Shown here: one piece after another, positions 1 through 64,000 of the stretch
Layout of the letters: every line of letters begins with the position of its first letter
How positions within the stretch are numbered: the stretch's first letter is position 1
NCBI GenBank assembly: GCA_000004985.1
Contig: GG738858.1
Strand: one strand, 5' to 3'
DNA length: 64,000 nucleotides
Source: Naegleria gruberi
Taxonomy: Eukaryota
Position numbers and translations under genes: made by a program
The notes under the pieces: generated by a model
What the model was told of the DNA's origin: nothing
Seen by the model: only the letters and a program-made list of their open reading frames with translations
Databases searched by the model: none

Positions 1-630
1 TTACACATGTTGGGAAGTGATAATTCATCAGGTCATGCCAATAATATGATTAATGTGGAATCTGTGGATTTAACTGGTTCAACTCCCTTGTTGATTGCCA
101 TGCAAAGAGAATGTGAAGAGATTATTCAATATTTGGTTGATCATGGAGCTAATATTAATGCTGTGGATATTAGATTGAAATCAACCCTATCGTATTGTAT
201 CAGATTTGAGGAGACGATTGCTTGGTTGCAATACTTTTTGGAGAAGGGAGCTCAAGTGAATGTTGGAGATTGTATTCATGTTGCTTGTGAGGAAGGTTAT
301 GCAGAGGCTGTTGAAATGCTTCTAAACTGGAGAAGTGATTTGGATGTTTGTTCATTCGATAGTGAAGGAAACTCTGTGTTTATTTGTTTGGTGAAACATA
401 AACATGAGAAAATGTTTGAGATTTTGAATATGATACTTCCACAAGCTCTGAAGAATTTAGATAATGATAAGGAAAAGCTGAGATGTTTGCTTCTTCTCCC
501 TTGCCAGCCACCAAAGAGTTTGAATGGAGAAGATTTGGATGTGGAATATGAAGCATTTACACTTCATGGAAAGTTAACAGAATATGGTTGCAAGGATGCT
601 TTACAATTAATTGATGCATATTCAAGCTAA
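1..630 (+). CDS. ankyrin-repeat protein, C-terminal portion (5' end lies outside window)
   Basis: ORF is open from base 1. Translation has ankyrin-repeat signatures (TPLLIAMQ...DHGANINAVD; GAQVNVGD..HVACEEGYAEAVEMLL). Stop TAA at 628-630. Confidence 0.5.
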   Translation, partial: LHMLGSDNSSGHANNMINVESVDLTGSTPLLIAMQRECEEIIQYLVDHGANINAVDIRLKSTLSYCIRFEETIAWLQYFLEKGAQVNVGDCIHVACEEGYAEAVEMLLNWRSDLDVCSFDSEGNSVFICLVKHKHEKMFEILNMILPQALKNLDNDKEKLRCLLLLPCQPPKSLNGEDLDVEYEAFTLHGKLTEYGCKDALQLIDAYSS

Positions 631-813
631 ATGAATTAAATAATATAACAGTATTCTAAAGCCAGATACTATTTAAATAATTTGCTCTTGTCTTGAAGAA
701 GTTATTTTTGAAATACTTGAAACAACCAAAGAACTTATTTCCTTTTTCAAAATCTTTAAATAGCAAAAAAATCTGGAGCCAATCAATGAATTCAACAAAG
801 AAAATAACACAAC

Positions 814-1191
814 ATGAATAATAATAACTTTAATAAAAGCATGATGAATAACAATAGAAGAGTAGGAGAGCAAGATTTGAATCCATTGCCTGGGTTTCAA
901 CCTTTACAAGGAAATGCTCCTTCCTCAATGAGTATTGGATTTGGTGGCAATCTCGTTGGACCAAATAATCCAATTTTCAATGGCTCGAATATTCCTTCTG
1001 CTTCTTCAATGGGAGGAGGTATGAAACCTCAGATGTTACCTGGTTCTAGATTTGATCCAGTTTATCCTATCATTGGGCCATTTGGAGGTTCTGTAAGTGG
1101 AAATAGAGGTGAAAGTTCTTCATCGTCTTCATTTGGAAATATTAATCCAGATCATCACAAACCTCCACAATTTGGAGATGAAGATTTGTAA
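814..1191 (+). CDS. small Gly/Ser/Pro/Asn-rich protein; C-terminal motifs resemble the proline-rich tail of the proteasome inhibitor PI31 (RFDPxxP..GPFGG ... NPDHxxPPxFGDEDL). May be only the 3' exon of a larger gene.
   Basis: ATG at 814 and an intact 125-codon ORF. Low-complexity composition; the motif resemblance was recognised by eye only. Confidence 0.3.
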   Translation: MNNNNFNKSMMNNNRRVGEQDLNPLPGFQPLQGNAPSSMSIGFGGNLVGPNNPIFNGSNIPSASSMGGGMKPQMLPGSRFDPVYPIIGPFGGSVSGNRGESSSSSSFGNINPDHHKPPQFGDEDL

Positions 1192-1307
1192 TTTCGATAA
1201 CGAGTGAAACAAGAGTTTCAATAAATATAGCCCGAGTTTAATGTGAATAAAATTTGCTTTCAAAGATTTTCAATATTCTTTATATTTATTGTGTTAAGGT
1301 AATGAAT

Positions 1308-1425
1308 GGCTACGGCCATATCACGATGAATGCACCTCATCCCGTCCGATTTGAGAAGTTAAGCATCGTCGAGCCACATCAGTACTGAGGTTGGAGACAA
1401 CTTGGGAACCTGTGGTGCTGTAGTC
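1308..1425 (+). rRNA. 5S ribosomal RNA (118 nt)
   Basis: GGCTACGGCCATATCACGATGAATGCACCTCATCCCGTCCGATTTGAGAAGTTAAGCATCGTCGAGCC...GGGAACCTGTGGTGCTGTAGTC matches the universal 5S consensus (CCCGTCCGAT, AGTTAAGC, GTACTG, CTGGGAA). A 9-bp helix I forms between the 5' GGCUACGGC and the 3' GCUGUAGUC. It is followed by a T5 run. Confidence 0.85.
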
Positions 1426-1430
1426 TTTTT
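1426..1430 (+). terminator. Pol III oligo-T terminator of 5S copy 1
   Basis: TTTTT immediately 3' of the 5S gene. Confidence 0.4.
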
Positions 1431-1538
1431 ATCACACATTAATTTCGATAAATAGATGATTCACAGCACCAAAAAAAAGGAAATTCAACTTTTTCAACAC
1501 TCATTGGAATTGCTGATTTACAGAGCTCAACAGCCAAT

Positions 1539-2675
1539 TTAGAAACACTTTCTATGAACAAAACCTGGACCAGCCTCCTCATATTCCTCTTTCGATATCC
1601 ACATCTGCTGAAAGGTTGCAAGACTCGCGAGGATACTACCTCCAATCCAAACTGAATACTTTCTTTCAGGTGGGGCGACAACCTTTATCTTCATTGAGGC
1701 TGGTGCCAAAGCAGTCAATTCCTTGGTCATTCTTTCAGCAATACCTTCGAACATGGTATTACCACCTGACAAGACAACATTTCCATACAATTCCTTTCTA
1801 ATGTCAATGTCACATTTACCAATTGAGTTGAATGCCATTTCATGAACACCAGCAGCCTCCATTTTTTCAACCAAATTAGGTTGGAATAAAACTTCTGGAC
1901 ATCTGAATCGTTCGTTACCAATTGTTATCACATTACCATCTGGTAATTCGTATAACTTTTCCACGGAGGATGATTCAGCAGCAACTTTCATTTCAGCTTC
2001 GAAATCTAAAGCAATATAACAGAGCTTTTCCTTAATACCTCTGACAACTTCTCTTTCAGCAGTAGTATTGAATGAGTAACCTCTTTCCATCAAAATATTC
2101 ATCAAACAATCAGTCAAGTCACGACCAGCCAAATCCAATCTCAAAATGGCATGTGGCAAGGCATAACCTTCATAAATTGGAACAGTGTGTGAAACACCAT
2201 CACCAGAATCCAAAACTATACCAGTACTTCTACCAGAAGCATACAATGACAAGACAGCTTGAATGGAAACATACATGGCCGGAACTGAGAAGGTTTCAAA
2301 CATGATTTGACTCATCTTTTCTCTATTTGGCTTTGGATTAAAAGGAGCTTCAGTCAACAAGACTGGATGTTCCTCAGGAGCAACACATAATTCATTGTAG
2401 AAGGTGTGATGCCAGATCTTTTCCATATCATCCCAATTAGTAACAATACCGTGCTCAATTGGATACCTTAAAGTCAAGACACCACACTTGTATTGAGCTT
2501 CATCACCAACATAGGCATCCTTACCAAACATTCCAATCATGATTGACTTTTGCTTTGGTCTAGCAACAATTGAGGGAAAGACAGCTCTTGGAGCATCATC
2601 ACCAGCAAAACCAGCTTTACACATACCAGAACCGTTGTCAACAACGAGAGTTTGAACGTCTTCATAGAAAGACAT
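1539..2675 (-). CDS. actin (divergent paralog, 378 aa)
   Basis: First ATG is at 2675-2673 ([37 protein letters not shown]...); the track's upstream 'M' is TTG. High identity by eye to conventional actin along the whole length, including the C-terminal ...[20 protein letters not shown]. No intron. Confidence 0.85.
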
Positions 2676-2967
2676 TTGATTTGTTTTTTTTAAAGTTTGT
2701 TCATCTGGACAACATTTGACAATTTGAAGTTGACTCAAGTCTTCATATCAGAGCTATCAGTCATATCCGTCAAGTAAATGAAAAAAGAACTTTTGAATTT
2801 TTGCTGGTTCCTAAATTTAGAAAATATTGAAATGATATGGAGTTGGATTGTTCTTTGTTCGATAGTAATTCAAAATAATTCAAAGATTGTTGTGAACATC
2901 CCTTGTTGAAGATCAATAGGTAAGAATGCTTACCATTCCCCAAATGATTTCATCTATATTTCAGTTT

Positions 2968-3966
2968 TTATTCAAATATTCTAATGGAAAAGGCCTGTTG
3001 ATCAGCAATGAACAATAATCCACTTTTCTCATCAAAATCCATTCCAAATGGGCTTAGTGTAGATGTAGAATCTTGTATGTGTGAATGTATTAAATTTCCA
3101 TCCAAATCAAACACTAAAATTCTCTTATTATCATAATCTGAAAGGAAGAATTTCTTGCCAGTTCTATCAATTGCAAATCCTAATGGTTGACTACAGGGAA
3201 TATTATCCACTTGGTTAATTGTTCGAATTAATTTCCATTCATTTGGATTAATCTCATCATAAATAAAGCAGGCATTAACAGCAAGATCTGAAACAATCAT
3301 CCTATTTGGTCTAAGAAATTTAACATCCACTATTCTACTGAGATTTTCAAGTTTGAGCTGGGCAATAATTTTGCCATCTGTGGTATCTATGACATCCATC
3401 TCTTTGCTCATATTGTTAAATCTGAATAATTGTTTCCGATTTCCAATTTCTCTGATGGCCATTCCATATTGATGATTAGTCTCAATACTCCAAATACATT
3501 CAGCTTCATTTCCCAATTTCAATAAATCCTTAACTCTATATTTCCCTAAACCATTTGAGCATCTAAAGTAAATGGCGTCATTATTAAAATTTTCTTCAAT
3601 CACTAAACTCATACATCTGCCAACAATTGGAAATGCTGTCAAATATTCTAAACTAGTCAAATCAAAAAATTTAATTTCCTTATTCGCATCATCAGCCACA
3701 CAAACAAAGTTATGGGTGTGAGAAATCTTTACATCGGATGGAAAGCGAAGACCATGATTCTTGTTTGAATCAATTTTTTTAATTTCATTAAACTTCATTG
3801 CAAACGGAATTGTTTTCTGATAATTTCTCATCTTGTTTTTTAATTGATCAAATAAAACATGATCGGATTTTAATTGATCAAAATCGAGCAGGGAAACATT
3901 TAGAGAGCGTGTGTCCTCTTCCTGCAATAATTGGTGAAGAAGATTCGGAGAAGGTTGTTGCGACAT
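2968..3966 (-). CDS. NHL-repeat (beta-propeller) protein, 332 aa
   Basis: ATG at 3966. NHL-type repeats are recognisable: PLGFAIDRTGKKFFLSDYDNKRILVFDLDGNLI and PFGMDFDEKSGLLFIADQQAFSIRIF. Confidence 0.5.
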   Translation of the reverse strand: MSQQPSPNLLHQLLQEEDTRSLNVSLLDFDQLKSDHVLFDQLKNKMRNYQKTIPFAMKFNEIKKIDSNKNHGLRFPSDVKISHTHNFVCVADDANKEIKFFDLTSLEYLTAFPIVGRCMSLVIEENFNNDAIYFRCSNGLGKYRVKDLLKLGNEAECIWSIETNHQYGMAIREIGNRKQLFRFNNMSKEMDVIDTTDGKIIAQLKLENLSRIVDVKFLRPNRMIVSDLAVNACFIYDEINPNEWKLIRTINQVDNIPCSQPLGFAIDRTGKKFFLSDYDNKRILVFDLDGNLIHSHIQDSTSTLSPFGMDFDEKSGLLFIADQQAFSIRIFE

Positions 3967-4153
3967 TTTTTTTTAATTTATTTTTACAACAGTTTCAATC
4001 TTTGTAACCAAACTGTGCAAGAAACACTGGAATTTGAGAGTTTTTAGTATTCTTTACAATATAGGTCCAGCCTTGTTTAATATATAACATGAATAAATTT
4101 TGCTTTCGGAGATTTTCAATATTCTTTATATTCATTGTATTAAGGTAATGAAT

Positions 4154-4271
4154 GGCTACGGCCATATCACGATGAAAGCACCTCATCCCGTCCGATTTGA
4201 GAAGTTAAGCATCGTCGAGCCACATCAGTACTGAGGTTGGAGACAACTTGGGAACCTGTGGTGCTGTAGTC
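4154..4271 (+). rRNA. 5S ribosomal RNA, second copy (118 nt; one A/T difference from copy 1)
   Basis: Near-identical to 1308-1425. The same conserved upstream block of about 85 bp (..ttttgctttc.gagattttcaatattctttatatt.attgt.ttaaggtaatgaatGGCTACGG) is present. Followed by a T5 run at 4272-4276. Confidence 0.85.
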
Positions 4272-4452
4272 TTTTTAATTAAGTTTTAAGACACATGAAT
4301 CTTTAAAGTTGTTCATGTAGTCTTTTTGAGGAGAATTTTACTCCCTGTTCAAAGTATTAACATTTGATATTTGGGCATTTAATTAAAGTAGTACCACAAC
4401 ATCTTTCTCGGCCAATTGGCTTTGATCGAGTGAAGTTTCTGTTCTTTTCAGT

Positions 4453-4842
4453 TTAATAGCTGAAAGCAGCCCAAGGGTTGCCTCCTCTCAATCTCAATAC
4501 TAAATGCACAGTTGAGTCCTTTTGAAGATTGTAATCATTAATGGTTCTGCCATCTTCCAATTGTTTTCCTGCATAAATCAATCGTTGTTGATCTGAAGGA
4601 ATACCTTCTTTATCAAATATCTTTTGTTTCATATTCTCAACAGTATCACTCGATTCCATTTCAATTGTAATTGTCTTTCCAGTTAAGGTTTTTACTTGTT
4701 TTCCAGCAAAGATGAGTCTTTGTTGATCTGGTGAAATTCCTTCCTTTTCTTGAACTTTTCTTTTCACATTTTCAATTGAATCATTAGATTCAACTTCCAA
4801 AGTGATTGTTCTACCAATGAGTGTCTTGACGAATAATTGCAT
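4453..4842 (-). CDS. ubiquitin-like protein with internal partial duplication (Ub residues 1-49 fused to Ub residues 5-76, then GG + NPWAAFSY tail), 129 aa
   Basis: ATG at 4842-4840. [29 protein letters not shown] is followed by [53 protein letters not shown]48/K63 equivalents and the GG are retained in the second unit. Confidence 0.7.
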
Positions 4843-4844
4843 TA

Positions 4845-5036
4845 TGTTTGTTGTTTTTTTTTCTTATTGTTTTTCTTTGAATTCAAAGCATTTCTTTGCA
4901 TTTTATTCTTGTAAACCTCCATTCCAATAAGATTTGGTTGAAATAATATCTCAGTAGTTTTGAATCTTTCATTCCCAAGTGAAATTACATTTCCATCTGG
5001 CAATTCTAGACCGTGGGAGGTGAGAAGGATTGACAA
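4845..5036 (-). pseudogene. detached actin C-terminal fragment (..[31 protein letters not shown]..), then non-actin Lys-rich sequence
   Basis: An in-frame stretch matches actin residues ~240-275 and the equivalent region of the 1539-2675 actin. The track 'start' is TTG. Its stop TAA overlaps the ATG of the Ub-like gene (TAATG). No valid splice joins it to the 5497-6225 ORF. Confidence 0.4.
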
Positions 5037-5496
5037 ATATTTTAAAAAAAAATTAAGAAGTCACTCAAAAAACAATTTGTTAAAGTCGAGCCGAAGGTTT
5101 ATTGGACCAAGAGTGAGACAGTGTGTTCAAAGTATCAATTACCACTTGTTCTTCTAGAAACAAGTACTTCTGGGTTCTTGTACATGAACCTTCGCTTTAA
5201 TGTACCAACAATTTCAAGTAAATGGGCAGGCACTTATCTAGATGATGTTTTGGTGAGGTGAATGTAGTAATGGCTGGTGAGGAAGGAAGCAAAGGGAGAA
5301 CTCTCCTCATGGTGGCTTCTCAAGGTAGCATGCTGAAGGTGGGAATACCAACCAATATACCTATTTAGCAGGGTGATGATGAAATCATGATGAGTAATTG
5401 TTGTTTGTTGTTTTTTTTTGTTGAATATTTAACGGTCAGAACAGACAACTTTCAGCGGTTATTGGTTGGCGCGAAATTACCGTGATGTAACATTTT

Positions 5497-6225
5497 TTAG
5501 CTCACCTCCCTCGGTCTAGGCAATTCATATAAACTTTCTTTCGCTGTTTCTGCCAAAAAATTACTGGCAACATAACCAGTTTTTTCCTTCATATCCCTGA
5601 CTAGTTCAGTTTCACCCATCGTGCTGAAATTATATCCTCGTTCCATTAACATTTTCTTCAAATAATCTGTCAGGTCTTTGCCTCCTAATTCCAATCTTTT
5701 GGTGGCATGTGACAGGGCATATCCTTCATAAACAGGTACTGAATTAGTGACGCCATCACCTGATTCCAATACTACACCTGTCATTCTACCATTTGCAAAT
5801 ATTGACATGGCACATTGATTTGCCAAACACAAACCTCTCACCTTAAAACTTTCAAACATGATTTGTGTCATTTTCACTTTCACATCCTTTGAATTTAGTG
5901 GCATTTCCATCAGTAATACTTCATGCTCCTCAGGAGCAACTCTTAACTCATTGTAAAATGTATGATGCCATATCTTTTCCATATGATACCAATCTGAAAT
6001 TAATCCACGATCAATTGGATATTTGTAAACATTAATACCCCTCCTACACAATGCATAATCTCCAACGTAAGTTTCGATAGAGCCCATTGAAAGGAGGAAG
6101 GGTGCTACTTTTCGATGTGAAGTTACTGTGGGAAAGACTGCTCGTGGAGCATAATCACCAGAAAAACCAGCTTTCATTTGAGAGGAACCATTATCAATGA
6201 TGAGTGGTGGATTTTCATCAGTCAT
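5497..6225 (-). CDS. actin-like protein, N-terminal two thirds only (242 aa; clearly less similar to actin than the 1539-2675 paralog), ending ..ESLYELPRPREVS*. Probably truncated or pseudogenised.
   Basis: ATG at 6225. IIDNGSSQMKAGFSGDYAPRAVFPT...[24 protein letters not shown]...SGDGVTNSVPVYEGYALSHA are actin-fold motifs. The ORF terminates where actin continues (ELPDGQVI..). The stop lies in GAG GTG AGC TAA, which is donor-like, but no in-frame acceptor rescues it. Confidence 0.55.
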   Translation of the reverse strand: MTDENPPLIIDNGSSQMKAGFSGDYAPRAVFPTVTSHRKVAPFLLSMGSIETYVGDYALCRRGINVYKYPIDRGLISDWYHMEKIWHHTFYNELRVAPEEHEVLLMEMPLNSKDVKVKMTQIMFESFKVRGLCLANQCAMSIFANGRMTGVVLESGDGVTNSVPVYEGYALSHATKRLELGGKDLTDYLKKMLMERGYNFSTMGETELVRDMKEKTGYVASNFLAETAKESLYELPRPREVS

Positions 6226-6323
6226 TTTTTTTTGTAAGTTTTAAATTGGGAACTTGGAACAATATTTCACTTGCATTAAAAGTTCAAAATTTTTGTGATT
6301 ATCTCAATAATATAAAATCTTAA

Positions 6324-6394
6324 CTCGAACGCCGGGAATTGAACCCGGGTCGCCAGAGTGACAGTCTGGAATGCTACCACTATACCACGCCCGA
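6324..6394 (-). tRNA. trnD-GUC: tRNA-Asp (anticodon GUC)
   Basis: Reverse complement is TCGGGCG TG GTAT AGTGGTA GCAT T CCAGA CTGTCAC TCTGG CGAC CCGGG TTCAATT CCCGG CGTTCGA G. It gives a cloverleaf with the anticodon loop CUGUCAC and a GGTTCAATTCC T-arm. Confidence 0.8.
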
Positions 6395-6599
6395 TTACAT
6401 ACCTTACGAAATCTCACCTTAATTCACCTTAATAACAAATCTCACTCAATTCTGGCTAATTTGTATTTATTCAAAGGTATTTATGTTTTTAAAAGCTCCA
6501 TGAACTTGGCTGGAAATTCAATTAAATGTGGAAACTTCTCTATTTGTTTCAGATGTGCATTTTCGAAAATGCATCTTTTTTTTCAAATATGAATCACAA

Positions 6600-7808
6600 A
6601 TGGACAAAGTTGATGGAAACACAACCAAAAAAATGGATCCACAACTAACGTTCAAGGCATACAGCAAGATTGAAAATCATCATCAGGAGAGTTTCGTTTC
6701 AAAGTTATTGGAAAAGGAAACTGAAGATTCGGATAAGAAATTGGAATGGGTTTGCTTGGAGAAAGTGCATGGTAGCAATTTCAGCTTTATTGTTGTTCCT
6801 AAAGAAGGATCACAAGATAAAGTTGAAGTATTGAAAGCAAATCGTACCAATGTTCTTACCATATTAAGTAATTTCTTTGTGGAAGCTCAAAAAGAAGTTT
6901 ACGAAAGATATTACAAGAGTTGTGTTAAATTATTCGAAATTATTTCTCAAAATGCAGAAAAATTCAAACGAAAGACTATGGAAACTGAAAGTGAAATTAC
7001 AAAAATTCACATATTTGGTGAATTATTTGGTGGATACTTTCCAAAATTGAAAAATGATCAAGATTCGAATGGTATTCGTAAAGCACACATTCAAAAAGGT
7101 GTTTACTATTGTCCACATTATGATTTTTACGTATTTGATGTGGCAGTGACATTTGGCGACCAAGATACTTGGTTACTTTTCGATGAGGCAGATCCAATTC
7201 TTGAAGAAGCAGGATTTAGAGTTAGAGCTAAACCACTTTTTAGAGGTTCATTGAAGGAATGTTTGGATTTTGATGTGGAAATTAACACGATAATTCCACA
7301 AACTTTTTATTCTGACATTTTGACAGAAAATGATATTTTATTTAAGGAAAAGGAAAATATTTGTGAAGGAGTGGTGATTAAACCTGCTAATGGTACTGTA
7401 TTTGTCGGATCGAGGGCAATTATTAAGAAGAAGAATTCAAAATTTACTGAAGTCAATCCTGCCAAAGATAAATCTAAACGAATGAAGAAACAGGAAAAAT
7501 CTGTGGATCAAGACGAACAAGAAATGATTTCTAATGTGTGGAATGAAATTGAGCGATATTTGAATAATAATCGTCTTGATAATGTCGTTTCCAAAGTTGG
7601 AAATATTACTAGAGAAAATCTTTCACTTGTTTTGAAGAATTTTGTGAACGATGCCATTGAGGATTATGATAAAGATCAACAAGAATTGGGAGAAGAAGGA
7701 GCTACCCTATCATCCCTTCCAGTCAACATTCAAAAATCAATCAAGAAGAAATTGGGATCCACCTGTCAAGCAATTCTTCTAAAATACATGAACGAAAACA
7801 AACAATAA
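6600..7808 (+). CDS. ATP-dependent RNA ligase, Rnl2 (RNA ligase 2) / RNA-editing-ligase family, 402 aa
   Basis: First ATG is at 6600 (MDKVDGN..); the track start is GTG at 6528. Nucleotidyltransferase motif I is the Rnl2-type K-x-H-G-x-N-F (EWVCLEKVHGSNFSF). Further motifs are IFGELFGG and EGVVIKP (motif V). Confidence 0.6.
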   Translation: MDKVDGNTTKKMDPQLTFKAYSKIENHHQESFVSKLLEKETEDSDKKLEWVCLEKVHGSNFSFIVVPKEGSQDKVEVLKANRTNVLTILSNFFVEAQKEVYERYYKSCVKLFEIISQNAEKFKRKTMETESEITKIHIFGELFGGYFPKLKNDQDSNGIRKAHIQKGVYYCPHYDFYVFDVAVTFGDQDTWLLFDEADPILEEAGFRVRAKPLFRGSLKECLDFDVEINTIIPQTFYSDILTENDILFKEKENICEGVVIKPANGTVFVGSRAIIKKKNSKFTEVNPAKDKSKRMKKQEKSVDQDEQEMISNVWNEIERYLNNNRLDNVVSKVGNITRENLSLVLKNFVNDAIEDYDKDQQELGEEGATLSSLPVNIQKSIKKKLGSTCQAILLKYMNENKQ

Positions 7809-8056
7809 ACCCAGATTCTAACACTCTTACCTTAATAAATTCCCATCTTTAAATCAGTTAATGTACTTCACTTGCATGAAGATGATCTTTTTGAGAGAGA
7901 GATTTAAAAAGTTCATCAAAACTCAATCTCTGAAATTTTATTTCATCGTAATGAACCAGAAAAAAATATTATTTTTTTAATCATCAAAAAAAAACCTTAA
8001 TAACAAACTCTGTCGGGAACAGATAGCAATTATCATTATTATTGTTATCAATCAAT

Positions 8057-9397
8057 ATGAAGGAAATAATAACAATTCATGTCGGAGGGGCCGGATGTCA
8101 AATAGGCGATCAGTTGTGGGAGTTATATTGTAAGGAACACGGTATACAACGTGCTGCAGATCATCATACCAATAATACAACCTCCATGATGGAATCATCA
8201 GCTGCCTTTTCATCAGCAGAGAGTTTGTTCTATGAAACGAGTCATACAGAAAAGCAACAATATGTTCCATTGGCTATCTTTTTCGATAACGACTCATCAA
8301 GAGTGCACGAATCGAGGAAGAGATTTGGTAACTTAATGTCCTCAGACAATATGATTGGAGGTAAGGAAGATGCTGCCAATAATTTTGTGAGAGGATGCTA
8401 CACGATTGGAAAGGAGAATATGGATACAGTCTTGGAGAGGATTAGAATATTGAGTGAGAAGTGTGATAGTTTGCAGGGAATTAATGTTGTGAACTCGTTG
8501 GGAGGAGGAACAGGCTCTGGATCAGGAACATTATTGCTTGATAGAATGAGTATAGACTTTGCAAAGGTTCCAATTCATTTGAATACTGTTGCACCATCTC
8601 CAAAATTGTATGATACAGTTGTGGAACCATATAATTTTTGTTGGGCTATGGAACCAATGTGTGAAAAGGGATGCACAGCAACTTTTTATGATAATGAGGC
8701 CTTGTACAATGTTTGTGGAAATCATTTGGGAATTAATGATCCGAAATTAGCTGATATTAATCAAATTATTGCACACCACATTTCCACAAGCTTTTCCAGT
8801 TGTAGAATTGGATCTAATTGTGCAATGCCTGTTTCATTTGGAGATGTAAATCAGACACTTGTTCCAATTCCAAACTTTGAATTACTTACCCCTTCATTTG
8901 TACCATTTGGTTCTGCTCAGAACGAGTTGAGTATGGCAGAGAGGGGCAAACTTGCATTTAGTCCTTCCAACACTTTGATTTCTTACAACATCTTGGAAGG
9001 AAAAATGCTGAGCTCACTGTTAAGTTATAGAGGAAATGTAACTATGGGAGATAACTTTGAATGTTTGAGTGCTGTCAAAAAGATGGAGGGTATTTCTATG
9101 GGCCCTTCTTGGATTCCAAATACTTTCAGTTGCCACATCTCCAAAGCTCCAACAACTCTTTTGGATGATTCAGTTCTTGGGGTTGTGCCAAGTGAAAAGA
9201 TGCTTGCAGTAACAACCAACACAACTGCCATCACCAAAAAATTGAATCAAATTATGGTAAACTTTGATAAAATGTATGAAAAGAGAGCATTTGTTCATTG
9301 GTATGTTGGAGAGGGCATAGAAGATGAATATTTTAGATATGGAAGATCTATACTCGAAGAAAAGGTTGCCACCTATGGAGAGTTGATTTCACAATAA
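8057..9397 (+). CDS. alpha-tubulin-like protein, highly divergent, 446 aa
   Basis: ATG at 8057 (MKEIITIHVGGAGCQIGDQLWELYCKEHGIQ..); the track start is TTG. The tubulin/FtsZ G-box reads GGGTGSGSG. Similarity to canonical tubulin is low after the first ~150 residues. Confidence 0.65.
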   Translation: MKEIITIHVGGAGCQIGDQLWELYCKEHGIQRAADHHTNNTTSMMESSAAFSSAESLFYETSHTEKQQYVPLAIFFDNDSSRVHESRKRFGNLMSSDNMIGGKEDAANNFVRGCYTIGKENMDTVLERIRILSEKCDSLQGINVVNSLGGGTGSGSGTLLLDRMSIDFAKVPIHLNTVAPSPKLYDTVVEPYNFCWAMEPMCEKGCTATFYDNEALYNVCGNHLGINDPKLADINQIIAHHISTSFSSCRIGSNCAMPVSFGDVNQTLVPIPNFELLTPSFVPFGSAQNELSMAERGKLAFSPSNTLISYNILEGKMLSSLLSYRGNVTMGDNFECLSAVKKMEGISMGPSWIPNTFSCHISKAPTTLLDDSVLGVVPSEKMLAVTTNTTAITKKLNQIMVNFDKMYEKRAFVHWYVGEGIEDEYFRYGRSILEEKVATYGELISQ

Positions 9398-9404
9398 ATT
9401 TCTC

Positions 9405-11111
9405 TTACTGTACAATTATTTCAATATCTGATAAGCAGTTCTCATTAGCACTCATAAAGTATAATCTGTTAAAGAAATCAAATGATCCACATTTTGGTCT
9501 CATCCATATCTTTCCAAAATCCAAAAAGTCAATTGTGGCAATGTTCAAACTTCCATTAATCATAAAATCACAAATCAATTTTCTACTGTTACTGTTAAAG
9601 GTGATCTTGCCATAAAATAATCCATTTTGATTTTCCTTATTATGAGAAGGTGTTACAACATATTCAGACATTCCATTGTTGGTCATGTTATCAAAATTAA
9701 GGATTGGAATCTTTCTCTCATTTGTGATAAAATAGTTCAGTAGCAAGTGTTTCAATTGGTGGGTGGTCTCTGTGGAACAGATTTGATTTCTGTGAAACTT
9801 AAAATCTCCAAATCCAAACATTAATGGGAATTTTCTTTCTCCACTTTCATTCTTTGATGGCTTGAATATTGACTTGTATGCTCCTTCTTTGTTTCTCTTG
9901 AAAGTAAATAATCCAGGTGGACACCAACCAAAGCACTTTCCCACACCCTTATAGCTTAATTTGGCAGAGCTTCCCTTGGTATAGATTAGATATCCTCTCA
10001 AGTTATTGGCCAAGCAATTGTATCCAGATATGAATTCTGATAGAGAAAGGCTTGTTGCACTATTCTTTTCATCACTATATATTATCTGACAAGCATCAAT
10101 GTAAGAAATATTATCAATTTCTACTGTTACGAATGGTTTCTTCTTCTTTACAGTAAAATAATTGTATTGAATATGTTGCAACTGAATGGTAGAGTGATTT
10201 AGTTGGATGGAAAATCCACCAGGTCTGAAATCCAATTGAGCAGTCCCATGATACAGACAATTATCCTCCATTTGTAGATAATTATTAAATTTTAGAGAGT
10301 AATCTTGTTTTTCCTTTCTTCCAAAATACTTTTCAATTTTGGATAAATCCAAGCTTGAATTTCTAAATTTTCCATAATAATTCGACATGAAATCATTAAA
10401 GTCTTTCAAGGGATTATCACTCGAAAGGTTGTAAACTCTTGTCTGATTTACAAAGATTACAAATTTCTTGCAAGTCCAAATTGCTTTTGCACTCACTCCA
10501 CATTCATTATCAGCTCCGTAATAAATTTTCCCTTTCATCTCCACTTGAAAATCAACAATATCTGACTGTTTGCAATAATCAATTTTAAATACAATGCTAG
10601 AAAACTCAAAATTCACATCGTGTAATTGAATGTCATATAATTTACAATTCATACAGAGGAGATATTTAGTGTTCGCTGTGATTTCAATGCATGAATCGTA
10701 CTTTTCCGACCAAATATCTGTTTTACATTCGATACTTTCAAATTCCACACTATTCCTATCAAAATCGAATATTTCTCCATCTAGAAAATTGGCAAATTGT
10801 TTAATGTAAGGAGAAACCTGAGAATGTTCAGCCATAATTTCTATCAGTTTGTCCAAGCTTGAGTTGATATCCGAATTGTGAATTTCTTGTGAAAATAAAG
10901 AACACAATTTCTTCTTAATCCGAGCTCTTTTACTCTTGTTTCCAATATTTTTACTTGTTACAAATTCAACAATTTGTTTTTGGTAAGTAACAAAGTCCAA
11001 TTCCAGTAGTGGTGTTGATAATGCGGTGTTGTCCTGATCTGCATCTGCCAGCAAAATATTATTCGAATCTGTTCGGCGAAGCCATGTAGGCCTCAGCACG
11101 TTTGGACACAT
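9405..11111 (-). CDS. hypothetical protein, 568 aa, no recognisable domain
   Basis: ATG at 11111, long intact ORF with coding-like composition. No motif recognised by eye. Confidence 0.45.
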   Translation of the reverse strand: MCPNVLRPTWLRRTDSNNILLADADQDNTALSTPLLELDFVTYQKQIVEFVTSKNIGNKSKRARIKKKLCSLFSQEIHNSDINSSLDKLIEIMAEHSQVSPYIKQFANFLDGEIFDFDRNSVEFESIECKTDIWSEKYDSCIEITANTKYLLCMNCKLYDIQLHDVNFEFSSIVFKIDYCKQSDIVDFQVEMKGKIYYGADNECGVSAKAIWTCKKFVIFVNQTRVYNLSSDNPLKDFNDFMSNYYGKFRNSSLDLSKIEKYFGRKEKQDYSLKFNNYLQMEDNCLYHGTAQLDFRPGGFSIQLNHSTIQLQHIQYNYFTVKKKKPFVTVEIDNISYIDACQIIYSDEKNSATSLSLSEFISGYNCLANNLRGYLIYTKGSSAKLSYKGVGKCFGWCPPGLFTFKRNKEGAYKSIFKPSKNESGERKFPLMFGFGDFKFHRNQICSTETTHQLKHLLLNYFITNERKIPILNFDNMTNNGMSEYVVTPSHNKENQNGLFYGKITFNSNSRKLICDFMINGSLNIATIDFLDFGKIWMRPKCGSFDFFNRLYFMSANENCLSDIEIIVQ

Positions 11112-11394
11112 TTTTTTCGAATGGTGTTAACTTGCCGAGGATTCAAAAAGGTTGATTAAAAAGGAAACATGGTACATTCTTGTTTTTCTAAAGTCAAATG
11201 TCGTTGTAAACTAAAATTTTTAAACTGTAGTATTTATGTTACAATTTTCCAATGTCAATACAGTATAATGCAATAAAACATCAAGGTCCCAAAATAGAGT
11301 TATATTGTATGCTGAAAACTTCAAAAGATTTCAAAACTCAAACTTCATTCTAAATGAAATCTTTCAATAAACATCCAAATTCAAATACAAAAAA

Positions 11395-12084
11395 ATGAAT
11401 GGTGTTGCTATTACGTAAGTTTTCTCTTTGATCTACTGATATGAAATCTACTATTATCAAAACAATAGAGGATCTGTCGCCTCAATGAGCACAATGATGC
11501 TCTATACTGGAGGAATGGCAACTTGGGGATGTAAGTATTTGCTCTCCTCCAATTAAATTAAATCCATTCTAATAGTTTTGGTTTGGTCCGAGTTCAGTAC
11601 TACCAAGGTCGATAAAGATTCCCTCCTCTGTCAGGGAAGTACAATCCTCAATCTACTTCTCTCCTTCAATATCATTCTAGTTGTTCAGTGTGTTCTAGTC
11701 ATCCTAGCTCTCCTCTCATCAGCTCTCTTCTCCTATAAGAAAGATTCCAAAGCTTTGGTCATTATGAGCTATTTCTTCTCGAGACTTTCCACTTGTTTCG
11801 TCGTCCTGTGCTATAAGGCCATGTTAGGTCTTAACATTGCCATCACAGTTCTTCTCTACTCTAAGAGTTGCAACATGAGTGCTCCTAAAATGTTGGCCAA
11901 ATTGGAGCCTTTCATCATTACTCAATTCGTTCTTCTACCATTCAGTTTGTGTTGTATTGGATGTTGTGTTGCTTGCAATGGACTTGTTGGTGCTCTGAAG
12001 GAGAATGAATATTACAAGTCGAGCAAGAATAAGGATGAAGAAATGATTCAAACCAAACTTCTTGAATATTCCGATGGTCAATAA
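11395..12084 (+). CDS. small four-pass membrane protein (196 aa), 3 exons: 11395-11414, 11469-11530, 11576-12084
   Basis: ATG at 11395. Introns 11415-11468 (GTAAGT..CAATAG) and 11531-11575 (GTAAGT..TAATAG) are phase-consistent. Exon 3 is the track ORF (TTG start). Four hydrophobic segments and a CCxGCC cluster. Confidence 0.45.
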
Positions 12085-12475
12085 GGATTAAAAATCGAAT
12101 CCATGGATCATTATTGAGTGTGTTTTCCTTTTGAGTGATATTAAATAGTAAATACTTTAAAAAACCTTATTTAATTTCATACTTCAACATTATCATCTTA
12201 TCGCCTTTTTAAATTCTCCCCTAATCATTTTTTTATTCTTTACAATTTTCCAATGGAAGAAAAGAGTGAATTATTAATAGCCTTTGGTGTTTCTTAGCAA
12301 TACTCCTTAAGAATCAAGTCTTTGAGGGTGTATTTGAGGAGGCGAAATAACCCATCCATTTATGCGTCCTGTTTACGTTCTCTCGTTTTTTTCTAGTTGA
12401 AATCCTATTAAAAGAGCGGATTTCCTTACCTTGAAATTCTCAAAAAAAAAGAATCACAACAATAATCATACAAAC

Positions 12476-12880
12476 ATGTCCTTGAAGAATACCATTCAAC
12501 AACTTGTCTCATCCAACAAGGTTACAATCTTCTCCAAGACTTATTGTCCATACTGTACAAATGGTAAGTTTTTTGAAAGATCGGAATGATTAATATTAAC
12601 TTGGATTAATTGGATTAATATAATAATAATATTATTATTAATATTGTTGGATTGGAATATTCAAATAGCCAAGAAGCTCTTTGCTGAATTAGGAGTTGAT
12701 TATAAAGCAATTGAATTGGACACAATGAAGGAAGGAACTGAATATCAAAATACTCTCAAGGAAATGACTAATCAATCAACTGTTCCATCTGTGTGGGTTA
12801 ATGGTGAATTCATTGGAGGATTCAGTGATACATCAAAGCTCCACCAACAAGGAAAGCTCGTTTCCAAGCTCGGATTGTAA
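12476..12880 (+). CDS. glutaredoxin (CPYC-type), 2 exons: 12476-12563 and 12669-12880
   Basis: MSLKNTIQQLVSSNKVTIFSKTYCPYCTN | AKKLFAELGVDYKAIELD...TVPSVWVNGEFIGG. The intron 12564-12668 is GTAAGT...ATAG, phase 1. Confidence 0.8.
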
Positions 12881-12961
12881 ATAAAAGTTTAATTTATTTA
12901 AATAAAAATCATAGAACTATTTTGAATTGTTACAAAATTAATTTACAAAATTGTTTTTTGG

Positions 12962-13573
12962 TTACCAATAGGATTCATGAACAGCAGCTGCTTCTTCTTC
13001 CATAATTGGACCAATTAGTGGAATGTTCAAACCTTCGGAACGTTCCTCGAATATTTCTCTACAGGCAATAGTCAAACTACCACTATTCTTCAAATTATTT
13101 CCATCTTGCTTTCTTCTGACAATTTCACGAAGTCTACTTGCAGGACAAGCATAAACAACCTTTCCAATTCCAACCCAGAAAATGGCACCTGCACACATAA
13201 TGCAAGGTTCAGTTGAGGTGTACATTGTGCAATTAGTGAGATAGTCACGAGGGTATTTCTTTGATGCCATACTAGACAAGTTCAATTCAGCATGTCTTGT
13301 ACGATCATTTTCAGTGTGGACTGTATTGTGAGCTTCAAGAATAATTTCATTAGTATCATTATCAATCAAGAGAGCACCAAAAGGATGATTACCGTGATCA
13401 TTACAAGATTCCTTTGACAAATCAATTGCTCTCTTCATCAATTTTTCATGCAAATGCTTTTGTTCATCAGATTGTTGTGAAGAACAACCTGAACAACAAC
13501 GAATAGTGGTGACCAATTCTTGTGGAGTTGTTTCTGTTGTTGTTGATGTAGTTATGGTTTGTGTTGTAGACAT
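12962..13573 (-). CDS. cytidine/deoxycytidylate deaminase-family zinc enzyme (tRNA adenosine / guanine deaminase-like), 203 aa
   Basis: ATG at 13573. The zinc-binding motifs H-A-E (HAELNL) and P-C-x-x-C (EPCIMCAGAI) are present. Confidence 0.6.
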   Translation of the reverse strand: MSTTQTITTSTTTETTPQELVTTIRCCSGCSSQQSDEQKHLHEKLMKRAIDLSKESCNDHGNHPFGALLIDNDTNEIILEAHNTVHTENDRTRHAELNLSSMASKKYPRDYLTNCTMYTSTEPCIMCAGAIFWVGIGKVVYACPASRLREIVRRKQDGNNLKNSGSLTIACREIFEERSEGLNIPLIGPIMEEEAAAVHESYW

Positions 13574-14143
13574 TTTTTTGGATACTCCTCACTAATTCAT
13601 GAACTGGAAAGGTGTACTCCCGATAATCGTCAAGATAACAAGAAGATTCTCTATTCATAACAACCAATTTGGCTATGAAGATAGAAAGTGGTTTCTCCTT
13701 GGTTTGGTATCAAAATAAAGTCTCATGCTGATAATACCAATATTAAGTCTACCAAAATCTTTAAATTTTAAATAGAATATTTTTGGTTCCTTTGGTTGTT
13801 GAAATTCTGATTGAAAATGTTTTCTTGTCTTTTCTTCTTGTTAGATTGTTGTTAGAAAGCAAGTCACCATCCAATCAGCGAGGAAAACATTTGATGTAAA
13901 ATTTCCAAGTTGGTATTTTGATAATTTTTTTAAAAATAAATTTGATGATTTTTTAAATTTAAAAAAAATAGCAAACACCTAGATTGAGTGCGGACGAGTT
14001 TTTATTCTTCAAAGATACGGAATCGTCCACTACTGATTGTCATCATCTTTGGATACTTAGTATACTAGTCAAACTCGAGTAGTAAATAGTTTTTCCTAAA
14101 CAAGTGAGGAGGATTTGGATATTCTAATATTTAAATCCGTTTA

Positions 14144-15739
14144 ATGTGTTGTTTTGGTTGTGTATTTTCCAATTTTTTCAGAGAAGTAATGGGAGTAAGA
14201 GAATTTACGATCCGTCTGTTTAAGAGCGAAGATCGTTCGAAAACATACAAACCACTGATTGATATCCTTCCGTGGTGGGCTGTTTTAGTCCTTTTTATTA
14301 TTGCAACAGTATTATTTGGTATTGCTATCATTGTGGGTGTCTTTGCAGGCCCAGTCGTATTGGATTCACACTATGTGGAAATGGATACAAGAAAGAACAC
14401 AACAACAAGTTCACGTGGATCTATTGATTTTGTGCCAAGAACATCATCACATTTGAGATATGCTCAATATACTTTGGATGGAGATCATGATGATCTCAAG
14501 CCACTTTTCTATGGTCAAGAACAAGTCTTGGCTACAGCACCAACAACATTTAGTGCCATTAATCAAGAGATTAATTTTCTCTGTTATTTGAAATCTAATA
14601 CTTCAACATTTTCTGTGGAATCTGAAAAGGCCTTTGGTTTCCAAAAGTCTAACCTCCAGTTCTTCTTGCAACTTTTTGGTAAGGATGAAGCTGATGGTGA
14701 TTGGGAGCTTATTGTGAATGGTACCTATTCCAGACCATTGGTTTGTACTTCCACTAGTGAACTCTGTGATCCAATTACACTATTCTATGAATCACATATT
14801 AGACATCCATACTATCGTATTGGTGTGAGCTTCCTCAACTCTCGTGAATTATATGATAATACTCTTATTGATCCACATTTCGTCAAGATGGAATTTGAAA
14901 GCTACAATGCTGCTTATTCAAATTGGGAATTGGGCTGGAGATATAGTATAATCTTTATCACTGCTCCACTCTGTATTGCTTTCATTATTGCCAATATTAT
15001 TAGAAGTCACTTTGTAAATTGGGCTACTGAACAAAAGTGGATTGGATTGTTGCTCATTTTCCTTGTACTTTACAATAATCCTATTTTTGCATTGATTTTC
15101 ACAGCAGGTAACTGGGCTTTCTCCTTTATTAATATTGTATTTATTATTAGTTTCGTTTGCTTTTTAATGTTTGTGGTGCTGGTTTTCACTGATTCTCTTG
15201 TCATTCCACAAAAAGATAGATCATTCCTGTGGTTCTACATCCCAAAGATTGTATTGGTTGGCATTCTCTTTGTATTTGTCATTACTACCTTTACCTACGT
15301 CAGACTTCAAGAACAAGAAGATCCAGGTTACAATTTGGGAATTGTTCAAGGACTTTCCTCATATCAAACATTGGGCATTATTGTTGTATTGATTATGCTT
15401 GTCTACATCTTTGTTCTTATTTATTATTTGATGAGAGTTATTGAAAAGCACAGAATGAACTTGTTACCAAAGAGAAATGCTTGGCGTAGTAAGGTTATTT
15501 GGTTCTTGACCATTACAATGGTTATTGGTACTATTGTGGAAATCTTCCTCTACGTTTTCAGTAAGGATTGGAATAGCTCTGCTCAATTCTTGTCCTACTT
15601 TATGTTCTACAGTTTGTACGTTTGGCTCATTACCATTCTCTATTGGCCAAGCTTTACTGCCGTTCAACAAGAAGAATTCGACGAAGAAAATAACACCCAA
15701 GCCAAAGAAGATGATTACTTTGATGAAATGGATGAATAA
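14144..15739 (+). CDS. multi-pass membrane protein (N-terminal TM, luminal domain of about 190 aa, then about 7 TM, acidic C-tail), 531 aa
   Basis: ATG at 14144; the second ATG at 14189 (MGVREF..) is also a possible start. The hydrophobicity pattern is seen in the translation. No catalytic motif recognised. Confidence 0.45.
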   Translation: MCCFGCVFSNFFREVMGVREFTIRLFKSEDRSKTYKPLIDILPWWAVLVLFIIATVLFGIAIIVGVFAGPVVLDSHYVEMDTRKNTTTSSRGSIDFVPRTSSHLRYAQYTLDGDHDDLKPLFYGQEQVLATAPTTFSAINQEINFLCYLKSNTSTFSVESEKAFGFQKSNLQFFLQLFGKDEADGDWELIVNGTYSRPLVCTSTSELCDPITLFYESHIRHPYYRIGVSFLNSRELYDNTLIDPHFVKMEFESYNAAYSNWELGWRYSIIFITAPLCIAFIIANIIRSHFVNWATEQKWIGLLLIFLVLYNNPIFALIFTAGNWAFSFINIVFIISFVCFLMFVVLVFTDSLVIPQKDRSFLWFYIPKIVLVGILFVFVITTFTYVRLQEQEDPGYNLGIVQGLSSYQTLGIIVVLIMLVYIFVLIYYLMRVIEKHRMNLLPKRNAWRSKVIWFLTITMVIGTIVEIFLYVFSKDWNSSAQFLSYFMFYSLYVWLITILYWPSFTAVQQEEFDEENNTQAKEDDYFDEMDE

Positions 15740-16312
15740 ATTCATCATCATGATTTTTCACACAACAAGAATGATTCAAATTTTCACACTCAATCTTTCC
15801 ATTAGTTATAAAGTTACTGAAATATCGAGGAGAATAAAGAAAACTATTGATTGTAAACAGCATTCCTGATCCATCACCATTCCAAGCCATTCTATAACAA
15901 CATGTTTGGAAAATTCACCAAACAAGAGCTCTGTTTTCGCTTTTCATATTTCCCGCCAAATTAATAACGGAGAATTTTAAAAAGAAAAAAACAAACAAAT
16001 TCTTCGCTCATTTTGGCTTTCGAGTAATAAGAAAAAACTCAACAACAATAATTCACCACAACTCCAGAAGAATATATTATAGCATTGCATTTGCAAATCA
16101 TTGTAACAACATTAGAGCCTTTTTTCTCTTTTCCGTTTCAGCAACTTTACAATTTTAATTAATTAATTATAATAATTTTTATATTAGAGGCCAAAACTTC
16201 ATCATTAATGAGTGAAAATATCAACGTATCATCATTAATTAACGAGTATAATTATACACAACAAGATTTGAATTATTATAGACATCAATAGAAAAAGTTT
16301 TTCATCATCATC

Positions 16313-17492
16313 ATGGAATCGACAACAACAGGACAACAAACAACAGAATTCAACATTAATAATACAACAAGTGTTAGTGAGGATGTTGATAATGTTAAGA
16401 AGGCTTCGTTTATGGAAATTATGAAACAATTTTCAAAGGAATGCTTTGCTGGAAGTATTGCTGGTTCTTCGGGACTTATTGTTGGCCATCCATTGGGTAT
16501 GTTGCAATTAATAATTAATTGAGAGAAATTAATTTAATTTGTTTACTTTTTCACAAATTAATGGAATTGTGTTCAAATTATGTGATTTTGAAAATAATAT
16601 AGACACTATTAGAGTGAGAGCTCAAACTAGTACTAGCAGTAGAGGAGCAATGTATTTATTCAGAGAAGCTCTTGCAAAGGAAGGACCTCGTTCACTTTTT
16701 AAAGGATTACTCTCACCACTCATTGGAGAATCAATTAATAATTGCATTCTCTTTGGTGTCTACAATGGCTTGCTTCCATTCCTCTTTAGAACTGCTCTTG
16801 GAAACCAAACAGTTGAAGAAGAGACTGAAATGAGAAGAAATTCAATTCCACTCCAATTCGTCAGTGGGTCCCTTGCAGGTGCATGCATTGCTTTTGTTGT
16901 GTGCCCAACCGAGCTCATTAAAATTAGACTTCAAACCTCAACAGATCCAATCAAGACAAGAGCTACTGACGGAGTTGCTGGAAGAAGAGGATTTAAGGAT
17001 TGTGCCAAATATATTTGGAAGAATGAAGGAGGATTGAGAGGAATCTACCATGGTTTATCTGCAACCATGATGAGAGAATTAACATTTAATGGAATTTACT
17101 TTGCCACCTACGAACAAGGTAAAACTAGATTATCTAAATATTTTGCTTCAAGACAACTTGGAGAAAATGCTTCTGAAAAGGAAGTGAATCAATTGACTGA
17201 GGAACTTCGTTCTAACTGGAAAGTTGTCATGACCAGTGGTGGTATGGCTGGTTTAGCAGCTTGGGGATTTACCTATCAAACAGATGTCATTAAGAGTGTA
17301 GTTCAAGCAAGATCTCCTGTTCTTGCTAGAAATGGAACTTACAATGTCAAGATTGCAGATGTTTTTGCAGAATGCAGACAATCCAAATCTCTCTTCAAAG
17401 GTATTGGACCAACACTGGTGAGAGCTGTTCCTGTAAATGCCACAACCTTCATGGTTTATGAATTAATAAGTGGATTCCTGAACAGAGAATAA
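16313..17492 (+). CDS. mitochondrial carrier family (SLC25) protein, 357 aa, 2 exons: 16313-16496 and 16603-17492
   Basis: Splicing joins GHPLG|DTIRVRAQ, which creates the carrier signature P-x-D-T-[IV]-[KR]-x-R-x-Q. The intron is GTATGT..ATATAG, phase 1. There are three repeats with the PxD/ExxK-R pattern. Confidence 0.75.
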
Positions 17493-17855
17493 TTTAATTG
17501 CATTAAAAACAACTCGAGAGAAACACAATTTTCAAATAATACCGAATTTATTTGCTAATAAAATCCAAGAATTGAGAAATAATTAGGTGCTGCACTTAGT
17601 GAGGAAACCTCCTCAATTGAAAGATGGAAAACTGGAATGGATTATCAACAATAATAACACAGTCGCAGTGTTACTAGTAATTTGATAATAGAAAGTGGTG
17701 GTAGTAGAAGATGGGAAAGGAACTATGTACAAAGGGAAAAAGTGATTGTTATAGATCTCTCTTGTCAGTGAATTGACCAAATCATGTATTGAAGAACATT
17801 GGTCAATTCTCTTTTAAAGATGAAAAATGCAACCAATCAACTAATTACAACAAAA

Positions 17856-18668
17856 CTAATCACCAGTAACAGTAATTTTCAAACCTTCAACTACCGTATT
17901 TGAAAATGCCTTGTTAAACACCTGTTCACTTTCTTGCTTTTCCTTATCTGAGCATGCATATCCATCATAGTCCAAATTTTTCAAAACTAGAGAAATTTTC
18001 GTAATGTGATTGCAATTGACCGACTCGAACTGTATAGAAATTTCCCACTCAAATTTATACTTGCAAATGAGTGATGACTTGTCTTCTGAAATACTATACA
18101 CTTGTTCAATACGTCTCTGAGTAATCACAGGTGTTTTGTTATCCTTTCCAGTGTGAAAATCCAAGAACTATTATTCAGTTGGCCTCTAATTTTGAAATAA
18201 ATAAAAAAAACATACCCACATTCCTCTACAATCTTTAAATTCAATTCCATGAGCTTTCAAACACTCTCTCACATGAAACAAGACAGCAATAACAGGACTC
18301 TGATTACAACACTTTAACAATTTGATAATTGGATGATTTTCACCATAATATTTCAATAAATACTTGTCAAATGTCGTTGGAATATTTGTATTCACTTCAG
18401 AGTCGAATATATCTTGAGTGGCAGATACTTGTTCTAAACCCATCTCACCTAACAATGCACCCATCAATTCAAACAAGACAATATTAATTTTATCTTTGGC
18501 CTTGTCAGCTGTAAAGTTTCTTTCTGTCATTTGTTGTGAATTAAAACGAAATAATGTAAATTTACGTGCTAGACGTGGAATATCCTTCGAAACTGGTAGA
18601 GTTTCAAGTTTATGTTGCGCGACTTTTGTCAGCTCGTCCACAACATTTGACATGTTAATATTGGCCAT
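17856..18668 (-). CDS. hypothetical protein (about 254 aa), 2 exons: 18668-18216 and 18167-17856
   Basis: First ATG at 18668 (MANINMS..); the track start at 18734 is GTG. The intron 18168-18215 (GTATGT..AATAG, phase 0) joins the two adjacent track ORFs. No domain recognised. Confidence 0.35.
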
Positions 18669-19125
18669 AGTTTTTGATATGAAAATAATTTCTAGAAAGA
18701 GGATGATGAAAAGGGTTGTTATTCTTGCTGCCACAGAACAATTTCCAAGTTGATGAGTTTGACCGTTGACAGCAATTTTTTTTTTAAAATTTTATTTTAA
18801 TTTTTTTAATAGAACGACAGAAAACTGACAACTGCAACAAAGAAGAGTGATGGTTTTCCAAAATGGAGTTGATAAGGGAAGTCGTTGCCAAATTGTATTC
18901 TTCAGTTACCACCTTTCGAATACAAAAGAATACCATTGGAAGAAACTTGTTTTATTAGAAACCTGCCGGCAGTGATAAAGACGTTGGGTGATAATGAATT
19001 TAATTTTATTGAATTTTATTGAATCAACAATTTCTATATTTCTAATGTTTTGGACATTCTATTTTCGATTTAACACTGAGGTTGATATTGTACTGATTGG
19101 TTCTTCATTTGGTCAAAGGATAAGA

Positions 19126-19196
19126 AGGGAGATAGTTCAGTGGTAGAACATGGGATTGTGGTTCCTAAGATCAGGGTTCGATTCCCTGTCTTCCTA
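19126..19196 (+). tRNA. trnH-GUG: tRNA-His (anticodon GUG)
   Basis: AGGGAGA TA GTTC AGTGGTA GAAC A TGGGA TTGTGGT TCCTA AGAT CAGGG TTCGATT CCCTG TCTTCCT A. It gives a cloverleaf with anticodon GUG. Confidence 0.75.
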
Positions 19197-19279
19197 CACC
19201 TTTTATTTTATTTTTTACCCAATAAGAATATCTGGTATTTTATAATTCTTGTTCGATTTTTTTAATAAGAACATCGTAA

Positions 19280-19351
19280 AGCAAATTGGCGCAGCGGAAG
19301 CGCGATGGGCTCATAACCCATAGGTCCTAGGATCGAAACCTAGATTTGCTA
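19280..19351 (+). tRNA. trnMi-CAU: initiator tRNA-Met (anticodon CAU)
   Basis: AGCAAAT TG GCGC AGCGGAA GCGC G ATGGG CTCATAA CCCAT AGGTC CTAGG ATCGAAA CCTAG ATTTGCT A. Eukaryotic initiator hallmarks are present: A1:U72, three G:C pairs in the anticodon stem, and an A-rich ATCGAAA T-loop. It is followed by a T6 run. Confidence 0.8.
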
Positions 19352-19539
19352 TGTCTTTTTTATTCCCCTTTCCATTAATTTTGGCAATTATACATTTATC
19401 CAAAATATTTCTTTTTTGATCAAAATCCAAGAAACGCGTACTGGATTCGGCTCATTCTACTTCAAGTTGACCACCTTGACATTCATACAAAAAATTAGCC
19501 ACAAATCACCACAAATTTTCCAATCTCATTCACAACATC

Positions 19540-22521
19540 ATGGGTTCAAGTGTTTCGGATTCTAGAAATGACAAGAGTGCACTTCAAAAAGCGTATCAAG
19601 AAGAAGCAAATGATGAAGAGGACGATGGTTCTGATCAATACCCTATTGATGAATTATCTAAAACTGCAGTTGATCAACAACAACTGGAAGGTGGCCGAAA
19701 CCTGTCGAATTATTTTTCTGAATTTGAAATTGTTTCTTCACAAAAATTCAAAAACAAAAAGCAGTACACTTTTCGATATAGGATTATTCAGAAAAGTGAT
19801 CAGATTGGGTGTCTAGGAAGTGCATTCAAGTGTACAGAAAGCATTGTTGGATTTTCACCAAATCGAGAACGAGTTGTGATTGTGAAAAAATTAAAATATT
19901 TACCAGATTTACATCATTCGATGGATTTGATTGGAAACATGTTGGAAGAAAGTTTGGAAATGCATTATTGGCATATGGGGAGAGTTTTAAATTGTTTCAA
20001 AATTGAGAATAATAATGCGCAGGATTGGTTTTTAGTGTCAGAATATTATCCTTTGGGAAATTTGACAGATTTGAGAAAGTCAATGAGTGAAGTTTCGATT
20101 TCTTTAATGTTACAACTTGTTTATCAAGCAGTAATGGCTATTAGATATTTAAATTCCAGAAATTTGGTTCATAGAAATATCAAAATGGAAAATATTCATG
20201 TCAGATATTTTACAAATGACAGATTGACAATTATTTTGGGAGATTTAGGAACGTTATGTCAATTGAATGGAGATTCTATGGAAATTCCGCTCACCAGTGT
20301 TTCAACCTTTGAAGATTCTGACAAACTCATAGACAATTCCATAATAGGAACTTTAGGATATCGAGATCCTTTATCCATTAACAAACGAAGAATTCACATC
20401 AAATCTGACATTTGGAGTTTGGGAATAACCTTACTGAAATTCCTATTCTTTACAGATCTCCCAGCAACTGTCAATTTGGAAGAAGATTCTCAAGAAAATA
20501 TTGAAGAATTATTGGATTATTTATTTTCTCCATTGGAAATCAAAGATCATGCTTGGGCTTCTGTAAAACAGTTGATTTCTGGCATGTTGAGGATTAATAT
20601 TTATGAAAGATATGGAACGAATAGAATTTTGACTGATATTTTTGATATTGAACAAGTTTCGAATGTCGAAAATTTGGATTCGAATTACTTTTTACTGAAA
20701 CAAGTATTCAAGAATCATGAATCAGTAATTTCGACTCTTTTATCTCAAAATGGAATGATGCTACCACACATGCCAGATTCTATTCGAAGGAATAAGAAAT
20801 TTGTAATGATTGCAATTCAGAACAATCCATTTTCATACGAATTCATATCTGAAACCTTAAAGAATGATTCTGAAATAATGATCAGCACTTATTTGAAAGA
20901 TAGCAGAACAAAATACTTATTTACAAGGAAATTTACTGAACAGGAGGAGAAACAATTAAAGATTCGAGCAATTCCACTTGAAAGAAACTTATCTGAAAGT
21001 GAACGAAACGATTTTACTTTCATTTCGAATCTAGTTACCAAGGATGGAAGATATTTGGCACTGGCATCACCAAAACTGAGAAGCAACTTTGAAATTGTCA
21101 AGAAAAGTCTACTTTCGAATGGTTTAGCCCTCGAATTTGTTTCCCCAGAATTGAGAAAGGTCAAGGAATTTATGGAAATTGCAATTGACCAAAATCCACT
21201 TTCTCTTGCCTTTGTTGATTATTCATACAAGAATAGCTTTGAGATTGTCAAGAAGGCAGTTCAGCAAAATGGACTAGCTCTGGAATTTGCATCAAATCAA
21301 CTCAAGCTTAATAAGGAAATTGTCAAAATTGCTGTCAGTCAAAATTGTAAGAGTTTGGCATTTGTTCCAAGTGCTCTGATTAGCAATGATCCAGAATTAT
21401 TATGTTCTCTCCTTTCTTATGATTCAGATTCTATAGAAGAATATGAAAAACATTGGATTGCGACATTTGACATTTTCAATTGGATTATTTCACAATTCAG
21501 AAACAATACCAAATCGACATTCTTCAAAAATTCAAACCTCCTAACAATGTATTGCATCTTGGAAGAGAACGACCTCATCCAAGTTGATCCTAAAATTCTA
21601 TTCGAAATGTATGTCGAATCTTCCAACAAGAAACAAATTTATTCACTTTACAAAATGGGAATTTTATATTTCCATGGAGAAGATTTAATGGGAATTGAGA
21701 GGAATTTGGAAATGGCAGTTCAATATTTTGAACAAGCAGCTCAACTGGGATTAATTGATGCCTACATGTCACTTTATTCAATATATTCGAGTGATGACCA
21801 AGATGTCAAAAAGGCAGTTCAGTATTTGACAAGTGCTGCAACGAAGGGAAATGCTCAAGCTCAATGGAATCTTTGCGAATTGTATGCAAAGGGAGAGGGC
21901 GTTCCAAAAAGTAGTGAACTGTCAATGAAATGGATGAAAAAATCAGCTCAGAATGGAAATGTTGAAGCACAGCTGTCACTTGCCAATTATTATGAACAGG
22001 ATGCCACTAAGGATGTTATACTAAGCTTTGAGTGGTGTCTGTTAGCTGCTGATCAAGGATTTCCCGAAGCACAATTTCAGTTAGGTGAAAAACTAATGAA
22101 TGGAATTGGATGTCAACAAAATGTGTCACTTGCCATTCAACATTTTGAAAAAGCAGTTAAAGAAGGACATGTCCTCTCAATGCTCAATCTCGGTCTCATT
22201 TATTTCCAATCATCAACTTTACAAAATCATGAAAAATCTTTAAAATTCCTTTTACTAGCTGCCGAAAATGGAAATATCGATGCTCAACACAATATTGGAT
22301 ACTTTTTCGCATCTAAGAATGAATTTGAGAAGGCCTTTACATGGTACATGAAATCTCATCTTGCCAATCATCCAAATTCATTCTCTGAAATTTCACAAAT
22401 GATTTTACGAAATGAATTGAAATTCAAAAAAGTTTCTGGATTTATTGCCAAGGAAGCAATGAATGGAAATGAACAAGCAATTAAATTATTGCAAGAATTG
22501 AAAGAAAGAGGTGAGGAATGA
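19540..22521 (+). CDS. N-myristoylated (MGSSVS) kinase-like protein with degenerate catalytic loop (HRN instead of HRD), DUF4116-like repeats and C-terminal Sel1-like repeats, 993 aa
   Basis: ATG at 19540. Kinase-fold motifs LVHRNIKMENIHV, LGDLGT and DIWSLGITL. Repeats of about 30 aa read ..EIVKKAVQQNGLALEFASNQLK... Sel1 motifs (GNAQAQWNLCELYAKGEGV; GNVEAQLSLANYYEQ). Confidence 0.65.
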   Translation: MGSSVSDSRNDKSALQKAYQEEANDEEDDGSDQYPIDELSKTAVDQQQLEGGRNLSNYFSEFEIVSSQKFKNKKQYTFRYRIIQKSDQIGCLGSAFKCTESIVGFSPNRERVVIVKKLKYLPDLHHSMDLIGNMLEESLEMHYWHMGRVLNCFKIENNNAQDWFLVSEYYPLGNLTDLRKSMSEVSISLMLQLVYQAVMAIRYLNSRNLVHRNIKMENIHVRYFTNDRLTIILGDLGTLCQLNGDSMEIPLTSVSTFEDSDKLIDNSIIGTLGYRDPLSINKRRIHIKSDIWSLGITLLKFLFFTDLPATVNLEEDSQENIEELLDYLFSPLEIKDHAWASVKQLISGMLRINIYERYGTNRILTDIFDIEQVSNVENLDSNYFLLKQVFKNHESVISTLLSQNGMMLPHMPDSIRRNKKFVMIAIQNNPFSYEFISETLKNDSEIMISTYLKDSRTKYLFTRKFTEQEEKQLKIRAIPLERNLSESERNDFTFISNLVTKDGRYLALASPKLRSNFEIVKKSLLSNGLALEFVSPELRKVKEFMEIAIDQNPLSLAFVDYSYKNSFEIVKKAVQQNGLALEFASNQLKLNKEIVKIAVSQNCKSLAFVPSALISNDPELLCSLLSYDSDSIEEYEKHWIATFDIFNWIISQFRNNTKSTFFKNSNLLTMYCILEENDLIQVDPKILFEMYVESSNKKQIYSLYKMGILYFHGEDLMGIERNLEMAVQYFEQAAQLGLIDAYMSLYSIYSSDDQDVKKAVQYLTSAATKGNAQAQWNLCELYAKGEGVPKSSELSMKWMKKSAQNGNVEAQLSLANYYEQDATKDVILSFEWCLLAADQGFPEAQFQLGEKLMNGIGCQQNVSLAIQHFEKAVKEGHVLSMLNLGLIYFQSSTLQNHEKSLKFLLLAAENGNIDAQHNIGYFFASKNEFEKAFTWYMKSHLANHPNSFSEISQMILRNELKFKKVSGFIAKEAMNGNEQAIKLLQELKERGEE

Positions 22522-22927
22522 ATCTGCCACAAGTCATTTCCAATTTAGCAAGTTGGAAAATGAAAGATTTTTAATATCATTAGCAATATTGCTATTTTAA
22601 TGCAAAATTAAACGTTGCTATTCATTTTCTCAATAAATTTATACGAAATCGAATACATTTGTCTCAACTTTAATTGTAAAACATCAATTTTCAAAGTTTC
22701 ATTAAGAAAACTTCGTTAAAACTAAAAAACGACCTTGCTCTCTGCTGAAGTAAATTTTCTGTTGAGTTCGGGTGATTAAATTTTCTGAATTGCATGCTGC
22801 CCATCCTAATTAATATCGAGCATGTGTCAAAAGTCAAGAATTCAGCGAAAGGTTAATGAAAAGTTTGATGGAAATACGAGAAAGGTAGGATACTCAAGAT
22901 TCAATTTACGATATCATATTAAAAAAA

Positions 22928-25900
22928 ATGACTCGATTATTACTCACGACAGTTGTCATTTGTATTTCAATTTTGTTAGCCCTGACAGGATATATCAGTG
23001 CCGCGGTTACATGCAATGGTGTAGATCAGACAGATCCTTCAACCTGCAGTGGTCATGGTCTATGTAAAAGCAACAATAATTGCGCATGTCTTGACATGTC
23101 ACCTGCCAATACATTAATTTCACAAACTGGAGGATACAATGGCATTCCAACAACATTAAATACCTCACGAACGCTAACTTCATCAAATGGTCAATATCAA
23201 GCATCATTAGATCCATCAACAGGTCGTTTACAAGTCCAAGATGTCACCAACTCGACCATCGTTTATCAAAGTGCAACTTTATTATCAGCAGCTTTATTTG
23301 CACCTTTTGAATTAAGATTATTTGTACCTTCATCTACTACCTGTCAAATATCAATTTATGGAAATAATGTATTAGGTTTGACATTGACAGGTACAGTAAG
23401 TGCAATTTTGCCATGCAGATTGGTCATGAGAAATAATGGAGAATTAGTAATGTACAGTTCCGCTGGGTTTGTTTGGTGGACAACAAATCCATCACTGTCA
23501 ACTGGCACTGAAGATTTAATTTATCAAGGTGTCAATTGCGCTTCACCAACTTGTTATGGAATTTTGGCAGAATCTCCAAATGTTTGTTCTGGAAATGGAA
23601 CTTGCACCTTTACTAATTCATGTTCTTGTAAAAGTGGACATTTCGGAGATTTATGTGATGCTTTTAAATGTTTTGGAAATTTGGCAAATGACACGTTGAA
23701 TGTTTGTTCAGGAAATGGAAATTGCATTTCTCCAAATGTTTGTTCGTGTAATTCTGGATTTTATGGACCTAATTGTGATTTAATCAAGTGTTTTGATGTG
23801 CTCAGTAATGAAACATCGAGTGTTTGTTCTGGACATGGAATTTGTTCGAGTACTGACAATTGCACTTGTGCAAACGGTTATTTGGGGAGTAAATGTAATC
23901 AGTTCGAGTGCTTTGGAATTTCAAATTCAGTAACTTCAGGACTCCAATTGCCATGCTCTGGAAATGGAACATGTACTGGAATAGATCAGTGTGTATGTCA
24001 ATCTGGATTTATTGGAAATGAATGTGAAACATTTAAATGTTCTAATTTTCTCAAGAATGACACTTTGAATGTTTGCTCTGGTAATGGATCATGTATTGCT
24101 CCTAATCAGTGTTCATGTCAATCTGGATTTTTCGGTTCGACATGTGAAGCTTTCAAATGTGGAAATGCATTATTCAATTCGAGTTCAGTATGTTCTGGAA
24201 ATGGATTTTGTAATGCTCCAGATCAGTGCATTTGTAAGAATGGTTATTCTGGATCATTGTGTGATAAATTCACTTGCTTTGGAATTGCCAATGATTTAAC
24301 AAGTGGTGGTCCATTAGCAGTTTGTTCTGGAAATGGAACATGTTCTGCGTTGGACAAGTGCATTTGTAATTCTGGATTTTTGGGTGACAGCTGTGACACT
24401 TTCAAATGTTTTAACAAGTTGAAGAATGATAGTTTGGTTTGTTCTGGTAAGGGAAGTTGCATTCTTCCAGAAACTTGTTCATGTTCGTTGGGATATGAAG
24501 GATTGAATTGTGACGGTTTCAAATGTTTTAACAAATTGAAAAATGATAGTTCAGTATGTTCAGGAAATGGATTATGTACTGATATTAATCAATGCTCGTG
24601 TAAGAATAATTGGTTAGGTCTTGATTGTTCTGTCACTTCTTGCTTTAATTTACTGTCAAATGACACAACTGTTTGTTCTTCGAAAGGAAGTTGCGTTGGA
24701 TTTAATCAATGCTCATGTCAATCTGGATATTTTGGTAGTCTATGTGATGTTAAGAAATGCTTCTCCTACCTGTCAAATGAAACTTCACTTGTCTGTAATG
24801 GACAAGGAACATGTACTGATCTTGACACTTGTTCCTGTAACTCTGGATTCCTTTCGAATGACTGTAGTGTCAATACGAATCCATTTTCCATTTCTTTGAA
24901 CGTTTCTTCACTTTCCATTTATCAAGCTACTTCTTGGAATAGTGTGAAAATTTCCCTGTCAGAAGTTTTAAATGTCAATTTAATTAATTTCAATTGGTAT
25001 TGCTTGGATTGTGTCACCAGGACAAGTTCTAATCTCCAGAAGGGACTTGTGAGTTCTTCACAAATTTTACAATTTAGAACTTCAGATTTAGTGGCAGGAA
25101 CTTTTACATTTATTGCAAATGCAACATTTTCGAATATTTCACCATATCCAAAACGGGTTTCGAATAGTGTTTCATTTAAATTGACTGTATTGGATATTAA
25201 TGTTCCTACTTTGGATGTTTTTGGACTTCCTTCAGTAATTATTTCAAAAATTGATCAACCAATTTCTAGTATAGTTTCTAGCATGACTTTAAATCAAACT
25301 TTGATTCAAAGTTTTATTGGAAAGTGTTCGAATGTTAGCTGTTCAACGCAGGTCACTTATTCTTGGACTATTTCATCTGCCGATAATACATTCAAGGCAT
25401 CTTCTGATGGAATTACTAATATTCTCAACTTGGTTGATTCTACTATTACAATTTCACCTCCAATTCAATTGACCACAAATTTATTGTCACTACTCAATAG
25501 TACTTTGACATTTTCTTTGAGTATTGTCAATCCATTACTGAAATCATTAACTTCATTGATCCAAATCCCAATTGTCTCTCCAGCTTTACCACCAACAGTT
25601 AATATTCCTGGATGGACAAGTGACGTTTACGGAGCTAACACGACCATTTCAAATGTCATGAGAGTTAGCCCAAGTCAAGGTATTTCACTCACTAATTTAT
25701 TCACTATAACTATTGAATCATGGAGTGCTGATTCTAGACTCCTTCCTCTCAAGTATGCTGTTGGATTTTATGATAAAAAGACGAGTAAGCCAATTAGAGT
25801 AACTGAATATTCGAATCAAACCGAAATTTCAATTTATTTACCTTATATGAAGTCATCTAGTTCAAAGAGATCTATTACTGCTGATTTGGAGAGTGTTGAA

Positions 25901-28687
25901 TTGGTTGTGTTTATTATGGATGTGATTGGAAATATCGATTTCAGAAAGTCAGCAACTGTCTACCTGTCACCTTTTAGTGGAACAGCTACTCAATTGACAG
26001 AAAAGATTAATTCATTGACAGGATATGCAATTACTGTTGCCTCCTATGATCAATCCTTGTCATTATTGAGTAGTACAGTTAGTGATTTAACTCTCAGTCT
26101 GATTAAGAACATTACAATTGATCCAAAATTCCCAACAGCTGCTCTTAATAGTTTACAATCTTTGACAGCTGATGTCAATTCATTGACAAGAGAAATTGTT
26201 ATTGAGGTGAATAGCAAATTGAATGGATTTATTACATCTGTGAATGGCAGCTATGCTGATGATAAGAAGAATTACGGATTTGTCAAGAGCAAACTAGCAA
26301 ATTCTGATGTGACTTTGACAGTTTCTGTCAGTTCTAATTTATTGCAAAGTGTATTCGAAAGTGAAGGTACCAAGAATGTTGTCAATCAATTGGTTTCTAC
26401 TATTTTATTTGGAGAAATCGCTAACATGATTCAATCAAGTCAAAAAACACTTAGTTCAGTTTCGTATAGTTCCAATCTAATTGACTTTGCAGTTTCCAGC
26501 TTTATATTGTCCAATCAAGTGAAATCGAATCAAACTCAATCTATCCTTATGGGTAACTACACCAGTGTCTCTATGAATATTTCAAATATCATGAGTCAAT
26601 ATAATGCATTCTCAAAAGATTGTGGAATTTCTCTAATTGTCTATTCCAAGAATACTAACTTTGACAATTCTACTAACAAATTGAAACTTGTTTCAAGTGT
26701 TAACGATTTCAAGTTCAGCGTTGATTCATCTGTTGTGCCTCTCTCAGATTTGACTCAACCAATTATTCTTCAATTTGAGCTTGTGGACGAATTGACTACA
26801 ATTTTAGAATCTTTGAAAAATGAAACTCTGAATGTAACTCAAAATGATCCAACTCAATCCCTCTCAACCAATGAACAAAAGTATTTGTGTAAATATTGGG
26901 ACGAATCAAGTCAATTGTGGAGTTCTAAAGGATGTTCCTTCAAGAGTGTGAATTTACAATCCAAAACAATTGAATGTTCATGTGTTCACACAACCATGTT
27001 TACAACATTCATTGAACAGAACAGTACATTTATCAGTAATCTTAAAGATCAAGTATCAGCTCTCTATTCAGTCCAAATAGCTTTTGGCATCATCTATGCA
27101 AGTGTTGCTACTGTAATTTTAATTGGATTAATTGCATTCAGAAAGGAACAACCAGTTTCCTCCAGATTAATGACTCCATATTTTGGAATGGTTGCCTTGA
27201 TCGCAGAAAGTGTTTTGATTTACATTATTCAGAGAAGTATTTTGGCTGATCAATTGTTGAATTCTTCACCATCTGTATGGGAAACTGGTGATACAGCTGC
27301 TAATATTATTGCCAATGTAGTTGCTATCGTTGTCAATACTTTGAATTTGACAGCTATTTTGAGCTATGTCATTCAAGTGACAAGATTCCAATTAATGAAA
27401 TACTTGTATCAAATCTTGTCTTCCAGTAGAGGAAATGAACAAAAGAGTGAACATACAATTAATGTTATCAGATTTTTGACAGCTCCAAGTTTGTCAAATT
27501 CAATTCTTTCAGCATTTGCTGGTGTGAATGTAATTTATTGGTTATTGTGGGTAATTTTGAGAAGAACCAATGCAATTGAACCAGCCACCTATACTTACAT
27601 TGTTTCCATTTCGTATACAGTGTGCATTCTTGTATTCAGTGTCTTGATTACTATTGTGGCTGTTTTAGATTTTATTGGCTCTACAAAGAAACATTTGGAC
27701 ATGAATACAAAGAGAAGAACAGCTATGGATCACTTAGTTGAGAATCCAAGCTCTAGTTTCAAGAAGGATAAGAAGAAATTCGTTGGAAATCCAGCCAAAA
27801 TTTTCAGAGATTGGCTTATTACATTGGACGGTCCTCTCTACTTTAGAATGGAAATGATCTTGTACATTATTTGCTTTATTTTCTTAGTTTTGAATCAAGG
27901 TATTGGATTGAGTAGTTTACCATACAGATATGAAAGTGTTGATTCATTTAGAAAAGCTCTCCTTTCTGATGGAATTTCGTTTATCTTTGAAGTTTTATAT
28001 GTAGTGAGCTATATTTTCGTATTTGGTGGATATGCACTGATTATCACACTCAAATACAAGTATCAAAAGTGGAAATATCAACAAGCACTCAAGGCAGCAG
28101 CTACAGAACCTCAAAATGAGGAAATTTGGATTGATGAGGCAGTTGATGAAATTCTCTCATCCCAAGAAGGAACAAGTCTATTCGAAACTTTTTGTGTCAA
28201 GGAATTCTCATGTGAAAATCTCTATCTCTATCAAGATTTACATGCCAATAAGGAAATTATTGATGGAAACAATTTCAAGGACCTTCCAAGATTCATGTCC
28301 TTTGTTTTCCACAACTATGTCAAAGTGGGAGCTCCATCAGAAGTCAACCTACCTTCCAGTAGTAGAAACTCATTCCTATTCCTCTTCAGATCAGCACTCT
28401 CTCAAAAAGAAACCTTCTCCTCCAGCCAACAAATTAAATTGGATTCGAATCTGTTGCGAGATTTCGAAGCAGTAGAAAAGGAAATTCACACCGAAAATAT
28501 TCCAATTGTCGAGTTGAATGCAACAAATATTAAGGATTGCTTTGAAAATTTGGATAGAAATGTTTTGATTAATATTGGAGATACCTTCTCTCGATTTGTT
28601 TACACTCCGGAATATAAGATTTTTAAAAAGGCAAAGGAATTGCAAAATGCAATGATTCAAAAGGCAAATATTGTGTATGGATTGTAA
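22928..28687 (+). CDS. adhesion-GPCR-like giant receptor: signal peptide, bulb-type lectin, about 20 EGF-like repeats, Ser/Thr-rich stalk, GPS motif, 7TM, C-terminal RGS domain (1919 aa)
   Basis: ATG at 22928 with a hydrophobic leader. Lectin signature (CRLVMRNNGELVMYSS). Repeated C-x-C-x-x-G-[FY]-x-G-x-x-C EGF units. GPS consensus C..W......W...GC....(17)..C-S-C-V-H-T-T-M-F. Seven hydrophobic helices at about aa 1360-1660. RGS signature (FETFCVKEFSCENLYLYQDL). Single exon. Confidence 0.75.
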   Translation: MTRLLLTTVVICISILLALTGYISAAVTCNGVDQTDPSTCSGHGLCKSNNNCACLDMSPANTLISQTGGYNGIPTTLNTSRTLTSSNGQYQASLDPSTGRLQVQDVTNSTIVYQSATLLSAALFAPFELRLFVPSSTTCQISIYGNNVLGLTLTGTVSAILPCRLVMRNNGELVMYSSAGFVWWTTNPSLSTGTEDLIYQGVNCASPTCYGILAESPNVCSGNGTCTFTNSCSCKSGHFGDLCDAFKCFGNLANDTLNVCSGNGNCISPNVCSCNSGFYGPNCDLIKCFDVLSNETSSVCSGHGICSSTDNCTCANGYLGSKCNQFECFGISNSVTSGLQLPCSGNGTCTGIDQCVCQSGFIGNECETFKCSNFLKNDTLNVCSGNGSCIAPNQCSCQSGFFGSTCEAFKCGNALFNSSSVCSGNGFCNAPDQCICKNGYSGSLCDKFTCFGIANDLTSGGPLAVCSGNGTCSALDKCICNSGFLGDSCDTFKCFNKLKNDSLVCSGKGSCILPETCSCSLGYEGLNCDGFKCFNKLKNDSSVCSGNGLCTDINQCSCKNNWLGLDCSVTSCFNLLSNDTTVCSSKGSCVGFNQCSCQSGYFGSLCDVKKCFSYLSNETSLVCNGQGTCTDLDTCSCNSGFLSNDCSVNTNPFSISLNVSSLSIYQATSWNSVKISLSEVLNVNLINFNWYCLDCVTRTSSNLQKGLVSSSQILQFRTSDLVAGTFTFIANATFSNISPYPKRVSNSVSFKLTVLDINVPTLDVFGLPSVIISKIDQPISSIVSSMTLNQTLIQSFIGKCSNVSCSTQVTYSWTISSADNTFKASSDGITNILNLVDSTITISPPIQLTTNLLSLLNSTLTFSLSIVNPLLKSLTSLIQIPIVSPALPPTVNIPGWTSDVYGANTTISNVMRVSPSQGISLTNLFTITIESWSADSRLLPLKYAVGFYDKKTSKPIRVTEYSNQTEISIYLPYMKSSSSKRSITADLESVELVVFIMDVIGNIDFRKSATVYLSPFSGTATQLTEKINSLTGYAITVASYDQSLSLLSSTVSDLTLSLIKNITIDPKFPTAALNSLQSLTADVNSLTREIVIEVNSKLNGFITSVNGSYADDKKNYGFVKSKLANSDVTLTVSVSSNLLQSVFESEGTKNVVNQLVSTILFGEIANMIQSSQKTLSSVSYSSNLIDFAVSSFILSNQVKSNQTQSILMGNYTSVSMNISNIMSQYNAFSKDCGISLIVYSKNTNFDNSTNKLKLVSSVNDFKFSVDSSVVPLSDLTQPIILQFELVDELTTILESLKNETLNVTQNDPTQSLSTNEQKYLCKYWDESSQLWSSKGCSFKSVNLQSKTIECSCVHTTMFTTFIEQNSTFISNLKDQVSALYSVQIAFGIIYASVATVILIGLIAFRKEQPVSSRLMTPYFGMVALIAESVLIYIIQRSILADQLLNSSPSVWETGDTAANIIANVVAIVVNTLNLTAILSYVIQVTRFQLMKYLYQILSSSRGNEQKSEHTINVIRFLTAPSLSNSILSAFAGVNVIYWLLWVILRRTNAIEPATYTYIVSISYTVCILVFSVLITIVAVLDFIGSTKKHLDMNTKRRTAMDHLVENPSSSFKKDKKKFVGNPAKIFRDWLITLDGPLYFRMEMILYIICFIFLVLNQGIGLSSLPYRYESVDSFRKALLSDGISFIFEVLYVVSYIFVFGGYALIITLKYKYQKWKYQQALKAAATEPQNEEIWIDEAVDEILSSQEGTSLFETFCVKEFSCENLYLYQDLHANKEIIDGNNFKDLPRFMSFVFHNYVKVGAPSEVNLPSSSRNSFLFLFRSALSQKETFSSSQQIKLDSNLLRDFEAVEKEIHTENIPIVELNATNIKDCFENLDRNVLINIGDTFSRFVYTPEYKIFKKAKELQNAMIQKANIVYGL

Positions 28688-28823
28688 ATAAACTAAATGA
28701 AACTAATCTCTTTAGAATGTGTTGAAATATGAGATGAAAATTATTCGAAATAAAAGATTGAAATACGTGTTTCTTACAAAATACGTCTATGATTTTTAAA
28801 ATCAGAAAAATATTCAGTTTCGA

Positions 28824-30515
28824 ATGGAAGGAAACTTTTCGAATCTTCCTTCCGAAGTTTTATTCTTCAAAATTCTTCCACATTTCGAATACAAGTGGAT
28901 TTTGAATGTGGGAAGATTAGTTTGCAAGGAATGGAATGAAAATTACAAATCAATTCCAACTTTTTACTTTCCGATAAAATATTGTGGAAACGAGACGAAA
29001 CTAAAAAATTTGATAAAGCATTCTGATGAATTAGCAAAAGTAACATCTCTTTATTTAGAAAGAAAAGAAAATCACCTAATTTCGAATAATGAATTAGAAA
29101 GTGAATTTGTGTTAAAATTGAAAAATTTGAAAGAATTGAATATTACACGTTATAATTGTTCATTCTTGTTGGAAGATTTTGCAAAATTGAAAAAATTGGA
29201 AGAAATTAATTTAACTTTGATAACATTCGAACAAGTTACTGAGATTGTGAAATATCTGTCACATGCCAAATCATTTTCTTTTTGTCATATTTCACGATTG
29301 AATGAATTATTTGTTATTCATGATTCAATACCTTTGAAAAAACTAACTGTTAGTCCATCGTCATCCAATGAGCTAATTTCAATATTAGAAACTAAACCTG
29401 TCAAAAGTCTAACTGAACTTTATTGTTTCAATTGTGGTCAATTATCATTGAAAAATATTGGATCACTTGGTAATTTACAGAAATTAGACATTTCTGGGAC
29501 CAGTTTCAAAGATGAAGAATCCTTGAAATATTTATTGAATTTGACAGAATTGGATGCAAGTAGTACTAACATAAATGGAAATGGACTTTCCAATTTAGGA
29601 AAATTACAAAATTTGAAAGTTTTAAAACTTGCAAGTAATCATATTGAAAATGAAGGAGCTAATTACTTGAATTTACTTTCAAATTTATCAAAATTAGATC
29701 TTTCCAATAATTGTATTAGCGATGAAGGTTTACAAAATTTTCCCAAACTTTACAAATTAGAATATTTAAATTTATCCAACAACAAAATTAAAATTATGGG
29801 AGCAAATTATCTTTCCCAAATGGAAAATTTAATTTTTCTTCACTTGCCCAAAAATTGTATTGAAGAGGAAGGTTTGAGAAATTTTGGAAATTTGAAATTT
29901 TTAAAGGAATTATTTTTGGGTTCTAATTTCATTGGAAGTGGAATTCGTCATCTTGCCAAATGTCATTCTTTAGAGAGATTATATGTCAATTCTAATTTAA
30001 TCAACGATCAGCAAGCAGTTGATGAATTTTGTGGAAATTTGAATCTAAGAGAATTGGAAATTTTCAAGAATGATTTAACTGAAACCTGCTGTGAAAGTAT
30101 TTCAAAATTAAGCAATTTGAAAAAGTTGAATATTTCAGAAAATCCAATTGGTAATGGAATTTCCAATTTGGGAAAATTACAAATTTCAAAATTGGAAGCA
30201 AAAAATTGTAAAATTACAGATGAAGGAATTATTGAATTTTTCAAATCCTTCCAAAGAAGTGAAAAAAGTGAAAAATTGGATCTTTTTCTGGAAGATAATG
30301 AATTTACAAATATTTCAATAATTCAATTTTTGGAAATAGCTGACAAACTCAATAGTCTTTCGATTTCTTATTCACAGAATTTTAATTTAGAAGAAACTCA
30401 AAGATTACATTACAAATTGAAAAATTTGAATATCCAAGGTGAACCCATCCAAATCTCGAAAAGGAAGGAGATGCCTTTTGAATTCAATTGGTTTTTTAAA
30501 TTTTTTAATGATTAA
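28824..30515 (+). CDS. F-box / RNI-type leucine-rich-repeat protein, 563 aa
   Basis: The N-terminal region (LPSEVLFFKILPHFEYKWILNVGRLVCKEW) is F-box-like. It is followed by about 15 LRRs of the LxxLxLSNNxIxDEG type. Confidence 0.6.
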   Translation: MEGNFSNLPSEVLFFKILPHFEYKWILNVGRLVCKEWNENYKSIPTFYFPIKYCGNETKLKNLIKHSDELAKVTSLYLERKENHLISNNELESEFVLKLKNLKELNITRYNCSFLLEDFAKLKKLEEINLTLITFEQVTEIVKYLSHAKSFSFCHISRLNELFVIHDSIPLKKLTVSPSSSNELISILETKPVKSLTELYCFNCGQLSLKNIGSLGNLQKLDISGTSFKDEESLKYLLNLTELDASSTNINGNGLSNLGKLQNLKVLKLASNHIENEGANYLNLLSNLSKLDLSNNCISDEGLQNFPKLYKLEYLNLSNNKIKIMGANYLSQMENLIFLHLPKNCIEEEGLRNFGNLKFLKELFLGSNFIGSGIRHLAKCHSLERLYVNSNLINDQQAVDEFCGNLNLRELEIFKNDLTETCCESISKLSNLKKLNISENPIGNGISNLGKLQISKLEAKNCKITDEGIIEFFKSFQRSEKSEKLDLFLEDNEFTNISIIQFLEIADKLNSLSISYSQNFNLEETQRLHYKLKNLNIQGEPIQISKRKEMPFEFNWFFKFFND

Positions 30516-30580
30516 AAAAATATTCTTTTTTTTACAATTTGTGAATTTTATTTAAATTTTGAATGAAAACCAATTTTGGT

Positions 30581-32059
30581 TTACAACACGAATGAAAGAC
30601 AAATGAAAAGCAAAGCAAAGACAAATGGCAAGCTAGTGGTAATGAAAGTTGCTTCACTTGCATAGAAAACCAAAGAAACTGAAACAGCAACTTTAGGTGA
30701 TGGTGAAGTCAAATTTCTACCAACAACTGGAAGTGTCAAGTTTGTAGGAATTTGAGGTTGACCAGTGACATCTAGACCAGAAAGAGTTGTCAATGCAGAA
30801 ACGTCAGCCATTCCAGCATCAGTCCAAGCTTTCTTATAACACTTAATCATATTAGCATATTGCTTTGAACACAACTTGGTAATGACAGTTGAATTGGCAT
30901 CAACAGGTTGATATGAAATAGTTGATGTCATGCCACTTGTCAATTCATCAACTCCATTATTATAGGCACAAGCATAAAAATCTTCTCTAAAACCATTACA
31001 TGGTTGAACACAAGTTCCATTGAATGGACTAGCACTAGACAAACCACCACATCCACATTTCAAATCAGATGAGCTAGGACATGCTTTGGCAGTTGAACAT
31101 GTGACAACTGTCGATGAACATTTAAGATTTTCACAATAATTATTGAAACAGTCATCATTCTTATCACATGCTTCACCATCAAGAAGATGCCATCTTCTAA
31201 TACACTTATTCTTAGCACATCTCATTTGAAGAATTGGCAATTTGTAACAATCTGAAGGAGTTTCACAAAATTCACCATAGACAGATGGCTTTTGACAGGT
31301 CTTGGCAGCACTATCAATATTTTCCTTTCTACAATACAATCCATCTGCACAAACAGTTGAAACTGGAAGTCCAGAACAATTTTGACCTAATTGTAAAATT
31401 GTTGGTTTGTAACAAACGTTACTGATACAAGTCAACCCAGAATTTTCTTTACAAAAAACACGAACGCCACCTGAAATTGTTTCACAAGGACCTCCTTCAT
31501 CGCTATTATATGCCATCTTGAGACAGGCGCCTTGATAACAGTAGAAACCTGTTGCACAATCGTTTACAATATTTGTTGTTTCGTTCAATGATTTTTCCAA
31601 GCAGGCACCACCTTCAACATTGACAACTGGCAGGACTTTGAAACTGACACATTGATTATTAACACAATTAGTGTAAGCAGAAGCACTTCCAAAACTACCA
31701 ACGCAATTTTCTCTATGAGTGCAATAATCACCTAAAATTCTAGTTCTACGATATTCACAAGTTTGAGTTCTGGCAGCACAACCCAACCAATTGGCTTGAC
31801 AAGCAGAAGAACTGCCTGCACAGGACATACCAACGTAATTTGGAAGGATAGTATTAGGAATTGAAATACAGGTACGATTTCCTGTAAAACTGAAACCATT
31901 AATTGAACCAGTTGGGCAAACGAGTGAGGAAGCTTTTGATGAGGCAGCATCAGCAGCTGTAATACCCGAGACATAGTTGGAGGTACATTGCTGGCCAACT
32001 ACTGTGGATAGCATCAGATAGAGAGATGCTAATGTGAAGAGGAGAAGGTATGGTTTCAT
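30581..32059 (-). CDS. secreted Cys-rich protein with C-terminal hydrophobic (GPI-anchor-like) tail, 492 aa
   Basis: ATG at 32059. N-terminal signal peptide (MKPYLLLFTLASLYLMLSTVVG), more than 60 Cys in EGF/knottin-like spacings, and a hydrophobic C-terminus. Confidence 0.5.
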   Translation of the reverse strand: MKPYLLLFTLASLYLMLSTVVGQQCTSNYVSGITAADAASSKASSLVCPTGSINGFSFTGNRTCISIPNTILPNYVGMSCAGSSSACQANWLGCAARTQTCEYRRTRILGDYCTHRENCVGSFGSASAYTNCVNNQCVSFKVLPVVNVEGGACLEKSLNETTNIVNDCATGFYCYQGACLKMAYNSDEGGPCETISGGVRVFCKENSGLTCISNVCYKPTILQLGQNCSGLPVSTVCADGLYCRKENIDSAAKTCQKPSVYGEFCETPSDCYKLPILQMRCAKNKCIRRWHLLDGEACDKNDDCFNNYCENLKCSSTVVTCSTAKACPSSSDLKCGCGGLSSASPFNGTCVQPCNGFREDFYACAYNNGVDELTSGMTSTISYQPVDANSTVITKLCSKQYANMIKCYKKAWTDAGMADVSALTTLSGLDVTGQPQIPTNLTLPVVGRNLTSPSPKVAVSVSLVFYASEATFITTSLPFVFALLFICLSFVL

Positions 32060-32443
32060 GTGTTGATTGTTTTTTTTGAGTGTGGATGACTTTCGAATAA
32101 TGTTGTGATATCTTGTTTAAGAGCTTTCTAGCTCCTTGGTGTGCGATGAGGTTATTTGGCATCTTGGTTCAATGTTTGGAAGTTTGTTGACAGAATGGGT
32201 TGTGGTAACTTGTTTCTCTATTGAGAATATCGCGGCCATCAATGTTTGTCAAACTGTTACTAAACTTGCTCAAGAAACAAGATTGGAAGAATTTTTCAAA
32301 ATTGTTGTAGAACACTTGTCTGTCATCGTTTTTGATTTGGTATTGTATTTAACGAGATTCTATTGGTGATTATCCAAACGACATGTATGGAAGATATTTT
32401 TGTGGGTTTACAATTATTGATTTACAATTGAAATTTACAGTTT

Positions 32444-34072
32444 TTATTTTCTCTTTTTCTTTTGTTTAATTTCTTGTTTGAATTTCATAAATGGTTCTGC
32501 CATTGATTCGCAAACACTCTTTTGCAATTCATCAAACAAGTCGTCTTCTAAAATGCTAGAAGATGAGAATTCATCCAATCTTGTTTTAACTCGTTCTTGA
32601 AGAGCAGTGCTTGTTTTGAATGGTGTTTCTCCATTTACATCAATGAATTCAGTAAATATCTTGAAAGCAACTTCGTATTTGTTTCTTTCCAATTCCTCAA
32701 CTTTCTCAATTTCCTCAATATCGCTAATTTTCGTATTCTTGCTCTTTTGTTCAGCAACACCTCTCAAGTAGTGGGCTTCCTCACAGAGTTCCTTGTAAGA
32801 GTGGCAATTGTCCAACAAGGTAAATGAATCCAAACAATTTTCTCTATCACAGAAAGCTCTGAATAAAGCATTATACTTATCACTTCCAACAGTTTCCATT
32901 ATCATAATATGAGCAGCTTTTCGGAGTTTTCTTGTGCTTGTAACTTCAGTAGTCAATGCCATGGCAAAGATTAAAATAACTATTGGAACACTAACAATTA
33001 CACCAAACAAAACTAAACCCATGTTCACAGCGCTTGCCATCCTTAAATACTCTTTCTTCTCATTTGCAAGTTTGACAATTTCTTTTTGTACTTTGATTAA
33101 GAAAAGTTGGGTTATAGTATCTGCTGAATAGTATTGGAATGATTTTCTTTTTTCCCTTGCAGATATCATGTCTCCAATAGCCACATAATCCATAACTAGA
33201 TCATTCAAAGTAGTTATTTGCGTATTCAAATATTCGGATGGTTTCACAGTTCCATTAGGCAAAGTTAGTGCAAGCTCTACTAGGGTGGTATTGGCAAGGG
33301 CTCGCTTTATATAATATTCCCCAACCAGACTCTGGTTTCCAGTGGCTGCAGCTACTCTTACAGTACAGTCAATATCGTGATAGAGTTGCAAGTAGTCTGT
33401 TCTCTTGAGGAGCATATAGGTTTCCTTCTGGGCATCCAATTTGAAAGCATTTCCAACAATTACAGCCACAGCTATAAAAGCAGCAATATTGATAAGCATA
33501 CCAAACAGTGAGAGAATTCTGACAAGATTCAGTTCTATTATACCACAACATGTAGGAATACGAAATGTCACCGAAGAGACGGTAGACTTGCCCGACTTGG
33601 CTGTTGTCTTACTGAATATTGATTCAACTGTAGGTTTTTGTGGTTGAGCAAACGAGACTCTTTTATCACCTGGTGTTTGTGGAGTATTGTTTTGGGCTCT
33701 ACTCATTCTATATTGTTGTTGTTGTGGTTTAATTGAAGATAAGGTTAATGGTTTAGTGACAAATCTTCTAGCAAAGTGTACCACAATACTATCGGCATCA
33801 CTACAGGCATCGTCATCTTCGTCGTCTTCATCCTCAATTTTAGTTTGTTCCTCATTGTGAGTATTGACAGTGATACAAACTTTCTCTTGAGCTTGTTCTT
33901 CGTCAATCTTTTTCAAATCCTTTAGTTCAATAGATGTTGAAGTAGAAGGATTGTCTTGATGATTCTGAATGGTTTCAATTGTTTGTGATGGGGGTGTTGA
34001 AGATGGATGATCACCTTCAGGCGACGAAGTAGAAGATAACGAAGAAGACATTTTTTGTGTGTTGGTATTCAT
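32444..34072 (-). CDS. two-TM receptor-like RGS protein (S/T-rich N-term, TM1, ectodomain of about 150 aa, TM2, cytosolic RGS domain), 542 aa
   Basis: ATG at 34072. TM segments are LFGMLINIAAFIAVAVIV and LVLFGVIVSVPIVILIFAMAL. RGS-domain signature (FRAFCDRENCLDSFTLLD...KYEVAFKIFTEFI...LFDELQKSV). Confidence 0.65.
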   Translation of the reverse strand: MNTNTQKMSSSLSSTSSPEGDHPSSTPPSQTIETIQNHQDNPSTSTSIELKDLKKIDEEQAQEKVCITVNTHNEEQTKIEDEDDEDDDACSDADSIVVHFARRFVTKPLTLSSIKPQQQQYRMSRAQNNTPQTPGDKRVSFAQPQKPTVESIFSKTTAKSGKSTVSSVTFRIPTCCGIIELNLVRILSLFGMLINIAAFIAVAVIVGNAFKLDAQKETYMLLKRTDYLQLYHDIDCTVRVAAATGNQSLVGEYYIKRALANTTLVELALTLPNGTVKPSEYLNTQITTLNDLVMDYVAIGDMISAREKRKSFQYYSADTITQLFLIKVQKEIVKLANEKKEYLRMASAVNMGLVLFGVIVSVPIVILIFAMALTTEVTSTRKLRKAAHIMIMETVGSDKYNALFRAFCDRENCLDSFTLLDNCHSYKELCEEAHYLRGVAEQKSKNTKISDIEEIEKVEELERNKYEVAFKIFTEFIDVNGETPFKTSTALQERVKTRLDEFSSSSILEDDLFDELQKSVCESMAEPFMKFKQEIKQKKKRK

Positions 34073-34585
34073 CTATCTCCCACCTCCAAATGTCCCCTCT
34101 CTCTACGTAGTTAGATCCAAACATCACTCGGCATTGGGATTTGGTTTCCTTATATTGAATTTGCCTTTTTTAAACGTTTTGAGCTTAATTTTGTGAACCA
34201 TCCGTTCAACTAGCAAATCTCATATTTAGGAACTAGATGCTAATAACACAACAGGAAAGTGTTGCTCAAATAATATCACAAGATACGGTATACAGTAGAT
34301 TCTACTCGGAAAGACATTTGCTTTTCTTCTGCAGACTAACCGACATTTGTATTCAACCCACACTGTAGATAGAAATTATAATGAAAGTTAACCTAGTCTT
34401 CATCATGTATTAATTGTTAGGTTGTATAATAAGATGTGAAGATCATCAATTAAATTTTAATTCATGCAAAGATACGTGCCCAAATTGAGGCTTTGCAATT
34501 AACGGTTTTTTTAAGCAGCAAGAATTCACCCTCATTCATCTTGGCGCCTTTTTTTTAAAATTGTAATAAAACAAATTTTATTTAT

Positions 34586-37300
34586 TTAAAAGAAGAAGAA
34601 AATGATCATCATTGCAATCACCAAGTATGAGGCAGTGAAGTTGTGAATGGATGAGGTATGACTAAGGACAGGTTCTGGAGGAATTTCAACAGAGGAAACT
34701 TGCAAATTATATCCACTAATTAAGAGAGCAAAGTTTTGAGAACCAACATTCTTCTCCGATGATCTGATATTAATAATAATCGATGAGGATGAATTGGAGG
34801 TGTTTGGAGGAATGTTAATGGTGAGTGATTCGACATTGTTTCTATCATCAATTAGGGAGGAATCTTGAATGTTTCCATAGTTACATTGTTGATTACCGTA
34901 GCAGAGAGTATGAATTGGTGAGGAGGAGGAATCATCCTTGATGGAAACTGAGAGATCTAAATTGTTGATTAGCACTTTGGCTGAGTTGGTGGATGAGCTA
35001 ACAGGTGTACCTTTCAAATCAAACCAGGTGAGTGTAACTTTCAATGGATTGGAGCTTGCCAAATTATTGGTCAACTTCATTGTGATGGTAATGTTTGAGG
35101 CAACATTGATTTTCTGTCTATTGATTGTGAATAGATCTGGATTGGAATCCTTATCTGAAAACTTCATTGTATTGGCAATATTCACTCTACCGTAACCTGT
35201 GTACTTGTTTGGAGTTTTCTCTTTGGATAGATCACGATAATTGTTTTCGTTTGTGAAAACACCATCCAACTTGACTGTACCCATCAACTTCTCTCCAGAG
35301 TGAATAACAAAACCCTTTACAAGCATGCCACTCAATGTTTGATTTGGATTCTTATTAATCAAATCAAGGTTGACCAATCTTTGCTTGCTATTTTGAAGGA
35401 AGTATTCTCTAACCAGAGCAGAAACACCTGAGATAGCTGGACAGGCCATACTAGTTCCTGTCTTCTGAGTTAGCCCAGTTGAATCACAGAATGGAATATA
35501 ACTTCTAGCACTCCAAATTTTCACTCCAGGAGCTACAATGTCAGGCTTAAATCTATTATCAAATGTTGGACCTCTTGCTGAAAAATAGCCCAAATTGTCA
35601 TGATTGTAAAGTGTTGTATTGATATTTGGTTCATATCTGGTGTATTCATCAGATGTGGCATAGGCAGCACCAACTGAGATACAATTCTTGGCAGTAGATG
35701 GAGCTAGTTCAAAAATTGTTACAATTTACCAAGTGAACAATATACTTACAAATAACAGACTTTTCCTGTCCATAGTAACCACTATTACCAGCAGCAAAGA
35801 CAACTAACATTTCATCATTGGCATTGGTGAATTCATCAATTTGTGCAGAGAGTGTTTCATAAGTGTTACCAAGTTCACAACATCTTAAACCATATTGTTG
35901 AAGACAATACTCATCCTTCACTGGTTTGGAAAGATTGGATTTGGCTTCATAGCAATCACAATCAAATTGGCAATCTAAATTATTGGTATTTCCCCAACTG
36001 TTGCTGGAAATTCTTGCACCACTGGCATAAGCCCTAATCAAGTAAGATGTCATGTTGGAAACTGAGAAGAAAAGTGTAATACCAGAATCAATCATGTGAA
36101 TTTTAGCATCTTTGGCAATACCCATATCATTATCAATTCCTGAAGTTGAACTTGGTTGACCAGCAACTATTATTAAGGTAAAATAACAAAGAATGAAAAC
36201 AACAACTTACTAATTCCAGAACAGTGAGTACCATGACCATTGGCATCGTAAAAATCTCCTGTTGTACCTCTCTCGTAAAGTACAACCTTTCTATTTTTGG
36301 TATTCAAAGTAGAATAATCTTCATTTGGAGAAGAGAAGAAACAATGACTGTAATCAAGACCTGAATCAACAATATTCACAATCTCACCCTTTCCAGTTAC
36401 ACCATTATCCCAAGCAAATCTCGAAACATTAACCTTACGATTGTATTGAACAACATTATTGGAGCCGTACAATAATAATGATTGAGAAAATTCTCTTTCA
36501 ACATAGTCTACATCTTCATTATCTAAAATGTTGCTCATTAAGAAATCTGACATGTGACTCATCAAGGCACTCCTTTTACCATTGTTATTCCACAAGCTTG
36601 CATCTCCATCAACCAAGGAAATTGAAAACATTCTTCCTCTTTCTTCAATCAAAATTGAAGAACTTGCAAGAATTTCATTAATACTCTCAGAACTTCTTCT
36701 CACAGAACTTTCAATCAATTGAGTAGCAAACTCATGATTGAATTTGGTATTCATCTTGGAAAGGAAGAGTGGCAATTTTTCTTCAAATTCACTATTCATT
36801 ACAACTCTGAGTTTGGAAAATCTCAAACTGTCCATAGAAAATTGAGGAAACAAAATTCTCTTCTCATTGCTAACTCTTTCAATTCTGTAAATGTATTGTC
36901 TGTAGGAGGATTCGCTTTTAATTTCATCAATTCTTTGTAATGAGAGTCTAGTTCTAAACACTCTGTTATCTGTTCCACTGACAGTTTCTAATCTTTCGGT
37001 ACGAATGTTGCTGCTACTTGGACCGAAAACAATTCTATTTAATTGGTCTAAATGAAAATCGGAAAGGATGACATTATCATGAATTTTAATGTCTACAAGA
37101 AGTTTTGCATTATTCGAAAGTGTTCTTGCAGCTGATGATGATGGTTTATCCAACAAATTTAAACCATCCAATGTATGAGGAAATCTGCTATGAGCAACAA
37201 CTGAGAATGCCAAACCGAGGAGGAATAGGCATACCACCAATATTGTTCGCTGCATTATTTTTTTGTAAAGTATCGAATAATTGCATAGTAGACATGTCAT
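34586..37300 (-). CDS. subtilisin-like serine protease (peptidase S8) with C-terminal extension of about 330 aa and hydrophobic tail (874 aa), 3 exons: 37300-36211, 36166-35750, 35703-34586
   Basis: Catalytic triad D (VNIVDSGLD), H (HGTHCSGI|IAG across intron 1) and S (GTSMACP). SNSWG and AAGNSG motifs are present. Intron 1 is 36167-36210 (GTAAGT..AATAG, phase 1) and intron 2 is 35704-35749 (GTAAGT..AACTAG, phase 1). The signal-peptide-like MQRTILVVCLFLLGLAFS follows a possible upstream ATG. Confidence 0.75.
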
Positions 37301-37491
37301 TCAATAAGATTTATCACCAAGTTTAAATACCGAATCTATTGATGTTGGTCAAATTTCGAAAAGGAGATTAGATAACGTTCAAGGAGTAAGAAACTTAACA
37401 AAGAATGCAGATACCAATATAAAAATTATTCTAAACCTGAACCCGACATTCCATACATGGAAGTTGACAAAAGAATGAAAGTGGCGATAAG

Positions 37492-39006
37492 ATGATATGG
37501 AATTGCCGTCATGGAATCGGTATACCTTCAACATCTCAAGACCAATCCTTTAATCGTTCCCATTGTCATTCGTCTACTTTCGATATCTTTCAAAAAATGT
37601 CTCAAGACCATCACCACCATGCTTCTGAGCTACAAATAATCGTATCTCCAGAGACCACTACCAACACTCTAACAAGTGATTCCCACAATCCAATGATAAC
37701 GAGTCACCAAACTTCCAATACAGAATCATCAACTCAACCTCCACTTAAAAAGAAGACAACTTTCGCATCACGTGATGAACACATAGCTACAACCATAGCC
37801 ATTCAAGAAGATAAAACAGAAAGTACAAGTATTTTCAGTAAGACTACTAGTGCTCAATCACTTTCATCTCAAACTAAACTCAGAATTAAAACATGTTGTG
37901 GAATAATCAAGTTGAATACTATGAGATTATTGTCAGTGGTGGCCATGTTTGTCAATTCCATTGCTTTTATTGCTATTGCTGCTGTTGTAATTAATTCGTA
38001 TACGTTACAGACTTCGGTTGATACTGATCTGTTATTGAATAGAGGTGATTTAGTTTCGTTTACTGAAAAAACCGAATGTGCTGTTAAACTGACAGCTTAT
38101 GAAAATAGAACAGCCTATACAGAATCATATTATGTTAATTATCAGAATGTTACTAATCTACTTTCCACATTGAAACAAGTTTTACCTTCAAAGATTTATA
38201 CTCTGAATGGAGTTGACGTTCCAACTAAGAAAATGGATGATGAAATTCTGACACTTGTTGGCAATGGTTATGGAGGTCAAGCTCTGAATATTCTCAAGTC
38301 ATCTGAATATATCAGTCAACAAGTTGCTTACGATACTTTCTTACAATCCATGTTGGATTATTCGAATGATATGGCCGAATCTAAGAATTCTTATATTTTC
38401 ATTTCTAGTATTGTAAACTTGGTTTTGGTTGTAATTGCCTTGGTAGTTGTCGTGCCAACTGTCTTTGTTGTCTTTGCAATGGCCATCAAGAAGGAAGGAA
38501 ACACATCAAAAAAGTTAAAGAAGGCAACTGCATTCATGTTGTTAGACACAATGGAAGATGAAGTAATGAAATCAAAATTCAAAGAGTTTTGTAAGATGGA
38601 AGGTCACGGAATTGACCTTTTCCATTTTATTGAGAAAACTGTTAGCTATACTCATTTGTGTGAAAAACAAAATGAAATGATGGATAAACTTGCCAAGAAT
38701 AAGGGAGATCCAAAGGCAGTAAGAGATTTTGAAAAGGAAAAGTACATTCTTGCCTTTGAAATATTTGCCGAATATTTGGATGAAGATATTGGTGAGTATC
38801 CAATTCTTGTCAGTGGTGCATTGCATGAATGTTTGAAAAATAGAATTGACGACTTTTCAATTAATGAAGCAGAGACCTATCTCAAGGAAAATCTCTTTGA
38901 AGATATTCAAAAGGAAGTTGCAATGACTTCGCTCAATGATTTGCACTTCAAATTTAAACAATTCTTGATGGCTAGTAAGAAGCTTCAAGTCAAAACACAA
39001 CAATAA
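37492..39006 (+). CDS. two-TM receptor-like RGS protein, paralog of 32444-34072 in inverted orientation, 504 aa
   Basis: Same architecture: KTCCGIIKLNTMRLLSVVAMFVNSIAFIAIAAVVI (TM1), ectodomain, IFISSIVNLVLVVIALVVVVPTVFVVFAMAI (TM2), RGS-like C-terminus (KFKEFCKMEGHGIDLFHFIE...KYILAFEIFAEYL...LFEDIQKEV). The start could instead be the internal ATG (MSQDHHHH). Confidence 0.65.
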   Translation: MIWNCRHGIGIPSTSQDQSFNRSHCHSSTFDIFQKMSQDHHHHASELQIIVSPETTTNTLTSDSHNPMITSHQTSNTESSTQPPLKKKTTFASRDEHIATTIAIQEDKTESTSIFSKTTSAQSLSSQTKLRIKTCCGIIKLNTMRLLSVVAMFVNSIAFIAIAAVVINSYTLQTSVDTDLLLNRGDLVSFTEKTECAVKLTAYENRTAYTESYYVNYQNVTNLLSTLKQVLPSKIYTLNGVDVPTKKMDDEILTLVGNGYGGQALNILKSSEYISQQVAYDTFLQSMLDYSNDMAESKNSYIFISSIVNLVLVVIALVVVVPTVFVVFAMAIKKEGNTSKKLKKATAFMLLDTMEDEVMKSKFKEFCKMEGHGIDLFHFIEKTVSYTHLCEKQNEMMDKLAKNKGDPKAVRDFEKEKYILAFEIFAEYLDEDIGEYPILVSGALHECLKNRIDDFSINEAETYLKENLFEDIQKEVAMTSLNDLHFKFKQFLMASKKLQVKTQQ

Positions 39007-39476
39007 AAATGTTTGTAACATATTTAATTCAAATAATTAAAGAACTCTTCTCGTAATTTAATTTCAGCAATAGAAAAGTTTGGAGAATTAAGAGAAAATA
39101 CCTTTTTAATTTCTTAAAAGGATGTTGGAGCTAGTTTTTATTGGTAAGGCAATAGTTGCAAGTGAAGAGATAAGCATCAAGATATGTAATTGCATTAGGC
39201 TATTAATGTTAAAACTGTTAAGACAGTTTGTGACCACAGTTGACAGTATCTCTCAGTCTCTATTCAATCATCAGGTTGCTCTATCTAAATGACAAAACAC
39301 AATTTCAGTGTTTGTCTCTTTAATAATAATAAATAAAAACTAACAACCTCAATTCGTGTCATACAGTCAATCAGTACACATTCCAGTCACAACCAATACT
39401 TGACAACTATTCACACATTTTTCTTTAACGGTTTATCTTGTGAAACACATTCCACAAACTAAAAAAACTAATCAAG

Positions 39477-40874
39477 ATGGGTAATAGACAATCGAATAGA
39501 ACTCACAATGAAAGCTCGCCAAGACATGGTGCTAGCTCCAGTAGAATGAATAGCAGTAAGAATAGAGTAAAGCATTTGAGGGACCAAGAAGTAAAAGATG
39601 CTAACATTCATGAACGTAGTTTCTCCTCATCAATGTCAGACTCGTTAGATTTCACTCACATGTTTTCTATGGGTCAAAATGATAAAGGTCAATTAGGTAG
39701 AGGAATAATAAGTAAGGATGATATTGATAGCTATCCTATGGGCCCAGTAACGGAAGTCGAACAGAAGAACACTGCTGATTTAGATGAAGATGAACAAGCA
39801 GAAATTGCATCTCGTGTGCTGAAGGATATCAAATTTGTTGCAACAGGCAGGTCTCACATAATCATGGTAACACACTCCAACAAGTTATATGGAATGGGTT
39901 TTAACAATTATTCACAACTTGGTTTCCCAGAAACTGAAGAAAATATTCCAAGATTAAGAGAAATTCAACTTCCAGAAGATGTCAAGACCATTGATGGACT
40001 TGCTGCTGGTTGGTTCCACTCTGTTGTTGTTTGTGATGGTAATAAGGTATTCTGTGCAGGACATTCATTCTTTGAACAAACATTTGATGTTGCAATGGAC
40101 AAGGGCTTTAAAAGATCTGTCAAGATGGAATTCCTACAAAGAGATAATTCCAAGATTACTGTTGTGAGTGCATCCACATTCTCCAGTTCACTTGTTGTTG
40201 ATAATTGGAAGATTTTTGCTTGTGGTGAAATGAATGCCAATTCCAATCCAGCCAATTACCTCGTTCCAGGATGTGAAATTTTCAAACGTGATGAAGTTAT
40301 CAAAAAGTTTAAACATGCTGATAAGGGACTTGTTGTGTTAGCAGAAAGTGGTAATGTCTATTTTGCAACAAAGGAAAGACCATTCCACATCCTCATGGAC
40401 TCTGTTCATTCCATCACACCTTCCCACATGTATGAAACAACCTACGCAATGAAAGACAAATCAACAATTTTGAGTGAGTGTGATTTGTCTCCTCTGACTG
40501 TTCGTGCACAAGTCAATGTGCAAGCCTTTGTTGAAAAGTATGGAATGGAGAATATTCAACTCTATTGTGGCTACTCCTTCTACTATTTGGTTGTTAATAA
40601 GAGAAGAGTTTATACCATCAATGGTTCCGAATTGAATGAAATTTTGAATTTGGATGGAGTGACCACTACTGTAAATATCAAGGAAGTTGTAGCTACATCC
40701 GATTGTTCATACTTTATCTTTGAAAAGTGTTTGTTTACAGCCTCCGAATTGTTGATGAAGTCGAGATTACTTTCCTGCGAAATGTATAAGGACGTTTCTA
40801 TTATTGCCTCTGATGAGGATTATTATTATTCACGTGGAAGTATCATTTCCAATGAAGAATCAGCTTGTATATAG
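39477..40874 (+). CDS. RCC1-like repeat protein with N-myristoylation signal, 465 aa
   Basis: MGNRQS N-terminus. RCC1-type repeats MFSMGQNDKGQLGRG, LYGMGFNNYSQLGFPE and VFCAGHSFFEQ. Confidence 0.55.
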   Translation: MGNRQSNRTHNESSPRHGASSSRMNSSKNRVKHLRDQEVKDANIHERSFSSSMSDSLDFTHMFSMGQNDKGQLGRGIISKDDIDSYPMGPVTEVEQKNTADLDEDEQAEIASRVLKDIKFVATGRSHIIMVTHSNKLYGMGFNNYSQLGFPETEENIPRLREIQLPEDVKTIDGLAAGWFHSVVVCDGNKVFCAGHSFFEQTFDVAMDKGFKRSVKMEFLQRDNSKITVVSASTFSSSLVVDNWKIFACGEMNANSNPANYLVPGCEIFKRDEVIKKFKHADKGLVVLAESGNVYFATKERPFHILMDSVHSITPSHMYETTYAMKDKSTILSECDLSPLTVRAQVNVQAFVEKYGMENIQLYCGYSFYYLVVNKRRVYTINGSELNEILNLDGVTTTVNIKEVVATSDCSYFIFEKCLFTASELLMKSRLLSCEMYKDVSIIASDEDYYYSRGSIISNEESACI

Positions 40875-41086
40875 TATTAATAAATTATTGATTTAAATTA
40901 CGTGATCATGGTGCTTGATGATGAAAATATTTTCAAGGAACATTTTTTGTTTTTTTTTCTAGAGTTTACAAAAACTGGCATTTTTGAGAGGGAAAACCAA
41001 CAAAAAAAATTAAATGGCTTGAGACATCATTTTCGAGCTTGATGGCGAAGGGGTAAAAGAATTGAAAAGGAGAAAATATTATCATC

Positions 41087-41761
41087 ATGATGAAGGAGGA
41101 ATTACTCAACAAACTTGTTGTGAGAAGTTGCGATTTGAGAGTGGAATCTAAATCTGCTCTTCAAATTTTCTCTCTTGTTGAAAAAGCCTTTGAAAAGGAA
41201 CCACATAGTGATCATAGAGAACAATTCCTTGTTGAAAAGTTGTATCAGGCACCTCCAGAGGAATCTTCCTTTATTCCAGAGTTGTCCTTGGTAGCAGAGT
41301 TGGAGGATGAAATTGTTGGATTTGCCTTGTTGACTAAATGTCTGCTTGTACCTCATCATCAGCAACAATCATCATCGGAATGTTCTACTAATAACAATCT
41401 AACATCATTAACAACAAGTACAGAGGAAAAACAACAACAGGAATCTATTATTTCACTGTGTTTGGCTCCCCTGGCCATCAAACCACAATATCACAAGATG
41501 GGAATTGGAAGTTTATTGATGAGGGAGGCTCACAAACGTGCCAAAGAACTTGGTTTTACTTCTGTGGTCCTGGTTGGTCACGAACACTATTATCCAAGAT
41601 TTGGATATCGTCTGATGAGGGAGTTTGGAATTAGTGTTCCCTATCAAGATATCCCTGCCCAATATTGTATGGTGATCGAGTTGGTAGAAGGTTGTTTATC
41701 ATCGGATTCTCGTGTGAATGGATCTATGGTTCAATTTGCTAAGGAATTTTCAAATTATTAA
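41087..41761 (+). CDS. GNAT-family N-acetyltransferase, 224 aa
   Basis: Acetyl-CoA-binding motif A is Q/R-x-x-G-x-G/A (YHKMGIGSLLMREAHKRAKELGF). A C-terminal YPRFGY motif is typical of GNATs. Confidence 0.55.
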   Translation: MMKEELLNKLVVRSCDLRVESKSALQIFSLVEKAFEKEPHSDHREQFLVEKLYQAPPEESSFIPELSLVAELEDEIVGFALLTKCLLVPHHQQQSSSECSTNNNLTSLTTSTEEKQQQESIISLCLAPLAIKPQYHKMGIGSLLMREAHKRAKELGFTSVVLVGHEHYYPRFGYRLMREFGISVPYQDIPAQYCMVIELVEGCLSSDSRVNGSMVQFAKEFSNY

Positions 41762-42149
41762 ACAATAATTTGAAATTAATATTTATTTTTATTATCATCA
41801 CATCAAAACCTTTGGTCATTCTGAATCCATTCTTAAACTCAAAGACAACTGGTTGGGCACACATTCCAAGATTGGTCTCGGTACTGGAATCAATCTTTAC
41901 CAAAGAATTACAATAAATTATTTCTAAATTATTTAAAATTACTTGATCAATAATTTCATCAACTTCCAAGACAATCTCAAAACTCTCAAACCATCACATG
42001 ATTCATCCATTCCATTGACTCACTGTATGTTCAACCATTGAACTTCTGCAGAAGGATCATATTTTCAGGAGAGAAAAATTGGAATAATTTGGAAGTTCTC
42101 TTATTGGTCGTCGACACTAATTCATCCTTCTTGGCTACAACAAAACTAA

Positions 42150-42591
42150 TTACATTGGTATCGCCATTGATAAAGAAAGTTTTGGGCAGTTTTCTGATTG
42201 CTCTTCCAAATATTGCTTAGTCTTGATGGAGTGGAGAATAATGGAACCTAATCCCTTGAAATCGAATCCAATCACCTTAGAAGTGAGCCAAGTTACCAAA
42301 GCTCCACCAGCTGCTCTTTCTCTCCAGCCTTTCATATCCCTTCTGTGATCAAAACCTTCCTGCAAGACCATCTTGATGCAAATGATGGTCTTGAAGGTTG
42401 TTGTTTCCTCCTCCTCCACCAGCAAACATGTTGCTGAACGACGATGATGATGTAGTAGCTGTGGTCATGTTGTGTGAGTTATTATTGAGGTATTTGTTTA
42501 AATTTGGTGATGTTGTTGAATGTTGAGGCGATTTATTTGCTTGTGAGTGCGTTCTGGTTGTAACATCAAGTTCAATCAAATTTGGATCCAA
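42150..42591 (-). CDS. two overlapping small ORFs in different frames (Asn/Ser/Gly-rich leader; then ..GFDHRRDMKGWRERAAGGALVTWLTSKVIGFDF..). Possibly one frameshifted or pseudogenised small gene.
   Basis: The frames overlap at 42349-42425. No GT..AG intron of plausible length reconciles them. Confidence 0.2.
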
Positions 42592-43037
42592 TTAACCTCC
42601 CTTCCTTAATTGACCTCTCATTTGAGAAAAAAGCTACAAATTAAGGCAAATGTACTTCTCAACCATTTGGGACACGACCTAAAATTTTCAATATTCACTT
42701 TCTAATGTTTGAATGTTTGTGTGAAAATTGTTATCAACACCTGTGTGAGGCACAATAATTTGATGAATGTTTGATTCAAGCTTCGAACAACGGATACATC
42801 ACAAGGAATAATCTGTATTTCCTGTTGAGTATGAAACTAACAAAATGCTGGAAATTCTTGAACCCTTTTGGAAGGAAATATTGAATGTTGTGAAAAATTG
42901 TTGATTTGAAAATTCACAATAAAAATTTCACACATCTCTAATCTATTAAATTGTATTAAATAATTTATTATAATTATATCATTACAATACATTTATTTAC
43001 AAAACAATAAATTTACAAAATTCTCATTCTCCATATA

Positions 43038-45131
43038 ATGGAAGGAAAAATCTTTCGGACAACAATAAACTCCTCAACTCCACCAATTAATAGTTCTAAA
43101 AAAATGGAAGAAAATTCTCTGCTGTTATCCACAAGAATGAACTCTTCCGAAGAGGTCTCTTTAAATCATGATCATTATGAAAATTACAATGGAATTGCAT
43201 CAAATAATCATCACGATGAAGGAAACTTTTCATCATCGGAAGCAAATATTAACGGTGATGAAAAGTTTATAAGTGTTGATGATGCCATTGAATGGATGGG
43301 GTTTGTATTCTTCTGATGTATGAATGTGAATGAATGAAAATTAATTGTGTGCACAGAGTTGGAAAATTTCAAATTATCTTGTTGTTTGTGTGTGGAATTG
43401 CTTGGATGGCTGATGCATGTGAAATTATGTTATTGAGCTTTATAATGCCTGCTGTGAGGGATATTTGGAATTTGGGATCGGCTGAAGAGGCAACGATTGG
43501 TGGCATTGTGTTTGCTGGCATGTTGATTGGTTCATCATTTTGGGGATTTATTTGTGACAGATTTGGAAGAAAGATTGGTATTGTGGCAATTTTTACAATT
43601 TGTTCGATATTTGGATTAGGAAGTGCATTCTGTCCTAATTTCTGGTCATTGGTAGTGGTTAGATTCTTTGTTGGATTTGGAGTAAGTTTTGTTGAATTGT
43701 GTGAATTATTTGAATTTGTTTTATATGAATTTTCTGAATTTTCTTGACTTTTTGACAGGTTGGTGGAAGTCATGCCCCATTTTCATTATTTGTAAGTTTT
43801 CTTCATTGATATTTAGATTAGATGATTTAATTTTGTAAAATATTTGTAAATGTGAACCAAATTTGTTATTGAAAAATTAAGACTGAATTCTTGCCAAACA
43901 AATCGAGAGGTTTCTTCTTATTATTGATTGAAGTTTTCTGGACTGTGGGAACTGTGTTGACCTCAGTGATGGCTTTGGGTGAGTTTTGAAATTTACCACA
44001 TTTTTAACATGTTGTGAAAATTAGTATTCTTGGGATTTCCTGAAATATTTGGAGATTATGGTTGGAGATATCTTGTTGGAGTCAGTTGTTTACCAAACGT
44101 AATCATGTTATTTTTCGTTCCATTTCTTCCAGAATCACCTCGAGTTTTGGTATTGAAAGGAAATGTTGAAAAGGCAGAACGAGTTTTCAAACGTCTTGCT
44201 TGGTGGAATAATCGACCAATGTTTGAAGGAAAATTGAAAGTTGATGAAAATGCAACCAAGAAGAAGGGAGGATCTATCTTACTCTTTTTCACAAAACCAT
44301 TGTGGTTCAGTAGTCTTCTCATTTTAATCTTGTGGTTTATTGGTGTGAGTTTTGATTGATTTTATTGAGATTTTAATGAGTTTACAATTATGATGATGAT
44401 AATTTGTGGAAAATTAAATCACTTGATGAATTGGAAATGTGAATTGTGGAAATAATCAACAAATTATTGGAAACTTTGAAAATTTAAGGCATTGGCTTAT
44501 TATGGAGTTGTGGTCATTACTCCAAATTATTTTGGAAACAATACTAGCAAGCTCTCTGTCTACATTAATACCATTATTGTTTCTGGAGCTGAGTTACCAG
44601 GATTATTATTTGCCTATTCTGTAATTAACACATTTGGAAGAAAGAAGACAATTAGTTTACTTTTCCTTTCGACTGGTTTATTCCTAGGATGTTTAGCCAT
44701 TCCAACAGAAACCTGGTTATTAACCATCTATGCAGTTGGTGCAAGAGCTTCAATTATGGGTGCAACTGTAAGTATTTTACAATTCACATTTGTGAAATTC
44801 AAACAAAATTACAATTTTTGTAAAGTGTGCTCTTTGGGTCTATACTCCTGAGGCTTTCCCGACCAATATTCGATCTCTTGGAACAGGAATGGCAAGTGCA
44901 AGTTCAAGAATTGCAGCTATTGCCACTCCATACATTGCAACCATGCTGTCAAAAATCAATCCAGTCATTCCAGTAGCTATTTATGGTGGCTCATGTCTGA
45001 TTGCTTTCGTCATGGGACATATTTTGCCATACGAAACAAATGGCAAATCATTGGCTAATGATGTAAGTGAGCTGGTGAATTACTCAACCAAGAGAAGAAA
45101 AAAGACTGAAAAAAGCATAACTGATAATTAA
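43038..45131 (+). CDS. major facilitator superfamily transporter, SV2/SVOP-like, 540 aa, 7 exons: 43038-43300, 43357-43681, 43759-43791, 43882-43978, 44025-44344, 44489-44767, 44826-45131
   Basis: Exons reconstructed from GTTTGT/GTAAGT/GTGAGT donors and AG acceptors, all phase-consistent (total 1623 nt). MFS motifs G-x-x-x-D-R-x-G-R-K (ICDRFGRKIG) and PESPR. The order of conserved blocks follows SV2/SVOP-type transporters. Confidence 0.6.
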
Positions 45132-45366
45132 ATAAAGTTATTATTATTTAACTTATTATTGGAAGAAAGAACAAAGACAACTCCAAAATCTTTGAAGATA
45201 TGAGTTTGTAAACTCTTCACTGTCACACTTTAGGTCTATTCAATTTATTGATAAAGTTGAAAAATCAATTGAATGGAAAACCAAAATGCTAAGGATAAAG
45301 AGGCAACCAATCATTTGGATGGAAAATCCTGAGATTACAATTTTCATTAGGATAAATTAAAAAAAA

Positions 45367-46002
45367 ATGTCACAACTCAAAACACTTCTCTTGACACTTT
45401 TGATTGCTTCGATCGTTGTTCTTGCCTCCAGCTATGAGCCAACATTGGATCTCCTTGATCAATACTGTATGCGCATGTTCACCTATTCAAAATCATCAAA
45501 ATACGAAACTAACATTTACGTCGACCATTCGAAAGGTCAATATTCACACAAACTCACAACACCACAAGGATTACGTCAAGAGTACTTTTACTTCCAATCC
45601 AACGACACTCTCTACACCTTCTCTGAACAATCCAAATTAGGACAATGGACATGTGTCAAAAAATTAAAAGCAAATTTAAAGAATTCTGAAATGGACCCTT
45701 GGAGATCTCAAATTTTCACAGGAATGAAATATTCTGGCATTGAAAAGAATTGCCTCAATGTCCTTACTCGGAATATTGCTCTCTGTAATCGATATGATAA
45801 CAAAATTGTGACTAATATGGTAATTGATTATTATGTGGAAACTAATCACACGAGTGAAATTCAAATTCCATTGCAAATGTATAAAATTGTTGGAGAGAGA
45901 GTGAAGGCAGAGTTAATTTATGTGTATGAATATAGAAGAAGTCCAATGGCTAGTGATTTTATGTTTCCATTTTCGGAAAATATTTGCACATTTGGAAATT
46001 GA
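45367..46002 (+). CDS. secreted hypothetical protein, 211 aa
   Basis: ATG at 45367 and an N-terminal signal peptide (LLLTLLIASIVVLASS). No domain recognised. Confidence 0.4.
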   Translation: MSQLKTLLLTLLIASIVVLASSYEPTLDLLDQYCMRMFTYSKSSKYETNIYVDHSKGQYSHKLTTPQGLRQEYFYFQSNDTLYTFSEQSKLGQWTCVKKLKANLKNSEMDPWRSQIFTGMKYSGIEKNCLNVLTRNIALCNRYDNKIVTNMVIDYYVETNHTSEIQIPLQMYKIVGERVKAELIYVYEYRRSPMASDFMFPFSENICTFGN

Positions 46003-46178
46003 AATTTTATATTTAATAAATTCTGAATATTTATTTTACAATAAATTGAAGGATTTACAATCCAATCAAATTAAACTTTCTTTAAAATTCTTGAAATAAT
46101 TTTGATTGATATGAAATTTTGCCGCCAAAATTTTAACAAGCTTCAAAGCAAAAACCAAGTTAAAAAAAATTCCGCAAT

Positions 46179-49100
46179 ATGAAATATGCACAAATCCTCC
46201 TTCTCATCATTATTATCATAATTTGTTTTCTTTCTTCTCTTTCTTCCGCTCAAAATTCGATTCTTTTTGTTGAACCAAAAATTGGACGAAACCAAACTAA
46301 TTGTTCCAATCCGAATCTTCCCTGTGATTCAATATCCAATGCACTGTTATCAGTTCTGCAGAATAATAACACAACAATAGTGAGGATAATTTTACTTTCC
46401 GATATTACAAAATGTACTTTGAAAAATATTCCAACTTTCGTCAAGGAATTGGAAATTATCGGAAACAATGAAACTCTAAAATTTACATGTAATATTGATA
46501 CACACTCATCCTATTTGAAATTAACAGTTTCTAATTTGACATTAATTGGAGATTTCTCTGTTGATGGATCACAGGAAAGTGTCATTTTGGAAAATGTAGT
46601 TTCTTCCAATTTCATGATTATTATTTCGAAACAAATCGTATTTAACAATGTGAGGACCACTGGTTATTCTACAGTGTTCGTAATAGCATCATCTTCTTTA
46701 GAAATTGATAATTGTCAAATTAATGGAAGATTTTCTGTTCAGACTGATGGTTTGAAATATCCGAAAACATTTATTAGAAACTCAATATTTAGAAATAGTT
46801 TATTGACTATTGGACTTGAAACTGTCTTTGGAGTATCAATTAATTACAGACAATTGTTTGTAATTTCATCATCTTTTTATGATTCAATCTTGTTGGTGAA
46901 GGATAATTCAATAATAAGTATAAGAAACTCTATTTTTGATGGATATTTCTCTTCAGTGAGTAAGGATCAGGGAAGTATTCTGTACGTTTCGTCATATTCC
47001 CCTTCAGCTCTTACTGTGTATGATTCAGTTTTTAGAAATAACATTGTGGATGGAGCTGTACGATTGATTGGAGCAGGAATCAATTCATACTTTAAAAATT
47101 GTTCATTTTCTGATAATGCCAATCATTCTGGAGGTCCAGCTCTCTACTTGGCCAATATTTATGCAGCTGTCATTGAGAATTCAGTTTTTATTAATAATGA
47201 ATTTGTAAGGTTGAATGTCTCTAATGTACAAAATAGAGAGGAGTTGGGTGGAGGAGCAATTTTTCAGAGACAATCCATTCTGACCACTGCTAATTGTTCC
47301 TTCATTAATAATAGAGCTAATCAAGGTCTTGGTGGAGCAATTTTGACAAGTCATTCGACGATTTATAATAGTAATGATGATGTAAGTATTCTTGAGCTAA
47401 TTGAAAGTTGACCATTCATGTAATTAGGTATTTTTTAATAATACAGCCAAGATTGGTGGAGCAATAGCCACATTAGACACAAGTTCATTCCTTGCAGCTT
47501 CTATTGAGAGTTCTAAATTCCTAAATAATTCAGCAACCATGTTGGGAGGAGCTATCTTTTCCTTTAAAAGTAAATACGTTAGCATTCCAGTTCTAACAGA
47601 TTTTATTGGAAACAGAGCTCATTACGGAGGAGCCATTTATTCAGTTTCTACTTATTTTAGAGTATACGATGTTGAACTTGTTGATTTTCAAGATAATTAT
47701 GAAACTGGACCTAATGGTGAGAAATTATTAAGTAATTACAAATCATTTCCTGACAATTTTAAGTTGAATATTACAAATTCCAATAATATTAAGGAAAAGA
47801 CATTCAATGTAAATTTTGGAGAACGTGTAGAGATTCAATTCTCTCTTTCAGAAACGTACAGGTATTTGCACAGCGATTTCATAGACAATAGTCCAATAAG
47901 TATTGATATTAAGGTAGATGGAGCTGTCATTGATTTTGAAGGATCTTCATATAGAAAAAATATCATGGCAACATTTTACAGTAATTCCAAAGAGAGAAAG
48001 AAATTTACATTTACTATTACCTTGAGTTTTGATGTGTTAAAATCATTCACCTATTCAGTTTCAGAAACTTTCACAGTCGAACCAATGGAATGCAAACCTA
48101 GCTATTGGTATGACATGGTAGTTAAAAATCAAATCAACAACCAATCAGTGTATGGATGTGGTTTCAGTTGGTATAGCATTCTACCATTTATTTTCTTTGG
48201 ATTTTTAATAATTTCAGTAATTGTTATTGTAATTTCCTTGTTTGCCTTTTTCAAGATTAGGAAAATGAAGAGCAAACTCAAAATATTAGACAAGAAGGAG
48301 CAAGCAGAAGTGGAATTGAATCAAAGATTGATTGAATTGGAACAATTATACACCTCTGAATTACAAAACAAGTTTTACATGAAGGATTGGATGATAAAGG
48401 TAGAGGATATCAAAATCATTTCAAAAATAGGAGAAGGAGGAATGGGAGTTGTTTATCGTGGAATGTTTTCAATGCACGAAGTTGCTCTTAAAACTGTCAA
48501 GATTGACAGCGACGATCTTGAATCCAATGAATTTGAAAAAGAAGCAAGCATCCTTTCATCCATGAGACATCCCAACATTGTTGGATTCTATGGGGTTTGT
48601 GTTACTGACACAACCAGATTCATGGTCACTGAGTACATGTCTGGTGGAAGTTTGGATTCTTTCATTTACAATTGTAAAATCAAAACTCGACACATTACAA
48701 TCCCAATGAAAATCTCAATCTTGATAGGAATAGCCAATGGAATGAACTATCTACATACTGGAAAGGGTGACATTGTCATTCATCACAGAGATTTAAAACC
48801 AGCTAACATTCTCCTTACAAATGATTTAATTCCCAAAGTTTGCGATTTTGGATTATCGAAATTATCCAAAGATTCTGGAAAGAGCTCCAAAACAACCAAC
48901 ATAGGAACTCTGTATTTCATTGCTCCTGAAATGTTACTTGGAAAGGATTACAATCAAACAATTGATGTTTTCAGTTTTTCAATTATTATGTGGCAATTAA
49001 TATTTGACGAAACTCTTCTCTACGATTCTTCCTATTCCACTAATCCAAAGTTTACCAGATTTATGAAAAGTGAGGAAATCAAACAATTTGCCACATTGGT

Positions 49101-49392
49101 TGACTCTTCTTATATTCTAGTTCCAAAATTGGTTACAGAAGGATTACGTTTGCCCATTCCAAAGATTTCTTTGGATTCGACTGAATTACGTGAATGGATA
49201 TTTGAATATTTCATTAATGATGATGCAAAAATTGATATGCAATACAGAGAAGACTCATTTGAAAGATATTCGAATGGTTTGAGTGCTCTATTCGAATTGA
49301 TGGAAAAATGTTGGCGAGAATCAATTGTTGAAAGACCTTCCTTCAGTGTAATTTCGAAAGAATTATTAACCATTAGGAATATGTTCAAGTAG
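46179..49392 (+). CDS. receptor-like Ser/Thr (TKL-type) protein kinase with parallel beta-helix (PbH1-repeat) ectodomain, 2 exons: 46179-47381 and 47428-49392 (about 1055 aa)
   Basis: Signal peptide, then repeated [FI]xNNxA..GGAI beta-helix rungs. The 46-nt intron (GTAAGT..ATTAG, phase 0) restores the repeat ..SNDD|VFFNNTAKIGGAIAT. A TM helix (ILPFIFFGFLIISVIVIVISLFAFF) is followed by a kinase domain (GEGGMGVVY, VALK, HRDLKPANILL, DFGLS, APE). Confidence 0.7.
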
Positions 49393-49724
49393 AGATTATC
49401 TATTACTACTTTCTAATAAAGCCAATGAATTATGTTGAATTCATTTTTTGTTTGGTAAAAGTACTGCATCTTCAGCTCTTTCAGCTCTGTGAGTGTCCGA
49501 GGAAAGTTGATTTGGGTAGCATCTATCAAAAGCAAAGTAAAGTCATGGCACTCCTATGATGCATCATACAGTGCTAAATTAGTTTTTTAAGTTTAAAGGT
49601 ATTTTTGGAGCCTACCGATGCCATAATGGTTGATTCTGCCACAATTTCAAGAACCTTCAATTTCCGCCAATCAGAGTAGCTTGAAACATTGTGCAACAGT
49701 GAACTTAGACCTAAACCTATAGAT

Positions 49725-50808
49725 ATGGAGTTCTCAGTGGAAGATTATATGGGTGAATTGTATGATTTTTATCCAGACTATTGGGATGAAGGTCAACACG
49801 GTTACTGGGGTATTGTTAATGGTTTTCAATCAGGAACAATCTTTTTTAATGACAATACCACCAAATTGGATACGTTGAATCCGTCGTCCAACTTTATGTG
49901 TGCGGTTAGGTATATTGTATCAAACAAACCCTCAAATGAAATTGCTGCAAAGGATTGCCTCTATTCATCAAAACAATTAGATATATTCTCAGCGACTGCT
50001 TCATCATTCGGGATTTATGTAACTGTTAGAAATTTAGGTCGAGATTATGACTCAGTCAGGTAAGACAACATTTGCACCAGGAACATTCGTAACAAGATTA
50101 GGCTTGAATCCGGAAAGACTAGGCAGTGGTGTTCATGTTGTACATTCCATTGTAGACAATTTCATTGCATGGAGAGGTTTAACAAATTTAGTAGATGATA
50201 CATTTATTGTAGTTGGTAATGCTCAATGTTCTCACTCGCAGCAGAATACTGACAGATTAACATTTGCAGATGAGTCCTTGTTGATTCTTCCACCTCAATG
50301 CGACATGGTTCCTTTTGCTGCTCTTTTCACTAGCCCAAATTCAATGACTTTGAGAAAAAGGCAAGTTCTACAACAAGGAGGAACTGGAGGGTCATTCATA
50401 AATAAGGTTGTCAAGTCATCTGCTTCTTCCTTTTGGGTATGTGGTAGTTTTGTTGGACAAATTACATTTGGTGGTGATCAAATATCAGCCGGCCGACAAA
50501 CTCCCTTCTTTAGTTATTATGAAATTGACTCAACCAAGGACCAACCTTTCAAAGTTATACACACCACTCCAATTTCATATTATCAAGCCGTGGCTGAGGC
50601 ATACGATATGAAAATAATTCCAACAGCAGGACAAATAATTGAAATTTACATAGTTGGTTCTGTCAATAATAAACAATTTCAAAATCTTAAATCAATAAGA
50701 GATTGGAGTAAGAGGTATCCGAGGTTCGTATTTCCAAACCATTATTTGAAGAGATTAAACATGCTTCAATTCAATTGTAGAACTGCTTTCTTACATTTGC
50801 ATGTATGA
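49725..50808 (+). CDS. hypothetical protein(s): ORF 49725-50063 and ORF 50047-50808 overlap in different frames. Either one gene with a frameshift/assembly indel near 50047-50063, or a pseudogene.
   Basis: First ATG at 49725; the track start at 49689 is TTG. The second frame opens only at 50038. The only GT..AG candidate would be a 21-nt intron, implausibly short and out of frame. This region is more GC-rich than its surroundings. Confidence 0.25.
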
Positions 50809-51402
50809 GTGTGGATCTCTTGTATTGTTCTTATCTTTACCGACTTTCTTTACTACAAACCAAATAATTACTGCAATTAGTAGGGCAGTTAGTGGAATGA
50901 GGACTAGTAACATTAATAACCACATTAATGGATTGCTAGTTGCAGGTTTTTTGACAATTACTTTTGAATTAGATGAAGAGGAAGCTGATGGAGTTGGTTC
51001 AATTGATTTGTATTCAAGAATTGCAAGATTATATCCTAATGTTGAGCATTCACAAGTTGCTATTTGATTATTCTTGATAGAAATCGAACAATCAGTTTCC
51101 AATGATGCTGATCCAATGTTTGCACAAACATAAGCTGCCTGACTGTCGTATTGTTTCATCTCAATATCGAATAAATATTTCGAATATGATTGAGGTGAAG
51201 GATCAAGTTGTAAATTATTTACAACTGAATTGATAGATATCATCTTTCCAGGTTGATTTGCAATTGCAACGGTATCTGTATTTTTTTGAATAATCCATCT
51301 ATACTTGATTGGTGACTTGATTGAATTAGTTTTCAAGAAAGATGAAATGTTAAATGGTAATGTGATATTCACCATCTCACTTTCGAATTTCATTCCATTC
51401 AT
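50791..51402 (-). CDS. type-I-like single-pass membrane protein (ectodomain, TM LMWLLMLLVLIPLTALLIAVIIWFVV, short basic tail), about 203 aa; N-terminal signal may lie in an undetected upstream exon
   Basis: First ATG at 51402; the track start is TTG at 51435. The 3' end overlaps the 3' end of the 50047-50808 ORF by 18 nt. Confidence 0.35.
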   Translation of the reverse strand: MNGMKFESEMVNITLPFNISSFLKTNSIKSPIKYRWIIQKNTDTVAIANQPGKMISINSVVNNLQLDPSPQSYSKYLFDIEMKQYDSQAAYVCANIGSASLETDCSISIKNNQIATCECSTLGYNLAILEYKSIEPTPSASSSSNSKVIVKKPATSNPLMWLLMLLVLIPLTALLIAVIIWFVVKKVGKDKNNTRDPHSYMQM

Positions 51403-52494
51403 TTCATTCTTGAAATGTTTGTTTAAAACTGTCAAATAACTGTTAGTTTCAAATTTAAAGGGTGTGGATATTAATTTGCGCTCTTAAAACATCATTATTT
51501 ATAAGACTTCATATACATCAATATATATCATTAGATAGGAAATGTTCACGGCTACATGCTGATATATAATTTTAATATTGGTTGCTATCAAATAATGGAG
51601 ATAATCAACTCGTTTTACCTCAATATTTCTGTGTTTTTTGTTCTCTTGGGGGGGCTTGCTAGATACGCAACCATTTGGCAAAAGGTGAAAAATCGCATAG
51701 GTTCAACTTAATTCTCTACAAAATGACGTTGGGATATTTGCATTTAATTCAGTAATTGTTGAGTATTTTGTATTTGAATTGGTGTTAAACTTGTTAATTT
51801 TCTGTTGCTTAATAGCTGTGTTGAACAAGTGTGAAACTATCTTTAATTACGGTGCGCACTTATTCCGATATCATTAAGATCATTAAGGAACAAGTAAATA
51901 ATATTTATTAATATTATTTAGAAGGTGGAAGTGGTAATGTTTCTCACTCCACAAGTTATTTGCTTGTTGGCAGTGCTAATAGCCATGGATTTAAAGCCAT
52001 TATTTTGATAATCGCATTAATTAACTCCATTTTTAACCCTTTAAAATATTACGATTATCAAAATACAACGCCAAATTACTCTGCTTCCAACACTTTTCCG
52101 ATGTATGAATCTATTTATCAAGATCATCAGGATAATCTTCAATGATACTGAATTTAAGTAGATGGTGGAGGTACCATCTCTTGTTCATCAAGTTGAATCT
52201 TCCCCTCATCATTTGGTGAGGGAGCAACTTCTCCCTTCCATATTGTTTAATAAATTATTGTTATTATCATATAATGATACAATTCTTGTTGTTATTTGTT
52301 GTTAATTGTTGTTCTTAATAGAAGCCGACAATTCCAGGTCATACAACCACTTGGTTCTTCATATGAAGCATTTCTAGAAATTAAAGCTATAGCACTGTTG
52401 GTTCAGTGGTTGTATGCCGGATCGTCAATTAAGGGACGAGTGATCGATTCAAGGTGATTTTACTAACTTATTCATTATTACCACCTTATTTTTT

Positions 52495-52615
52495 TGGGTT
52501 TGGATCCCATGTCAACCCCTATTTATTAAGCTTTTCTCCTTAAATACATTAACAATATATATCACAAATGATGTCAAAAGATGGTGATTGTAATGGGGCA
52601 CAATATACGGCTGAT
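52495..52615. repeat. 120-bp dispersed subtelomeric repeat, copy 1 (copy 2 at 55195-55316), flanked by degenerate GGGTTT
   Basis: ttttggatcccatgtcaacccctatttattaagcttttctcc...ggggcacaatatacggctgatgtg recurs at 55195-55316 with 3 mismatches. Confidence 0.7.
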
Positions 52616-53303
52616 GTGGGTTTGGTTAGGATTCAGAGTTGATTTATTTGGGTTATTTAAGAGATTACTTATTGAAGATTCATATCATTGATTATATTTC
52701 TTATCATCTATAAATGATGTAAATTTGATGTTTTCATTTCTTGTATTGATAGATATATAAACAGGTCAGTACTAACTTTTGAAATATGGACTTTTAGAAG
52801 TCAAATGTTTGGGACGTGAATCTACTCATTGGATTGTGTTGGTATTGCTAATAAAGGAACATTTCATTGATTTATTGATTATAACGGTCAAATTGAGTTG
52901 AATGGAAGTGAATCAAATGTTGATTGATCGTGGATGGGTAGTTTCGCCACGAAGTGGTGCAACTACCAACCTTTGTAGATTGAATCAGGTTGATTTGCAT
53001 GCAATATGAATAAGTAACATTATCAAGAGTGATTATTCACCAATTCAATAATCAATATTCAATAATCGGTTTGATTTCAATCAATAGCTTGCTCATCAAG
53101 CTTTGAATCAAGATTCCAGTAATTAACGGCAGTCTATTTTTAAATTTAATCAAAGACCATATATAGTAGCTTGACTTTTATGATCTGGAAACTATCTAGA
53201 TGTGTTCTATATTGAATAATCTATTTGAAAATGAGATGAATTAACTCTTCTATTGAGTTTTATTGGTATTGCATGCTAATTACGATTATAATAATCTACA
53301 CAG

Positions 53304-55066
53304 AAATCACTCTTGAAATATAAACTGTAGTAGAACGTATGAGAAACATAATGGTGGTGGAATTAATCAATAACTCGTCGAAATGACTGAGATTAAATGT
53401 AAACTATGGTCCAAATGTCATGTATTTGTAACTAAACAGTGTCAACTCCGCCAAAGTGCTTTAAAAAAGATTTATATCATCAAAAACACTTCTAGACATC
53501 ACATATGCCATAAAGAATGAGTTTCAATATTTAATATTGTGAACAGACCCTGTTGGATACCATCCCTATAAATATAACAATATGAAAAGTGCCAATACTC
53601 AATTTCACATACATGTTACTATGGAGAGTCCTCATATTACCATCTAAACAGGTAGTATTTCAAGTTTCAGTGGAATTGACAGTCTAGATATTGAGAAGGG
53701 TATACTAAGGTGGAAGAAGTGTCACCTTCACTGATTATTGACATGAATATAACAATTGAATATATGATTCTTGTATAAGTATTTCATTATTCAATAATTG
53801 TAGAATTATAGTAAAACTTAATTTTGAAAATAAGATACTTCCCTATTTACTACCTTAGATGTTCCTTAGTTGACTTGAAGATATTGAGCCATGAATAGGA
53901 AACTTTCACAGATTGTTCTCCTCATCAAGGGTAGTGTATTCATATTTGATACTTGTATTATATTTTGTAAAATGAATGAGATGGAGCATATTCTACAAGT
54001 TGTTTCAAAACGTGTATAGATGTATATAAATGGCATAATCTTTGATTTTATGTCAAAGTTCTATAGTATAGTGATAGAGTTGACAACTCTTTATCTACTG
54101 AGCCAATATTCATGAAATTGATACCATATGTTAATTAGAGTGTCTACATATCATGATATCAATTTCATTGAAATTGGAGTTGTTTCTGGACCCTTCAGAT
54201 TCCATCAATCCACTCTGACAAATCAGCATGTACTATCTACTGGATGCATTTCTTGAAATGAAAACATATAATTTGATGATAGTCCACTTTATTTGAGATG
54301 TGGAACTCGATATTATCATTTATTTTGAGATTGGTAACTTTTCCTATAGTTTCATCCTTAATTGTCTTAATTGATCAAAAGAGGTCAAGGAGCGATTTCA
54401 AATCATAAAATAAATGATATTTTCGAGATGTACTATCGATTTCCAATCGATTGATATGTATTTTGTTGATTGACGATGTGGTTCTCTATATTTTCCTCCT
54501 GATCTTCCAAGACAACCTTGAAGTTTCACCCTTTGCCTTATTGAAAGATAGAATGTTCACCAAACTGTCTGAAAATTGAACCATATACATTAGTAGAGAT
54601 GTATAACATGATGGTAAAGTTTCATAAAGTGGTCATTTTCCAGAAATTCATCCATGTACACAGTTGACTAGTTGGTATGTTAGAGTTGAAATCATGAATA
54701 TGAAAGTGAAAATAAACTTGATATTCTATCTCTACACATCGAATGGAGCATTTTCATGTATAATTTGTTGATTGAAGTGATATATTTGATAGACTTGGTC
54801 TGACTTGTCTTTCCTTTCAGTCAACTTTGGAAAATCAACATTTACATTCCCATGGTACCATTTCTAATTCTTATGATATGAAATTGAATTCTATATCACT
54901 ATAGATCATATAAATCATTTTGGTAAAGTTTCAATAGGTGGTCCTTTTTCAAGATTTCCTCCTGTTGACCATGTGTGATTGAGGGAAGAAATCTTTAAAT
55001 ATGAAAGTTAAAATAAATTTGATATTCGATGTATACTCACCAAATGGAACATTTTCATGTCAGGAT
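53304..55066. repeat. subtelomeric segmental duplication, unit 1 (unit 2 = 55547-57155, about 85-95% identical with indels)
   Basis: Long colinear blocks are shared, e.g. catgaaattgatacc(a/ac)ata(tg/c)t(t/a)aattagagtgtctacatatcatgata and ttcaccaaactgtctgaaaattgaaccatatacattagtagagatgtataacatgatgg. Confidence 0.7.
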
Positions 55067-55546
55067 TCAATATGTTTTGATGAGAAACTCAAAAGTTATA
55101 GTTAACCTCTTTTACCTCACAACTTCCCTTTTCACTTGATACTTTTATACCTACAGACATGAAGTTTAGAAATTTCATATGAAAGTGATTATAAGGTTTT
55201 GGATCCCATGTCAACCCCTATTTATTAAGCTTTTCTCCTTAAATACATTAACAATATATATCACAAATGATGTCAAAAGATGGTGATGGTAATGGGGCAC
55301 AATATTCGGCTGATGTGAAATTGTTAAATATTTATATATATCAAGTTATGATGGTGGCTAGTGGCAATAAAATCACTTGATCAAAAGTATTTTTGCCGGT
55401 TGATCAAACCGAAAAACGCGCGGAAAAGTTAAAAATAGATTCAAGTTGATGTGAAAATGGCTCAGAATCGCAAGGATTAACAAAGCTTACTACTATATTG
55501 GAAGTGAATGTGCCATTTGGCACTCACTTCCATCAACTTTATCATA

Positions 55547-57155
55547 GAAATCACTCTTGAAATATGAATTGTACTATAATGTGCGAGTAACATACTGGTG
55601 TTGGAATTATTCAATAACTCTACGAAATGACTGAGATGGAACGTAAACTTTCTTCTAAGGTAAGTTAGGGGAATTTAAGATACTGAGCCATCAATGTGAA
55701 ACTTTCTCAGATTGTTCTCCTCATCTAGAGGAGTGTATTCATATTTGACACTTGTTTGATATTTTGTAAAATGAATGAGATGGAGTATATTCTATATGTT
55801 GAAATATGACAATTTGACAGATTGTTATTATTATCATATTGAATTCAATTCTAAAACATTAAAATTGATTCCAGTTGTATAACAGTGTGACTAAATGTAT
55901 CTGGTAAAGTTACATGATGGTTGGATGTACTTTCGCTGAGATAGAGCGTACACTTGGATATAATCAATCTTGACATTGAACATTTACTGATTGACTGAAT
56001 GAAAGTATCATGAATTGTTTCTAAACTTGTATAGATGTATATAAATGGTGTACAGAATGTGTAGTATCAATACTAGACTAATTTCATATAAAATAAGTGA
56101 TTTGGAGCATAATCTTTGATTTTATGTCAAAGTTCTATAGTAAAATGATAGAGTTGTACTCAATATCTACTGAGCCAATATTCATGAAATTGATACAACA
56201 TACTAATTAGAGTGTCTACATATCATGATATTAATTTCAGTGAAAATGGAGTTGTTTCTATATCCTTCAGATTTCCAGCCATTCCATTGAATTACCACCA
56301 TGTACTATCTAACGGATGCATTTCTTGAAATGAAATTATATAATTTGAAGAAAGTCCACTTTATTTGAGATGTGGAACTCGATATTATCATTTATTTTGA
56401 GATTAGTAATTTTTCCTATAGTAGCACCCTTAATTGTCTTAATTGACCAAAAGAGGTCAAGGAGAGATTTCAACACATAAAATAAATTATATTTTCGAGA
56501 TGTACTATTGATTTACAATCGATTGATATGTATTTTGTAGATTGAGGATGTGGTTCTCTATATTCAAGATTTCCTCCTGATCTTCCAAGACAACCTTGAA
56601 ATATCACCCTTTGCCTTATTGAAAGATAGAATGTTCACCAAACTGTCTGAAAATTGAACCATATACATTAGTAGAGATGTATAACATGATGGCAAAGTTT
56701 CATAAAGTGGTCATTTTCCAGAAATTCATCCGTGTCCATAGTTTATCAGATGGCATGTTAGAGTTGAAATCGTGAATATAATAGTTAAAATAAACTTAAT
56801 ATTCTATCTCTACTCATCGAATGGAGCATTTTCATGTATATATTGTTGGTTGAAGAGATGTATTTGATAGAGTTGGTCTGACTTGTCTTTCTCTAAAGTC
56901 AACCATAATATTTCAACATTTACCTTCCCATGATACCATTTCTGATTTTTATGATATGAAATTGAATTCTACATCATAAAATATCATCTAAATGATGTTG
57001 GTAAAGTTTCAATAGGTGGTCCTTTTTCAAGATTTCATCCTGTTCATCATAGTTGACAGTATGATGGTTGAGGGAAGAAATCTTTAAATATGAAAGTTAA
57101 AATAAATTTGATATTCGATGTATACTCATCAAATGGAACATTTTCATGTCAGGAT
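55547..57155. repeat. subtelomeric segmental duplication, unit 2; it ends abruptly in an interstitial GGGTTT tract
   Basis: See unit 1. Unit 2 terminates at ..cattttcatgtcagga followed by tgggtttgggtttgggtttgggta. Confidence 0.7.
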
Positions 57156-57176
57156 GGGTTTGGGTTTGGGTTTGGG
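57156..57176 (+). repeat. interstitial telomeric repeat (GGGTTT)x3.5
   Basis: gggtttgggtttgggtttggg read directly from the sequence. Confidence 0.8.
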
Positions 57177-58330
57177 TATGGCGAAAACCCATTACCATTT
57201 TATTAATGGACAATATTGAAAACTTGGATCTTATATATGTTAATCAGGGTACAATTTTATCGACAAACTGTTATATGCTAATAAAAACTCAAAGTGGTTC
57301 TAGAGATAATAGGTACTCGATGAAAAAAAAGTTAGGTTTTCTTCGCATATCTCAATAACTAGGAATATCTGAAATACCATCTACACATAATCAATAGATC
57401 AATATATGAGTTGACTAAATCCGGTGAAACATTTAAAAAATAGTCGGAGGCCAAAAAGTTATAAGGCATTGCCTAAAATATTAAGGTATTTACCCTAGTA
57501 GGTCTAAAATTTCAAAGTTGAGTTGGATTGTAAATTTTTATATATTGTAGATATATGTATGAATAGATGATATTTTGAATTAATCATGTTAAATCGGTAT
57601 ATATATAAAGTTACATCTTGTCTAAAAATCAACTTTTCAACATTTATTGTACTATAACACGAATGTTATTAGAATCATCACCAATCTCATATATATGATG
57701 TATATTGATGATATCCACCGTGTAGAAGTGTTTGAAGTATAATATATGATATCCTTAGTATACTGTACTCATTCTACCTTAATTGACCAAGATATTGAGC
57801 CATACTATGGAAACACTATAACATTCAATCAAACTTATAGATATTGTAGTAAATATCAAATATAATCATATATAATTGAAATAATTATTATTGGATCCAT
57901 ATTCAGACTGTAGGAAGTCAACTTGTGTGGAATTGACAATATTGGTTATTGAAGGATGAATATCTTACATGACTTAATTCCACTCATTGACACATGTCTA
58001 ATTATCATATTTTATGATATGTAATTGAAATAATTGAAATCTATCATATATATAGGGAGATAACCAATTAGGATGAAAGTAGGGGAAATTAAGCTCACTA
58101 TTTACCAGGTAAACACTTTCAATAGGGACCTATATATTTTATTTGATAATATCGTTTAACTATGCATTTTATCGATAAATACCTCGTTTCATGATGTAAT
58201 ATTCTATATTTCCAATTTGGGAAATGTTGCAATGTCAATTCTCAATAGAAATATTTCCATAATACCAATTATTGATTATGTATCATGAAACTGATATTAT
58301 AGACTCTAATTGATGTATATATGAATACAT
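57177..58330. repeat. telomere-associated sequence (TAS) repeat, copy 1 (other copies at 61172-61690 partial, and 62636-63783)
   Basis: Colinear identity of about 90% with 62636-63783 (e.g. tatggaaacactataacattcaat.aaac...gggagataaccaattaggatgaaagt.ggggaaatta.gctcact). Copy 1 diverges after ..gactctaattgatgt. Confidence 0.7.
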
Positions 58331-59871
58331 AATTGAAATATATCAATTTTGACATTTCTTAATGACATGGATAGTTCACTAAGGTAGTAACTTTGTCATA
58401 TGACAACTATCTAAGATGATATTGAAATCATTCCAAAACTGATAATATGAGAGTATATGATGATTATAACACGATATCAATGAATTGGTATTGATTTTAA
58501 ACATTGTTGACATGTAGGAATGTTACCTTTGATCAATTGGACCAGTAACTTGACAGATATCCCATTTATATAGATATTGATTTCTATCACTCAGAAACGT
58601 TACCAATATCATTTATAAGAGTAGTGGTATGATATTCTATCTTTTTGCACATCTTGATATTGACTTGTCATATTGTCATGAGTAGTCACCGACATGGCTA
58701 AATGACATGAATATTGAATGATGTCCAAATGATTTGAAATTGATAGTAACCTCATTATATGATGTTATTAACATATTGTATCAATTTGGTAATGAATCTC
58801 ATTGTCCTTAGGGTACTTTCCTATTGAGGTACCTTAATTGACTATCTCAATATTTAATATGAGATATGATATTTATTTCAATTCCACCATGTTGTATATG
58901 TAATTTGAAGCATTTTGATATAAGTTTTGATATATAATTATGATTTATTAGACATTATATATAGCATGTCTTAGTTTTACAAATTTGACTTTGAGATTCC
59001 CTAATTGACCATATATATATGTCCAATTGGTGAAACTAATATCAATCGACTAGATTTTCAATTGTGAACACAGTGGTATCAATAGTTATATGATTCATGA
59101 TAGTTTAAAATTGACTTGGTCATCTAAGGATAGGTCATTAAGGTTTGAATGAATTGATATGAAAATCAATACCAATTATTGAAATACCATTATTAATTGA
59201 TCTATATATGATATTGTAATTGAAAGATTTTAAAATTAATATGATTTCACTATCTTGACATTTATTATTCTCATGATTACACTCCTGACAGGTTGAATGA
59301 TTTCAAATTGTCATGAAACTGATGCAGTAGTGTTTATTCACCATTAGTAAGGTAATGTATCAATTATATGATGATCTGTATAGTAGATGTCATTGTCACA
59401 TCCCTGTATGTATCAAGTGGATCAGCCATGTACCATGTATGATATGGATGAATGTCAAAATGATATTAATGTATTTAATTATCATGTATATATGTATTGG
59501 AAGTGAATTGAAGTGGTATAGATTTCTATCTTCAATGTTAGTATAGGTCAGTTGACAAGTTGAATAGTATATTTCTTGAAATGATACCAAAGTATTTGAA
59601 ATTGATATATTTTGTTATTGACATGATTTATAAGATGATATATTGATTTGAAATGATTTTGAAATGTTTTCATTGATATTCTAATTGTCTAATCTATTAT
59701 ATGAAATAAACTTATATAAGTCATTATAATGATGTAATATTATGTTATAATATGATTATATATTCAATTTGGAGTATATTGATATATAATATATTGATTT
59801 ATAATGAGTATTTATTGAGATAATTAATTAAGATGAATAAAAGTCAAAATGTTGGGTCTGACCTTAGTCGT

Positions 59872-60175
59872 GGGTTTGGGTTTGGGTTGGGTTTGGGTTT
59901 GGGTTTGGGTTTGGGTTTGGGTTTGGGTTTGGGTTTGGGTTTGGGTTTGGGTTTGGGTTTGGGTTTGGGTTTGGGTTTGGGTTTGGGTTTGGGTTTGGGT
60001 TTGGGTTTGGGTTTGGGTTTGGGTTTGGGTTTGGGTTTGGGTTTGGGTTTGGGTTTGGGTTTGGGTTTGGGTTTGGGTTTGGGTTTGGGTTTGGGTTTGG
60101 GTTTGGGTTTGGGTTTGGGTTTGGGGTTGGGTTTGGGTTTGGGTTTGGGTTTGGGTTTGGGTTTGGGTTTGGGTT
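59872..60175 (+). repeat. (GGGTTT)n telomere-type tract (about 50 units), truncated by assembly gap
   Basis: Perfect gggttt hexamers with 2 variants. It runs into N at 60176. Confidence 0.85.
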
Positions 60176-61171
60176 NNNNNNNNNNNNNNNNNNNNNNNNN
60201 NNNNNNNNNNNNNNNNNNNNNNNNNNNNNNNNNNNNNNNNNNNNNNNNNNNNNNNNNNNNNNNNNNNNNNNNNNNNNNNNNNNNNNNNNNNNNNNNNNNN
60301 NNNNNNNNNNNNNNNNNNNNNNNNNNNNNNNNNNNNNNNNNNNNNNNNNNNNNNNNNNNNNNNNNNNNNNNNNNNNNNNNNNNNNNNNNNNNNNNNNNNN
60401 NNNNNNNNNNNNNNNNNNNNNNNNNNNNNNNNNNNNNNNNNNNNNNNNNNNNNNNNNNNNNNNNNNNNNNNNNNNNNNNNNNNNNNNNNNNNNNNNNNNN
60501 NNNNNNNNNNNNNNNNNNNNNNNNNNNNNNNNNNNNNNNNNNNNNNNNNNNNNNNNNNNNNNNNNNNNNNNNNNNNNNNNNNNNNNNNNNNNNNNNNNNN
60601 NNNNNNNNNNNNNNNNNNNNNNNNNNNNNNNNNNNNNNNNNNNNNNNNNNNNNNNNNNNNNNNNNNNNNNNNNNNNNNNNNNNNNNNNNNNNNNNNNNNN
60701 NNNNNNNNNNNNNNNNNNNNNNNNNNNNNNNNNNNNNNNNNNNNNNNNNNNNNNNNNNNNNNNNNNNNNNNNNNNNNNNNNNNNNNNNNNNNNNNNNNNN
60801 NNNNNNNNNNNNNNNNNNNNNNNNNNNNNNNNNNNNNNNNNNNNNNNNNNNNNNNNNNNNNNNNNNNNNNNNNNNNNNNNNNNNNNNNNNNNNNNNNNNN
60901 NNNNNNNNNNNNNNNNNNNNNNNNNNNNNNNNNNNNNNNNNNNNNNNNNNNNNNNNNNNNNNNNNNNNNNNNNNNNNNNNNNNNNNNNNNNNNNNNNNNN
61001 NNNNNNNNNNNNNNNNNNNNNNNNNNNNNNNNNNNNNNNNNNNNNNNNNNNNNNNNNNNNNNNNNNNNNNNNNNNNNNNNNNNNNNNNNNNNNNNNNNNN
61101 NNNNNNNNNNNNNNNNNNNNNNNNNNNNNNNNNNNNNNNNNNNNNNNNNNNNNNNNNNNNNNNNNNNNNNN
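60176..61171. other. assembly gap (996 N)
   Basis: Run of n. Confidence 0.95.
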
Positions 61172-61690
61172 TATGGAAACACTATAACATTCAATCAAAC
61201 TCATTAATATAGTAGCAAATACCAATGATAATCATATATAATTGAAATAATCATGTTTGGAACCATATTCAGACTTGCGGAAGTCAACTTGTGTGAAATT
61301 GACAATATTTGTAATAGAAGGATGAATATCTTACATGACTTAATCCCACTGATTGATACATGTCTAATTATCATATTTTATGATATGTAATTGGAATAAT
61401 TGAAATTTATCATATATATAGGGAGATAACCAATTAGGATGAAAGTTGGGGAAATTACGCTCACTATTTACCAGGTAAACATTTTCAATAGGGACCTATA
61501 TATTTTATTTGATAATATCGTATATCTATGTATTTTATCGACATATAATTGGTTTCATGATTTTATTTTCTATATTTCCAATTTGGGAAATGTTGCAATG
61601 TCTAATCTCAATTGAAATATGGCCATAATACCAATTATTGATTATACATCATGAAACTGATATTATAGACTCTAATTGATGTTAATAGGG
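61172..61690. repeat. TAS repeat, copy 2 (partial, begins at gap)
   Basis: About 95% identical to 63265-63783. It ends with ..gactctaattgatgttaata followed by gggtttgggggttttggggtttgggtttgggtta. Confidence 0.7.
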
Positions 61691-61804
61691 TTTGGGGGTT
61701 TTGGGGTTTGGGTTTGGGTTAGACGAAAACCCATCGACGACTAACGAACGGCCAATATTGAGTATCTGAATTTCATATATGTCATTCAAATATAAATAAA
61801 AAGC

Positions 61805-62235
61805 TTTGGGTTTGTGGGGGGGTTGGGTTTGGGTTTGGGTTTGGGTTTGGGTTTGGGTTTGGGTTTGGGTTTGGGTTTGGGTTTGGGTTTGGGTTTGGGT
61901 TTGGGTTTGGGTTTGGGTTTGGGTTTGGGTTTGGGTTTGGGTTTGGGTTTGGGTTTGGGTTTGGGTTTGGGTTTGGGTTTGGGTTTGGGTTTGGGTTTGG
62001 GTTTGGGTTTGGGTTTGGGTTTGGGTTTGGGTTTGGGTTTGGGTTTGGGTTTGGGTTTGGGTTTGGGTTTGGGTTTGGGTTGGGTTTGGGTTTGGGTTTG
62101 GGTTTGGGTTTGGGTTTGGGTTTGGGTTTGGGTTTGGGTTTGGGTTTGGGTTTGGGTTTGGGTTTGGGTTTGGGTTTGGGTTTGGGTTTGGGTTTGGGTT
62201 TGGGTTTGGGTTTTGGGTTTGGGTCTGGGTTTGGA
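61805..62235 (+). repeat. (GGGTTT)n telomere-type tract (about 70 units), truncated by assembly gap
   Basis: Perfect hexamers after a degenerate start (gggtttgtgggggggttggg). Confidence 0.85.
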
Positions 62236-62285
62236 NNNNNNNNNNNNNNNNNNNNNNNNNNNNNNNNNNNNNNNNNNNNNNNNNN
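62236..62285. other. assembly gap (50 N)
   Basis: Run of n. Confidence 0.95.
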
Positions 62286-62618
62286 ATGATTGGAATAAAT
62301 TTCACTGAGATGGAGTGTTCACTAGGATATATATAATTTTGATATTGAACATTTACTGATTAATTTTATGAAAATAGTTTGAAATGTTTCTTAACTATTG
62401 TAGATGTATATTAATTGATATATAGACTATGTGGTATCAATTCTAGACTTATTATATGTAAAATGAGTGAGTTGGAGTATAATCTATGATATTATGTAAA
62501 ATGTCTATAGTAAATTGATAGAGTTGACATCTCGACATCTACTGAACCAATATTCATGAAATTGATACCACATACTAATTAGAGTGTCTACATACCATGA
62601 TATCAATTTCAGTGAAAT

Positions 62619-62634
62619 TGGGTTTGGGTTTGGG
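62619..62634 (+). repeat. interstitial telomeric repeat (GGGTTT)x2.5 capping a truncated copy of the segmental-duplication unit
   Basis: ..tcaatttcagtgaaatt|gggtttgggtttggg|agactgtagggtaaatccattaccc. The sequence before it matches 54150-54175 and 56230-56256 of the duplicated unit. Confidence 0.75.
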
Positions 62635-62635
62635 A

Positions 62636-63783
62636 GACTGTAGGGTAAATCCATTACCCAAATTTAGTTGTCCAATTGTTGCAAATTGACTTTTACCAAT
62701 ATCATACTAGACGTTGTACACTATATAATAAAAAAGAAATGGAATTTTAATTCACTGTACTTATTCAGAAAATCAACTCTGAAAACTAGTGCTTAACTTT
62801 TATTTTTCATTTCCTAGTAACGAGTATGACTTGGAACACAATCATTTCAAGTATGACAGATACACATATGAGTTGACTATAATCACAAAAATATTTGAAA
62901 AATATAAAGTCTAGAAAAAGTTATAAGGCACTGCTTAAAACATAAAGATTTTTACCCTGTTGGGTCTGAAATTTCAAAGTTGAGTTGGAATGTAAATTTG
63001 ACTATATTGTAGATATATAGATGAATAGATGATATTATGAATTAATCATGTTGAATCGGTATATGTAAAAATTACAACTTGTCTAATAATTAACTTTTCA
63101 ACATTTATTGTACTATAATATGAATATTATTATAATCATCATCAATCTCATATATATGATGTATAATGATGATATCTACCTTGTAGAATTGTTGGAAGTA
63201 TAATATATATTATCCTTAGTATACTGTACTCATTCTACCTTAATTGACCAAGATATTGAGCCATACTATGGAAACACTATAACATTCAATAAAACTCATT
63301 AACATAGTAGCAAATACCAATGATAATCATATATAATTGAAATAATCATGTTTGGAACCATATTCAGACTTGTGGAAGTCAACTTGTGTGAAATTGACAA
63401 TATTTGTAATAGAAGGATGAATATCTTACATGACTTAATTCCACTCATTGATACATGTCTAATTATCATGTTTTATGATATGTAATTGAAATAATTGAAA
63501 TTTATCATATATATAGGGAGATAATCAATTAGGATGAAAGTTGGGGAAATTACGCTCACTTTTTACCAGGTAAACACTTTCAATAGGGACCCATATATTT
63601 TATTTGATAATATCGTATATCTATGTATTTTATCGACATATAATTGGTTTCATGATTTTATATTCTATATTTCCAATTTGGGAAATGTTGCAATGTCTAA
63701 TCTCAATTGAAATATGGCCATGATATCAATTGTTGATTATACATCATGAAACCTGATATTCTAGACTCTAATTGATGTTAATA
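62636..63783. repeat. TAS repeat, copy 3 (full length), immediately proximal to terminal telomere tract
   Basis: See copies 1 and 2. Confidence 0.7.
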
Positions 63784-64000
63784 GGGTTTGGGGGTTTTGG
63801 GGTTTGGGTTTGGGTTAGGTTTTGGGTTTGGGTTTGGGTTTGGGTTTGGGTTTGGGTTTGGGTTTGGGTTTGGGTTTGGGTTTGGGTTTGGGTTTGGGTT
63901 TGGGTTTGGGTTTGGGTTTGGGTTTGGGTTTGGGTTTGGGTTTGGGTTTGGGTTTGGGTTTGGGTTTGGGTTTGGGTTTGGGTTTGGGTTTGGGTTCGGG
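63784..64000 (+). repeat. terminal (GGGTTT)n telomere tract with G-rich strand 5'->3' toward window end (chromosome end to the right)
   Basis: gggtttgggggttttggggtttgggtttgggttaggttttggg, then perfect gggttt to the last base. Confidence 0.8.

Follow-up and report, generated by a model that had tools for sequence, protein, structure and literature searches.

Two dispersed 5S rRNA genes of Naegleria gruberi share a species-specific upstream block and no sequence past the terminator

Introduction

In Neurospora crassa, Schizosaccharomyces pombe and Arabidopsis, the 5S rRNA genes are dispersed and individually transcribed, with a TATA-like box at about -30 to -25 and an internal control region. 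The flanks of these dispersed fungal and plant genes are otherwise unrelated, with conservation on the 5' side restricted essentially to the TATA box plus a handful of bases, and the families are subject to birth-and-death turnover. The 5S genes of Naegleria resemble those of Neurospora, S. pombe and Arabidopsis in being scattered and in possessing an upstream TATA-like box. However, the sequence that different copies share on the 5' side is more extensive, viz. about 64–79 bp in two adjacent N. gruberi copies and 38–80 bp in four N. lovaniensis copies. The two N. gruberi copies, designated A and B, are present in the terminal 64 kb of N. gruberi scaffold_14, which is the whole stretch of DNA analyzed in this work and is referred to below as the window.

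A second system of interest is that of Yarrowia lipolytica, where the 5S genes are scattered, occur as dicistronic tRNA-5S genes and are TFIIIA-independent (PMC2566860). In Naegleria, as in this yeast, the 5S genes are located apart from the rDNA unit and their independence of TFIIIA is at issue, but Naegleria differs in that no tRNA gene abuts a Naegleria 5S copy and in that a TATA-like box precedes each copy in the window. The shortest distance observed was that of a tRNA gene located 234 bp 5' of an N. lovaniensis 5S copy, and no tRNA gene is found by the copies in the window.

For N. gruberi itself, 279 putative 5S genes have been listed in Table S1 of an earlier study, and the same paper describes an upstream TATA box, an internal control region and T-run terminators for these genes and reports that no homologue of TFIIIA was found by BLAST or PSI-BLAST (PMC3369914; PLoS One 2012;7:e36878). 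As they stand, the two genes examined here are of little consequence: both of them, as well as the upstream TATA box, are already known from that study, and dispersed families of 5S genes preceded by a TATA box represent a known kind of organization. The extended 5' block of 64–79 bp, the absence of any counterpart on the 3' side and the species specificity of the block are not described in the text of PMC3369914, as far as it was accessible to us.

Results

Copies A and B are true eukaryotic 5S rRNA genes. Their matches to the Rfam model (Table 1) both span model positions 1–120, the gathering score for this model being 38, and of the 39 predicted pairs in the 5S three-way-junction fold, 15 are changed on both sides among Naegleria species and metagenome relatives. 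The two genes are more than 99% identical, as had been predicted, with a single mismatch (T1331 versus A4177) over 119 bases. In Table S1 of PMC3369914, copy A corresponds to the row scaffold_14 719563–719679 and copy B to the row scaffold_14 722406–722525. The two copies have the same orientation and are separated by 2,846 bp, a distance that accommodates an actin gene and an NHL-repeat gene, and no tandem 5S array was detected at this locus by Tandem Repeats Finder. The actin and NHL proteins are 100% identical to N. gruberi proteins encoded on a 782,252-bp contig.

The coordinates in Table S1 (279 rows over 117 scaffolds) show no unit-length periodicity in the spacing of the genes. The shortest spacing is 462 bp and the next ones are 1.1 kb or more, the intervals being occupied by protein-coding genes, and loose pairs at 1.5–3.5 kb are common, the 2.8-kb spacing of copies A and B being typical. 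A neighbor within 5 kb is observed for 22% of the N. gruberi 5S copies, compared to 6.6% expected by chance. PMC3369914 employs the term "tandem", whereas its own coordinates depict dispersed copies with loose local pairs. Copies A and B are ordinary, previously catalogued members of this dispersed family of about 280 copies.

Table 1. Coordinates of the 5S rRNA genes, their upstream and downstream elements and neighboring genes in the window
Feature	Position	Strand	Remarks
Shared upstream block, copy A	1236..1307	+	Solid identity 1244–1307 (-64 to -1); GTTTAAT at 1236–1242 is a weaker distal edge
TATA-like box TTTATATT, copy A	1279..1286	+	-29 to -22; core TATA -27 to -24
5S rRNA gene, copy A	1308..1426	+	Rfam RF00001, 105.4 bits; T at RNA position 24 (T1331)
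T5 run, Pol III terminator, copy A	1426..1430	+	Similarity between A and B stops here
NHL-repeat gene	2968–3966		Divergent, upstream neighbor of copy B
Shared upstream block, copy B	4075..4153	+	Solid identity 4090–4153; GTTTAAT at 4075–4081, after which copy B has 7 bp more than copy A
TATA-like box TTTATATT, copy B	4125..4132	+	-29 to -22
5S rRNA gene, copy B	4154..4272	+	Rfam RF00001, 106.3 bits; A at RNA position 24 (A4177)
T5 run, Pol III terminator, copy B	4272..4276	+
U2 snRNA gene	4399..4521	+	Rfam RF00004, 74.2 bits; between copy B and the ubiquitin-like ORF; outside the repeated unit

The block upstream of the two genes reads TTTGCTTTC..AGATTTTCAATATTCTTTATATT. The original prediction assigned to it a length of about 85 bp; the sharing is real, but solid identity is limited to about 64–69 bp, with 59 of the 64 positions from -64 to -1 identical and mismatches at -56, -46, -45, -21, and -15. 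Beyond -64 the similarity is weaker, and since GTTTAAT is located at -72 to -66 in copy A versus -79 to -73 in copy B, the distal flank must contain a 7-bp indel. Perfect identity extends over a 24-nt stretch (-44 to -22) and the proximal 14 nt, and the sequence outside of the block is random. The local alignment of the two upstream regions has a score of 91 versus a null maximum of 31, and a 34-nt core of the block was found at only two sites in the window, i.e., those of copies A and B (0/100 shuffles matched). Sensitive blastn revealed no further copy of the block in the window, and no other RNA was detected within the block in a permissive Rfam scan of positions 1–7000. The gene is better conserved than the block, the mismatches numbering 1/119 and 5/64, respectively (99% vs. 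92% identity).

On the 3' side the similarity ends with the T5 run. Runs of T4–T6 are also found at the ends of Naegleria tRNA genes. Past T5, the flanks of copies A and B are unrelated (local alignment p = 0.44), which agrees with the original prediction that no 3' flank is shared, and a candidate for hidden similarity in this region (ACACATKAAT) was rejected as not significant. In six copies from two species (two from N. gruberi and four from N. lovaniensis), the similarity ends on the 3' side precisely at the terminator. The possibility that these genes are 5S-derived SINEs or retroposed copies was considered and rejected, as the 5S sequence is full-length to the terminator, no tail is present and the longest flank repeats are of 7–8 nt.

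The four N. lovaniensis copies reside on a single contig, three of them clustered within 3 kb and the fourth at a distance of 49 kb. They have an upstream block of their own that is different from that of N. gruberi, and no common 3' flank. The similarity upstream was significant for all six pairs at p = 0.003, which is the floor of the shuffle test (0/300 shuffles reached the score), and downstream for none of the six. A distal ATCAAAAnCCAC motif is present in three of these copies, whereas the copy L026 contains a 7-bp insertion between the block and the start, which disfavors a strict spacing of the block in this species. The four copies could constitute a regional sub-family.

Between species, including N. 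fowleri and N. lovaniensis, no upstream similarity was detectable except for TGAAT and a TATA-like or A/T-rich box at about -29 to -22. Two candidates for homology of the block across species (AAAGATT... in N. gruberi and N. lovaniensis, and AAATTTG in the environmental contig L012) were rejected, as their local alignments were no better than those of shuffles. The 5S gene on contig L012 is 100% identical to that of N. gruberi, but the sequence upstream of it is different and the N. gruberi block is absent. When metagenomes were scanned for a 27-mer of the 5S gene, 13 contigs were retrieved, only one of which was of the N. gruberi type, and no matches for this 27-mer were found in the GTDB genome and viral collections. 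The hydrolase encoded by L012 has no match in N. gruberi, and the hydrolase-linked loci in N. lovaniensis, another Naegleria and Willaertia were without 5S. Between N. fowleri and its sister species N. lovaniensis, the 5S copies compared (on L006 and L025) are not syntenic and one of them is in the opposite orientation, which indicates rapid gain and loss of copies.

The prediction of a TATA-like position near -30 was borne out, as TTTATATT occupies the same place in both copies (Table 1). In the VFQM and VFQO 5S copies from another eukaryote, whose flanks are mutually unrelated, TATA is found at -26 to -23 in at least six of nine cases, and the conserved 5' bases consist of TATA and start-proximal bases only. 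Three of the N. lovaniensis copies have ATTAAAA at -29 to -23, and TGAAT at -5 to -1 is common to three Naegleria species. Based upon its sequence and placement, the TATA-like box is probably used by Pol III. Within the gene, matches to the box A consensus at +50 and, with two mismatches, to the box C consensus at +80 were observed, the bases at both sites being also constrained by RNA structure; the pattern for the intermediate element is too degenerate to be informative.

The arrangement upstream is similar to the type 3 promoters of U6 and 7SK in that a TATA-like box (about -27) is preceded by conserved sequence (about -45 to -64) in the position of a PSE/USE. It differs from them in that box A- and box C-like sequences are retained, conservation of the distal block does not extend across species, and no significant motif is common to it and U2. 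The best match between the block and the region upstream of the U2 snRNA gene was 29/62, which with a per-position chance of ~0.01 and ~16 offsets is not significant, and a PSE common to 5S and U2 (TTCAAAG near -50 and TTAARGTART near -10) was rejected as a resemblance by eye that lacked significance. In the comparison with the adjacent U2 gene, the block thus lacked the shared element of a type 3 (PSE + TATA) promoter. The TATA-like box, positionally conserved between about -30 and -22, is of the kind seen in 5S genes of the Neurospora, S. pombe or Arabidopsis type.

Each 5S gene had been predicted to lie just 3' of an actin-family gene. This is correct for copy A, which is separated by 112 bp from a convergent actin gene (stop at 1539), but not for copy B, whose convergent neighbor is a ubiquitin-like ORF as identified by Pfam (gap 180 bp, stop at 4453); the predicted range of 110–180 bp for these gaps was accurate. 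The U2 snRNA gene in this region had been overlooked earlier. For the NHL protein encoded between the two copies no homologue was detected outside of N. gruberi. Of the actin loci in other species, one of six in N. fowleri and two of three in N. lovaniensis have a 5S gene within 10 kb, whereas the actin contigs L030 and L031 (from metagenome or NCBI) contain tRNAs and no 5S. Against a base rate of ~13% per 20 kb, derived from the copy density in N. gruberi, the association of 5S with actin genes gives p ~0.1; it therefore lacks statistical support and was dropped, and no such link is claimed.

Discussion

The interpretation that we favor, with a probability of roughly 60%, is that these 5S copies are autonomous Pol III units, in which the TATA-like box and the start context are functional and the similarity over the block reflects recent kinship or conversion. 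Each copy would be a self-contained unit of about 200 bp, in which an upstream promoter region is followed by the 119-nt gene, containing the box A- and box C-like sequences, and by the T5 terminator. The parts of the upstream region that are likely relevant are the TATA-like box (-29 to -22) and the start context TGAAT (-5 to -1), whereas the remainder of the block, to about -64 or -79, would be alike since copies A and B are recent relatives and not because every base is needed. The similarity could have arisen by a short-range duplication of the ~200-bp unit or be maintained by gene conversion with a tract spanning both promoter and gene. A unit of duplication or homogenization is supported by the presence in N. 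lovaniensis of its own block without a 3' flank and by the excess of near neighbors (22% vs. 6.6%) in Table S1. Most of the block, which in N. gruberi is defined from two copies (A and B), looks like a species-specific leftover of copy duplication rather than a deeply conserved control element. Of the two explanations originally put forward, i.e., a promoter element or a duplicated or retroposed unit, the first probably holds for the TATA/TGAAT portion and the second in the form of duplication or homogenization; neither of them accounts for the whole block, and retroposition finds no support, as neither a tail nor a consistent target-site duplication is seen.

The observed pattern is similar to that of the tandem 5S rDNA of animals, plants, Trichomonas and trypanosomes, where the flanks are alike in all copies of one species but differ from one species to another, as is characteristic of concerted evolution. 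It is unlike these systems in that head-to-tail arrays are absent in N. gruberi and homogenization is seen on the 5' side only.

An alternative that we consider unlikely is that the whole block of 65–85 bp functions as a species-specific external promoter (a distal PSE-like element plus TATA), which is largely TFIIIA-independent and co-evolves rapidly with the Pol III machinery in the manner of rDNA spacer promoters. The failure to find a TFIIIA homologue in N. gruberi, as given in PMC3369914, is consistent with this, as are the invariant 24-nt and proximal 14-nt stretches amid random outer flanks, the distal ATCAAAAnCCAC in three N. lovaniensis copies, and the extent of the similarity in two species, which extends 38–85 bp in the 5' direction and exactly as far as the terminator in the 3' direction. 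However, upstream similarity is undetectable between any pair of species, the identical 5S gene on L012 is without the block, and the VFQM and VFQO copies have retained only TATA and the start-proximal bases. Further, no significant similarity to the region upstream of U2 was found (29/62), box A- and box C-like sequences are present within the gene, and L026 tolerates a 7-bp insertion. It is likewise doubtful that, in an organism without TFIIIA, the 5S genes are mainly driven by a fast-evolving, species-specific and gene-external promoter of 40–80 bp (distal element plus TATA), with the ~200-bp cassette being multiplied and homogenized over about 280 sites.

It is also conceivable, and in our estimation improbable, that the block is a neutral relic of a single local segmental duplication, by which ~200 bp were copied 2.8 kb away, with the 5' flank having no function. 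The co-orientation of the copies at 2,846 bp, the abundance of loose pairs at 1.5–3.5 kb in this family and the absence of the block from L012, which is the sole other 5S copy of N. gruberi type among those recovered, all accord with such an event, and the lower conservation of the block (92% vs. 99% for the gene) is what one would expect if only the gene were under constraint. Against this, six copies from two species have the 3' limit of similarity exactly at the terminator, the 5' edge being alike among the N. lovaniensis copies, and this coincidence of edges makes random breakpoints of duplication unlikely; additionally, the TATA-like box is situated where independent copies conserve TATA, and TGAAT at -5 to -1 occurs in three species. 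Spread by an RNA intermediate, in which a transcript from ~70–85 nt upstream to the terminator was reverse-transcribed and inserted along with its promoter, agrees with the fact that the repeated unit ends exactly at the terminator in every copy and with the fast gain and loss indicated by the non-syntenic and partly inverted L006/L025 copies, but it is highly improbable given that no A-rich or other tail is present, that the flank repeats of 7 nt (copy A, p = 0.31) and 8 nt (copy B, p = 0.05) do not form a consistent target-site duplication, that neither a start site nor a promoter that could give rise to this transcript is apparent upstream, and that TTTT at -40 to -37 would probably halt a Pol III transcript started upstream, as T4 runs follow Naegleria tRNA genes.

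What is new in these results is modest: in two Naegleria species, 5S copies share tens of bases on their 5' side and nothing past the terminator, and the shared block is wholly different between the species. If this is true across all copies, the family would provide a tractable case for how the promoter and gene of a scattered family may be kept homogeneous without tandem arrays, and also for gene-external 5S transcription without a recognizable TFIIIA. A cassette with an external promoter, if it proves to be real, would be the dispersed-gene counterpart of the concerted evolution of tandem rDNA and its spacer promoters.

The Window Genes and the 5S Family of N. gruberi

The two near-identical 5S rRNA genes predicted in the window proved to be real. 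Both cover the full Rfam model, and their sole difference is at RNA position 24, where copy A has T and copy B has A; both variants are also present in other Naegleria species. The gene itself matches the box A consensus at +50 and, with two mismatches, that of box C at +80. When the window is assumed to form the final 64,000 bases of the 782,252-bp contig that carries the neighbouring actin gene, the two 5S genes start at 719,560 and 722,406, in agreement with the rows scaffold_14 719563-719679 and 722406-722525 in Table S1 of an earlier catalogue (PMC3369914). Both genes are therefore members of the N. gruberi 5S family already catalogued, and the pair is an ordinary, published object that was correctly observed.

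In the earlier study, 279 putative N. gruberi 5S genes were identified by BLASTN and described as having internal control region elements, a TATA box in the upstream sequence and terminators made of T runs, and a TFIIIA homologue was not found (PMC3369914). Contrary to Table 1 of that study, where the N. gruberi genes are scored "tandem arrangement: yes", the copies are scattered and only loosely paired locally. Our spacing analysis of the transcribed Table S1 (all 279 rows, spread over 117 scaffolds) detected no unit-length tandem spacing; the smallest gap was 462 bp and the next at least 1.1 kb. A neighbour within 5 kb was observed for 22% of the copies, as compared with 6.6% expected under a Poisson model. 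The loose pairs are 1.1–5 kb apart overall and many of them are spaced by 1.5–3.5 kb; therefore, the two window copies, 2.8 kb apart, form a typical pair.

Coordinates for 5S rRNA genes and other features in the window and in loci of related species
Feature	Sequence	Position	Strand	Remarks
5S rRNA copy A	window	1308-1426	+	Rfam 5S_rRNA, 105.4 bits, full model covered
Actin gene	window	1539-2675	-	100% identity to N. gruberi NAEGRDRAFT_44432 (782,252-bp contig)
NHL-repeat protein gene	window	2968-3966	-	100% identity to N. gruberi predicted protein, same contig as NAEGRDRAFT_44432
5S rRNA copy B	window	4154-4272	+	Rfam 5S_rRNA, 106.3 bits, full model covered
U2 snRNA gene	window	4399-4521	+	Rfam 74 bits; downstream of copy B, overlooked in the original prediction
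Ubiquitin-like ORF	window	4453-4842	-	Beyond U2 from copy B; last ~23 codons overlap U2 on the other strand
Truncated actin-like ORF	window	5497-6225	-	242 residues; limited to positions 2-266 of the 410 in the Pfam Actin profile
tRNA-Asp gene	window	6324-6394	-	Adjoins the RNA ligase ORF
Rnl2-type RNA ligase ORF	window	6528-7808	+	Pfam RNA_ligase + T4_Rnl2_C
Telomere-like TTTGGG arrays	window	59871-60175, 61805-62234, 63800-64000		N runs between
~550-bp element	window	61175-61730, about 63262-63800		Two copies nearly identical by eye
N. fowleri 5S	L006	8504-8622	+	Actin-anchored locus
N. lovaniensis 5S	L025	5360-5478	+	Actin-anchored locus
N. lovaniensis 5S	L025	5918-6036	-	Actin-anchored locus
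N. lovaniensis 5S	L025	8280-8398	-	Actin-anchored locus
N. lovaniensis 5S	L026	7987-8105	-	Actin-anchored locus
N. lovaniensis tRNA gene	L026	8339-8410	-	234 bp upstream of 5S 7987-8105, same orientation

Neighbouring Genes

The predicted placement beside an actin-family gene holds for copy A, which occupies a 347-bp gap between the converging PI31-domain (end 1191) and actin (end 1539) genes, but not for copy B, which is adjoined by the divergently oriented NHL-repeat gene upstream and by U2 and then the ubiquitin-like ORF downstream, the truncated actin-like ORF being 1.2 kb away. A 5S gene was present within 10 kb of one of six actin loci in N. fowleri and two of three in N. lovaniensis; as roughly 13% per 20 kb is the base rate given by N. 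gruberi copy density, this association has a p of about 0.1, and linkage of 5S to actin genes is not established.

The usual branch-point-pairing sequence of U2 is GUGUAGUA; the corresponding stretch in the window gene is GUGAAGUU, and this gene lacks most of what the Rfam model has in its 3' half. In the ubiquitin-like ORF, a truncated ubiquitin repeat is fused to a full one, and the 8 residues that come after it (NPWAAFSY) are encoded within the U2 gene; this could mean that an intron is left unspliced, that a polyubiquitin gene has been rearranged or that the ORF is a pseudogene. The actin fragment probably represents either a truncated paralogue or part of a gene that continues below 5497 after an intron. 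The end of the window (59871-64000) resembles a number of chromosome ends or subtelomeric repeats joined by scaffolding.

5S Copies in Related Species

For comparison, 5S copies were collected from actin-anchored loci of N. fowleri and N. lovaniensis and by a metagenome scan, in which a 27-mer of the 5S gene matched 13 contigs. The 5S gene of one environmental contig (L012, which matches part of L027 identically) is 100% identical to copy B, and about ten others (WGS sets VFQM and VFQO) derive from a eukaryote with a 5S of about 84% identity to that of Naegleria. This eukaryote has at least ten dispersed copies, in which several helix II/III variants are compensated. Among all collected Naegleria and metagenome copies, compensatory changes are seen in 15 of 39 helix pairs, and the genes are therefore functional. 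One N. lovaniensis copy (L025:5918-6036) has G18 changed to A, breaking a helix pair (A-C, columns 18 and 60), and may be decaying.

The N. fowleri copy and N. lovaniensis L025:8280-8398 lie in opposite orientation in the same intergenic interval, which adjoins a 99/100-residue gene upstream of actin; nothing in N. fowleri corresponds to the other N. lovaniensis copies. These observations suggest fast gain, loss or inversion of 5S copies.

The Shared Upstream Block

That copies A and B share a 5' but not a 3' flank was borne out. They agree at 59 of the 64 positions from -64 to -1 (mismatches at -56, -46, -45, -21, and -15), whereas their likeness on the 3' side ends at the T5 run, beyond which alignment was not above shuffles (p = 0.44). 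Identity is 99% in the gene, 92% in the block and random outside. The length of about 85 bp given earlier for the common flank was somewhat generous. A GTTTAAT motif is shifted by a 7-bp indel, and with it weak similarity continues as far as -72 (copy A) and -79 (copy B). No further match to the 34-nt core of the block was present within the window (shuffles also gave none), and a sensitive blastn search detected no degenerate copies.

Upstream flanks (80 nt minus the last 6) were compared by local alignment against dinucleotide shuffles, and the alignments were significant within species only. Copies A and B scored 91 (null maximum 31) and all six N. lovaniensis pairs 28–53 (null maxima 22–25), whereas no between-species pair, including N. 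fowleri/N. lovaniensis and L012/N. gruberi, was above chance. In N. lovaniensis, GAAnGATTAAAACTGTTATTTnGTATTCATGAAT directly precedes +1 in all four copies and a distal ATCAAAAnCCAC motif is present in three of them; in L026:7987-8105, a 7-bp insertion separates the conserved block from the start site. The 3' flanks of these copies showed no relation among them. In view of this 5'-only likeness in both species, the shared unit therefore covers some tens of bases upstream and stops exactly at the terminator; its upstream part is, as judged from these alignments, species-specific.

Two upstream features are more widely shared. The sequence TGAAT is found at -5 to -1 in 7 of 8 Naegleria copies (TAGAT in L012), and an A/T-rich TATA-like box near -29 to -22 recurs across the species (N. 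gruberi, TTTATATT; N. lovaniensis, ATTAAAA; N. fowleri, TAATATC with AAAA). The nine VFQM/VFQO copies provide a natural control: they have a TATA majority at -26 to -23 and minor signals at -33/-32 and -2/-1, and their flanks are otherwise unrelated. The box is absent at tRNA genes of the same genomes. Together, the recurrence, the control and the absence at tRNA genes support a 5S-specific upstream TATA element, in agreement with the TATA box described previously (PMC3369914).

Origin and Function of the Block

Of the two origins originally proposed, a Pol III promoter element is upheld for the TATA-like box and start-proximal bases but not for the rest of the block, for which a duplicated unit is favored. 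The best reading of this remainder would be common ancestry of two neighbouring copies; alternatively, it may reflect gene conversion with a tract spanning promoter and gene. A purely neutral duplication remnant would fit the local pairing of copies, but it leaves unexplained the consistent position of the TATA box, the presence of TGAAT and the 3' edge, whose exact coincidence with the terminator in 6 of 6 copies argues against chance duplication breakpoints there. The possibility that the entire block acts as an external promoter specific to the species, in an organism without TFIIIA, is consistent with the reported absence of this factor (PMC3369914) and with the 5'/3' asymmetry of likeness. 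However, it is weakened by the fact that the block is kept neither between species nor beside the identical 5S gene of L012, by the VFQM/VFQO flanks, unrelated apart from TATA, and by the non-significant match of the block to the U2 upstream region. Retroposition of a transcript initiated upstream is disfavored, as copies A and B lack a tail, their flanks show no consistent target-site duplication, and the block contains a TTTT run (-40 to -37) of the kind that comes after Naegleria tRNA genes.

Pol III makes use of a TATA box, through TBP and Brf1, in 5S genes of Neurospora, S. pombe, and Arabidopsis, and by analogy the Naegleria box is likely used in the same manner. Each 5S copy would then be an autonomous Pol III unit, in which the TATA-like box and the start-site context are joined to an internal control region and a T5 terminator, and the position of the 3' edge argues that selection or conversion keeps only this functional cassette.

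Follow-up and report, generated by a model that had tools for sequence, protein, structure and literature searches.

The 64,000-nt stretch of Naegleria gruberi contig GG738858.1 analysed here (the window; G+C content of 33%) contains an intact ubiquitin-related reading frame on its minus strand, which corresponds to the public gene model XP_002679408.1 / EFC46664.1 / UniProt D2V979, annotated as a 'predicted protein' of Naegleria gruberi. The ORF and the features around it are as follows:

1308-1426, plus strand: another 5S rRNA gene
2968-3966: neighbouring gene model XP_002679407.1
4154-4272, plus strand: 5S rRNA gene (Rfam RF00001, 106 bits)
4399-4482, plus strand: 5' fragment of U2 snRNA, about 84 nt (Rfam RF00004)
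4453-4842, minus strand: intact ORF of 129 codons, from ATG to TAA (reading frame and public gene model)
4453-4479, minus strand: tail NPWAAFSY and TAA stop, absent from all intact paralogs and antisense to the U2 fragment
4480-4695, minus strand: unit 2 part, codons 50-121, equivalent to ubiquitin residues 5-76, with an RLRGG end (58/72 identical to ubiquitin 5-76; 92.6-93.5% nt identity to the intact family copies L001 and L002)
4695-4696, minus strand: deletion junction, 93 nt missing (nucleotide alignment with L001 and L002, and protein alignment)
4696-4842, minus strand: unit 1 part, codons 1-49, cut after Gln49 and lacking the 3-10 helix, the beta-5 strand, and RLRGG (39/49 identical to ubiquitin 1-49; about 90-92% nt identity to L001 and L002)
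4843-4912, minus strand: 5' leader of about 70 nt, common to the intact copies (nucleotide alignments)
4914-6225, minus strand: broken actin-like gene, a copy of the gene for the 368-aa NAEGRDRAFT_29917 (88% identical)
5007-5518, no strand assigned: 512-bp insertion splitting the actin-like gene at codon 236 (inverted repeats and target-site duplication)
6324-6394, minus strand: tRNA-Asp(GTC), just upstream of the actin-like pseudogene
19126-19197, plus strand: tRNA-His(GTG)
19280-19351, plus strand: tRNA-Met(CAT)

The relationship of the encoded protein to ubiquitin is clear. The Pfam ubiquitin match (PF00240) is far above chance, with E = 1.4e-45 and a score of 153 bits, where the cut-off is 25.4, over two stretches, ubiquitin chains of the PDB match the protein with E of about 1e-34, and tblastn detected no other ubiquitin-like sequence within the window. 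The alignment with ubiquitin bears out the layout proposed by a previous sequence-only reading of the locus, in which residues 1-49 of one ubiquitin unit are fused to residues 5-76 of another, with 39 of 49 and 58 of 72 identical residues in ORF residues 1-49 and 50-121, respectively, followed by eight residues beyond a GG located at residues 120-121 (window 4480-4485). As that reading had also stated, the ORF is neither a normal polyubiquitin precursor, since unit 1 ends at Q49, unit 2 begins at V5, and both the internal GG and the GG|M junction are missing, nor a ubiquitin-ribosomal fusion of the eL40 or eS31 type, since the tail consists of eight antisense-U2 residues and Pfam shows no ribosomal domain. 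At these identities to human ubiquitin, the two parts cannot be regarded as near-canonical ubiquitin units either. Unit 2 keeps the RLRGG end, the seven lysines, and L8, I44, H68, and V70. The first 49 residues lack both beta-5 and a GG and, therefore, if translated, they could neither adopt a beta-grasp fold nor be released as free ubiquitin, and the C-terminal GG would be the sole candidate site for a deubiquitinase; on the release and on the site, this agrees with the earlier reading. The assertion that every position is diverged stands only in part: the protein does diverge from ubiquitin, but at about 20% of positions (24/121), and all but 3-4 of these differences are common to the intact paralogs.

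These paralogs constitute a multi-copy family of two-unit genes. A protein search returned at least seven intact N. gruberi members of 152-153 aa on different scaffolds (P0080, P0085, P0088, P0095, P0102, P0104, and P0113; e.g., D2W0B...), annotated as 'polyubiquitin' or 'ubiquitin', as well as close relatives from two other samples. The family precursor consists of two unlike units, and the same unit-specific residues are found in every paralog. Thus, unit 1 is identical to human ubiquitin at 65 of 76 residues and unit 2 at 60 of 76, while the two units share 62 of 76 residues with each other; all seven lysines are kept in unit 2, unit 1 carries K11R, and both units end in RLRGG. The intact paralogs stop at GG, GGG, or GGY. 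The ORF protein is 92-98% identical to the paralog proteins and, outside the gap, differs from the closest of them, P0080, at three residues.

Four intact family copies from other samples (L001-L004) were compared at the DNA level. L001, L002, and L004 encode identical proteins (dN = 0), although L001 is separated from L002 and L004 by dS of 0.25-0.29 (dS of 0.03 for L002 versus L004), and omega is 0.03-0.04 in comparisons with the more distant L003. Over the range of dS from 0.25 to 0.67, the proteins of the intact copies are identical or nearly so (dN/dS of 0-0.04), which indicates that the family is under strong purifying selection. Since the intact copies are strongly constrained and carry the same differences from ubiquitin, the approximately 20% divergence of the ORF is a family trait. 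The relaxed constraint that the sequence-only reading had invoked for the ORF is thus not what its divergence reflects, because this divergence was inherited from a family with dN = 0 at the dS values of 0.25-0.29 given above. Within the group formed by L001, L002, L004, and the window copy, only the latter carries replacements, namely T9I, D32E, and, in unit 2, N20S and G/N57. The window lineage accumulates 2-4 replacements versus about 11 synonymous changes, with pairwise omega of 0.04-0.07, and a test for relaxed selection relative to the intact copies is not significant, the numbers being too small (Fisher p = 0.11-0.16).

The window copy has its 5' leader, codons, and unit-specific residues in common with the 152-153 aa paralogs (90-93% nt identity to the copies compared at the DNA level), and it aligns collinearly with intact copies over a stretch that begins about 70 nt before the ATG and finishes at the GG codons. 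However, it lacks 31 codons, the upstream blocks described below, the native stop, and the 3' UTR, and carries the eight-codon antisense-U2 tail instead. It is essentially certain that the ORF derives from the N. gruberi two-unit ubiquitin-like gene family as a damaged copy of one of its members.

The internal gap comprises exactly 93 nt, that is, the 31 codons for residues 50-76 of unit 1 and 1-4 of unit 2 (precursor residues 50-80), and is flanked by two aligned blocks with 89.5-93.5% nt identity to L001 and L002. These copies read ...GGAAAACAA|TTGGAAGAT...ATGCAACTCTTT|GTAAAAACC..., while the window joins GGAAAACAA|GTAAAAACC at 4696|4695. The breakpoints are unambiguous, and the alignment with L001 and L002 shows neither microhomology nor slippage at the ends of the deletion. 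Therefore, the ORF protein corresponds to the family precursor minus residues 50-80 plus the tail. No second case of the 49+72 junction appears among the protein-search matches listed. A junction-centred search with 46 aa returned only proteins of approximately 65-81 aa and missed the query protein itself, and back-translated patterns run against JGI metagenomes gave 0 matches for the junction and likewise 0 for the family control pattern, so that neither outcome is informative about further cases of the junction.

An artefact of assembly, in the form of a collapse or a mis-join within a polyubiquitin or di-ubiquitin array, has to be considered here, since multi-copy families can mislead assemblers and the window does contain gaps. 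These gaps, however, lie at 60176-61171 and 62236-62285, some 55 kb from the ORF. Moreover, the Q49|V5 junction is out of register, whereas a collapse would yield a single hybrid unit of 76 residues, and the two units are alike at only 93 of 135 bases (69%) and 30 of 45 residues. Copy-specific substitutions occur on either side of the junction, the flanks are unique, and the 390-bp ORF should be shorter than a Sanger read, judging from the 2010 date of the JGI assembly. Collapse, which the sequence-only reading had named as the finding that would overturn it, is thus excluded in practice by the out-of-register junction and the 69% base identity between units, and an artefact of any such kind is very improbable.

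Alternatively, the gene model could be wrong and conceal an intron, the splicing of which would yield one normal ubiquitin-like unit. Spliceosomal introns exist in N. gruberi, the window carries a U2 fragment, and the junction sequence, CAA|GTAAAA, resembles a 5' splice site. Nevertheless, GTAAAAAC represents the Val5-Lys6-Thr7 codons and is found in the intact copies too, and none of the downstream AG acceptors restores AGKQ|LEDGRT, as every in-frame AG was checked: the in-frame acceptors located 21, 60, or 75 nt downstream give non-ubiquitin joins, and the acceptor TTTATGCAG|G shifts the frame. The missing 93-nt segment itself does not have GT-AG ends. A mis-annotated intron is therefore very improbable.

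At the 3' end, the homology of the ORF to the intact copies stops at the GG codons. There, the intact copies read GGT TAA or carry one more codon (G or Y), while the window reads GGC AAC CCT TGG GCT GCT TTC AGC TAT TAA, with the tail codons at 4456-4479 and the stop at 4453-4455. This sequence lies within an Rfam RF00004 match at 4399-4521 on the plus strand (score of 74.2 bits, with a gathering threshold of 46; E = 6e-15). From position 1 to about position 85 of the U2 model, the alignment is convincing and covers stem I, the region that binds the branch point, and both stem IIa and stem IIb, while model positions about 107-185 are deleted in the match; in place of the Sm site and of the stem-loops at the 3' end, there is ubiquitin coding sequence shared with the paralogs. 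Thus, the match cannot be a full U2 snRNA gene, which would require the Sm site and stem-loops III and IV, and represents only a fragment. It is inverted relative to the ORF and meets the ubiquitin sequence inside the codon of Gly121, so that U2 nucleotides about 57-81, read in antisense, supply the eight codons of the tail, and the TAA stop is the complement of the UUA present in the conserved loop of stem-loop IIa (CAGUUUAAUAGCUG). The tail is a read-through into foreign U2 sequence and, therefore, it is not an evolved extension; NPWAAFSY and the stop codon are both encoded by antisense U2.

At the 5' end, homology upstream of the ATG extends for only about 70 nt, up to window position 4912. 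L001-L004 have in common two further upstream blocks, TTTGTGTCCAGAAACAAAAATC.GTTCA and AGAACTACTTTCTAAAAATA, which we infer to be the promoter of the family copies; a heat-shock element was also considered for these blocks and rejected, as their spacing is off the consensus. Both blocks are absent from the window, where actin-like coding sequence is found instead. This actin-like gene encodes residues 1-236 at 6225-5518 and residues 234-264 at 5006-4914, ends at codon 264, only 1-2 bases from the start of the ubiquitin leader, and is publicly annotated as a 242-aa 'predicted protein' (P0122). The 512-bp insertion that splits it has terminal inverted repeats of 18-19 nt (TAGACCGTGGGAGGTGAG) and is flanked by an 8-bp target-site duplication (GGCAATTC) at 4999-5006 and 5519-5526, and hence it looks MITE-like. 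The 8-bp length of the duplication would fit an element of the hAT type. A second copy of the TAGACCGTGGGAGGTGAG inverted repeat was not found within the window. Regarding the ORF itself, a processed (retro-copied) pseudogene was discarded, as homology begins in the leader but ends at the GG codons with neither 3' UTR nor poly(A), and no flanking direct repeats were seen around it.

The ORF is therefore bordered on both sides by truncated fragments and has three independent breakpoints in it or beside it. These breakpoints correspond to three rearrangements, all of them non-homologous. A 93-nt in-frame deletion has fused unit 1, after its Gln49, to unit 2 at Val5; the upstream sequence, including the conserved blocks, has been swapped for a 3'-truncated, MITE-carrying actin-like pseudogene; and the stop codon and 3' UTR have been swapped for an inverted 5' fragment of U2, with the frame running on for eight codons up to a TAA that occurs by chance. 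The ORF is most probably a relic left by birth-and-death turnover among the genes of the ubiquitin family, which is more likely than a new kind of protein. The fully open frame, its conservation by both indels, the few replacements on the window lineage, the preserved ATG context, and the retention of about 70 nt of leader count against such a relic. However, the frame would persist because both indels, 93 nt lost and 24 nt gained, are multiples of three (a coincidence with a chance of about 1 in 9), and because the damage seems to be recent.

Transcription of the relic from a promoter of its own is probably absent, given the loss of the upstream blocks, but the actin-like fragment upstream has the same orientation as the ORF, so that read-through transcription would be possible. 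The exact 129-aa product is on record solely from a genome scaffold and not from any transcript assembly, which constitutes weak evidence against expression. If the relic were translated, trimming by a ubiquitin C-terminal hydrolase at GG|N could at best release a 121-residue moiety bearing a half-ubiquitin extension.

The fold of the ORF protein was predicted by means of AlphaFold2, using a mixed alignment, in which MAFFT had split unit 2 of three-unit sequences, and a second one restricted to di-ubiquitins. Mean pLDDT values were 58.9 and 62.2, with pTM of 0.43 and 0.48. Values of pLDDT below 50 were obtained for residues 44-57 and for the two ends of the protein, at residues 1-8 and 117-129 (1-13 and 119-129, respectively, in the first run), and the models show no strands at residues 50-62, which correspond to the hairpin belonging to unit 2. 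Foldseek aligned mono-ubiquitin structures over 121 columns of this low-confidence model, with a target-normalised TM-score of about 0.7. The model hints that the hairpin of unit 1 might be borrowed for the core of unit 2, but the Foldseek alignment is unreliable because of the low AlphaFold2 confidence. Accordingly, the new fold-swapped domain that the sequence-only reading had suggested does not find confident support in the predictions.

A functional, new ubiquitin-like protein is the main alternative to the relic. Its transcription would start at a cryptic promoter or result from read-through out of the actin fragment, a deubiquitinase would remove its tail, and the 121-residue product would be conjugated or act as a ubiquitin-binding decoy, with the N-terminal half-unit serving as an extension or competing with the hairpin of unit 2 in a fold switch. 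The open frame with its two in-frame indels and the residues preserved in unit 2, i.e., RLRGG, the lysines, and the L8, I44, H68, and V70 positions, are in line with this possibility, and the Foldseek score over 121 columns could mean a beta-grasp made of the unit 1 hairpin and the unit 2 core. The low dN/dS relative to the intact copies also points in this direction, although it is to be expected in any case, since the history of the window lineage is mostly prior to the deletion and the other damage. Moreover, ubiquitin pseudogenes can yield conjugated variants, as is the case for UBBP4 (PMC7066184), and the existence of such expressed pseudogenes is the reason why some weight is still given to a functional product. 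Nevertheless, the copy has lost the conserved upstream blocks of the family as well as its native stop and 3' UTR, its tail is antisense U2, its neighbours on both sides are truncated fragments, AlphaFold2 confidence is low and the Foldseek alignment unreliable, no further protein with the junction appears among the protein-search matches listed, and the product does not have a transcript-derived record. A functional protein is thus unlikely. A more elaborate version is more doubtful still: the relic might be transcribed and translated, and its tail cut at the GG, yielding a conjugatable ubiquitin variant with a 49-residue half-ubiquitin extension, the hairpin of which would perhaps be swapped into unit 2, while the parent family would perhaps supply Naegleria with two constrained variants of a non-canonical type, in addition to canonical ubiquitin. 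In that improbable case, the locus would provide a natural 'split-ubiquitin-like' modifier arisen by deletion.

Several known systems resemble the ORF in part. Canonical polyubiquitins, such as yeast UBI4, human UBB and UBC, and the N. fowleri protein of PDB 5VIX, are likewise built of tandem ubiquitin-fold units and carry a non-ubiquitin extension past the last GG, the removal of which requires a deubiquitinase. However, the ORF lacks the GG|M junction and has an incomplete first unit, and whereas canonical units are 96-100% identical to ubiquitin, those of the ORF are about 80% identical and differ from each other. ISG15 and FAT10 share with the ORF the presence of two uncleaved ubiquitin-like segments in one chain and a C-terminal LRLRGG, but they contain two complete beta-grasp domains with long independent histories, whereas the ORF would be the product of a recent deletion and its first domain lacks beta-5 by sequence. 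A parallel for an open-frame, mutated copy of a ubiquitin-family gene is human UBBP4 / Ub-KEKS (PMC7066184), which nevertheless has full-length units and for which expression and conjugation have been shown, while the ORF has one truncated unit and is known from sequence alone.

Within the genus, N. fowleri FDP41_001718 (P0074; locus L005, VFQX01000027.1, 4001-4609) belongs to the same divergent family and also carries a C-terminal extension past GG, in this case a decayed unit. It is annotated as a 202-aa protein with two intact divergent units and a decayed third one (L005 4457-4760), which contains a duplicated NVKRKICD segment, a frameshift, and a CAA to TAA change at Gln49, and amounts merely to a 50-residue extension past the second GG. 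In contrast to the window copy, which lost the cleavage site between units, it bears the damage in its terminal unit, which is out of frame, and both good units are releasable. The decayed third unit of this homolog indicates that the decay of a single unit is not unusual in the family. Furthermore, ubiquitin genes undergo birth-and-death evolution (Nei, Rogozin and Piontkivska 2000, as cited in PMC3123226), and this mode of evolution fits an open-frame mutated copy as an expected by-product of ubiquitin gene turnover. Many public 'polyubiquitin' models of approximately 190-226 aa hold partial units in the alignment (e.g., P0006 from Salpingoeca rosetta, 220 aa, and P0013 from Tieghemostelium lacteum, 212 aa); models with truncated units thus appear to be common in databases, be they genuine or annotation artefacts.

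The ORF is, as a relic, an instance of ordinary gene decay in the ubiquitin multigene family, and in its public record the label 'predicted protein' could give way to that of a probable pseudogene or a truncated paralog. The parent family represents a more interesting lead, with at least seven copies and two unlike units, each of them frozen at the protein level. Naegleria also has canonical ubiquitin, distinct from this family: the crystal structure PDB 5VIX is of an N. fowleri polyubiquitin with 96% identity to human ubiquitin (PMC7990177), which is a protein other than the divergent homolog P0074. The frozen state of the two unlike units suggests that the family may encode ubiquitin variants of a non-canonical type that have their own function, beside canonical ubiquitin. 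No paper describing the di-ubiquitin family of Naegleria was found in the literature. The most divergent intact copy, at 297-758 of L003, which has the GGY end, lies tail to tail with a gene for a ClpB/Hsp104-type AAA+ chaperone (777-3065), only 19 nt apart, a neighbour that may reflect a link of the family to stress.

As for the remaining features of the window, the 5S rRNA gene at 4154-4272 is convergent with the ubiquitin ORF, and 126 nt separate it from the beginning of the U2 fragment. The two 5S genes are 2.8 kb apart and are contained in 193-nt repeats (1239-1431 and 4085-4277) that are 96% identical. A convergent 5S gene (1301-1403, minus strand) is also found at L001, about 170 nt beyond the stop codon. 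However, a mobile repeat unit comprising di-ubiquitin and 5S was rejected, as the window and L001 share the 5S gene alone, with unrelated spacers, and there is no 5S gene at L003 or at the N. fowleri locus L005; a literature search found no paper on a linkage between 5S and ubiquitin genes in Naegleria. In addition, an exact 12-nt match to the 3' end and terminator of the 5S gene (TGTAGTCTTTTT) is located at 4316-4327 on the plus strand, 45 nt past that gene (E = 7e-4 within the spacer), and may have been left by a further 5S copy or be due to chance. The first 5S gene of the window adjoins a conventional intron-less actin gene (1542-2663, minus strand), the product of which shares 80% identity with human beta-actin across residues 3-375. 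Finally, arrays of the TTTGGG hexamer, with 34-72 copies and 96-98% matches, occur at 59871-60175, 61805-62234, and 63800-64000, where they adjoin the two assembly gaps mentioned above and coincide with a strong GC skew; these arrays near the end of the window are telomere-like or subtelomeric repeats.

Follow-up and report, generated by a model that had tools for sequence, protein, structure and literature searches.

An actin-like gene copy of Naegleria gruberi interrupted by a 512-bp terminal-inverted-repeat element and truncated at a di-ubiquitin junction

The actin-like copy and its relatives

The window analysed here, a 64-kb stretch of Naegleria gruberi DNA with a GC content of 32.8%, carries a divergent actin-like coding sequence on its minus strand, in the neighbourhood of a conventional actin gene (1539-2675, minus strand). 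The ATG of the divergent copy is at position 6225, and the open reading frame (ORF) that starts there (5497-6225, minus strand) codes for 242 amino acids and was correctly recognised in the initial annotation as the N-terminal part of an actin-like protein. It ends with ...YELPRPREVS* (agg gag gtg agc taa), the TAA being at 5497-5499, and it is an exact match, inclusive of the RPREVS tail, to the annotated N. gruberi "predicted protein" P0001. The actin-like part of this ORF, codons 1-233 at 5527-6225, is delimited by the ORF list and by tblastn; it lies upstream of the insertion described below and shows 88% identity to the protein P0002 and 53% identity to the neighbouring actin. In a tblastn search with the neighbouring actin as the query, residues 10-245 match positions 6204-5518 (53% identity) and residues 243-269 match positions 5006-4926 (74% identity), and beyond these two matches no further actin-like sequence was found in the 64 kb. 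The second match falls within a fragment of 31 amino acids (codons 234-264; 4914-5006, minus strand), which continues the same coding sequence in one uninterrupted frame once positions 5007-5526 are removed, and of which 30 residues (97%) are identical to residues 234-264 of P0002. The displaced C-terminal fragment had originally been placed at 4845-5036; of this, 4914-5006 is indeed actin sequence, whereas positions 5007-5036 are TIR (terminal inverted repeat) sequence of the inserted element and 4843-4913 is the 5' flank of a di-ubiquitin unit.

The nearest relative of the broken copy is P0002 (NAEGRDRAFT_29917), an intact protein of 368 amino acids. In an identity matrix the broken copy is 90% identical to P0002, 73% identical to P0028 and 55-60% identical to the conventional Naegleria actins, which places it in a divergent actin-like subfamily seen in N. 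gruberi only. The neighbouring gene, in contrast, is a conventional actin, with 84-91% identity to the conventional Naegleria actins and 91% to the main N. gruberi actin, and the suggestion that the broken copy is the less actin-like of the two was therefore well founded. Over its 264 actin codons the broken copy has no frameshift and no stop other than that supplied by the insertion. The lineage-specific amino-acid changes in the broken copy and in P0002 number 9 vs 5, 6 vs 7 and 5 vs 6 with three different outgroups, a comparison of low power that is based on at most 14 informative sites. A gene for tRNA-Asp(GTC), identified by ARAGORN and Rfam, is present at 6324-6394 (minus strand), about 100 bp upstream of the actin-like ATG. 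P0001 and P0199, a ubiquitin-like protein discussed below, are annotated on one N. gruberi scaffold of 782,252 bp. The gene content of the window is eukaryotic, inclusive of Wntless-like, RCC1 and tubulin genes, teneurin-type EGF and RGS sequences, and kinases with DUF4116/Sel1.

The 512-bp element within the coding sequence

The actin-like coding sequence is interrupted by a non-coding, MITE-like element of 512 bp (5007-5518), which is bounded by TIRs at 5007-5024 and 5501-5518. The TIRs have the sequence TAGACCG[A/T]GGGAGGTGAG; that at 5007-5024 reads TAGACCGTGGGAGGTGAG and its complement, with one mismatch, is found at 5501-5518, so that 17 of the 18 nucleotides match (or 18 of 19, if the complementary C/G pair at 5006/5519 is also counted). 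Even when up to 3 mismatches are allowed, the TIR motif has just these two matches in the window (chance expectation 0.01). Directly abutting the TIRs are two identical copies of an 8-bp sequence, at 5519-5526 and at 4999-5006, forming a perfect direct repeat that reads GGCAATTC on the plus strand and GAATTGCC on the strand of the gene, where the copy at 5519-5526 corresponds to codons E234 and L235 and two nucleotides of P236. Eight bp is the maximal length of this direct repeat, and a duplication of 6-7 bp can also be read, since the bases at 5006 (C) and 5519 (G) are themselves complementary. When the window was scanned for perfect 8-bp direct repeats around inverted termini matching at 16 or more of 18 positions, one such configuration was found in the real 64-kb sequence and none in 200 windows simulated with a second-order Markov model. 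Further, the in silico deletion of positions 5007-5526 (i.e. the element and one copy of the duplicate) yields a single continuous in-frame ORF that is colinear with P0002. The true interruption is thus 520 bp long (the 512-bp element and the 8-bp duplicate) and not the 460 bp of the spacer that had been proposed. The spacer had also been described as richer in GC than its surroundings; this holds for the element (38.9% vs 32.8% for the window), but the excess is modest and the value is close to that of coding DNA.

The element has no ORF of more than 65 amino acids, and the longest ORF lying wholly inside it is of 46 amino acids. It has no Pfam match at E<=1 and no match to an RNA family in Rfam, and its masked six-frame translation has no match at E<=10 among 5.8 billion proteins, where also no gene model reads through a copy of it. 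Based on its TIRs, the perfect duplication, the exact restoration of the frame and the lack of coding capacity, the element is best regarded as a non-autonomous TIR (class II) transposon. Its presumed repetitiveness and mobility are read from this anatomy, from which it would appear that the element was moved by transposase-mediated integration and, because the duplication is perfect and the TIRs differ by a single mismatch, that the insertion is recent. Neither blastn nor the TIR search with up to 3 mismatches revealed a second copy of the element in the 64-kb window, and a scan for the TIR in metagenome and viral contigs gave only single-ended matches of 18-24 nt in DNA of 43-69% GC, which were judged to be due to chance. 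In the literature, descriptions of MITEs or hAT elements in Naegleria, inclusive of the present element, were not found.

In several respects the element resembles the MITEs and other non-autonomous TIR transposons that are found in coding sequences, which are likewise small and non-coding, have short TIRs and a perfect duplication, and whose exact removal repairs the gene. However, in contrast to the MITE families, just one copy of the element described here was seen in the 64 kb. The 8-bp duplication and the TIRs of 18-19 nt starting with TAGA... are similar to those of the hAT superfamily, whose members have the terminal motif YARNG and a target preference of nTnnnnAn. However, the termini of the present element (TAGAC) fit YARNG at 4 of the 5 positions, the fifth base being C and not G, position 2 of the target GAATTGCC/GGCAATTC is not T and its position 7 is not A, and the element is not linked to a transposase. 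Duplications of 8 bp are also characteristic of other superfamilies, viz. P, Merlin, Mutator-like and Zisupton elements, to one of which the element may belong instead. Due to the mismatch of the fifth terminal base and of the target with the usual hAT motifs, the element is not assigned here to any superfamily. A likeness to introners is also seen, as a TIR element with a target-site duplication lies within a coding exon and has a GTGAG-like motif near one of its ends; however, it differs from introners in that canonical splice sites do not permit its precise removal and in that it is not seen as a family in many genes.

The truncation and the di-ubiquitin, U2 and 5S sequences

The second lesion is found at the other end of the displaced fragment. 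Relative to P0002, the actin homology stops after codon 264 (...GMEV) at position 4914, and residues 265-368 of P0002 (about 104 residues) have no counterpart in the window in tblastn searches with the neighbouring actin, P0002, the C-terminus of P0002 and P0028, where only the neighbouring gene's own C-terminus was matched. Based on homology to two intact members of the di-ubiquitin family, which are carried by two independent contigs (L017 and L018), the sequence at 4843-4913 (minus strand) comprises the breakpoint and about 70 bp of the native 5' flank of a di-ubiquitin unit, and in the actin frame this flank yields a non-actin tail of 23 codons. The DNA homology to the intact loci starts at 4912 (ACAAG...), is of 90-92% identity and includes the sequence TAATG, in which the stop of the fragment overlaps the ATG of the ubiquitin-like gene. 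This overlap was accurately reported in the initial annotation; as TAATG belongs to the di-ubiquitin unit, the overlap is incidental. That annotation did not see the transposon, nor that the abutment of the ubiquitin-like gene constitutes a second, independent breakpoint.

The ubiquitin-like ORF itself (4453-4842, minus strand; identified by Pfam) corresponds exactly to the annotated protein P0199 (129 amino acids) and represents a damaged di-ubiquitin copy that has lost its native stop. Over the aligned columns it is 97-98% identical to P0204, P0198 and P0207, which belong to a multi-copy family of N. gruberi di-ubiquitins of 152 amino acids. Between positions 4695 and 4696 it has an in-frame deletion of 93 bp (31 codons) across the junction of the units, and its homology to di-ubiquitin ends at 4481, exactly at the final Gly codon, after which an extra tail, NPWAAFSY*, is supplied by antisense U2 sequence. 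The match to U2 snRNA (Rfam RF00004) extends over 4399-4521 on the plus strand with a score of 74.2 bits (gathering score 46), and it is convincing just for the 5' part of about 82-88 nt, from 4399 to about 4487, which is antisense to the di-ubiquitin fragment and abuts or overlaps it. In the alignment, model positions of about 113-185, i.e. the Sm site and the 3' stem-loops, are collapsed. A 5S rRNA gene (4154-4272, plus strand; Rfam, 106 bits) is convergent with the di-ubiquitin fragment, and a convergent 5S gene is similarly present downstream of the di-ubiquitin of L017. Mentions of a linkage between 5S and ubiquitin genes were not found in the literature.

A unit of 188 bp that contains this 5S gene (4090-4277) is 97% identical to the sequence at 1244-1431, 3' of the intact actin. 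As this unit is all that the two actin loci share, their origin by a recent segmental duplication was considered and rejected. Likewise rejected was a larger carrier of the Pack-MULE or Helitron kind around the patchwork of gene pieces, where no convincing long inverted repeats other than those of the element itself were seen. The junctions between the actin, di-ubiquitin and U2 sequences would have arisen by non-homologous rearrangement or by partial duplication.

Status of the locus and alternative explanations

In principle, the interruption could be a long spliceosomal intron, possibly of transposon origin and introner-like, with a gene that is functional after splicing, and an unusual long intron or mis-spliced gene was one of the two possibilities raised in the initial annotation. 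The sequence GAG|GTGAGC in which the upstream ORF ends, and which is present as had been noted, has the look of a good donor, and DNA transposons are known to have given rise to introns in some protists, as is reportedly shown by Huff and co-workers (2016) and by Gozashti and co-workers (2022). However, this donor falls within the inverted repeat and is of phase 0, whereas both of the nearby acceptors require phase 1, so that no in-frame join results. An exhaustive enumeration of GT/GC-AG pairs revealed none that removes the element and the duplicate precisely. One imprecise in-frame pair, consisting of the donor AAGAAA|GTTTAT at 5534 and the acceptor TCTAG| at 5006, does exist; however, every in-frame splice option removes or changes residues that are conserved in actin. 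Were the splice perfect, the protein would still lack the last approximately 104 residues of actin, and introners in Naegleria were not found described in the literature. An intron is thus very improbable, and the transposon anatomy accounts for the interruption. The other possibility that had been raised, viz. a gene conversion of the downstream fragment by the neighbouring actin (1539-2675), drew on the observation that this fragment is more similar to the neighbour (71-74% protein identity) than is the N-terminal part (53%). However, this local peak is also seen in the intact P0002 (67% vs 53%), and other windows of 27 residues in the gene reach 70-85% protein identity to the neighbour. In a codon-aligned comparison the fragment is 71% identical to the neighbour at the nucleotide level and 54% identical at third positions, values that are also found over the remainder of the gene. 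No conversion tract, for which a nucleotide identity to 1856-1949 of 95% or more would have been required, was found. The 30 of 31 residues that the fragment shares with P0002 also link it to its own subfamily. The additional similarity to the neighbour simply reflects the presence in this region of a conserved actin segment (ELPDG..GNERF..LFQP), and a conversion from the paralogue is hardly credible.

An assembly artefact, with an erroneous joining of unrelated reads in a draft scaffold, also merits consideration, as the window is a draft sequence with N gaps at 60176-61171 and 62236-62285, and as the locus juxtaposes pieces of repeated genes (di-ubiquitin, U2 and 5S) that are prone to mis-assembly. 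However, more than 50 kb separate the gaps from the locus, a mis-join would not yield matching inverted termini together with a perfect 8-bp duplication, nor a frame that is restored on their removal, and the order of a di-ubiquitin followed by a convergent 5S gene recurs in the independent contig L017; an artefact of this kind is highly unlikely. A somewhat less remote, though still unlikely, alternative is that the 242-amino-acid protein, or a form of 287 amino acids that would have existed prior to the insertion, is produced and serves a function in its own right, and that the locus may not be a mere pseudogene. Consistent with this, the frame is open over the 264 codons of actin, amino-acid change is not in excess when the copy is compared with the intact paralogue, the 242-amino-acid product is annotated as a protein (P0001), and an A-rich region similar to those of other genes is present upstream of the ORF. 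However, the relative-rate test from which the lack of excess change is read has little power with its 14 or fewer informative sites, and the exact 242-amino-acid product has no record in the transcript or contig collections that were searched. Further, the approximately 104 C-terminal residues that are lacking constitute the rest of actin subdomains 3 and 1. The homology covers residues 1-264 of an actin fold that in its full form has about 375 residues and four subdomains, and based on the established structure of actin, it is unlikely that a protein without these residues will fold as a stable actin.

Based upon these considerations, the locus is very probably an inactivated copy of an actin-like gene that is divergent and restricted to N. 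gruberi, and this copy was disabled by two independent and ordinary events, viz. the insertion of a transposon and the loss of the C-terminus at the di-ubiquitin junction. In one of these events, a 512-bp non-autonomous TIR transposon would have inserted by a cut-and-paste process into codons 234-236 (E-L-P), duplicating the 8 bp of its target. The sequence of the element would then have added RPREVS and a stop, giving rise to the annotated ORF of 242 amino acids, and codons 234-264 would have been shifted 520 bp downstream. In the other event, the gene, without everything past codon 264, would have become fused to a piece of a dispersed repeat unit of di-ubiquitin, a piece which spans from 70 bp upstream of the ATG to the last Gly codon, and this damaged fragment would in turn have been joined to the antisense 5' half of a U2 snRNA beside the 5S rRNA gene. 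The anatomy of the locus, its breakpoints, the identity of each piece and the exact in-frame restoration of the actin-like sequence are directly observed, and from these we infer that the locus makes no functional actin. The view that this is a broken actin-family locus, a decayed pseudogene, is thus supported by the insertion-borne stop and the 3' truncation. Compared with the 10% divergence from P0002, both lesions are probably recent, as the actin codons contain neither stops nor frameshifts, the changes in the two lineages are balanced (in a test of low power), the duplication is perfect and the TIRs are nearly so.

The broken copy has the features of a duplicated pseudogene, viz. a close intact paralogue (P0002), a premature stop, here borne by the insertion, and a truncated 3' end, and in these respects, as also in its occurrence in a genome that has many actin genes, it is similar to the duplicated, non-processed pseudogenes of multigene families, such as the actin pseudogenes of Dictyostelium (the actinome is listed in PMC2441452). 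However, it differs from a typical duplicated pseudogene in that its coding part is otherwise intact and in that it is truncated at a junction with a fragment of another repeated gene; the lack of frameshifts and stops in the coding part again suggests that its inactivation was recent.

Nothing at this locus challenges current understanding. It indicates, however, that the annotated actin-like protein of 242 amino acids is the product of a transposon-interrupted, truncated pseudogene, and that the ubiquitin-like protein of 129 amino acids is the product of a damaged di-ubiquitin fragment, and these two predicted proteins should not be counted among the functional members of the actin and ubiquitin repertoires. 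The locus also provides one clean and exactly bounded example of a small TIR element in Naegleria, a genus for whose genomes a low repeat content has been reported (PMC9928731, Table 1), and it can serve as a seed for a catalogue of DNA transposons. The perfect duplication and the nearly perfect TIRs allow the speculation that the 512-bp element may belong to an uncatalogued TIR family that was recently, or is still, active in N. gruberi, and separately, the sharp actin/di-ubiquitin/U2 junctions beside 5S genes may be the trace of a 5S-linked unit of di-ubiquitin that is dispersing and reshuffles fragments of genes; this reading is offered tentatively and is rather doubtful. If such an active family exists, strains would differ in whether they have the insertion, and the insertion would indicate that a usable endogenous pair of transposase and TIRs is present, which would matter for a genus that lacks genetic tools.

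Divergent and conventional actin relatives

The actin-like pseudogene in the window (codons 1-264, 6225 down to 4914 on the minus strand) is interrupted by a 512-bp non-coding transposon-like element with terminal inverted repeats (TIR). The third member of its divergent actin subfamily, P0028 (NAEGRDRAFT_44350), is without 26 residues (SNF...) at residues ~222-224, a gap that coincides precisely with the site of the interruption in the window copy. One possibility is that the P0028 model was spliced around another lesion, with use of a cryptic GTAAT donor that lies within codons V-A-S-N. The neighbouring actin at 1539-2675 (-), regarded as intact in the initial annotation, is itself slightly aberrant among conventional actins, sharing 91% identity with the main N. 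gruberi actin and having one extra residue inserted relative to NFIGMEAAG as well as several Cys/Phe substitutions. Its true ATG is at 2675, and the 399-aa ORF as listed begins at an upstream TTG.

The di-ubiquitin copy and its leader

The di-ubiquitin genes of N. gruberi, which encode proteins of 152-153 aa, number at least seven and are dispersed over different scaffolds (viz. P0198, P0204, P0207, P0214, P0221, P0223 and P0232), and their ubiquitin units are unusually divergent in comparison to canonical ubiquitin. The copy in the window, at 4453-4842 (-), has a 93-bp in-frame deletion and is missing its native stop. A 21-nt A-rich motif, AAGAAAAAAAAACAACAAACA, is found just upstream of the ATG of this copy (4845-4865) and also within the element (5402-5422), where it is again followed by an ATG, with 20 of the 21 nucleotides identical between the two sites. 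Genes in the window are often preceded by A-rich leaders, and on that ground this resemblance was judged to be probably compositional.

Other protein genes and assembly gaps

The pseudogene is adjoined by an Rnl2-type RNA ligase gene (6528-7808, +; RNA_ligase and T4_Rnl2_C domains), and near to it lies a divergent tubulin gene (8042-9397, +) whose C-terminal domain scores weakly. A subtilase (Peptidase_S8) is divided over two ORFs, 34586-35593 (-) and 36173-37300 (-), which are ~580 bp apart and between which profile positions 64-188 are absent; the split presumably reflects introns or another disruption, and a TIR plus 8-bp repeat signature was not found at this locus. At 59824-61225 and 61682-62336, where as many as four frames have a listed ORF, these ORFs are artefacts of assembly gaps, as the N runs at 60176-61171 and 62236-62285 translate without stops.

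Small RNA genes

Two 5S rRNA genes, at 1308-1426 (+) and 4154-4272 (+), are identical at 118 of 119 positions and share a common unit of 188 bp (the gene and ~64 bp upstream), one being located 3' of each actin locus in the window. Since the independent contig L017, which carries an intact di-ubiquitin locus, also has a 5S gene (1292-1403) convergent with its di-ubiquitin gene, a recurrent linkage of these genes is suggested. A match to U2 snRNA at 4399-4521 (+; 74 bits) is antisense to the ubiquitin-like ORF and overlaps its 3' end; good alignment is confined to the 5' ~82-88 nt, and the match has the appearance of an incomplete, truncated copy of U2. With a tRNA-Asp(GTC) gene (6324-6394, -) ~100 bp upstream of the actin pseudogene, and a tRNA-His/tRNA-Met pair elsewhere in the window (19126-19197 and 19280-19351, +), in addition to U2 and 5S, the stretch is rich in small-RNA genes.

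Follow-up and report, generated by a model that had tools for sequence, protein, structure and literature searches.

Within a 64,000-nucleotide stretch of the Naegleria gruberi genome (contig GG738858.1; hereafter ‘the window’), we describe a pair of predicted receptors, P2 and P3, that join a bacterial-type four-helix sensor domain across the membrane to an RGS-like domain. This combination is the new point to emerge from the locus: the sensor-RGS family represented by P2/P3 is apparently undescribed, whereas the class of the third RGS protein, the seven-transmembrane (7TM) receptor P1, has been published already (Bosch 2022). A subtilase (S8) gene and a gene for a Cys-rich protein lie alongside (Table 1). 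The proteins encoded here are all predicted to be membrane or cell-surface; subtelomeric repeats are found 18-34 kb from the P1/P2/P3 region. The three-gene RGS grouping looks to be largely the product of duplication and chance, and we consider it likely that P1, P2/P3 and the subtilase/Cys-rich neighbours are three components with separate histories; a judgement that applies to the explanation as a whole, i.e. a 7TM-RGS receptor, an ancient sensor-RGS pair, conserved neighbours and a chance adjacency of P1.

The preliminary description of this locus had named P1, P2, P3 and the subtilase as an RGS ‘island’; ORFs, splicing and domain searches agree in placing all four genes where it had put them. 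Its three different receptor architectures, however, reduce to two: 7TM-RGS once and 2TM-sensor-RGS twice.

Table 1. Genes, domains and other features of the locus, with positions in the window
Feature	Position	Strand	Basis
P1 gene (signal peptide, EGF array, GPS, 7TM, RGS)	22928..28687	+	intronless; single uninterrupted ORF of 1919 aa
P1 EGF-like repeat array (10 CSGxGxC units; aa 40-544 and onward)	23009..24649	+	Pfam; motif count
P1 GPS motif (aa 1320-1359; ...CSCVHT/TMF)	26885..27004	+	Pfam PF01825
P1 seven-transmembrane bundle (aa 1384-1707)	27077..28048	+	hydropathy; AF2 helices; Foldseek
P1 RGS box (aa 1739-1905)	28142..28642	+	Pfam RGS; phmmer
Cys-rich secreted protein (492 aa)	30581..32059	-	ORF; hydropathy
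P2 gene (542 aa)	32444..34072	-	100% match to annotated N. gruberi ‘RGS-domain-containing protein’
P2 RGS-homology domain (aa 398-532)	32477..32881	-	Pfam RGS; Foldseek; residue table
P2 ectodomain, bacterial-type four-helix-bundle sensor (aa 208-352)	33017..33451	-	AF2; Foldseek; HMMER; hhalign
Subtilase gene (874 aa)	34586..37300	-	splicing; Pfam Peptidase_S8, 152.4 bits
Intergenic region between divergent S8 and P3 (191 bp); candidate shared promoter region	37301..37491	.	
P3 gene, P2 paralog, NAEGRDRAFT_57561 (504 aa)	37492..39006	+	BLASTP to P2; = XP_002679293

P2 and P3 are an ancient pair with a bacterial-type sensor ectodomain

P2 comprises a disordered N-terminus, a TCCG motif, a first transmembrane helix (TM1), a four-helix sensor ectodomain, TM2 and an RGS-homology domain; P3 shares this layout, with its ectodomain at 37993-38418 and its RGS-homology domain at 38554-38982, and hydropathy gives two TM segments in each protein. 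The two are 32% identical over 459 columns (BLASTP, E 2e-51) and form sister clades with orthologs of each in three Naegleria species (those of P3 being P0010 in N. lovaniensis and L002 19296-20502 in N. fowleri); the duplication is therefore ancient. P2/P3 would represent an ancient inverted duplicate pair and a second receptor family, and the recent local expansion suggested previously is not borne out, with P1 belonging to a different family altogether. Against the Pfam RGS profile, P1 scores 29.1 bits (cutoff 23.9), and P2 26.6 bits at full length or 33.6 bits for its C-terminal domain alone. P3 has no Pfam match at E<=0.1, and is called an RGS protein because of its full-length paralogy to P2 and the UniRef name of D2V994.

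The primary evidence for homology of the ectodomain comes from HMMER E-values against 1.84e9 proteins, where the P2/P3-type domain matches bacterial histidine kinase (HK), GGDEF/EAL and MCP proteins. Foldseek pairs the P2 ectodomain, which carries three N-glycosylation sequons, with the ligand-binding domains of MCP2201, Tar, Vc1313, QseE and Adeh_2942; with long models of several domains as queries, Foldseek E-values are weak throughout (>=0.04). Few sequences underlie the two AF2 models used (alignments of 6 and 4; mean pLDDT 63 and 60), with the P2 ectodomain mostly at 63-94 per 10-residue block. An hhalign comparison of the ectodomain only gives 99.6% (E 5e-24), with shuffled and reversed controls scoring 8-16, but is not independent of the search, as the bacterial sequences were chosen with, and pre-aligned to, the Naegleria profile. 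Judged on these matches, the P2/P3 ectodomain is homologous to the periplasmic four-helix-bundle sensors found in bacterial histidine kinases, in GGDEF/EAL proteins and in a chemoreceptor, which bears out the earlier view of both proteins as ‘sensor-like’.

A profile of the sensor module retrieves 141 representatives among 1.84 billion proteins. Approximately 57 of the 141 clusters are RGS-positive with our own RGS HMM, itself partly built from family members, and the Pfam RGS profile scored in 32 of the top 50 representatives; all of the named RGS-family clusters (22/22) are from Naegleria or Willaertia. The remaining representatives mostly carry bacterial-type signalling domains (HisKA/HATPase, GGDEF/EAL, PAS or MCP). 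No Pfam or NCBIfam model covers this ectodomain family, with weak CHASE3 matches in 4 of its 28 bacterial members.

Synthesising these observations, we suggest that P2 and P3 each hold a CHASE3-like four-helix-bundle sensor of bacterial type between two TM helices, with the last ectodomain helix predicted to run unbroken through TM2 up to the cytosolic RGS-homology domain (in the AF2 model of P2, a continuous helix, H312-396, spans TM2). The topology would be that of bacterial chemoreceptors and sensor kinases, and the output eukaryotic and G-protein-regulatory; most members of the sensor-RGS family are probably ligand-regulated receptor GAPs.

Galpha-contact residues are kept in P1 and altered in P2 and P3

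Whether P2 and P3 themselves act as GAPs is less clear-cut. For residue numbering we used an RGS4 reference that we take to be correct; a check of the six key residues confirmed them, and an RGS16 alignment agrees for P1. P1 keeps the equivalents of S85, E87, N88, N128, D163 and R167, all six, whilst both asparagines are gone from P2 (Ser at the N88 position, Lys at N128) and from P3 (Leu at both), which makes full GAP activity doubtful for the pair. The G-protein shut-off role that had been proposed for the locus is questionable for P2/P3 on these grounds. The replacing residues also differ among orthologs, being S/K/K/Y/Q (N88) and K/P/P/K/T (N128) in the P2 clade, and L and V at both positions in the P3 clade; this points to relaxed constraint exactly where the Galpha switch regions are contacted.

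It might be argued that P2/P3 nonetheless work as receptor GAPs at full activity, as other family members would, with the asparagine changes tolerated or compensated. In keeping with this, the RGS fold is still present (Foldseek matches the P2 domain to RGS17, RGS8 and RGS4 at prob 1.0), the acidic (D163-like) and basic (R167-like) residues are kept, and both genes have intact ORFs in several species. Moreover, substitutions at the N128 position are tolerated by some functional RGS proteins, some active ones having Ser there, so that loss of GAP activity in P2/P3 is not certain. Saying that, the two asparagines have gone together, their replacements vary as under relaxed constraint, SxEN and VNI are strictly kept in most paralogs of the family, and the best solved-structure sequence match of a P2/P3 clade profile, albeit a weak one (E 0.045), is the non-GAP RGS domain of Axin. 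We regard full activity as rather unlikely, and consider it more likely, from the residue comparisons, that P2/P3 would bind Galpha weakly or non-catalytically, or would engage another partner.

P1 is an adhesion-type 7TM-RGS receptor

On its domain content, P1 is a receptor-fused RGS protein, adhesion-type, of the class described in Naegleria. It starts with a signal peptide, and its EGF-like array is matched by Pfam EGF_2 in 11 stretches (6.7e-48) and also by EGF_Teneurin and EGF_TEN. The GPS region, scanned by itself, scores 27.1 bits (cutoff 22.5), with a cleavage site of HT/T as against the consensus HL/T; no confident AF2 model of a GAIN fold upstream of it was obtained. Seven hydrophobic segments follow, a bundle that Foldseek matches to GPCR classes A, B1 and D (prob 0.95-0.99; TMt 0.36-0.5), with neither 7tm_2 nor any other 7tm profile found by the Pfam scan. 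The RGS box carries an insert of ~55 aa ahead of helix 7 and matches the structures of RGS16, RGS2 and RGS4 (phmmer). A collinear ortholog in N. lovaniensis (L005 4512-11449; 43-51% identity) has a REJ domain match as well, and P0008, with Pfam GPS and RGS matches, is the nearest N. fowleri relative found.

We envisage a large, glycosylated, EGF-rich ectodomain and GPS atop a GPCR-like seven-helix bundle, with a canonical RGS box as the cytosolic tail. Going by AtRGS1 and by those 7TM-RGS proteins of N. fowleri that have been assayed, P1 would sit in the membrane and act there as a GTPase-activating protein on self-activating Galpha, and its activity or location may be modulated by a ligand of the ectodomain.

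Conserved neighbours and chance adjacency

The subtilase gene has three exons (36211-37300, 35750-36166 and 34586-35703), separated by introns of 44 nt (36167-36210) and 46 nt (35704-35749) of the form GTAAGT...AG, and encodes a signal peptide, intact catalytic residues (Asp, DSG; His, HGTHCSG; Asn, AAGNSG; Ser, GTSMACP) and a C-terminal hydrophobic tail. As this tail makes up the last ~15 residues, with no cytosolic segment after it, it looks like a GPI-attachment signal and not a TM anchor; the ‘3-exon membrane-anchored S8 protease’ of the preliminary description therefore stands as to exons and protease domain, though not as to anchor. The Cys-rich protein, with no Pfam match, likewise has a signal peptide and an extreme C-terminal, GPI-signal-like hydrophobic tail. 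Both are probably GPI-anchored surface proteins and conserved neighbours, for which co-regulation is possible.

S8 and P3 are divergently oriented in all three species compared, N. gruberi, N. fowleri and N. lovaniensis (subtilase orthologs L002 15201-18441 and L004 6218-9438 in the latter two), with intergenic regions of 191 bp in the first and roughly 550 bp in the others. P2 has the Cys-rich gene as its neighbour in two species (L002 12243-13752 for the Cys-rich ortholog in N. fowleri), and in N. fowleri a span of 10 kb takes in these two genes together with S8 and P3; the P2 ortholog of N. lovaniensis lies away from S8/P3 and likewise from the Cys-rich gene. P1 is absent at the N. fowleri locus, and its N. 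lovaniensis ortholog lies on a different contig with no other window genes nearby, so that synteny preserves the S8/P3 pair but not the linkage to P1.

The idea that soluble RGS proteins are the norm, which had been part of the argument for a local expansion, fails in N. gruberi: published counts stand at 28 7TM-RGS proteins and 79 other RGS proteins for N. fowleri (PMC9283941) and at 229 RGS genes for the genome of some 41 Mb of N. gruberi (PMC3971589), and TM-fused RGS proteins are common across many lineages (PMC9283941, PMC3971589). From the N. gruberi figures, and with P2/P3 counted as one duplication, we expect ~20 unrelated RGS pairs and ~0.9 independent triplets within 16 kb genome-wide, an estimate that takes RGS genes as uniformly placed, which is untrue of tandemly expanding families. 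The clustering is not clearly beyond chance, and P1 beside the P2/S8/P3 block, an arrangement specific to N. gruberi, fits what chance predicts with 229 RGS genes.

We also weighed the proposal that P1 to P3 and the subtilase work together, under common regulation, as an integrated module for surface sensing and G-protein shut-off, in which the protease would process receptor ectodomains (for example at or near the GPS or the sensor domain). The predicted surface or membrane location of all the proteins and the divergent S8/P3 arrangement would suit it, but P1 belongs to another family and is not linked to the other genes in either N. fowleri or N. lovaniensis, and P2 is separated in the latter. 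GPS cleavage in adhesion GPCRs is, moreover, autocatalytic and needs no protease, and in compact genomes divergent pairs passively survive rearrangement. That P2, the Cys-rich gene, S8 and P3 have stayed inside a 10-kb span in N. fowleri, when synteny with N. gruberi is low across the genome (bioRxiv 10.1101/2020.01.16.908186), speaks for linkage and could reflect more functional coupling than we allow; N. fowleri and N. lovaniensis are, however, largely collinear (PMC9928731) and therefore amount to about one comparison. Overall, we judge such a module quite improbable.

Somewhat less improbable, though still doubtful, is a narrower coupling of just the subtilase and P3 (perhaps with P2 and the Cys-rich protein) through a bidirectional promoter, whereby the protease might, for example, make the sensor’s ligand. 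It would account for the short S8/P3 intergenic regions in all three species, and for the pair persisting where the flanking LRR, RCC1-like and kinase genes are not conserved. Set against this, effectively two independent lineages are being compared, and the RGS domain of P3 is the most degenerate of the three; the unrelated-looking pair of P2 and the Cys-rich gene is conserved too, suggesting in this small sample that the background rate of adjacency is not negligible. Separate histories for the three components are thus the reading that we prefer.

Comparison with known systems

P1 most closely recalls Nf 7TM RGS1-4 (Bosch, Jeck & Siderovski, J Biol Chem 2022, PMC9283941), from the same genus, which likewise have an EGF-like array, GPS, seven TM segments and a C-terminal RGS domain; GAP activity has been measured for the N. 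fowleri 7TM-RGS domains (PMC9283941), and P1 has canonical interface residues but is very large (1919 aa) and bears the insert in its RGS box. With metazoan adhesion GPCRs (class B2) and polycystin-1 type REJ-GPS receptors it shares a large EGF ectodomain and a GPS directly before TM1, its N. lovaniensis ortholog having a REJ match too; it differs from these receptors in lacking a 7tm_2 match, in its unconfirmed GAIN fold and variant cleavage site, and in having an RGS (GAP) domain, and not G-protein activation, as its output. Arabidopsis AtRGS1 has essentially no ectodomain, in contrast to P1, in which some 1350 residues, EGF and GPS included, are extracellular. Both place a cytosolic RGS domain after seven TM segments, AtRGS1 as a presumed GAP for self-activating Galpha (PMC9283941, PMC3971589), with no sequence relationship detected between the two 7TM regions.

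P2/P3, in turn, resemble the non-GAP RGS-homology domains of Axin, GRK2, SNX13 and RhoGEF rgRGS in having an RGS fold without the R4-type Galpha-stabilising asparagines, and SNX13 is among the Foldseek matches, although no specific sequence relationship links them and the membrane-sensor context is unrelated. Their TM1/four-helix bundle/TM2 module, with helix 4 predicted to run on through TM2, is instead that of Tar-type chemoreceptors (4HB_MCP), CHASE3-type histidine kinases and diguanylate cyclases; in place of a HAMP, DHp or MCP signalling domain, however, the output is a eukaryotic RGS domain, in a eukaryotic host.

Gene content and setting of the locus

The window is AT-rich (~34% GC), dense in genes and poor in introns. 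The EGF/GPS/7TM/RGS receptor gene P1, the paralogous two-TM sensor-RGS genes P2 and P3, and the S8 protease (subtilase) between the latter two were all confirmed at the coordinates assigned to them in the preliminary description, whose reading of the sequence is accurate. The 542-aa product of P2 is 100% identical to an annotated N. gruberi 'RGS-domain-containing protein', and that of P3 is XP_002679293 / NAEGRDRAFT_57561. No gene for Gα or another G-protein component was found within the window.

Towards the 3' end (57159-64000), (TTTGGG)n arrays sit within direct repeat units at a spacing of ~2-5.5 kb, with GC down to 18-31% and a strong GC skew. TTTGGG has been put forward as the candidate telomeric repeat of N. 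gruberi (PMC3622300), so that this end is in all probability subtelomeric, its telomere-like arrays being interstitial; the arrays and their repeated units thus place the gene locus 18-34 kb from subtelomeric repeats.

Positions of genes, motifs and repeats in the window
Feature	Position (nt)	Strand	Remark
Actin gene	1539-2738	-	
RNA ligase gene (T4 Rnl2-type) adjoining a divergent tubulin-family gene	6528-7808, 8042-9397	+	RNA_ligase + T4_Rnl2_C
Wntless-like membrane protein gene	14144-15739		
Kinase gene	19540-22521		DUF4116 + Sel1 repeats
P1	22928-28687	+	EGF/GPS/7TM/RGS receptor
Cys-rich neighbour	30581-32059	-	
P2	32444-34072	-	two-TM sensor-RGS
TCCG motif of P2	33553-33542	-	aa 174-177, before TM1
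Subtilase (S8)	34586-37300	-	
P3	37492-39006	+	two-TM sensor-RGS
TCCG motif of P3	37891-37902	+	aa 134-137, before TM1
(TTTGGG)n array	57159-57176		
Direct repeat	57453-58105		matches 62915-63566
(TTTGGG)n array	59871-60175		
Direct repeat	61172-61471		
(TTTGGG)n array	61805-62234		
Direct repeat	62915-63566		matches 57453-58105
(TTTGGG)n array	63800-64000		up to window end

P1 belongs to the 7TM-RGS class

P1 is one uninterrupted ORF of 1919 aa, comprising a signal peptide, ~10 EGF-like units (Pfam EGF_2, 6.7e-48; count of CSGxGxC motifs), a GPS motif (PF01825; aa 1320-1359) that scores 27.1 bits where 22.5 are required, seven hydrophobic segments by hydropathy (aa 1384-1707) and an RGS domain (PF00615, 29.1 bits against the curated gathering threshold of 23.9), with the C-terminal RGS box (aa 1739-1905) aligning to the structures of RGS16, RGS2 and RGS4. 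Seven TM helices followed by an RGS box in one polypeptide define the 7TM-RGS class, and the earlier designation of P1 as a giant receptor of this kind is upheld; the 7tm_2 domain that had been envisaged for it gave no Pfam match at E≤0.1. The C-terminal 770 aa, modelled with AF2, form a helical bundle that resembles GPCRs of several classes in Foldseek, with no class set apart from the others; upstream of the GPS motif, where a GAIN domain would lie, the model derives from a single-sequence alignment and is of low confidence (pLDDT <50). No REJ or lectin domain was matched in P1 by Pfam at E≤1, and an apparent bulb-type lectin likeness of aa 60-200 was dropped.

Gα contacts were read from an alignment of the RGS boxes with RGS4 and ~45 relatives, at S85, E87, N88, N128, D163 and R167; for RGS4 we used what we take to be the reference sequence, in which a check confirmed these six residues at their numbered positions. 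All six positions, including the catalytic Asn whose conservation had been raised as a question, are kept in P1 and in its database homologs P0006-P0008 (as SxEN, EVN and DxxxRF).

A search with the C-terminal 670 aa of P1 returned no 100% identical protein, and no record has the exact 1919-aa product; the public N. gruberi annotation may lack a gene model here or have one that departs from the single long ORF. Exact look-ups of P3 and of P0008 (the closest N. fowleri relative found) also returned nothing, and such look-ups are uninformative. The N. lovaniensis ortholog of P1 (L005, PYSW02000021.1, 4476-11452) is annotated as three adjacent gene models of 406, 1260 and 483 aa, across all of which tblastn of P1 is collinear; the middle model gives a Pfam REJ match, whereas N. 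gruberi P1 does not.

In N. fowleri, Bosch, Jeck and Siderovski reported 28 7TM-RGS proteins, of which several carry GPS motifs, EGF repeats and lectin domains; P1 thus joins a class already known. The same authors counted 79 further RGS proteins, among which proteins of the sensor-RGS type fall (PMC9283941). Isolated RGS domains of the N. fowleri 7TM-RGS proteins speed GTP hydrolysis on specific, partly self-activating Gα, and acceleration of Gα GTP hydrolysis and binding to Gα-GDP-AlF4 have been measured for four N. fowleri RGS domains only (PMC9283941). With 229 RGS proteins in N. gruberi according to de Mendoza et al., and TM-fused RGS proteins present in most lineages (PMC3971589), the idea of soluble RGS proteins as the norm does not fit this organism.

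P2 and P3 lack both catalytic Asn residues

P2 and P3 each have two TM segments by hydropathy and align over their full lengths (32% identity over 459 aligned columns, E 2e-51), as expected of the inverted paralogs they had been taken for. P2 exceeds the Pfam RGS cutoff of 23.9 both at full length (26.6 bits) and as the domain alone (33.6 bits), but full-length P3 matches no Pfam family at E≤0.1, such that the RGS assignment holds by profile for P1 and P2 and not for P3; we count the latter as an RGS protein through its full-length paralogy to P2 and its UniRef name, RGS domain-containing protein. Among solved structures, phmmer with the C-termini of P2 and P3 found nothing but noise, a clade profile found weak Axin matches only, and Foldseek matched the C-terminal domain of P2 to RGS17, RGS8 and RGS4 (prob 1.0).

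At the Gα-contact positions P2 has D87, S88 and K128, and P3 has D87, L88 and L128; N88 and N128 are absent from both proteins, and neither carries the six contacts of an R4-like competent domain. Of the six, only the equivalents of D163 and R167 are retained, as E/D and K. Among P2 orthologs, position 88 reads K, K, Y and Q, and position 128 reads P, P, K and T, a variability that points to relaxed constraint at exactly the switch-contacting positions; most members of the wider two-TM family keep SxENF, VNI and DTHxRF. From the loss of both Asn residues together with this relaxation we infer, on sequence grounds, that the RGS-homology domains of P2 and P3 are weak as GAPs or inactive.

The ectodomain is related to bacterial four-helix sensors

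The AF2 model of P2 is structured over aa 180-542 (pLDDT 63-94 in most 10-residue blocks, briefly falling to 53-56). In it, TM1 runs on into an extracellular helix that is followed by three more (208-244, 248-270, 285-309 and 312-352), and the last of these (H312-396) continues unbroken through TM2 up to the start of the RGS domain, giving a predicted topology of TM1, antiparallel four-helix bundle and TM2. N-glycosylation sequons that cluster in the ectodomain, and a basic stretch read from the sequence after TM2, support this assignment. Foldseek matches the ectodomain to the bacterial four-helix-bundle ligand-binding domains of MCP2201, Tar, Vc1313, QseE and the Adeh_2942 kinase sensor (5xua, 1lih, 8bsb, 4k0d and 9m08; prob 0.92-1.0, TMt 0.48-0.64).

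The P2/P3 alignment brought no new members in a word-indexed search for homologs, and an exhaustive HMMER search was needed: the TM1-ectodomain-TM2 profile, run against 1.84 billion representatives, returned 141 matches at E≤1e-3 and 47 at E≤1e-10. RGS-positive proteins make up 57 of the 141, by an RGS HMM built partly from family members, and Pfam RGS is scored in 32 of the best 50. The non-RGS matches cover the ectodomain, often with flanking TM helices, and belong for the most part to signalling proteins of bacterial type, whose output domains are HisKA/HATPase/REC/Hpt, GGDEF/EAL, PAS, MCPsignal or cyclase; those with HisKA/HATPase, GGDEF/EAL or MCPsignal domains were matched at E 1e-3 to ~1e-9 (1.84e9 proteins), and the non-RGS matches that bear an organism name come from gammaproteobacterial symbionts, one Sedimentisphaerales bacterium and one unclassified bacterium.

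A resemblance of this sort might be due to the TM helices or to helical composition. Alignments of the Naegleria and bacterial ectodomains from which the TM helices had been left out nonetheless score 132 in hhalign (99.6% probability, E 5e-24), against 8-16 for 20 column-shuffled controls and one reversed control, and we reject that explanation; by eye, the two sets have motif positions in common (R-G, AAxTGD, W/Y..Y, LxP and G....A...L-S..Y). Neither 4HB_MCP_1 nor CHASE3 (Pfam) is matched in P2 or P3, the bacterial homologs give weak matches to CHASE3 in 4 of 28 cases and to 4HB_MCP_1 in 1 of 28, and the bacterial ectodomain profile matches no solved structure significantly and no family in NCBIfam. 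Judged by these comparisons of sequence, the ectodomains form an unnamed family related to 4HB_MCP / CHASE3; the label 'sensor-like' given to P2 and P3 is thereby borne out, by homology to bacterial four-helix sensors in HMMER and hhalign and by similarity of fold in Foldseek.

The TCCG motif that precedes TM1 is invariant across the P2/P3 clade and is the consensus in the wider sensor-RGS family; at a guess, it is a candidate juxtamembrane palmitoylation site. One ectodomain homolog among P0059-P0130 (database matches) carries an adenylate/guanylate cyclase domain. Naegleria has about 80-100 cyclases; should this homolog prove to be a Naegleria protein, a single sensor module would serve two distinct eukaryotic outputs.

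The subtilase and the Cys-rich neighbour

The subtilase gene has three exons, with introns of 44 and 46 nt (GTAAGT...AG), and its splicing restores HGTHCSG-IIAG and AAGNSG...GTSMACP; the spliced 874-aa product scores 152.4 bits against Peptidase_S8, and the Asp/His/Ser triad and oxyanion Asn can be read as intact (DSG, HGTHCSG, AAGNSG and GTSMACP). The sole C-terminal hydrophobic segment by hydropathy is formed by the last ~15 residues, with no tail behind it, and looks like a GPI signal, not a TM anchor; the description of this gene as a three-exon S8 protease stands, and a TM anchor for its product seems doubtful. A hydrophobic stretch likewise lies at the extreme C-terminus of the Cys-rich neighbour. 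The subtilase is predicted to be an active surface protease, probably GPI-anchored, and its putative co-transcription with P3 from their 191-bp shared intergenic region is plausible.

Island or chance adjacency

The three RGS genes and the subtilase had been proposed to form an island, arisen by local expansion; the alternative is that they are neighbours by chance, and the proposal is only partly borne out. In a rough NJ tree, the P2 clade is sister to the P3 clade and both contain proteins of N. gruberi, N. lovaniensis and N. fowleri, such that the P2/P3 duplication is older than the divergence of these species and no recent local expansion. In N. fowleri, orthologs of P2, the Cys-rich gene, the S8 protease and P3 lie with a glycosyltransferase within ~10.5 kb, the S8/P3 block being inverted and on the other side of the P2/Cys-rich block relative to N. 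gruberi, and P1 is absent from that locus. The divergent S8/P3 arrangement recurs in N. lovaniensis, where the ortholog of P2 lies apart from it on a contig that lacks the Cys-rich gene and the P1 ortholog is on a third, with none of the window's other genes nearby. Linkage is thus kept for S8/P3 in three species and for P2/Cys-rich in two, and synteny of the cluster as a whole fails. The N. fowleri and N. lovaniensis genomes are largely collinear (PMC9928731) and hence count as roughly a single independent comparison; low synteny is reported for N. gruberi against N. fowleri (bioRxiv 10.1101/2020.01.16.908186), which lends some weight to the retention of both pairs.

With 229 RGS genes placed uniformly in 41 Mb, the chance of another RGS gene ≤3.8 kb from a given locus is 4%, with ~9 such cases expected genome-wide, together with ~20 RGS pairs within 16 kb and ~0.9 independent triplets. 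By this estimate the position of P1 fits chance and is not evidence of function; what survives of the island is an ancient P2/P3 pair with two conserved neighbours. Other sensor-RGS paralogs also share N. gruberi scaffolds (P0163/P0048, P0165/P0032 and P0030/P0059, on scaffolds of 417575, 747259 and 401612 bp), one scaffold-sharing pair having the consecutive UniProt accessions D2VH57 and D2VH58, which suggests further local duplicate pairs like P2/P3 and growth of the family by local duplication.

Two observations were made alongside this comparison. The kinase/DUF4116 gene of the window was considered as a syntenic counterpart of the DUF4116 genes beside the N. lovaniensis S8 gene and rejected (no tblastn match at 1e-8). 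The N. fowleri P3 ortholog (L002, VFQX01000058.1, 19296-20502) is annotated as two genes of 320 and 195 aa, and its tblastn pieces overlap by 5 nt (19939-19943) in different frames, which indicates an assembly frameshift error or a pseudogene.

Discussion

The sensor-RGS family appears to be sizeable and undescribed, found so far in Naegleria and Willaertia alone. There are at least 13 paralogs in N. gruberi, and all 22 of the organism-named RGS-family clusters that were looked up come from N. gruberi, N. lovaniensis, N. fowleri or Willaertia magna. No description of the architecture was found in the searchable literature, outside of Anantharaman et al. 2011 (PMC3396428), the likeliest prior description of Naegleria RGS architectures; if that work already described it, the value of our analysis falls to the detailed annotation of one locus. 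Otherwise, what lasts is the insight that a sensor domain of bacterial type is present in the RGS proteins labelled '2-TM sensor-like', in which a prokaryotic module has clearly been put to new use with a eukaryotic output.

Synthesising these findings, we offer a broader reading only tentatively, as one with the odds leaning against it: that a Naegleria/Willaertia family of ligand-gated receptor GAPs (~57 clusters at 50% identity; at least 13 N. gruberi genes) joins a bacterially derived, CHASE3-like four-helix-bundle sensor to a eukaryotic RGS domain, wiring prokaryote-style chemosensing to heterotrimeric G proteins without a GPCR, with P2 and P3 as a derived non-catalytic branch beside a surface subtilase co-transcribed with P3. 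Apart from that reading, we consider it most likely that the family members are two-TM receptors, probably dimeric, and that P2 and P3 are a derived branch that has kept the sensor and the fold and lost the catalytic interface, perhaps to serve as Gα-binding or scaffold receptors; canonical and Asn-less RGS domains within one family offer a natural comparison for GAP activity.

P1 adds one more member to the 7TM-RGS class, and no more; these 'receptor GAPs' are thought to be an early form of control over self-activating G proteins, and in N. fowleri, a related pathogen, they are candidates for drug targeting. P1 lacks a match to the 7tm_2-type domain of adhesion GPCRs (class B2), and its putative GPS cleavage site reads H-T|T in place of their HL|T/S autoproteolysis site, but the GPS motif itself is common to both. 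We suggest that P1 is most likely an adhesion-type surface receptor whose cytosolic RGS box deactivates Gα at the membrane, and that engagement of its ectodomain would change RGS activity or receptor location, by analogy with AtRGS1 and the N. fowleri assays.

For the sensor-RGS proteins, the comparison is with bacterial four-helix-bundle sensors, the working mode of which we borrow here: in the model, ligand bound in the bundle would displace the TM2-spanning helix and so reposition the RGS domain. The sensor is predicted to be rigidly joined to the RGS domain through TM2, which, if true, would show G-protein regulation by extracellular signals without a GPCR; and the ectodomains should be expressible and open to ligand screening, just as those of bacterial chemoreceptors are.

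Follow-up and report, generated by a model that had tools for sequence, protein, structure and literature searches.

A predicted Naegleria gruberi 7TM RGS protein with lectin-like, EGF, REJ-like and GAIN/GPS modules

Results

The gene and its domain order

NAEGRDRAFT_79129 of Naegleria gruberi belongs, as judged from its sequence, to the heterolobosean '7TM RGS' family and carries an adhesion-type ectodomain; in it a signal peptide is followed by a lectin-like region, EGF repeats, a REJ-like module, a GAIN/GPS region, seven transmembrane helices and an RGS box. We put at roughly 70% the probability that it works as a receptor-tethered GAP for self-activating Gα subunits. The gene lies on the plus strand at 22928..28687 of the window, the stretch of 64,000 nucleotides analysed here (GenBank assembly GCA_000004985.1, contig GG738858.1), as an ORF of 1919 aa plus stop. 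Its translation is identical at 1919/1919 aa to the deposited protein (XP_002679292.1; UniProt D2V990, named "GPS domain-containing protein"). The region is confirmed as a genuine, already deposited N. gruberi gene, and the deposited 1919-aa gene model, being identical to the ORF translation, agrees with the single exon proposed in an earlier note on this DNA.

The same note had considered that the ORF might be chimeric through misassembly. A chimera of assembly or annotation, or a pseudogene, is so improbable that we set it aside: a gap and repeat arrays do lie on the scaffold 31 kb downstream, but the 5.76-kb reading frame is uninterrupted and contains no N bases, every domain keeps its functional motifs, and the domain order is repeated, collinearly, in independent assemblies of four species, namely in paralogues within N. 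gruberi and in proteins of N. fowleri, N. lovaniensis and Willaertia. The predicted features, all on the plus strand, are as follows.

22928..28687, +: whole gene, 1919-aa ORF plus stop (identity to XP_002679292.1)
22928..23002, +: signal peptide, aa 1-25, with hydrophobic core aa 9-27 (Kyte-Doolittle 2.42, sequence reading)
23009..23095, +: N-terminal Cys-rich partial EGF-like unit, aa 28-56 (EGF_2 13.8 bits, sub-threshold; sequence reading)
23111..23542, +: bulb-type (beta-prism II) lectin-like region, aa 62-205, weak assignment (weak PDB matches)
23543..24880, +: 11 six-cysteine EGF repeats of about 40 aa each, aa 206-651 (Pfam, count of six-cysteine units)
24881..25987, +: REJ-like module, aa 652-1020 (Pfam REJ core aa 911-1031, window 25658-26020)
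25988..27013, +: GAIN domain, aa 1021-1362, with helical subdomain A and beta-sandwich subdomain B (AF2 model, Foldseek)
26885..27004, +: GPS motif, aa 1320-1359, the terminal part of GAIN subdomain B (Pfam, ADGRF1 alignment)
26987-26995, +: putative cleavage triad H1354-T1355|T1356, within the GPS motif
27026..28063, +: seven-transmembrane domain, aa 1367-1712 (hydrophobic segments, AF2 helices)
28121..28666, +: cytoplasmic RGS box, aa 1732-1913 (Pfam, RGS16 alignment, Foldseek)
28406-28522, +: lineage-variable 39-aa insert inside the RGS box, aa 1827-1865 (RGS alignment)

The protein is predicted to be oriented N-out, C-in, with 25 lysine and arginine residues counted in the predicted cytoplasmic loops and 4 in the external loops, and with 31 N-glycosylation sequons in the ectodomain as against 4 elsewhere. 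A long adhesive ectodomain, a GPS motif and a 7TM domain are present in cis with an RGS box, as the earlier note had read them; the topology is correct, and the domain annotation agrees. The AF2 model of the whole protein reached a mean pLDDT of 73 and a pTM of 0.42 from an MSA of 10 sequences, and its domain orientations are therefore unreliable. Foldseek ranks 3-5 were axonemal microtubule proteins, which were discounted as long-helix noise.

A family of such receptors in Naegleria and Willaertia

At E<=1e-30, an exhaustive HMMER search recovered 94 cluster representatives; about 90 of these, 1200-2700 aa long, match all the way from GPS to RGS. All named family members come from N. gruberi, N. 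fowleri, N. lovaniensis or Willaertia magna. The family and the self-match were recovered by this exhaustive search only, since a word-indexed search for homologues of the C-terminal 819 aa returned 6 matches (5 in its profile version) and missed the identical N. gruberi protein. Ectodomains vary across the family and include EGF, NHL, RCC1-like propeller and Ephrin-receptor-like modules.

The combination of domains, of which the earlier note knew no description, had in fact been reported for N. fowleri by Bosch et al. 2022 (J Biol Chem, PMC9283941), who describe 28 N. fowleri 7TM RGS proteins, several of them with a GPS, EGF repeats and lectin domains and 'reminiscent of adhesion GPCRs'. In that work the RGS boxes of Nf 7TM RGS2, RGS3 and RGS4 are GAPs for Nf Gα2, Gα3, Gα5 and Gα7; Nf Gα5 and Gα7 self-activate, and N. 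fowleri also has Gα subunits that do not (PMC9283941). Assays of the RGS box of Nf 7TM RGS1, the closest relative to have been characterised, were uninterpretable.

The ectodomain and its REJ-like module

The earlier note had read the ectodomain as a B-lectin followed by about 20 EGF repeats. The EGF array is present (Pfam EGF_2, 161 bits), but the count falls to about 12, made up of 11 regular repeats (aa 220-646) and one partial unit (aa 28-55). The lectin assignment is weak: all 17 phmmer matches of the N-terminal region against PDB sequences were bulb-type lectins, every one of them weak (best E 7.7e-4), but Pfam B_lectin (PF01453) gave no match at E<=10 in four different N-terminal segments. 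By sequence reading, the QxDxNxVxY sugar-binding motif is not intact, its best counterpart, 'RNNGELVMY', keeping only V and Y. A word search returned no homologues of this region, and a single-sequence AF2 model of it was unusable (pLDDT 41).

A REJ-like module had been overlooked (PF02010, 34.5-35.6 bits against a cut-off of 25, the match spanning profile positions 319-434 of 452 only), and REJ is also present in relatives P0001, P0006 and P0008. Its placement directly upstream of GAIN/GPS, after lectin- and EGF-type modules, is shared with Polycystin-1, PKDREJ and sea-urchin REJ; lectin, EGF, REJ and GPS is also the domain order of the sea-urchin REJ proteins (suREJ). Both likenesses would favour a Polycystin-1/REJ-type receptor that works with an ion channel and is not GPCR-like, which we nevertheless hold to be extremely improbable, given that the protein has seven transmembrane helices in place of eleven (or one), that its C-terminal half is not channel-like, and that an RGS box is present. 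Furthermore, neither PLAT nor PKD_channel gave a Pfam match in NAEGRDRAFT_79129, and ICL1, at only 12 aa, could not accommodate a PLAT domain. Strict homology to polycystin-1 was rejected on the helix number, the length of ICL1 and these missing matches.

The GPS motif, the GAIN domain and the seven-transmembrane domain

The GPS motif passes its Pfam threshold (PF01825, 28.3 bits against a cut-off of 22.5). Its sequence, C1321-x2-W-x6-W-x4-C...C1350-S-C-V-H-T-T-M-F, adjoins TM1 and aligns with the GPS of ADGRF1 residue for residue, so that the Cys/Trp framework, whose absence would have spoken against the earlier note, is present on alignment. In the AF2 model, which also gives the secondary structure, the GAIN region has a pLDDT of 80-94 over most of its length, and the top Foldseek matches are CD97 (GAIN+7TM; 8ikj, E 1.7e-8) and the GAIN domain of BAI3 (4dlo_A, E 4e-7, TM 0.51). 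As modelled, the GPS is part of a complete GAIN domain. The proposed autoproteolysis context VHT|TMF is retained as regards H1354 and the +1 Thr, both conserved, but the triad is H-T|T and not the canonical H-L|T. The triad reads HTT in 82 of 86 relatives and HAT in 3, with H1354 and T1356 invariant. With the roles of the cleavage residues assigned after Araç 2012, the P-1 position is Thr where Leu is canonical, which makes cleavage uncertain. Directly after the putative cleavage site stands a Stachel-like strand, TMFTTFIEQ; a putative tethered-strand peptide would be TTMFTTFIEQNS.

Seven hydrophobic cores (aa 1381-1403, 1416-1439, 1459-1482, 1524-1546, 1562-1584, 1639-1661 and 1686-1708) correspond to seven long helices in the AF2 model, in accordance with the 7TM domain first proposed. 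ICL3 is 54 aa long and rich in lysine and arginine, and at the cytoplasmic end of TM3 the Arg of 'QVxR[FY]' (R1486) is nearly invariant across the family. The domain shows no sequence match to the adhesion/secretin family 7tm_2, and a 7TM-only profile built from 10 diverse members found nothing relevant among PDB sequences or in Pfam. Its modelled fold is that of a generic GPCR, with no preference for adhesion receptors. The label 'adhesion GPCR' in the earlier note accordingly fits the GAIN/GPS part, but not the 7TM domain, which has neither a sequence relation to 7tm_2 nor such a fold preference.

These features bear on whether the protein could be a bifunctional GPCR, its 7TM domain acting as a GEF that the tethered strand of GAIN activates, in the manner of adhesion GPCRs, with the cis RGS box as a built-in fast shut-off (kinetic scaffolding) and not as the main output. 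The GAIN/GPS does abut TM1, the His, the +1 Thr and the T-x-F-x-x-F-[ILVM] strand are conserved in 82 of 86 relatives, R1486 sits where stated above, and N. fowleri carries arrestin-like genes as well as Gα subunits that do not self-activate (PMC9283941). On the other side, the 7TM domain resembles no GPCR family in sequence, and the model published for plant and Trichomonas 7TM-RGS proteins is GAP-only. Moreover, the conserved strand doubles as the final beta-strand of the GAIN structure and could be conserved for that reason, without being an agonist. We regard the bifunctional arrangement as rather unlikely.

The RGS box

The RGS box follows TM7 directly on the cytoplasmic side, and only about 6 residues come after it. 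It scores 29.1-35.8 bits with PF00615 (cut-off 23.9), and once the insert is removed its alignment with the RGS16 chain (129 residues) runs from end to end and covers positions 11-126 of that chain (E 4e-6), so that the poor alignment which could have overturned the earlier reading did not occur. Foldseek comparison with RGS16, RGS8 and RGS17 gave TM values of 0.5-0.72. The Gα-contact motifs EFSxEN, EVN (with N1807 as its Asn) and D-x-[FY]-x-R-F are kept and are invariant or nearly so in 24 family members. GAP activity of the box is a prediction from this motif conservation.

Loss of GAP activity is known for some RGS domains (de Mendoza 2014), and the ectodomain is very large, modular and variable across the family, which would suit a molecule for adhesion or prey recognition whose RGS domain serves as a scaffold without catalysis, like those of GRKs or sorting nexins, and whose output is not through G proteins. 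We think this very unlikely in view of the retained Gα-contact motifs and of the paralogous boxes, which are active GAPs whose activity is blocked by the 'RGS-insensitivity' mutation, G to S in Gα switch 1 (PMC9283941).

Discussion

We prefer to read the protein as a GAP that is tethered to a receptor and acts on self-activating Gα subunits. At the membrane, the RGS box would hold fast-exchanging ('self-activating') Naegleria Gα in its GDP-bound form. A glycan, matrix, prey or another cell that engages the ectodomain might then alter the access or the activity of the RGS box, by which Gα signalling would be released or sharpened. The change could be conveyed by 7TM conformation, clustering or endocytosis, and possibly by GAIN cleavage or by exposure of the tethered strand.

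The known systems closest to this arrangement include AtRGS1 and the other plant and Trichomonas 7TM-RGS proteins, in which seven transmembrane helices precede a cytoplasmic RGS box, and for which the proposed logic is a receptor-like GAP that restrains self-activating Gα. AtRGS1 differs in that it is nearly devoid of an ectodomain, lacks GAIN/GPS and is endocytosed by way of its phosphorylated C-terminal tail, whereas NAEGRDRAFT_79129 has an ectodomain of about 1360 aa and no comparable tail. The endocytosis switch of plants may for this reason not apply to the Naegleria protein. Complexes of GPR158 or GPR179 with RGS7 and Gβ5 are also counted among the closest systems.

Metazoan adhesion GPCRs (CD97/ADGRE5, BAI3/ADGRB3, ADGRF1) share the long modular adhesive ectodomain, the GAIN domain, the Cys/Trp framework of the GPS, and the His and +1 Thr just before TM1, and they give the best structural matches. 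They differ in that the 7TM domain here is not 7tm_2, the triad is H-T|T and not H-L|T/S, and the predicted output is that of a GAP, opposite to a GEF. An RGS box is not known from any metazoan adhesion GPCR. According to de Mendoza 2014, 7TM-RGS proteins are absent from metazoans. The preferred reading could be extended to a 'sign-inverted adhesion GPCR', in which GAIN would cleave itself at H-T|T and mechanical or ligand-driven exposure of the T-x-F-x-x-F-[ILVM] strand would control a GAP in cis and not a GEF, the REJ-GAIN-7TM cassette of Discoba being early or transferred. This extension is speculative and, in our estimation, quite improbable. If it were true, an ectodomain cassette of the polycystin and adhesion-GPCR type would have been joined to 7TM receptors very early in eukaryotes, or would have been transferred between lineages.

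The architecture would indicate that an adhesion-type ectodomain with GAIN/GPS can be wired to a G-protein inactivator rather than to an activator. It is unusual for animals; in Naegleria and Willaertia, receptors of this kind number in the dozens, NAEGRDRAFT_79129 being one. Since the N. fowleri case was published in 2022, the N. gruberi gene adds no new kind of system, although N. gruberi itself is non-pathogenic and can be grown in culture. What is new in the present analysis is the REJ-like module, the complete modelled GAIN fold and the family-wide H-T|T triad in the ectodomain, together with a 7TM domain of GPCR fold without affinity to a GPCR class and an RGS box that is complete and bears an insert. 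The text of Bosch et al. (PMC9283941) mentions neither REJ nor a whole GAIN fold, and likewise neither the H-T|T triad nor a class-neutral fold of the 7TM domain.

The nearest likeness is to Nf 7TM RGS1-4, which by direct homology share EGF and lectin-type domains, the GPS, the 7TM domain and the C-terminal RGS box, but are separate paralogues in another species, about 50% identical to NAEGRDRAFT_79129. Both the cloning primers published for Nf 7TM RGS1 and its fragment length of exactly 180 aa fit the N. fowleri protein FDP41_005437 (P0012/P0152), which is by these sequence matches Nf 7TM RGS1; its identity to NAEGRDRAFT_79129 is 44% when the proteins are aligned over their full length and 52% over the part that runs from the GPS to the C-terminus, and it scores 806 bits against the GPS-7TM-RGS profile. 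The closest N. fowleri relative is FDP41_000688 (P0001 cluster), at 52% identity. A match of its VVYGI C-terminus and of 'NKEM' is suggestive of Nf 7TM RGS4, with a fragment of 188 aa as against the published 167.

The receptor gene and its product

The receptor is encoded by an uninterrupted open reading frame (ORF) containing no N bases, and its translation is identical at 1919/1919 residues to P0011, the deposited N. gruberi protein NAEGRDRAFT_79129 (EFC46548.1 / XP_002679292.1), which UniProt holds as D2V990 under the entry name 'GPS domain-containing protein'. The window is accordingly nuclear DNA of N. gruberi, and the gene is already in databases as one 1919-aa product equal to the ORF, in agreement with the single-exon reading of the earlier note. 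That note named a misassembly chimera among the things that would undo its reading; an artefact, the least likely of four alternatives considered here, is contradicted by the intact ORF and by an architecture shared by four species. A compact protist genome would be expected to look like these surroundings, with a GC content of ~33% and with actin, kinases, an LRR protein and a tubulin-like gene among the neighbours of the receptor gene. The features of the receptor are as follows.

22928..28687, + strand: receptor ORF, uninterrupted, 1919 aa
aa 1-25, +: signal peptide, from the receptor sequence
aa 28-56, +: Cys-rich, EGF-like partial unit
aa 62-205, +: putative lectin-like region, by resemblance to bulb-type (beta-prism II) lectins
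aa 206-651, +: EGF array, 11 regular six-cysteine units of ~40 aa each (regex; Pfam EGF_2, 161 bits)
aa 652-1020, +: REJ-like module, its C-terminal part above the Pfam REJ threshold
aa 1021-1362, +: GAIN domain (AF2 fold and Foldseek; GPS by Pfam)
aa 1367-1712, +: seven TM helices (hydrophobic segments and AF2 model)
aa 1732-1913, +: RGS box (Pfam RGS; alignment to RGS16)

Ectodomain

The B-lectin domain proposed from sequence alone was left unconfirmed by Pfam, homologues and structure. All matches of the region to PDB sequences at E<10 (17/17) were bulb-type lectins, its sole database similarity, but they were weak (best E 7.7e-4), and Pfam B_lectin gave no match at E<=10 in scans of four choices of N-terminal segment. 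A word search with the region returned zero homologues, its single-sequence AF2 model was unusable (pLDDT 41), and no intact copy of the QxDxNxVxY sugar site was present within it, the nearest being 'RNNGELVMY'; its lectin-like character is unproven. The EGF repeats, previously put at about 20, number ~12 (11 regular units and one partial). The conserved REJ-like module was absent from that first domain list; its C-terminal part scored 34.5-35.6 bits against a Pfam cut-off of 25, and REJ was also matched in the homologues P0001, P0006 and P0008.

GAIN domain and putative cleavage site

The GPS predicted in the note was confirmed by Pfam (28.3 bits, cut-off 22.5). It reads C1321-K-Y-W-D-E-S-S-Q-L-W-S-S-K-G-C1336...C1350-S-C1352-V-H1354-T-T1356-M-F and can be aligned to the human ADGRF1 GPS at every position, including both Trp and all four Cys. 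In an AF2 model covering aa 1021-1919, for which ten aligned sequences were used (mean pLDDT 73), a helical subdomain is followed by a beta-sandwich ending in the GPS strands, with pLDDT 80-94 over most of the GAIN part. Among PDB structures, Foldseek matched the model best to the adhesion GPCR CD97 in its inactive state, which comprises GAIN and 7TM (E 1.7e-8), and to a crystal structure of BAI3 GAIN/HormR (E 4e-7, target TM 0.51).

In the GPS mechanism, the general base is the His, and the carbonyl of the Leu at P-1 is attacked by the Thr at +1 (Araç et al. 2012, PMC3321182). The His and +1 Thr are invariant across 24 aligned family members; the HL|T context sought by the earlier note is therefore kept at these two positions, but P-1 in the window protein is Thr rather than Leu, giving an H-T|T triad. 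Among 86 relatives with a recognisable motif, the putative triad is H-T-T in 82, H-A-T in three and H-L-T in one, the last a crustacean adhesion GPCR matched over the GPS only. The strand after the triad, T-x-F-x-x-F-[ILVM], is also conserved among relatives, which may be purely structural because it is the last beta-strand of GAIN. The likeliest of the four alternatives to the receptor-tethered GAP proposed below is a bifunctional receptor whose 7TM domain would also activate G proteins via the tethered strand, with the RGS box as a built-in timer.

Transmembrane domain

Seven hydrophobic segments and seven long helices in the AF2 model agree with the predicted 7TM domain. The RGS box is placed in the cytoplasm because Lys and Arg number 25 in the predicted cytoplasmic loops versus 4 in the external loops, and N-glycosylation sequons 31 in the ectodomain versus 4 elsewhere. 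A polycystin-1-type protein, third of the four alternatives in likelihood, is contradicted by the count of TM helices, which is seven, by an ICL1 of 12 aa and by the lack of PLAT. No Pfam 7TM family matched the single sequence or ten diverse family members, and a search of PDB sequences with a 10-sequence 7TM profile, run to E<=10, yielded no GPCR; on sequence criteria the domain cannot be placed. A nearly invariant Arg at the cytoplasmic end of TM3 (R1486, in 'QVxR[FY]') recalls, by analogy only, the DRY arginine of class A receptors.

RGS box

The C-terminal RGS assignment holds: Pfam RGS scored 29.1-35.8 bits (cut-off 23.9), covering only profile positions 2-76 of 117 because a 39-aa insert (aa 1827-1865), variable in length across the family, interrupts the box. 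With the insert cut out in silico, the box aligns to positions 11-126 of the 129-residue RGS16 chain (E 4e-6). The motifs EFSxEN, EVN(L/I)PS and D-T-F-x-R-F are kept, and E1763, N1764, N1807, D1885 and R1889 within them are invariant in the 24-member alignment; we take these to be the Gα-contact residues E87/N88, N128, D163 and R167 of the RGS4-Giα1 structure. With these features the box appears competent for catalysis.

Family and distribution

A nine-sequence GPS-7TM-RGS profile, run in an exhaustive HMMER search, retrieved 2213 proteins at E<=1e-3; at E<=1e-30 there were 94 cluster representatives, ~90 of them 1200-2700 aa long and matched all the way from the GPS through the RGS box. Word-indexed searches missed most of the family, self-match included, and whole-protein Pfam scans under-report GPS and REJ. 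The nameable members come only from N. gruberi (at least ten paralogues), N. fowleri, N. lovaniensis and Willaertia magna, the others being metagenome or read-archive proteins; weaker matches in chytrids and a crustacean comprised RGS alone or GPS alone. Family ectodomains are modular: RGS was detected in all 24 members compared, EGF in 15, RCC1-like propellers in five and NHL repeats in five, while Ephrin-receptor-like and NCD3G modules each turned up once.

A quick neighbour-joining tree puts the window protein in one group with P0002 and P0014 of N. gruberi and FDP41_000688 of N. fowleri, adjoining a pair made up of N. gruberi P0013 and N. fowleri FDP41_005437; identity from GPS to C-terminus is ~50% for all these neighbours. 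The N. lovaniensis homologue appears to be divided between two adjacent gene models, P0006 / C9374_004465 (1260 aa, EGF-REJ-GPS-TM1) and P0007 / C9374_004464 (483 aa, the remaining 7TM and RGS), probably an annotation break rather than two genes.

Published relatives and proposed function

The earlier note knew of no description of this domain combination, and that claim does not hold: 28 N. fowleri proteins in which an RGS domain forms the C-terminal part behind seven TM helices, several of them with GPS motifs, EGF repeats and lectin domains, are already published (Bosch et al. 2022, J Biol Chem, PMC9283941). In that work, the isolated boxes of 7TM RGS2, 3 and 4 speed GTP hydrolysis by Nf Gα2/3/5/7, an 'RGS-insensitivity' Gα mutation removes this acceleration, and Nf Gα5 and Gα7 are self-activating. 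Translation of the published cloning primers identified FDP41_005437 (P0012/P0152) as Nf 7TM RGS1 by an exact 180-aa fragment; assays of its box were uninterpretable (PMC9283941). De Mendoza et al. (2014) had earlier recorded 7TM-RGS architectures in chytrids, filastereans, ichthyosporeans and many bikonts, and none in metazoans. For N. gruberi, van den Hoogen et al. (2018) report 229 RGS genes and >30 Gα subunits on the authority of de Mendoza.

The gene is an uncharacterised member of this published kind of receptor. A literature search found no paper joining 'GAIN domain' with Naegleria and, as far as we found, the published text lacks the REJ-like module before GAIN, the H-T|T triad shared across the family, the class-neutral 7TM domain that sequence does not place and the occurrence in Willaertia. 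These four details sharpen a known picture and define no new system.

The analysis demonstrates what the protein is, how its domains are arranged and oriented in the membrane, which folds they are assigned to, which motifs are conserved and to which family it belongs. Beyond this, the logic of AtRGS1 and the biochemistry of the N. fowleri proteins lead us to propose that a receptor-tethered GAP would keep Gα subunits with fast exchange switched off at the membrane and that engagement of the ectodomain would modulate it. An adhesion or recognition molecule, its RGS box serving solely as a scaffold, ranks second in likelihood among the four alternatives to this tethered GAP.

Other genes and elements in the window

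Another membrane-anchored RGS protein is encoded 3.7 kb downstream of the receptor gene (32444-34072, - strand). Its 542-aa ORF ends in an RGS box (PF00615, 26.6 bits, cut-off 23.9) and has two hydrophobic segments (aa ~189-207 and 353-371), but neither GPS nor 7TM. Directly upstream of the receptor, a gene (19540-22521, +) encodes a 993-aa protein with a protein kinase domain, five DUF4116 repeats and Sel1 repeats, and is preceded by tRNA-His and tRNA-Met (19126-19351); tRNA-Asp is at 6324-6394.

Three TTTGGG hexamer arrays (59871-60175, 61805-62234 and 63800-64000) look telomere-like, yet are interstitial in the scaffold, and TTTGGG arrays flank a 996-base N run (60176-61171), a scaffold gap. 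These repeats, together with the gap, account for the extreme GC skew, the low GC and the overlapping 'ORFs' (59824-61225 and 61682-62336), all of them artefacts.

A 531-aa ORF (14144-15739, +) of this heterolobosean amoeba strongly matches the Wntless-like transmembrane domain (PF06664, 199.8 bits). The 426-aa ORF at 6528-7808 (+) is a Naegleria homologue of phage/kinetoplastid-type RNA ligase 2 (RNA_ligase, 71.7 bits; T4 Rnl2 C-terminal domain, 89.3 bits). A single subtilase (Peptidase_S8) domain is divided between neighbouring ORFs at 34586-35593 and 36173-37300 (-), one piece matching profile positions 1-63 and the other 189-259; the two ORFs probably represent one gene interrupted by intron(s), or else a disrupted gene. 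Similarly, an actin fragment (5497-6225, -; profile positions 2-266) accompanies a full actin gene (1539-2738, -).
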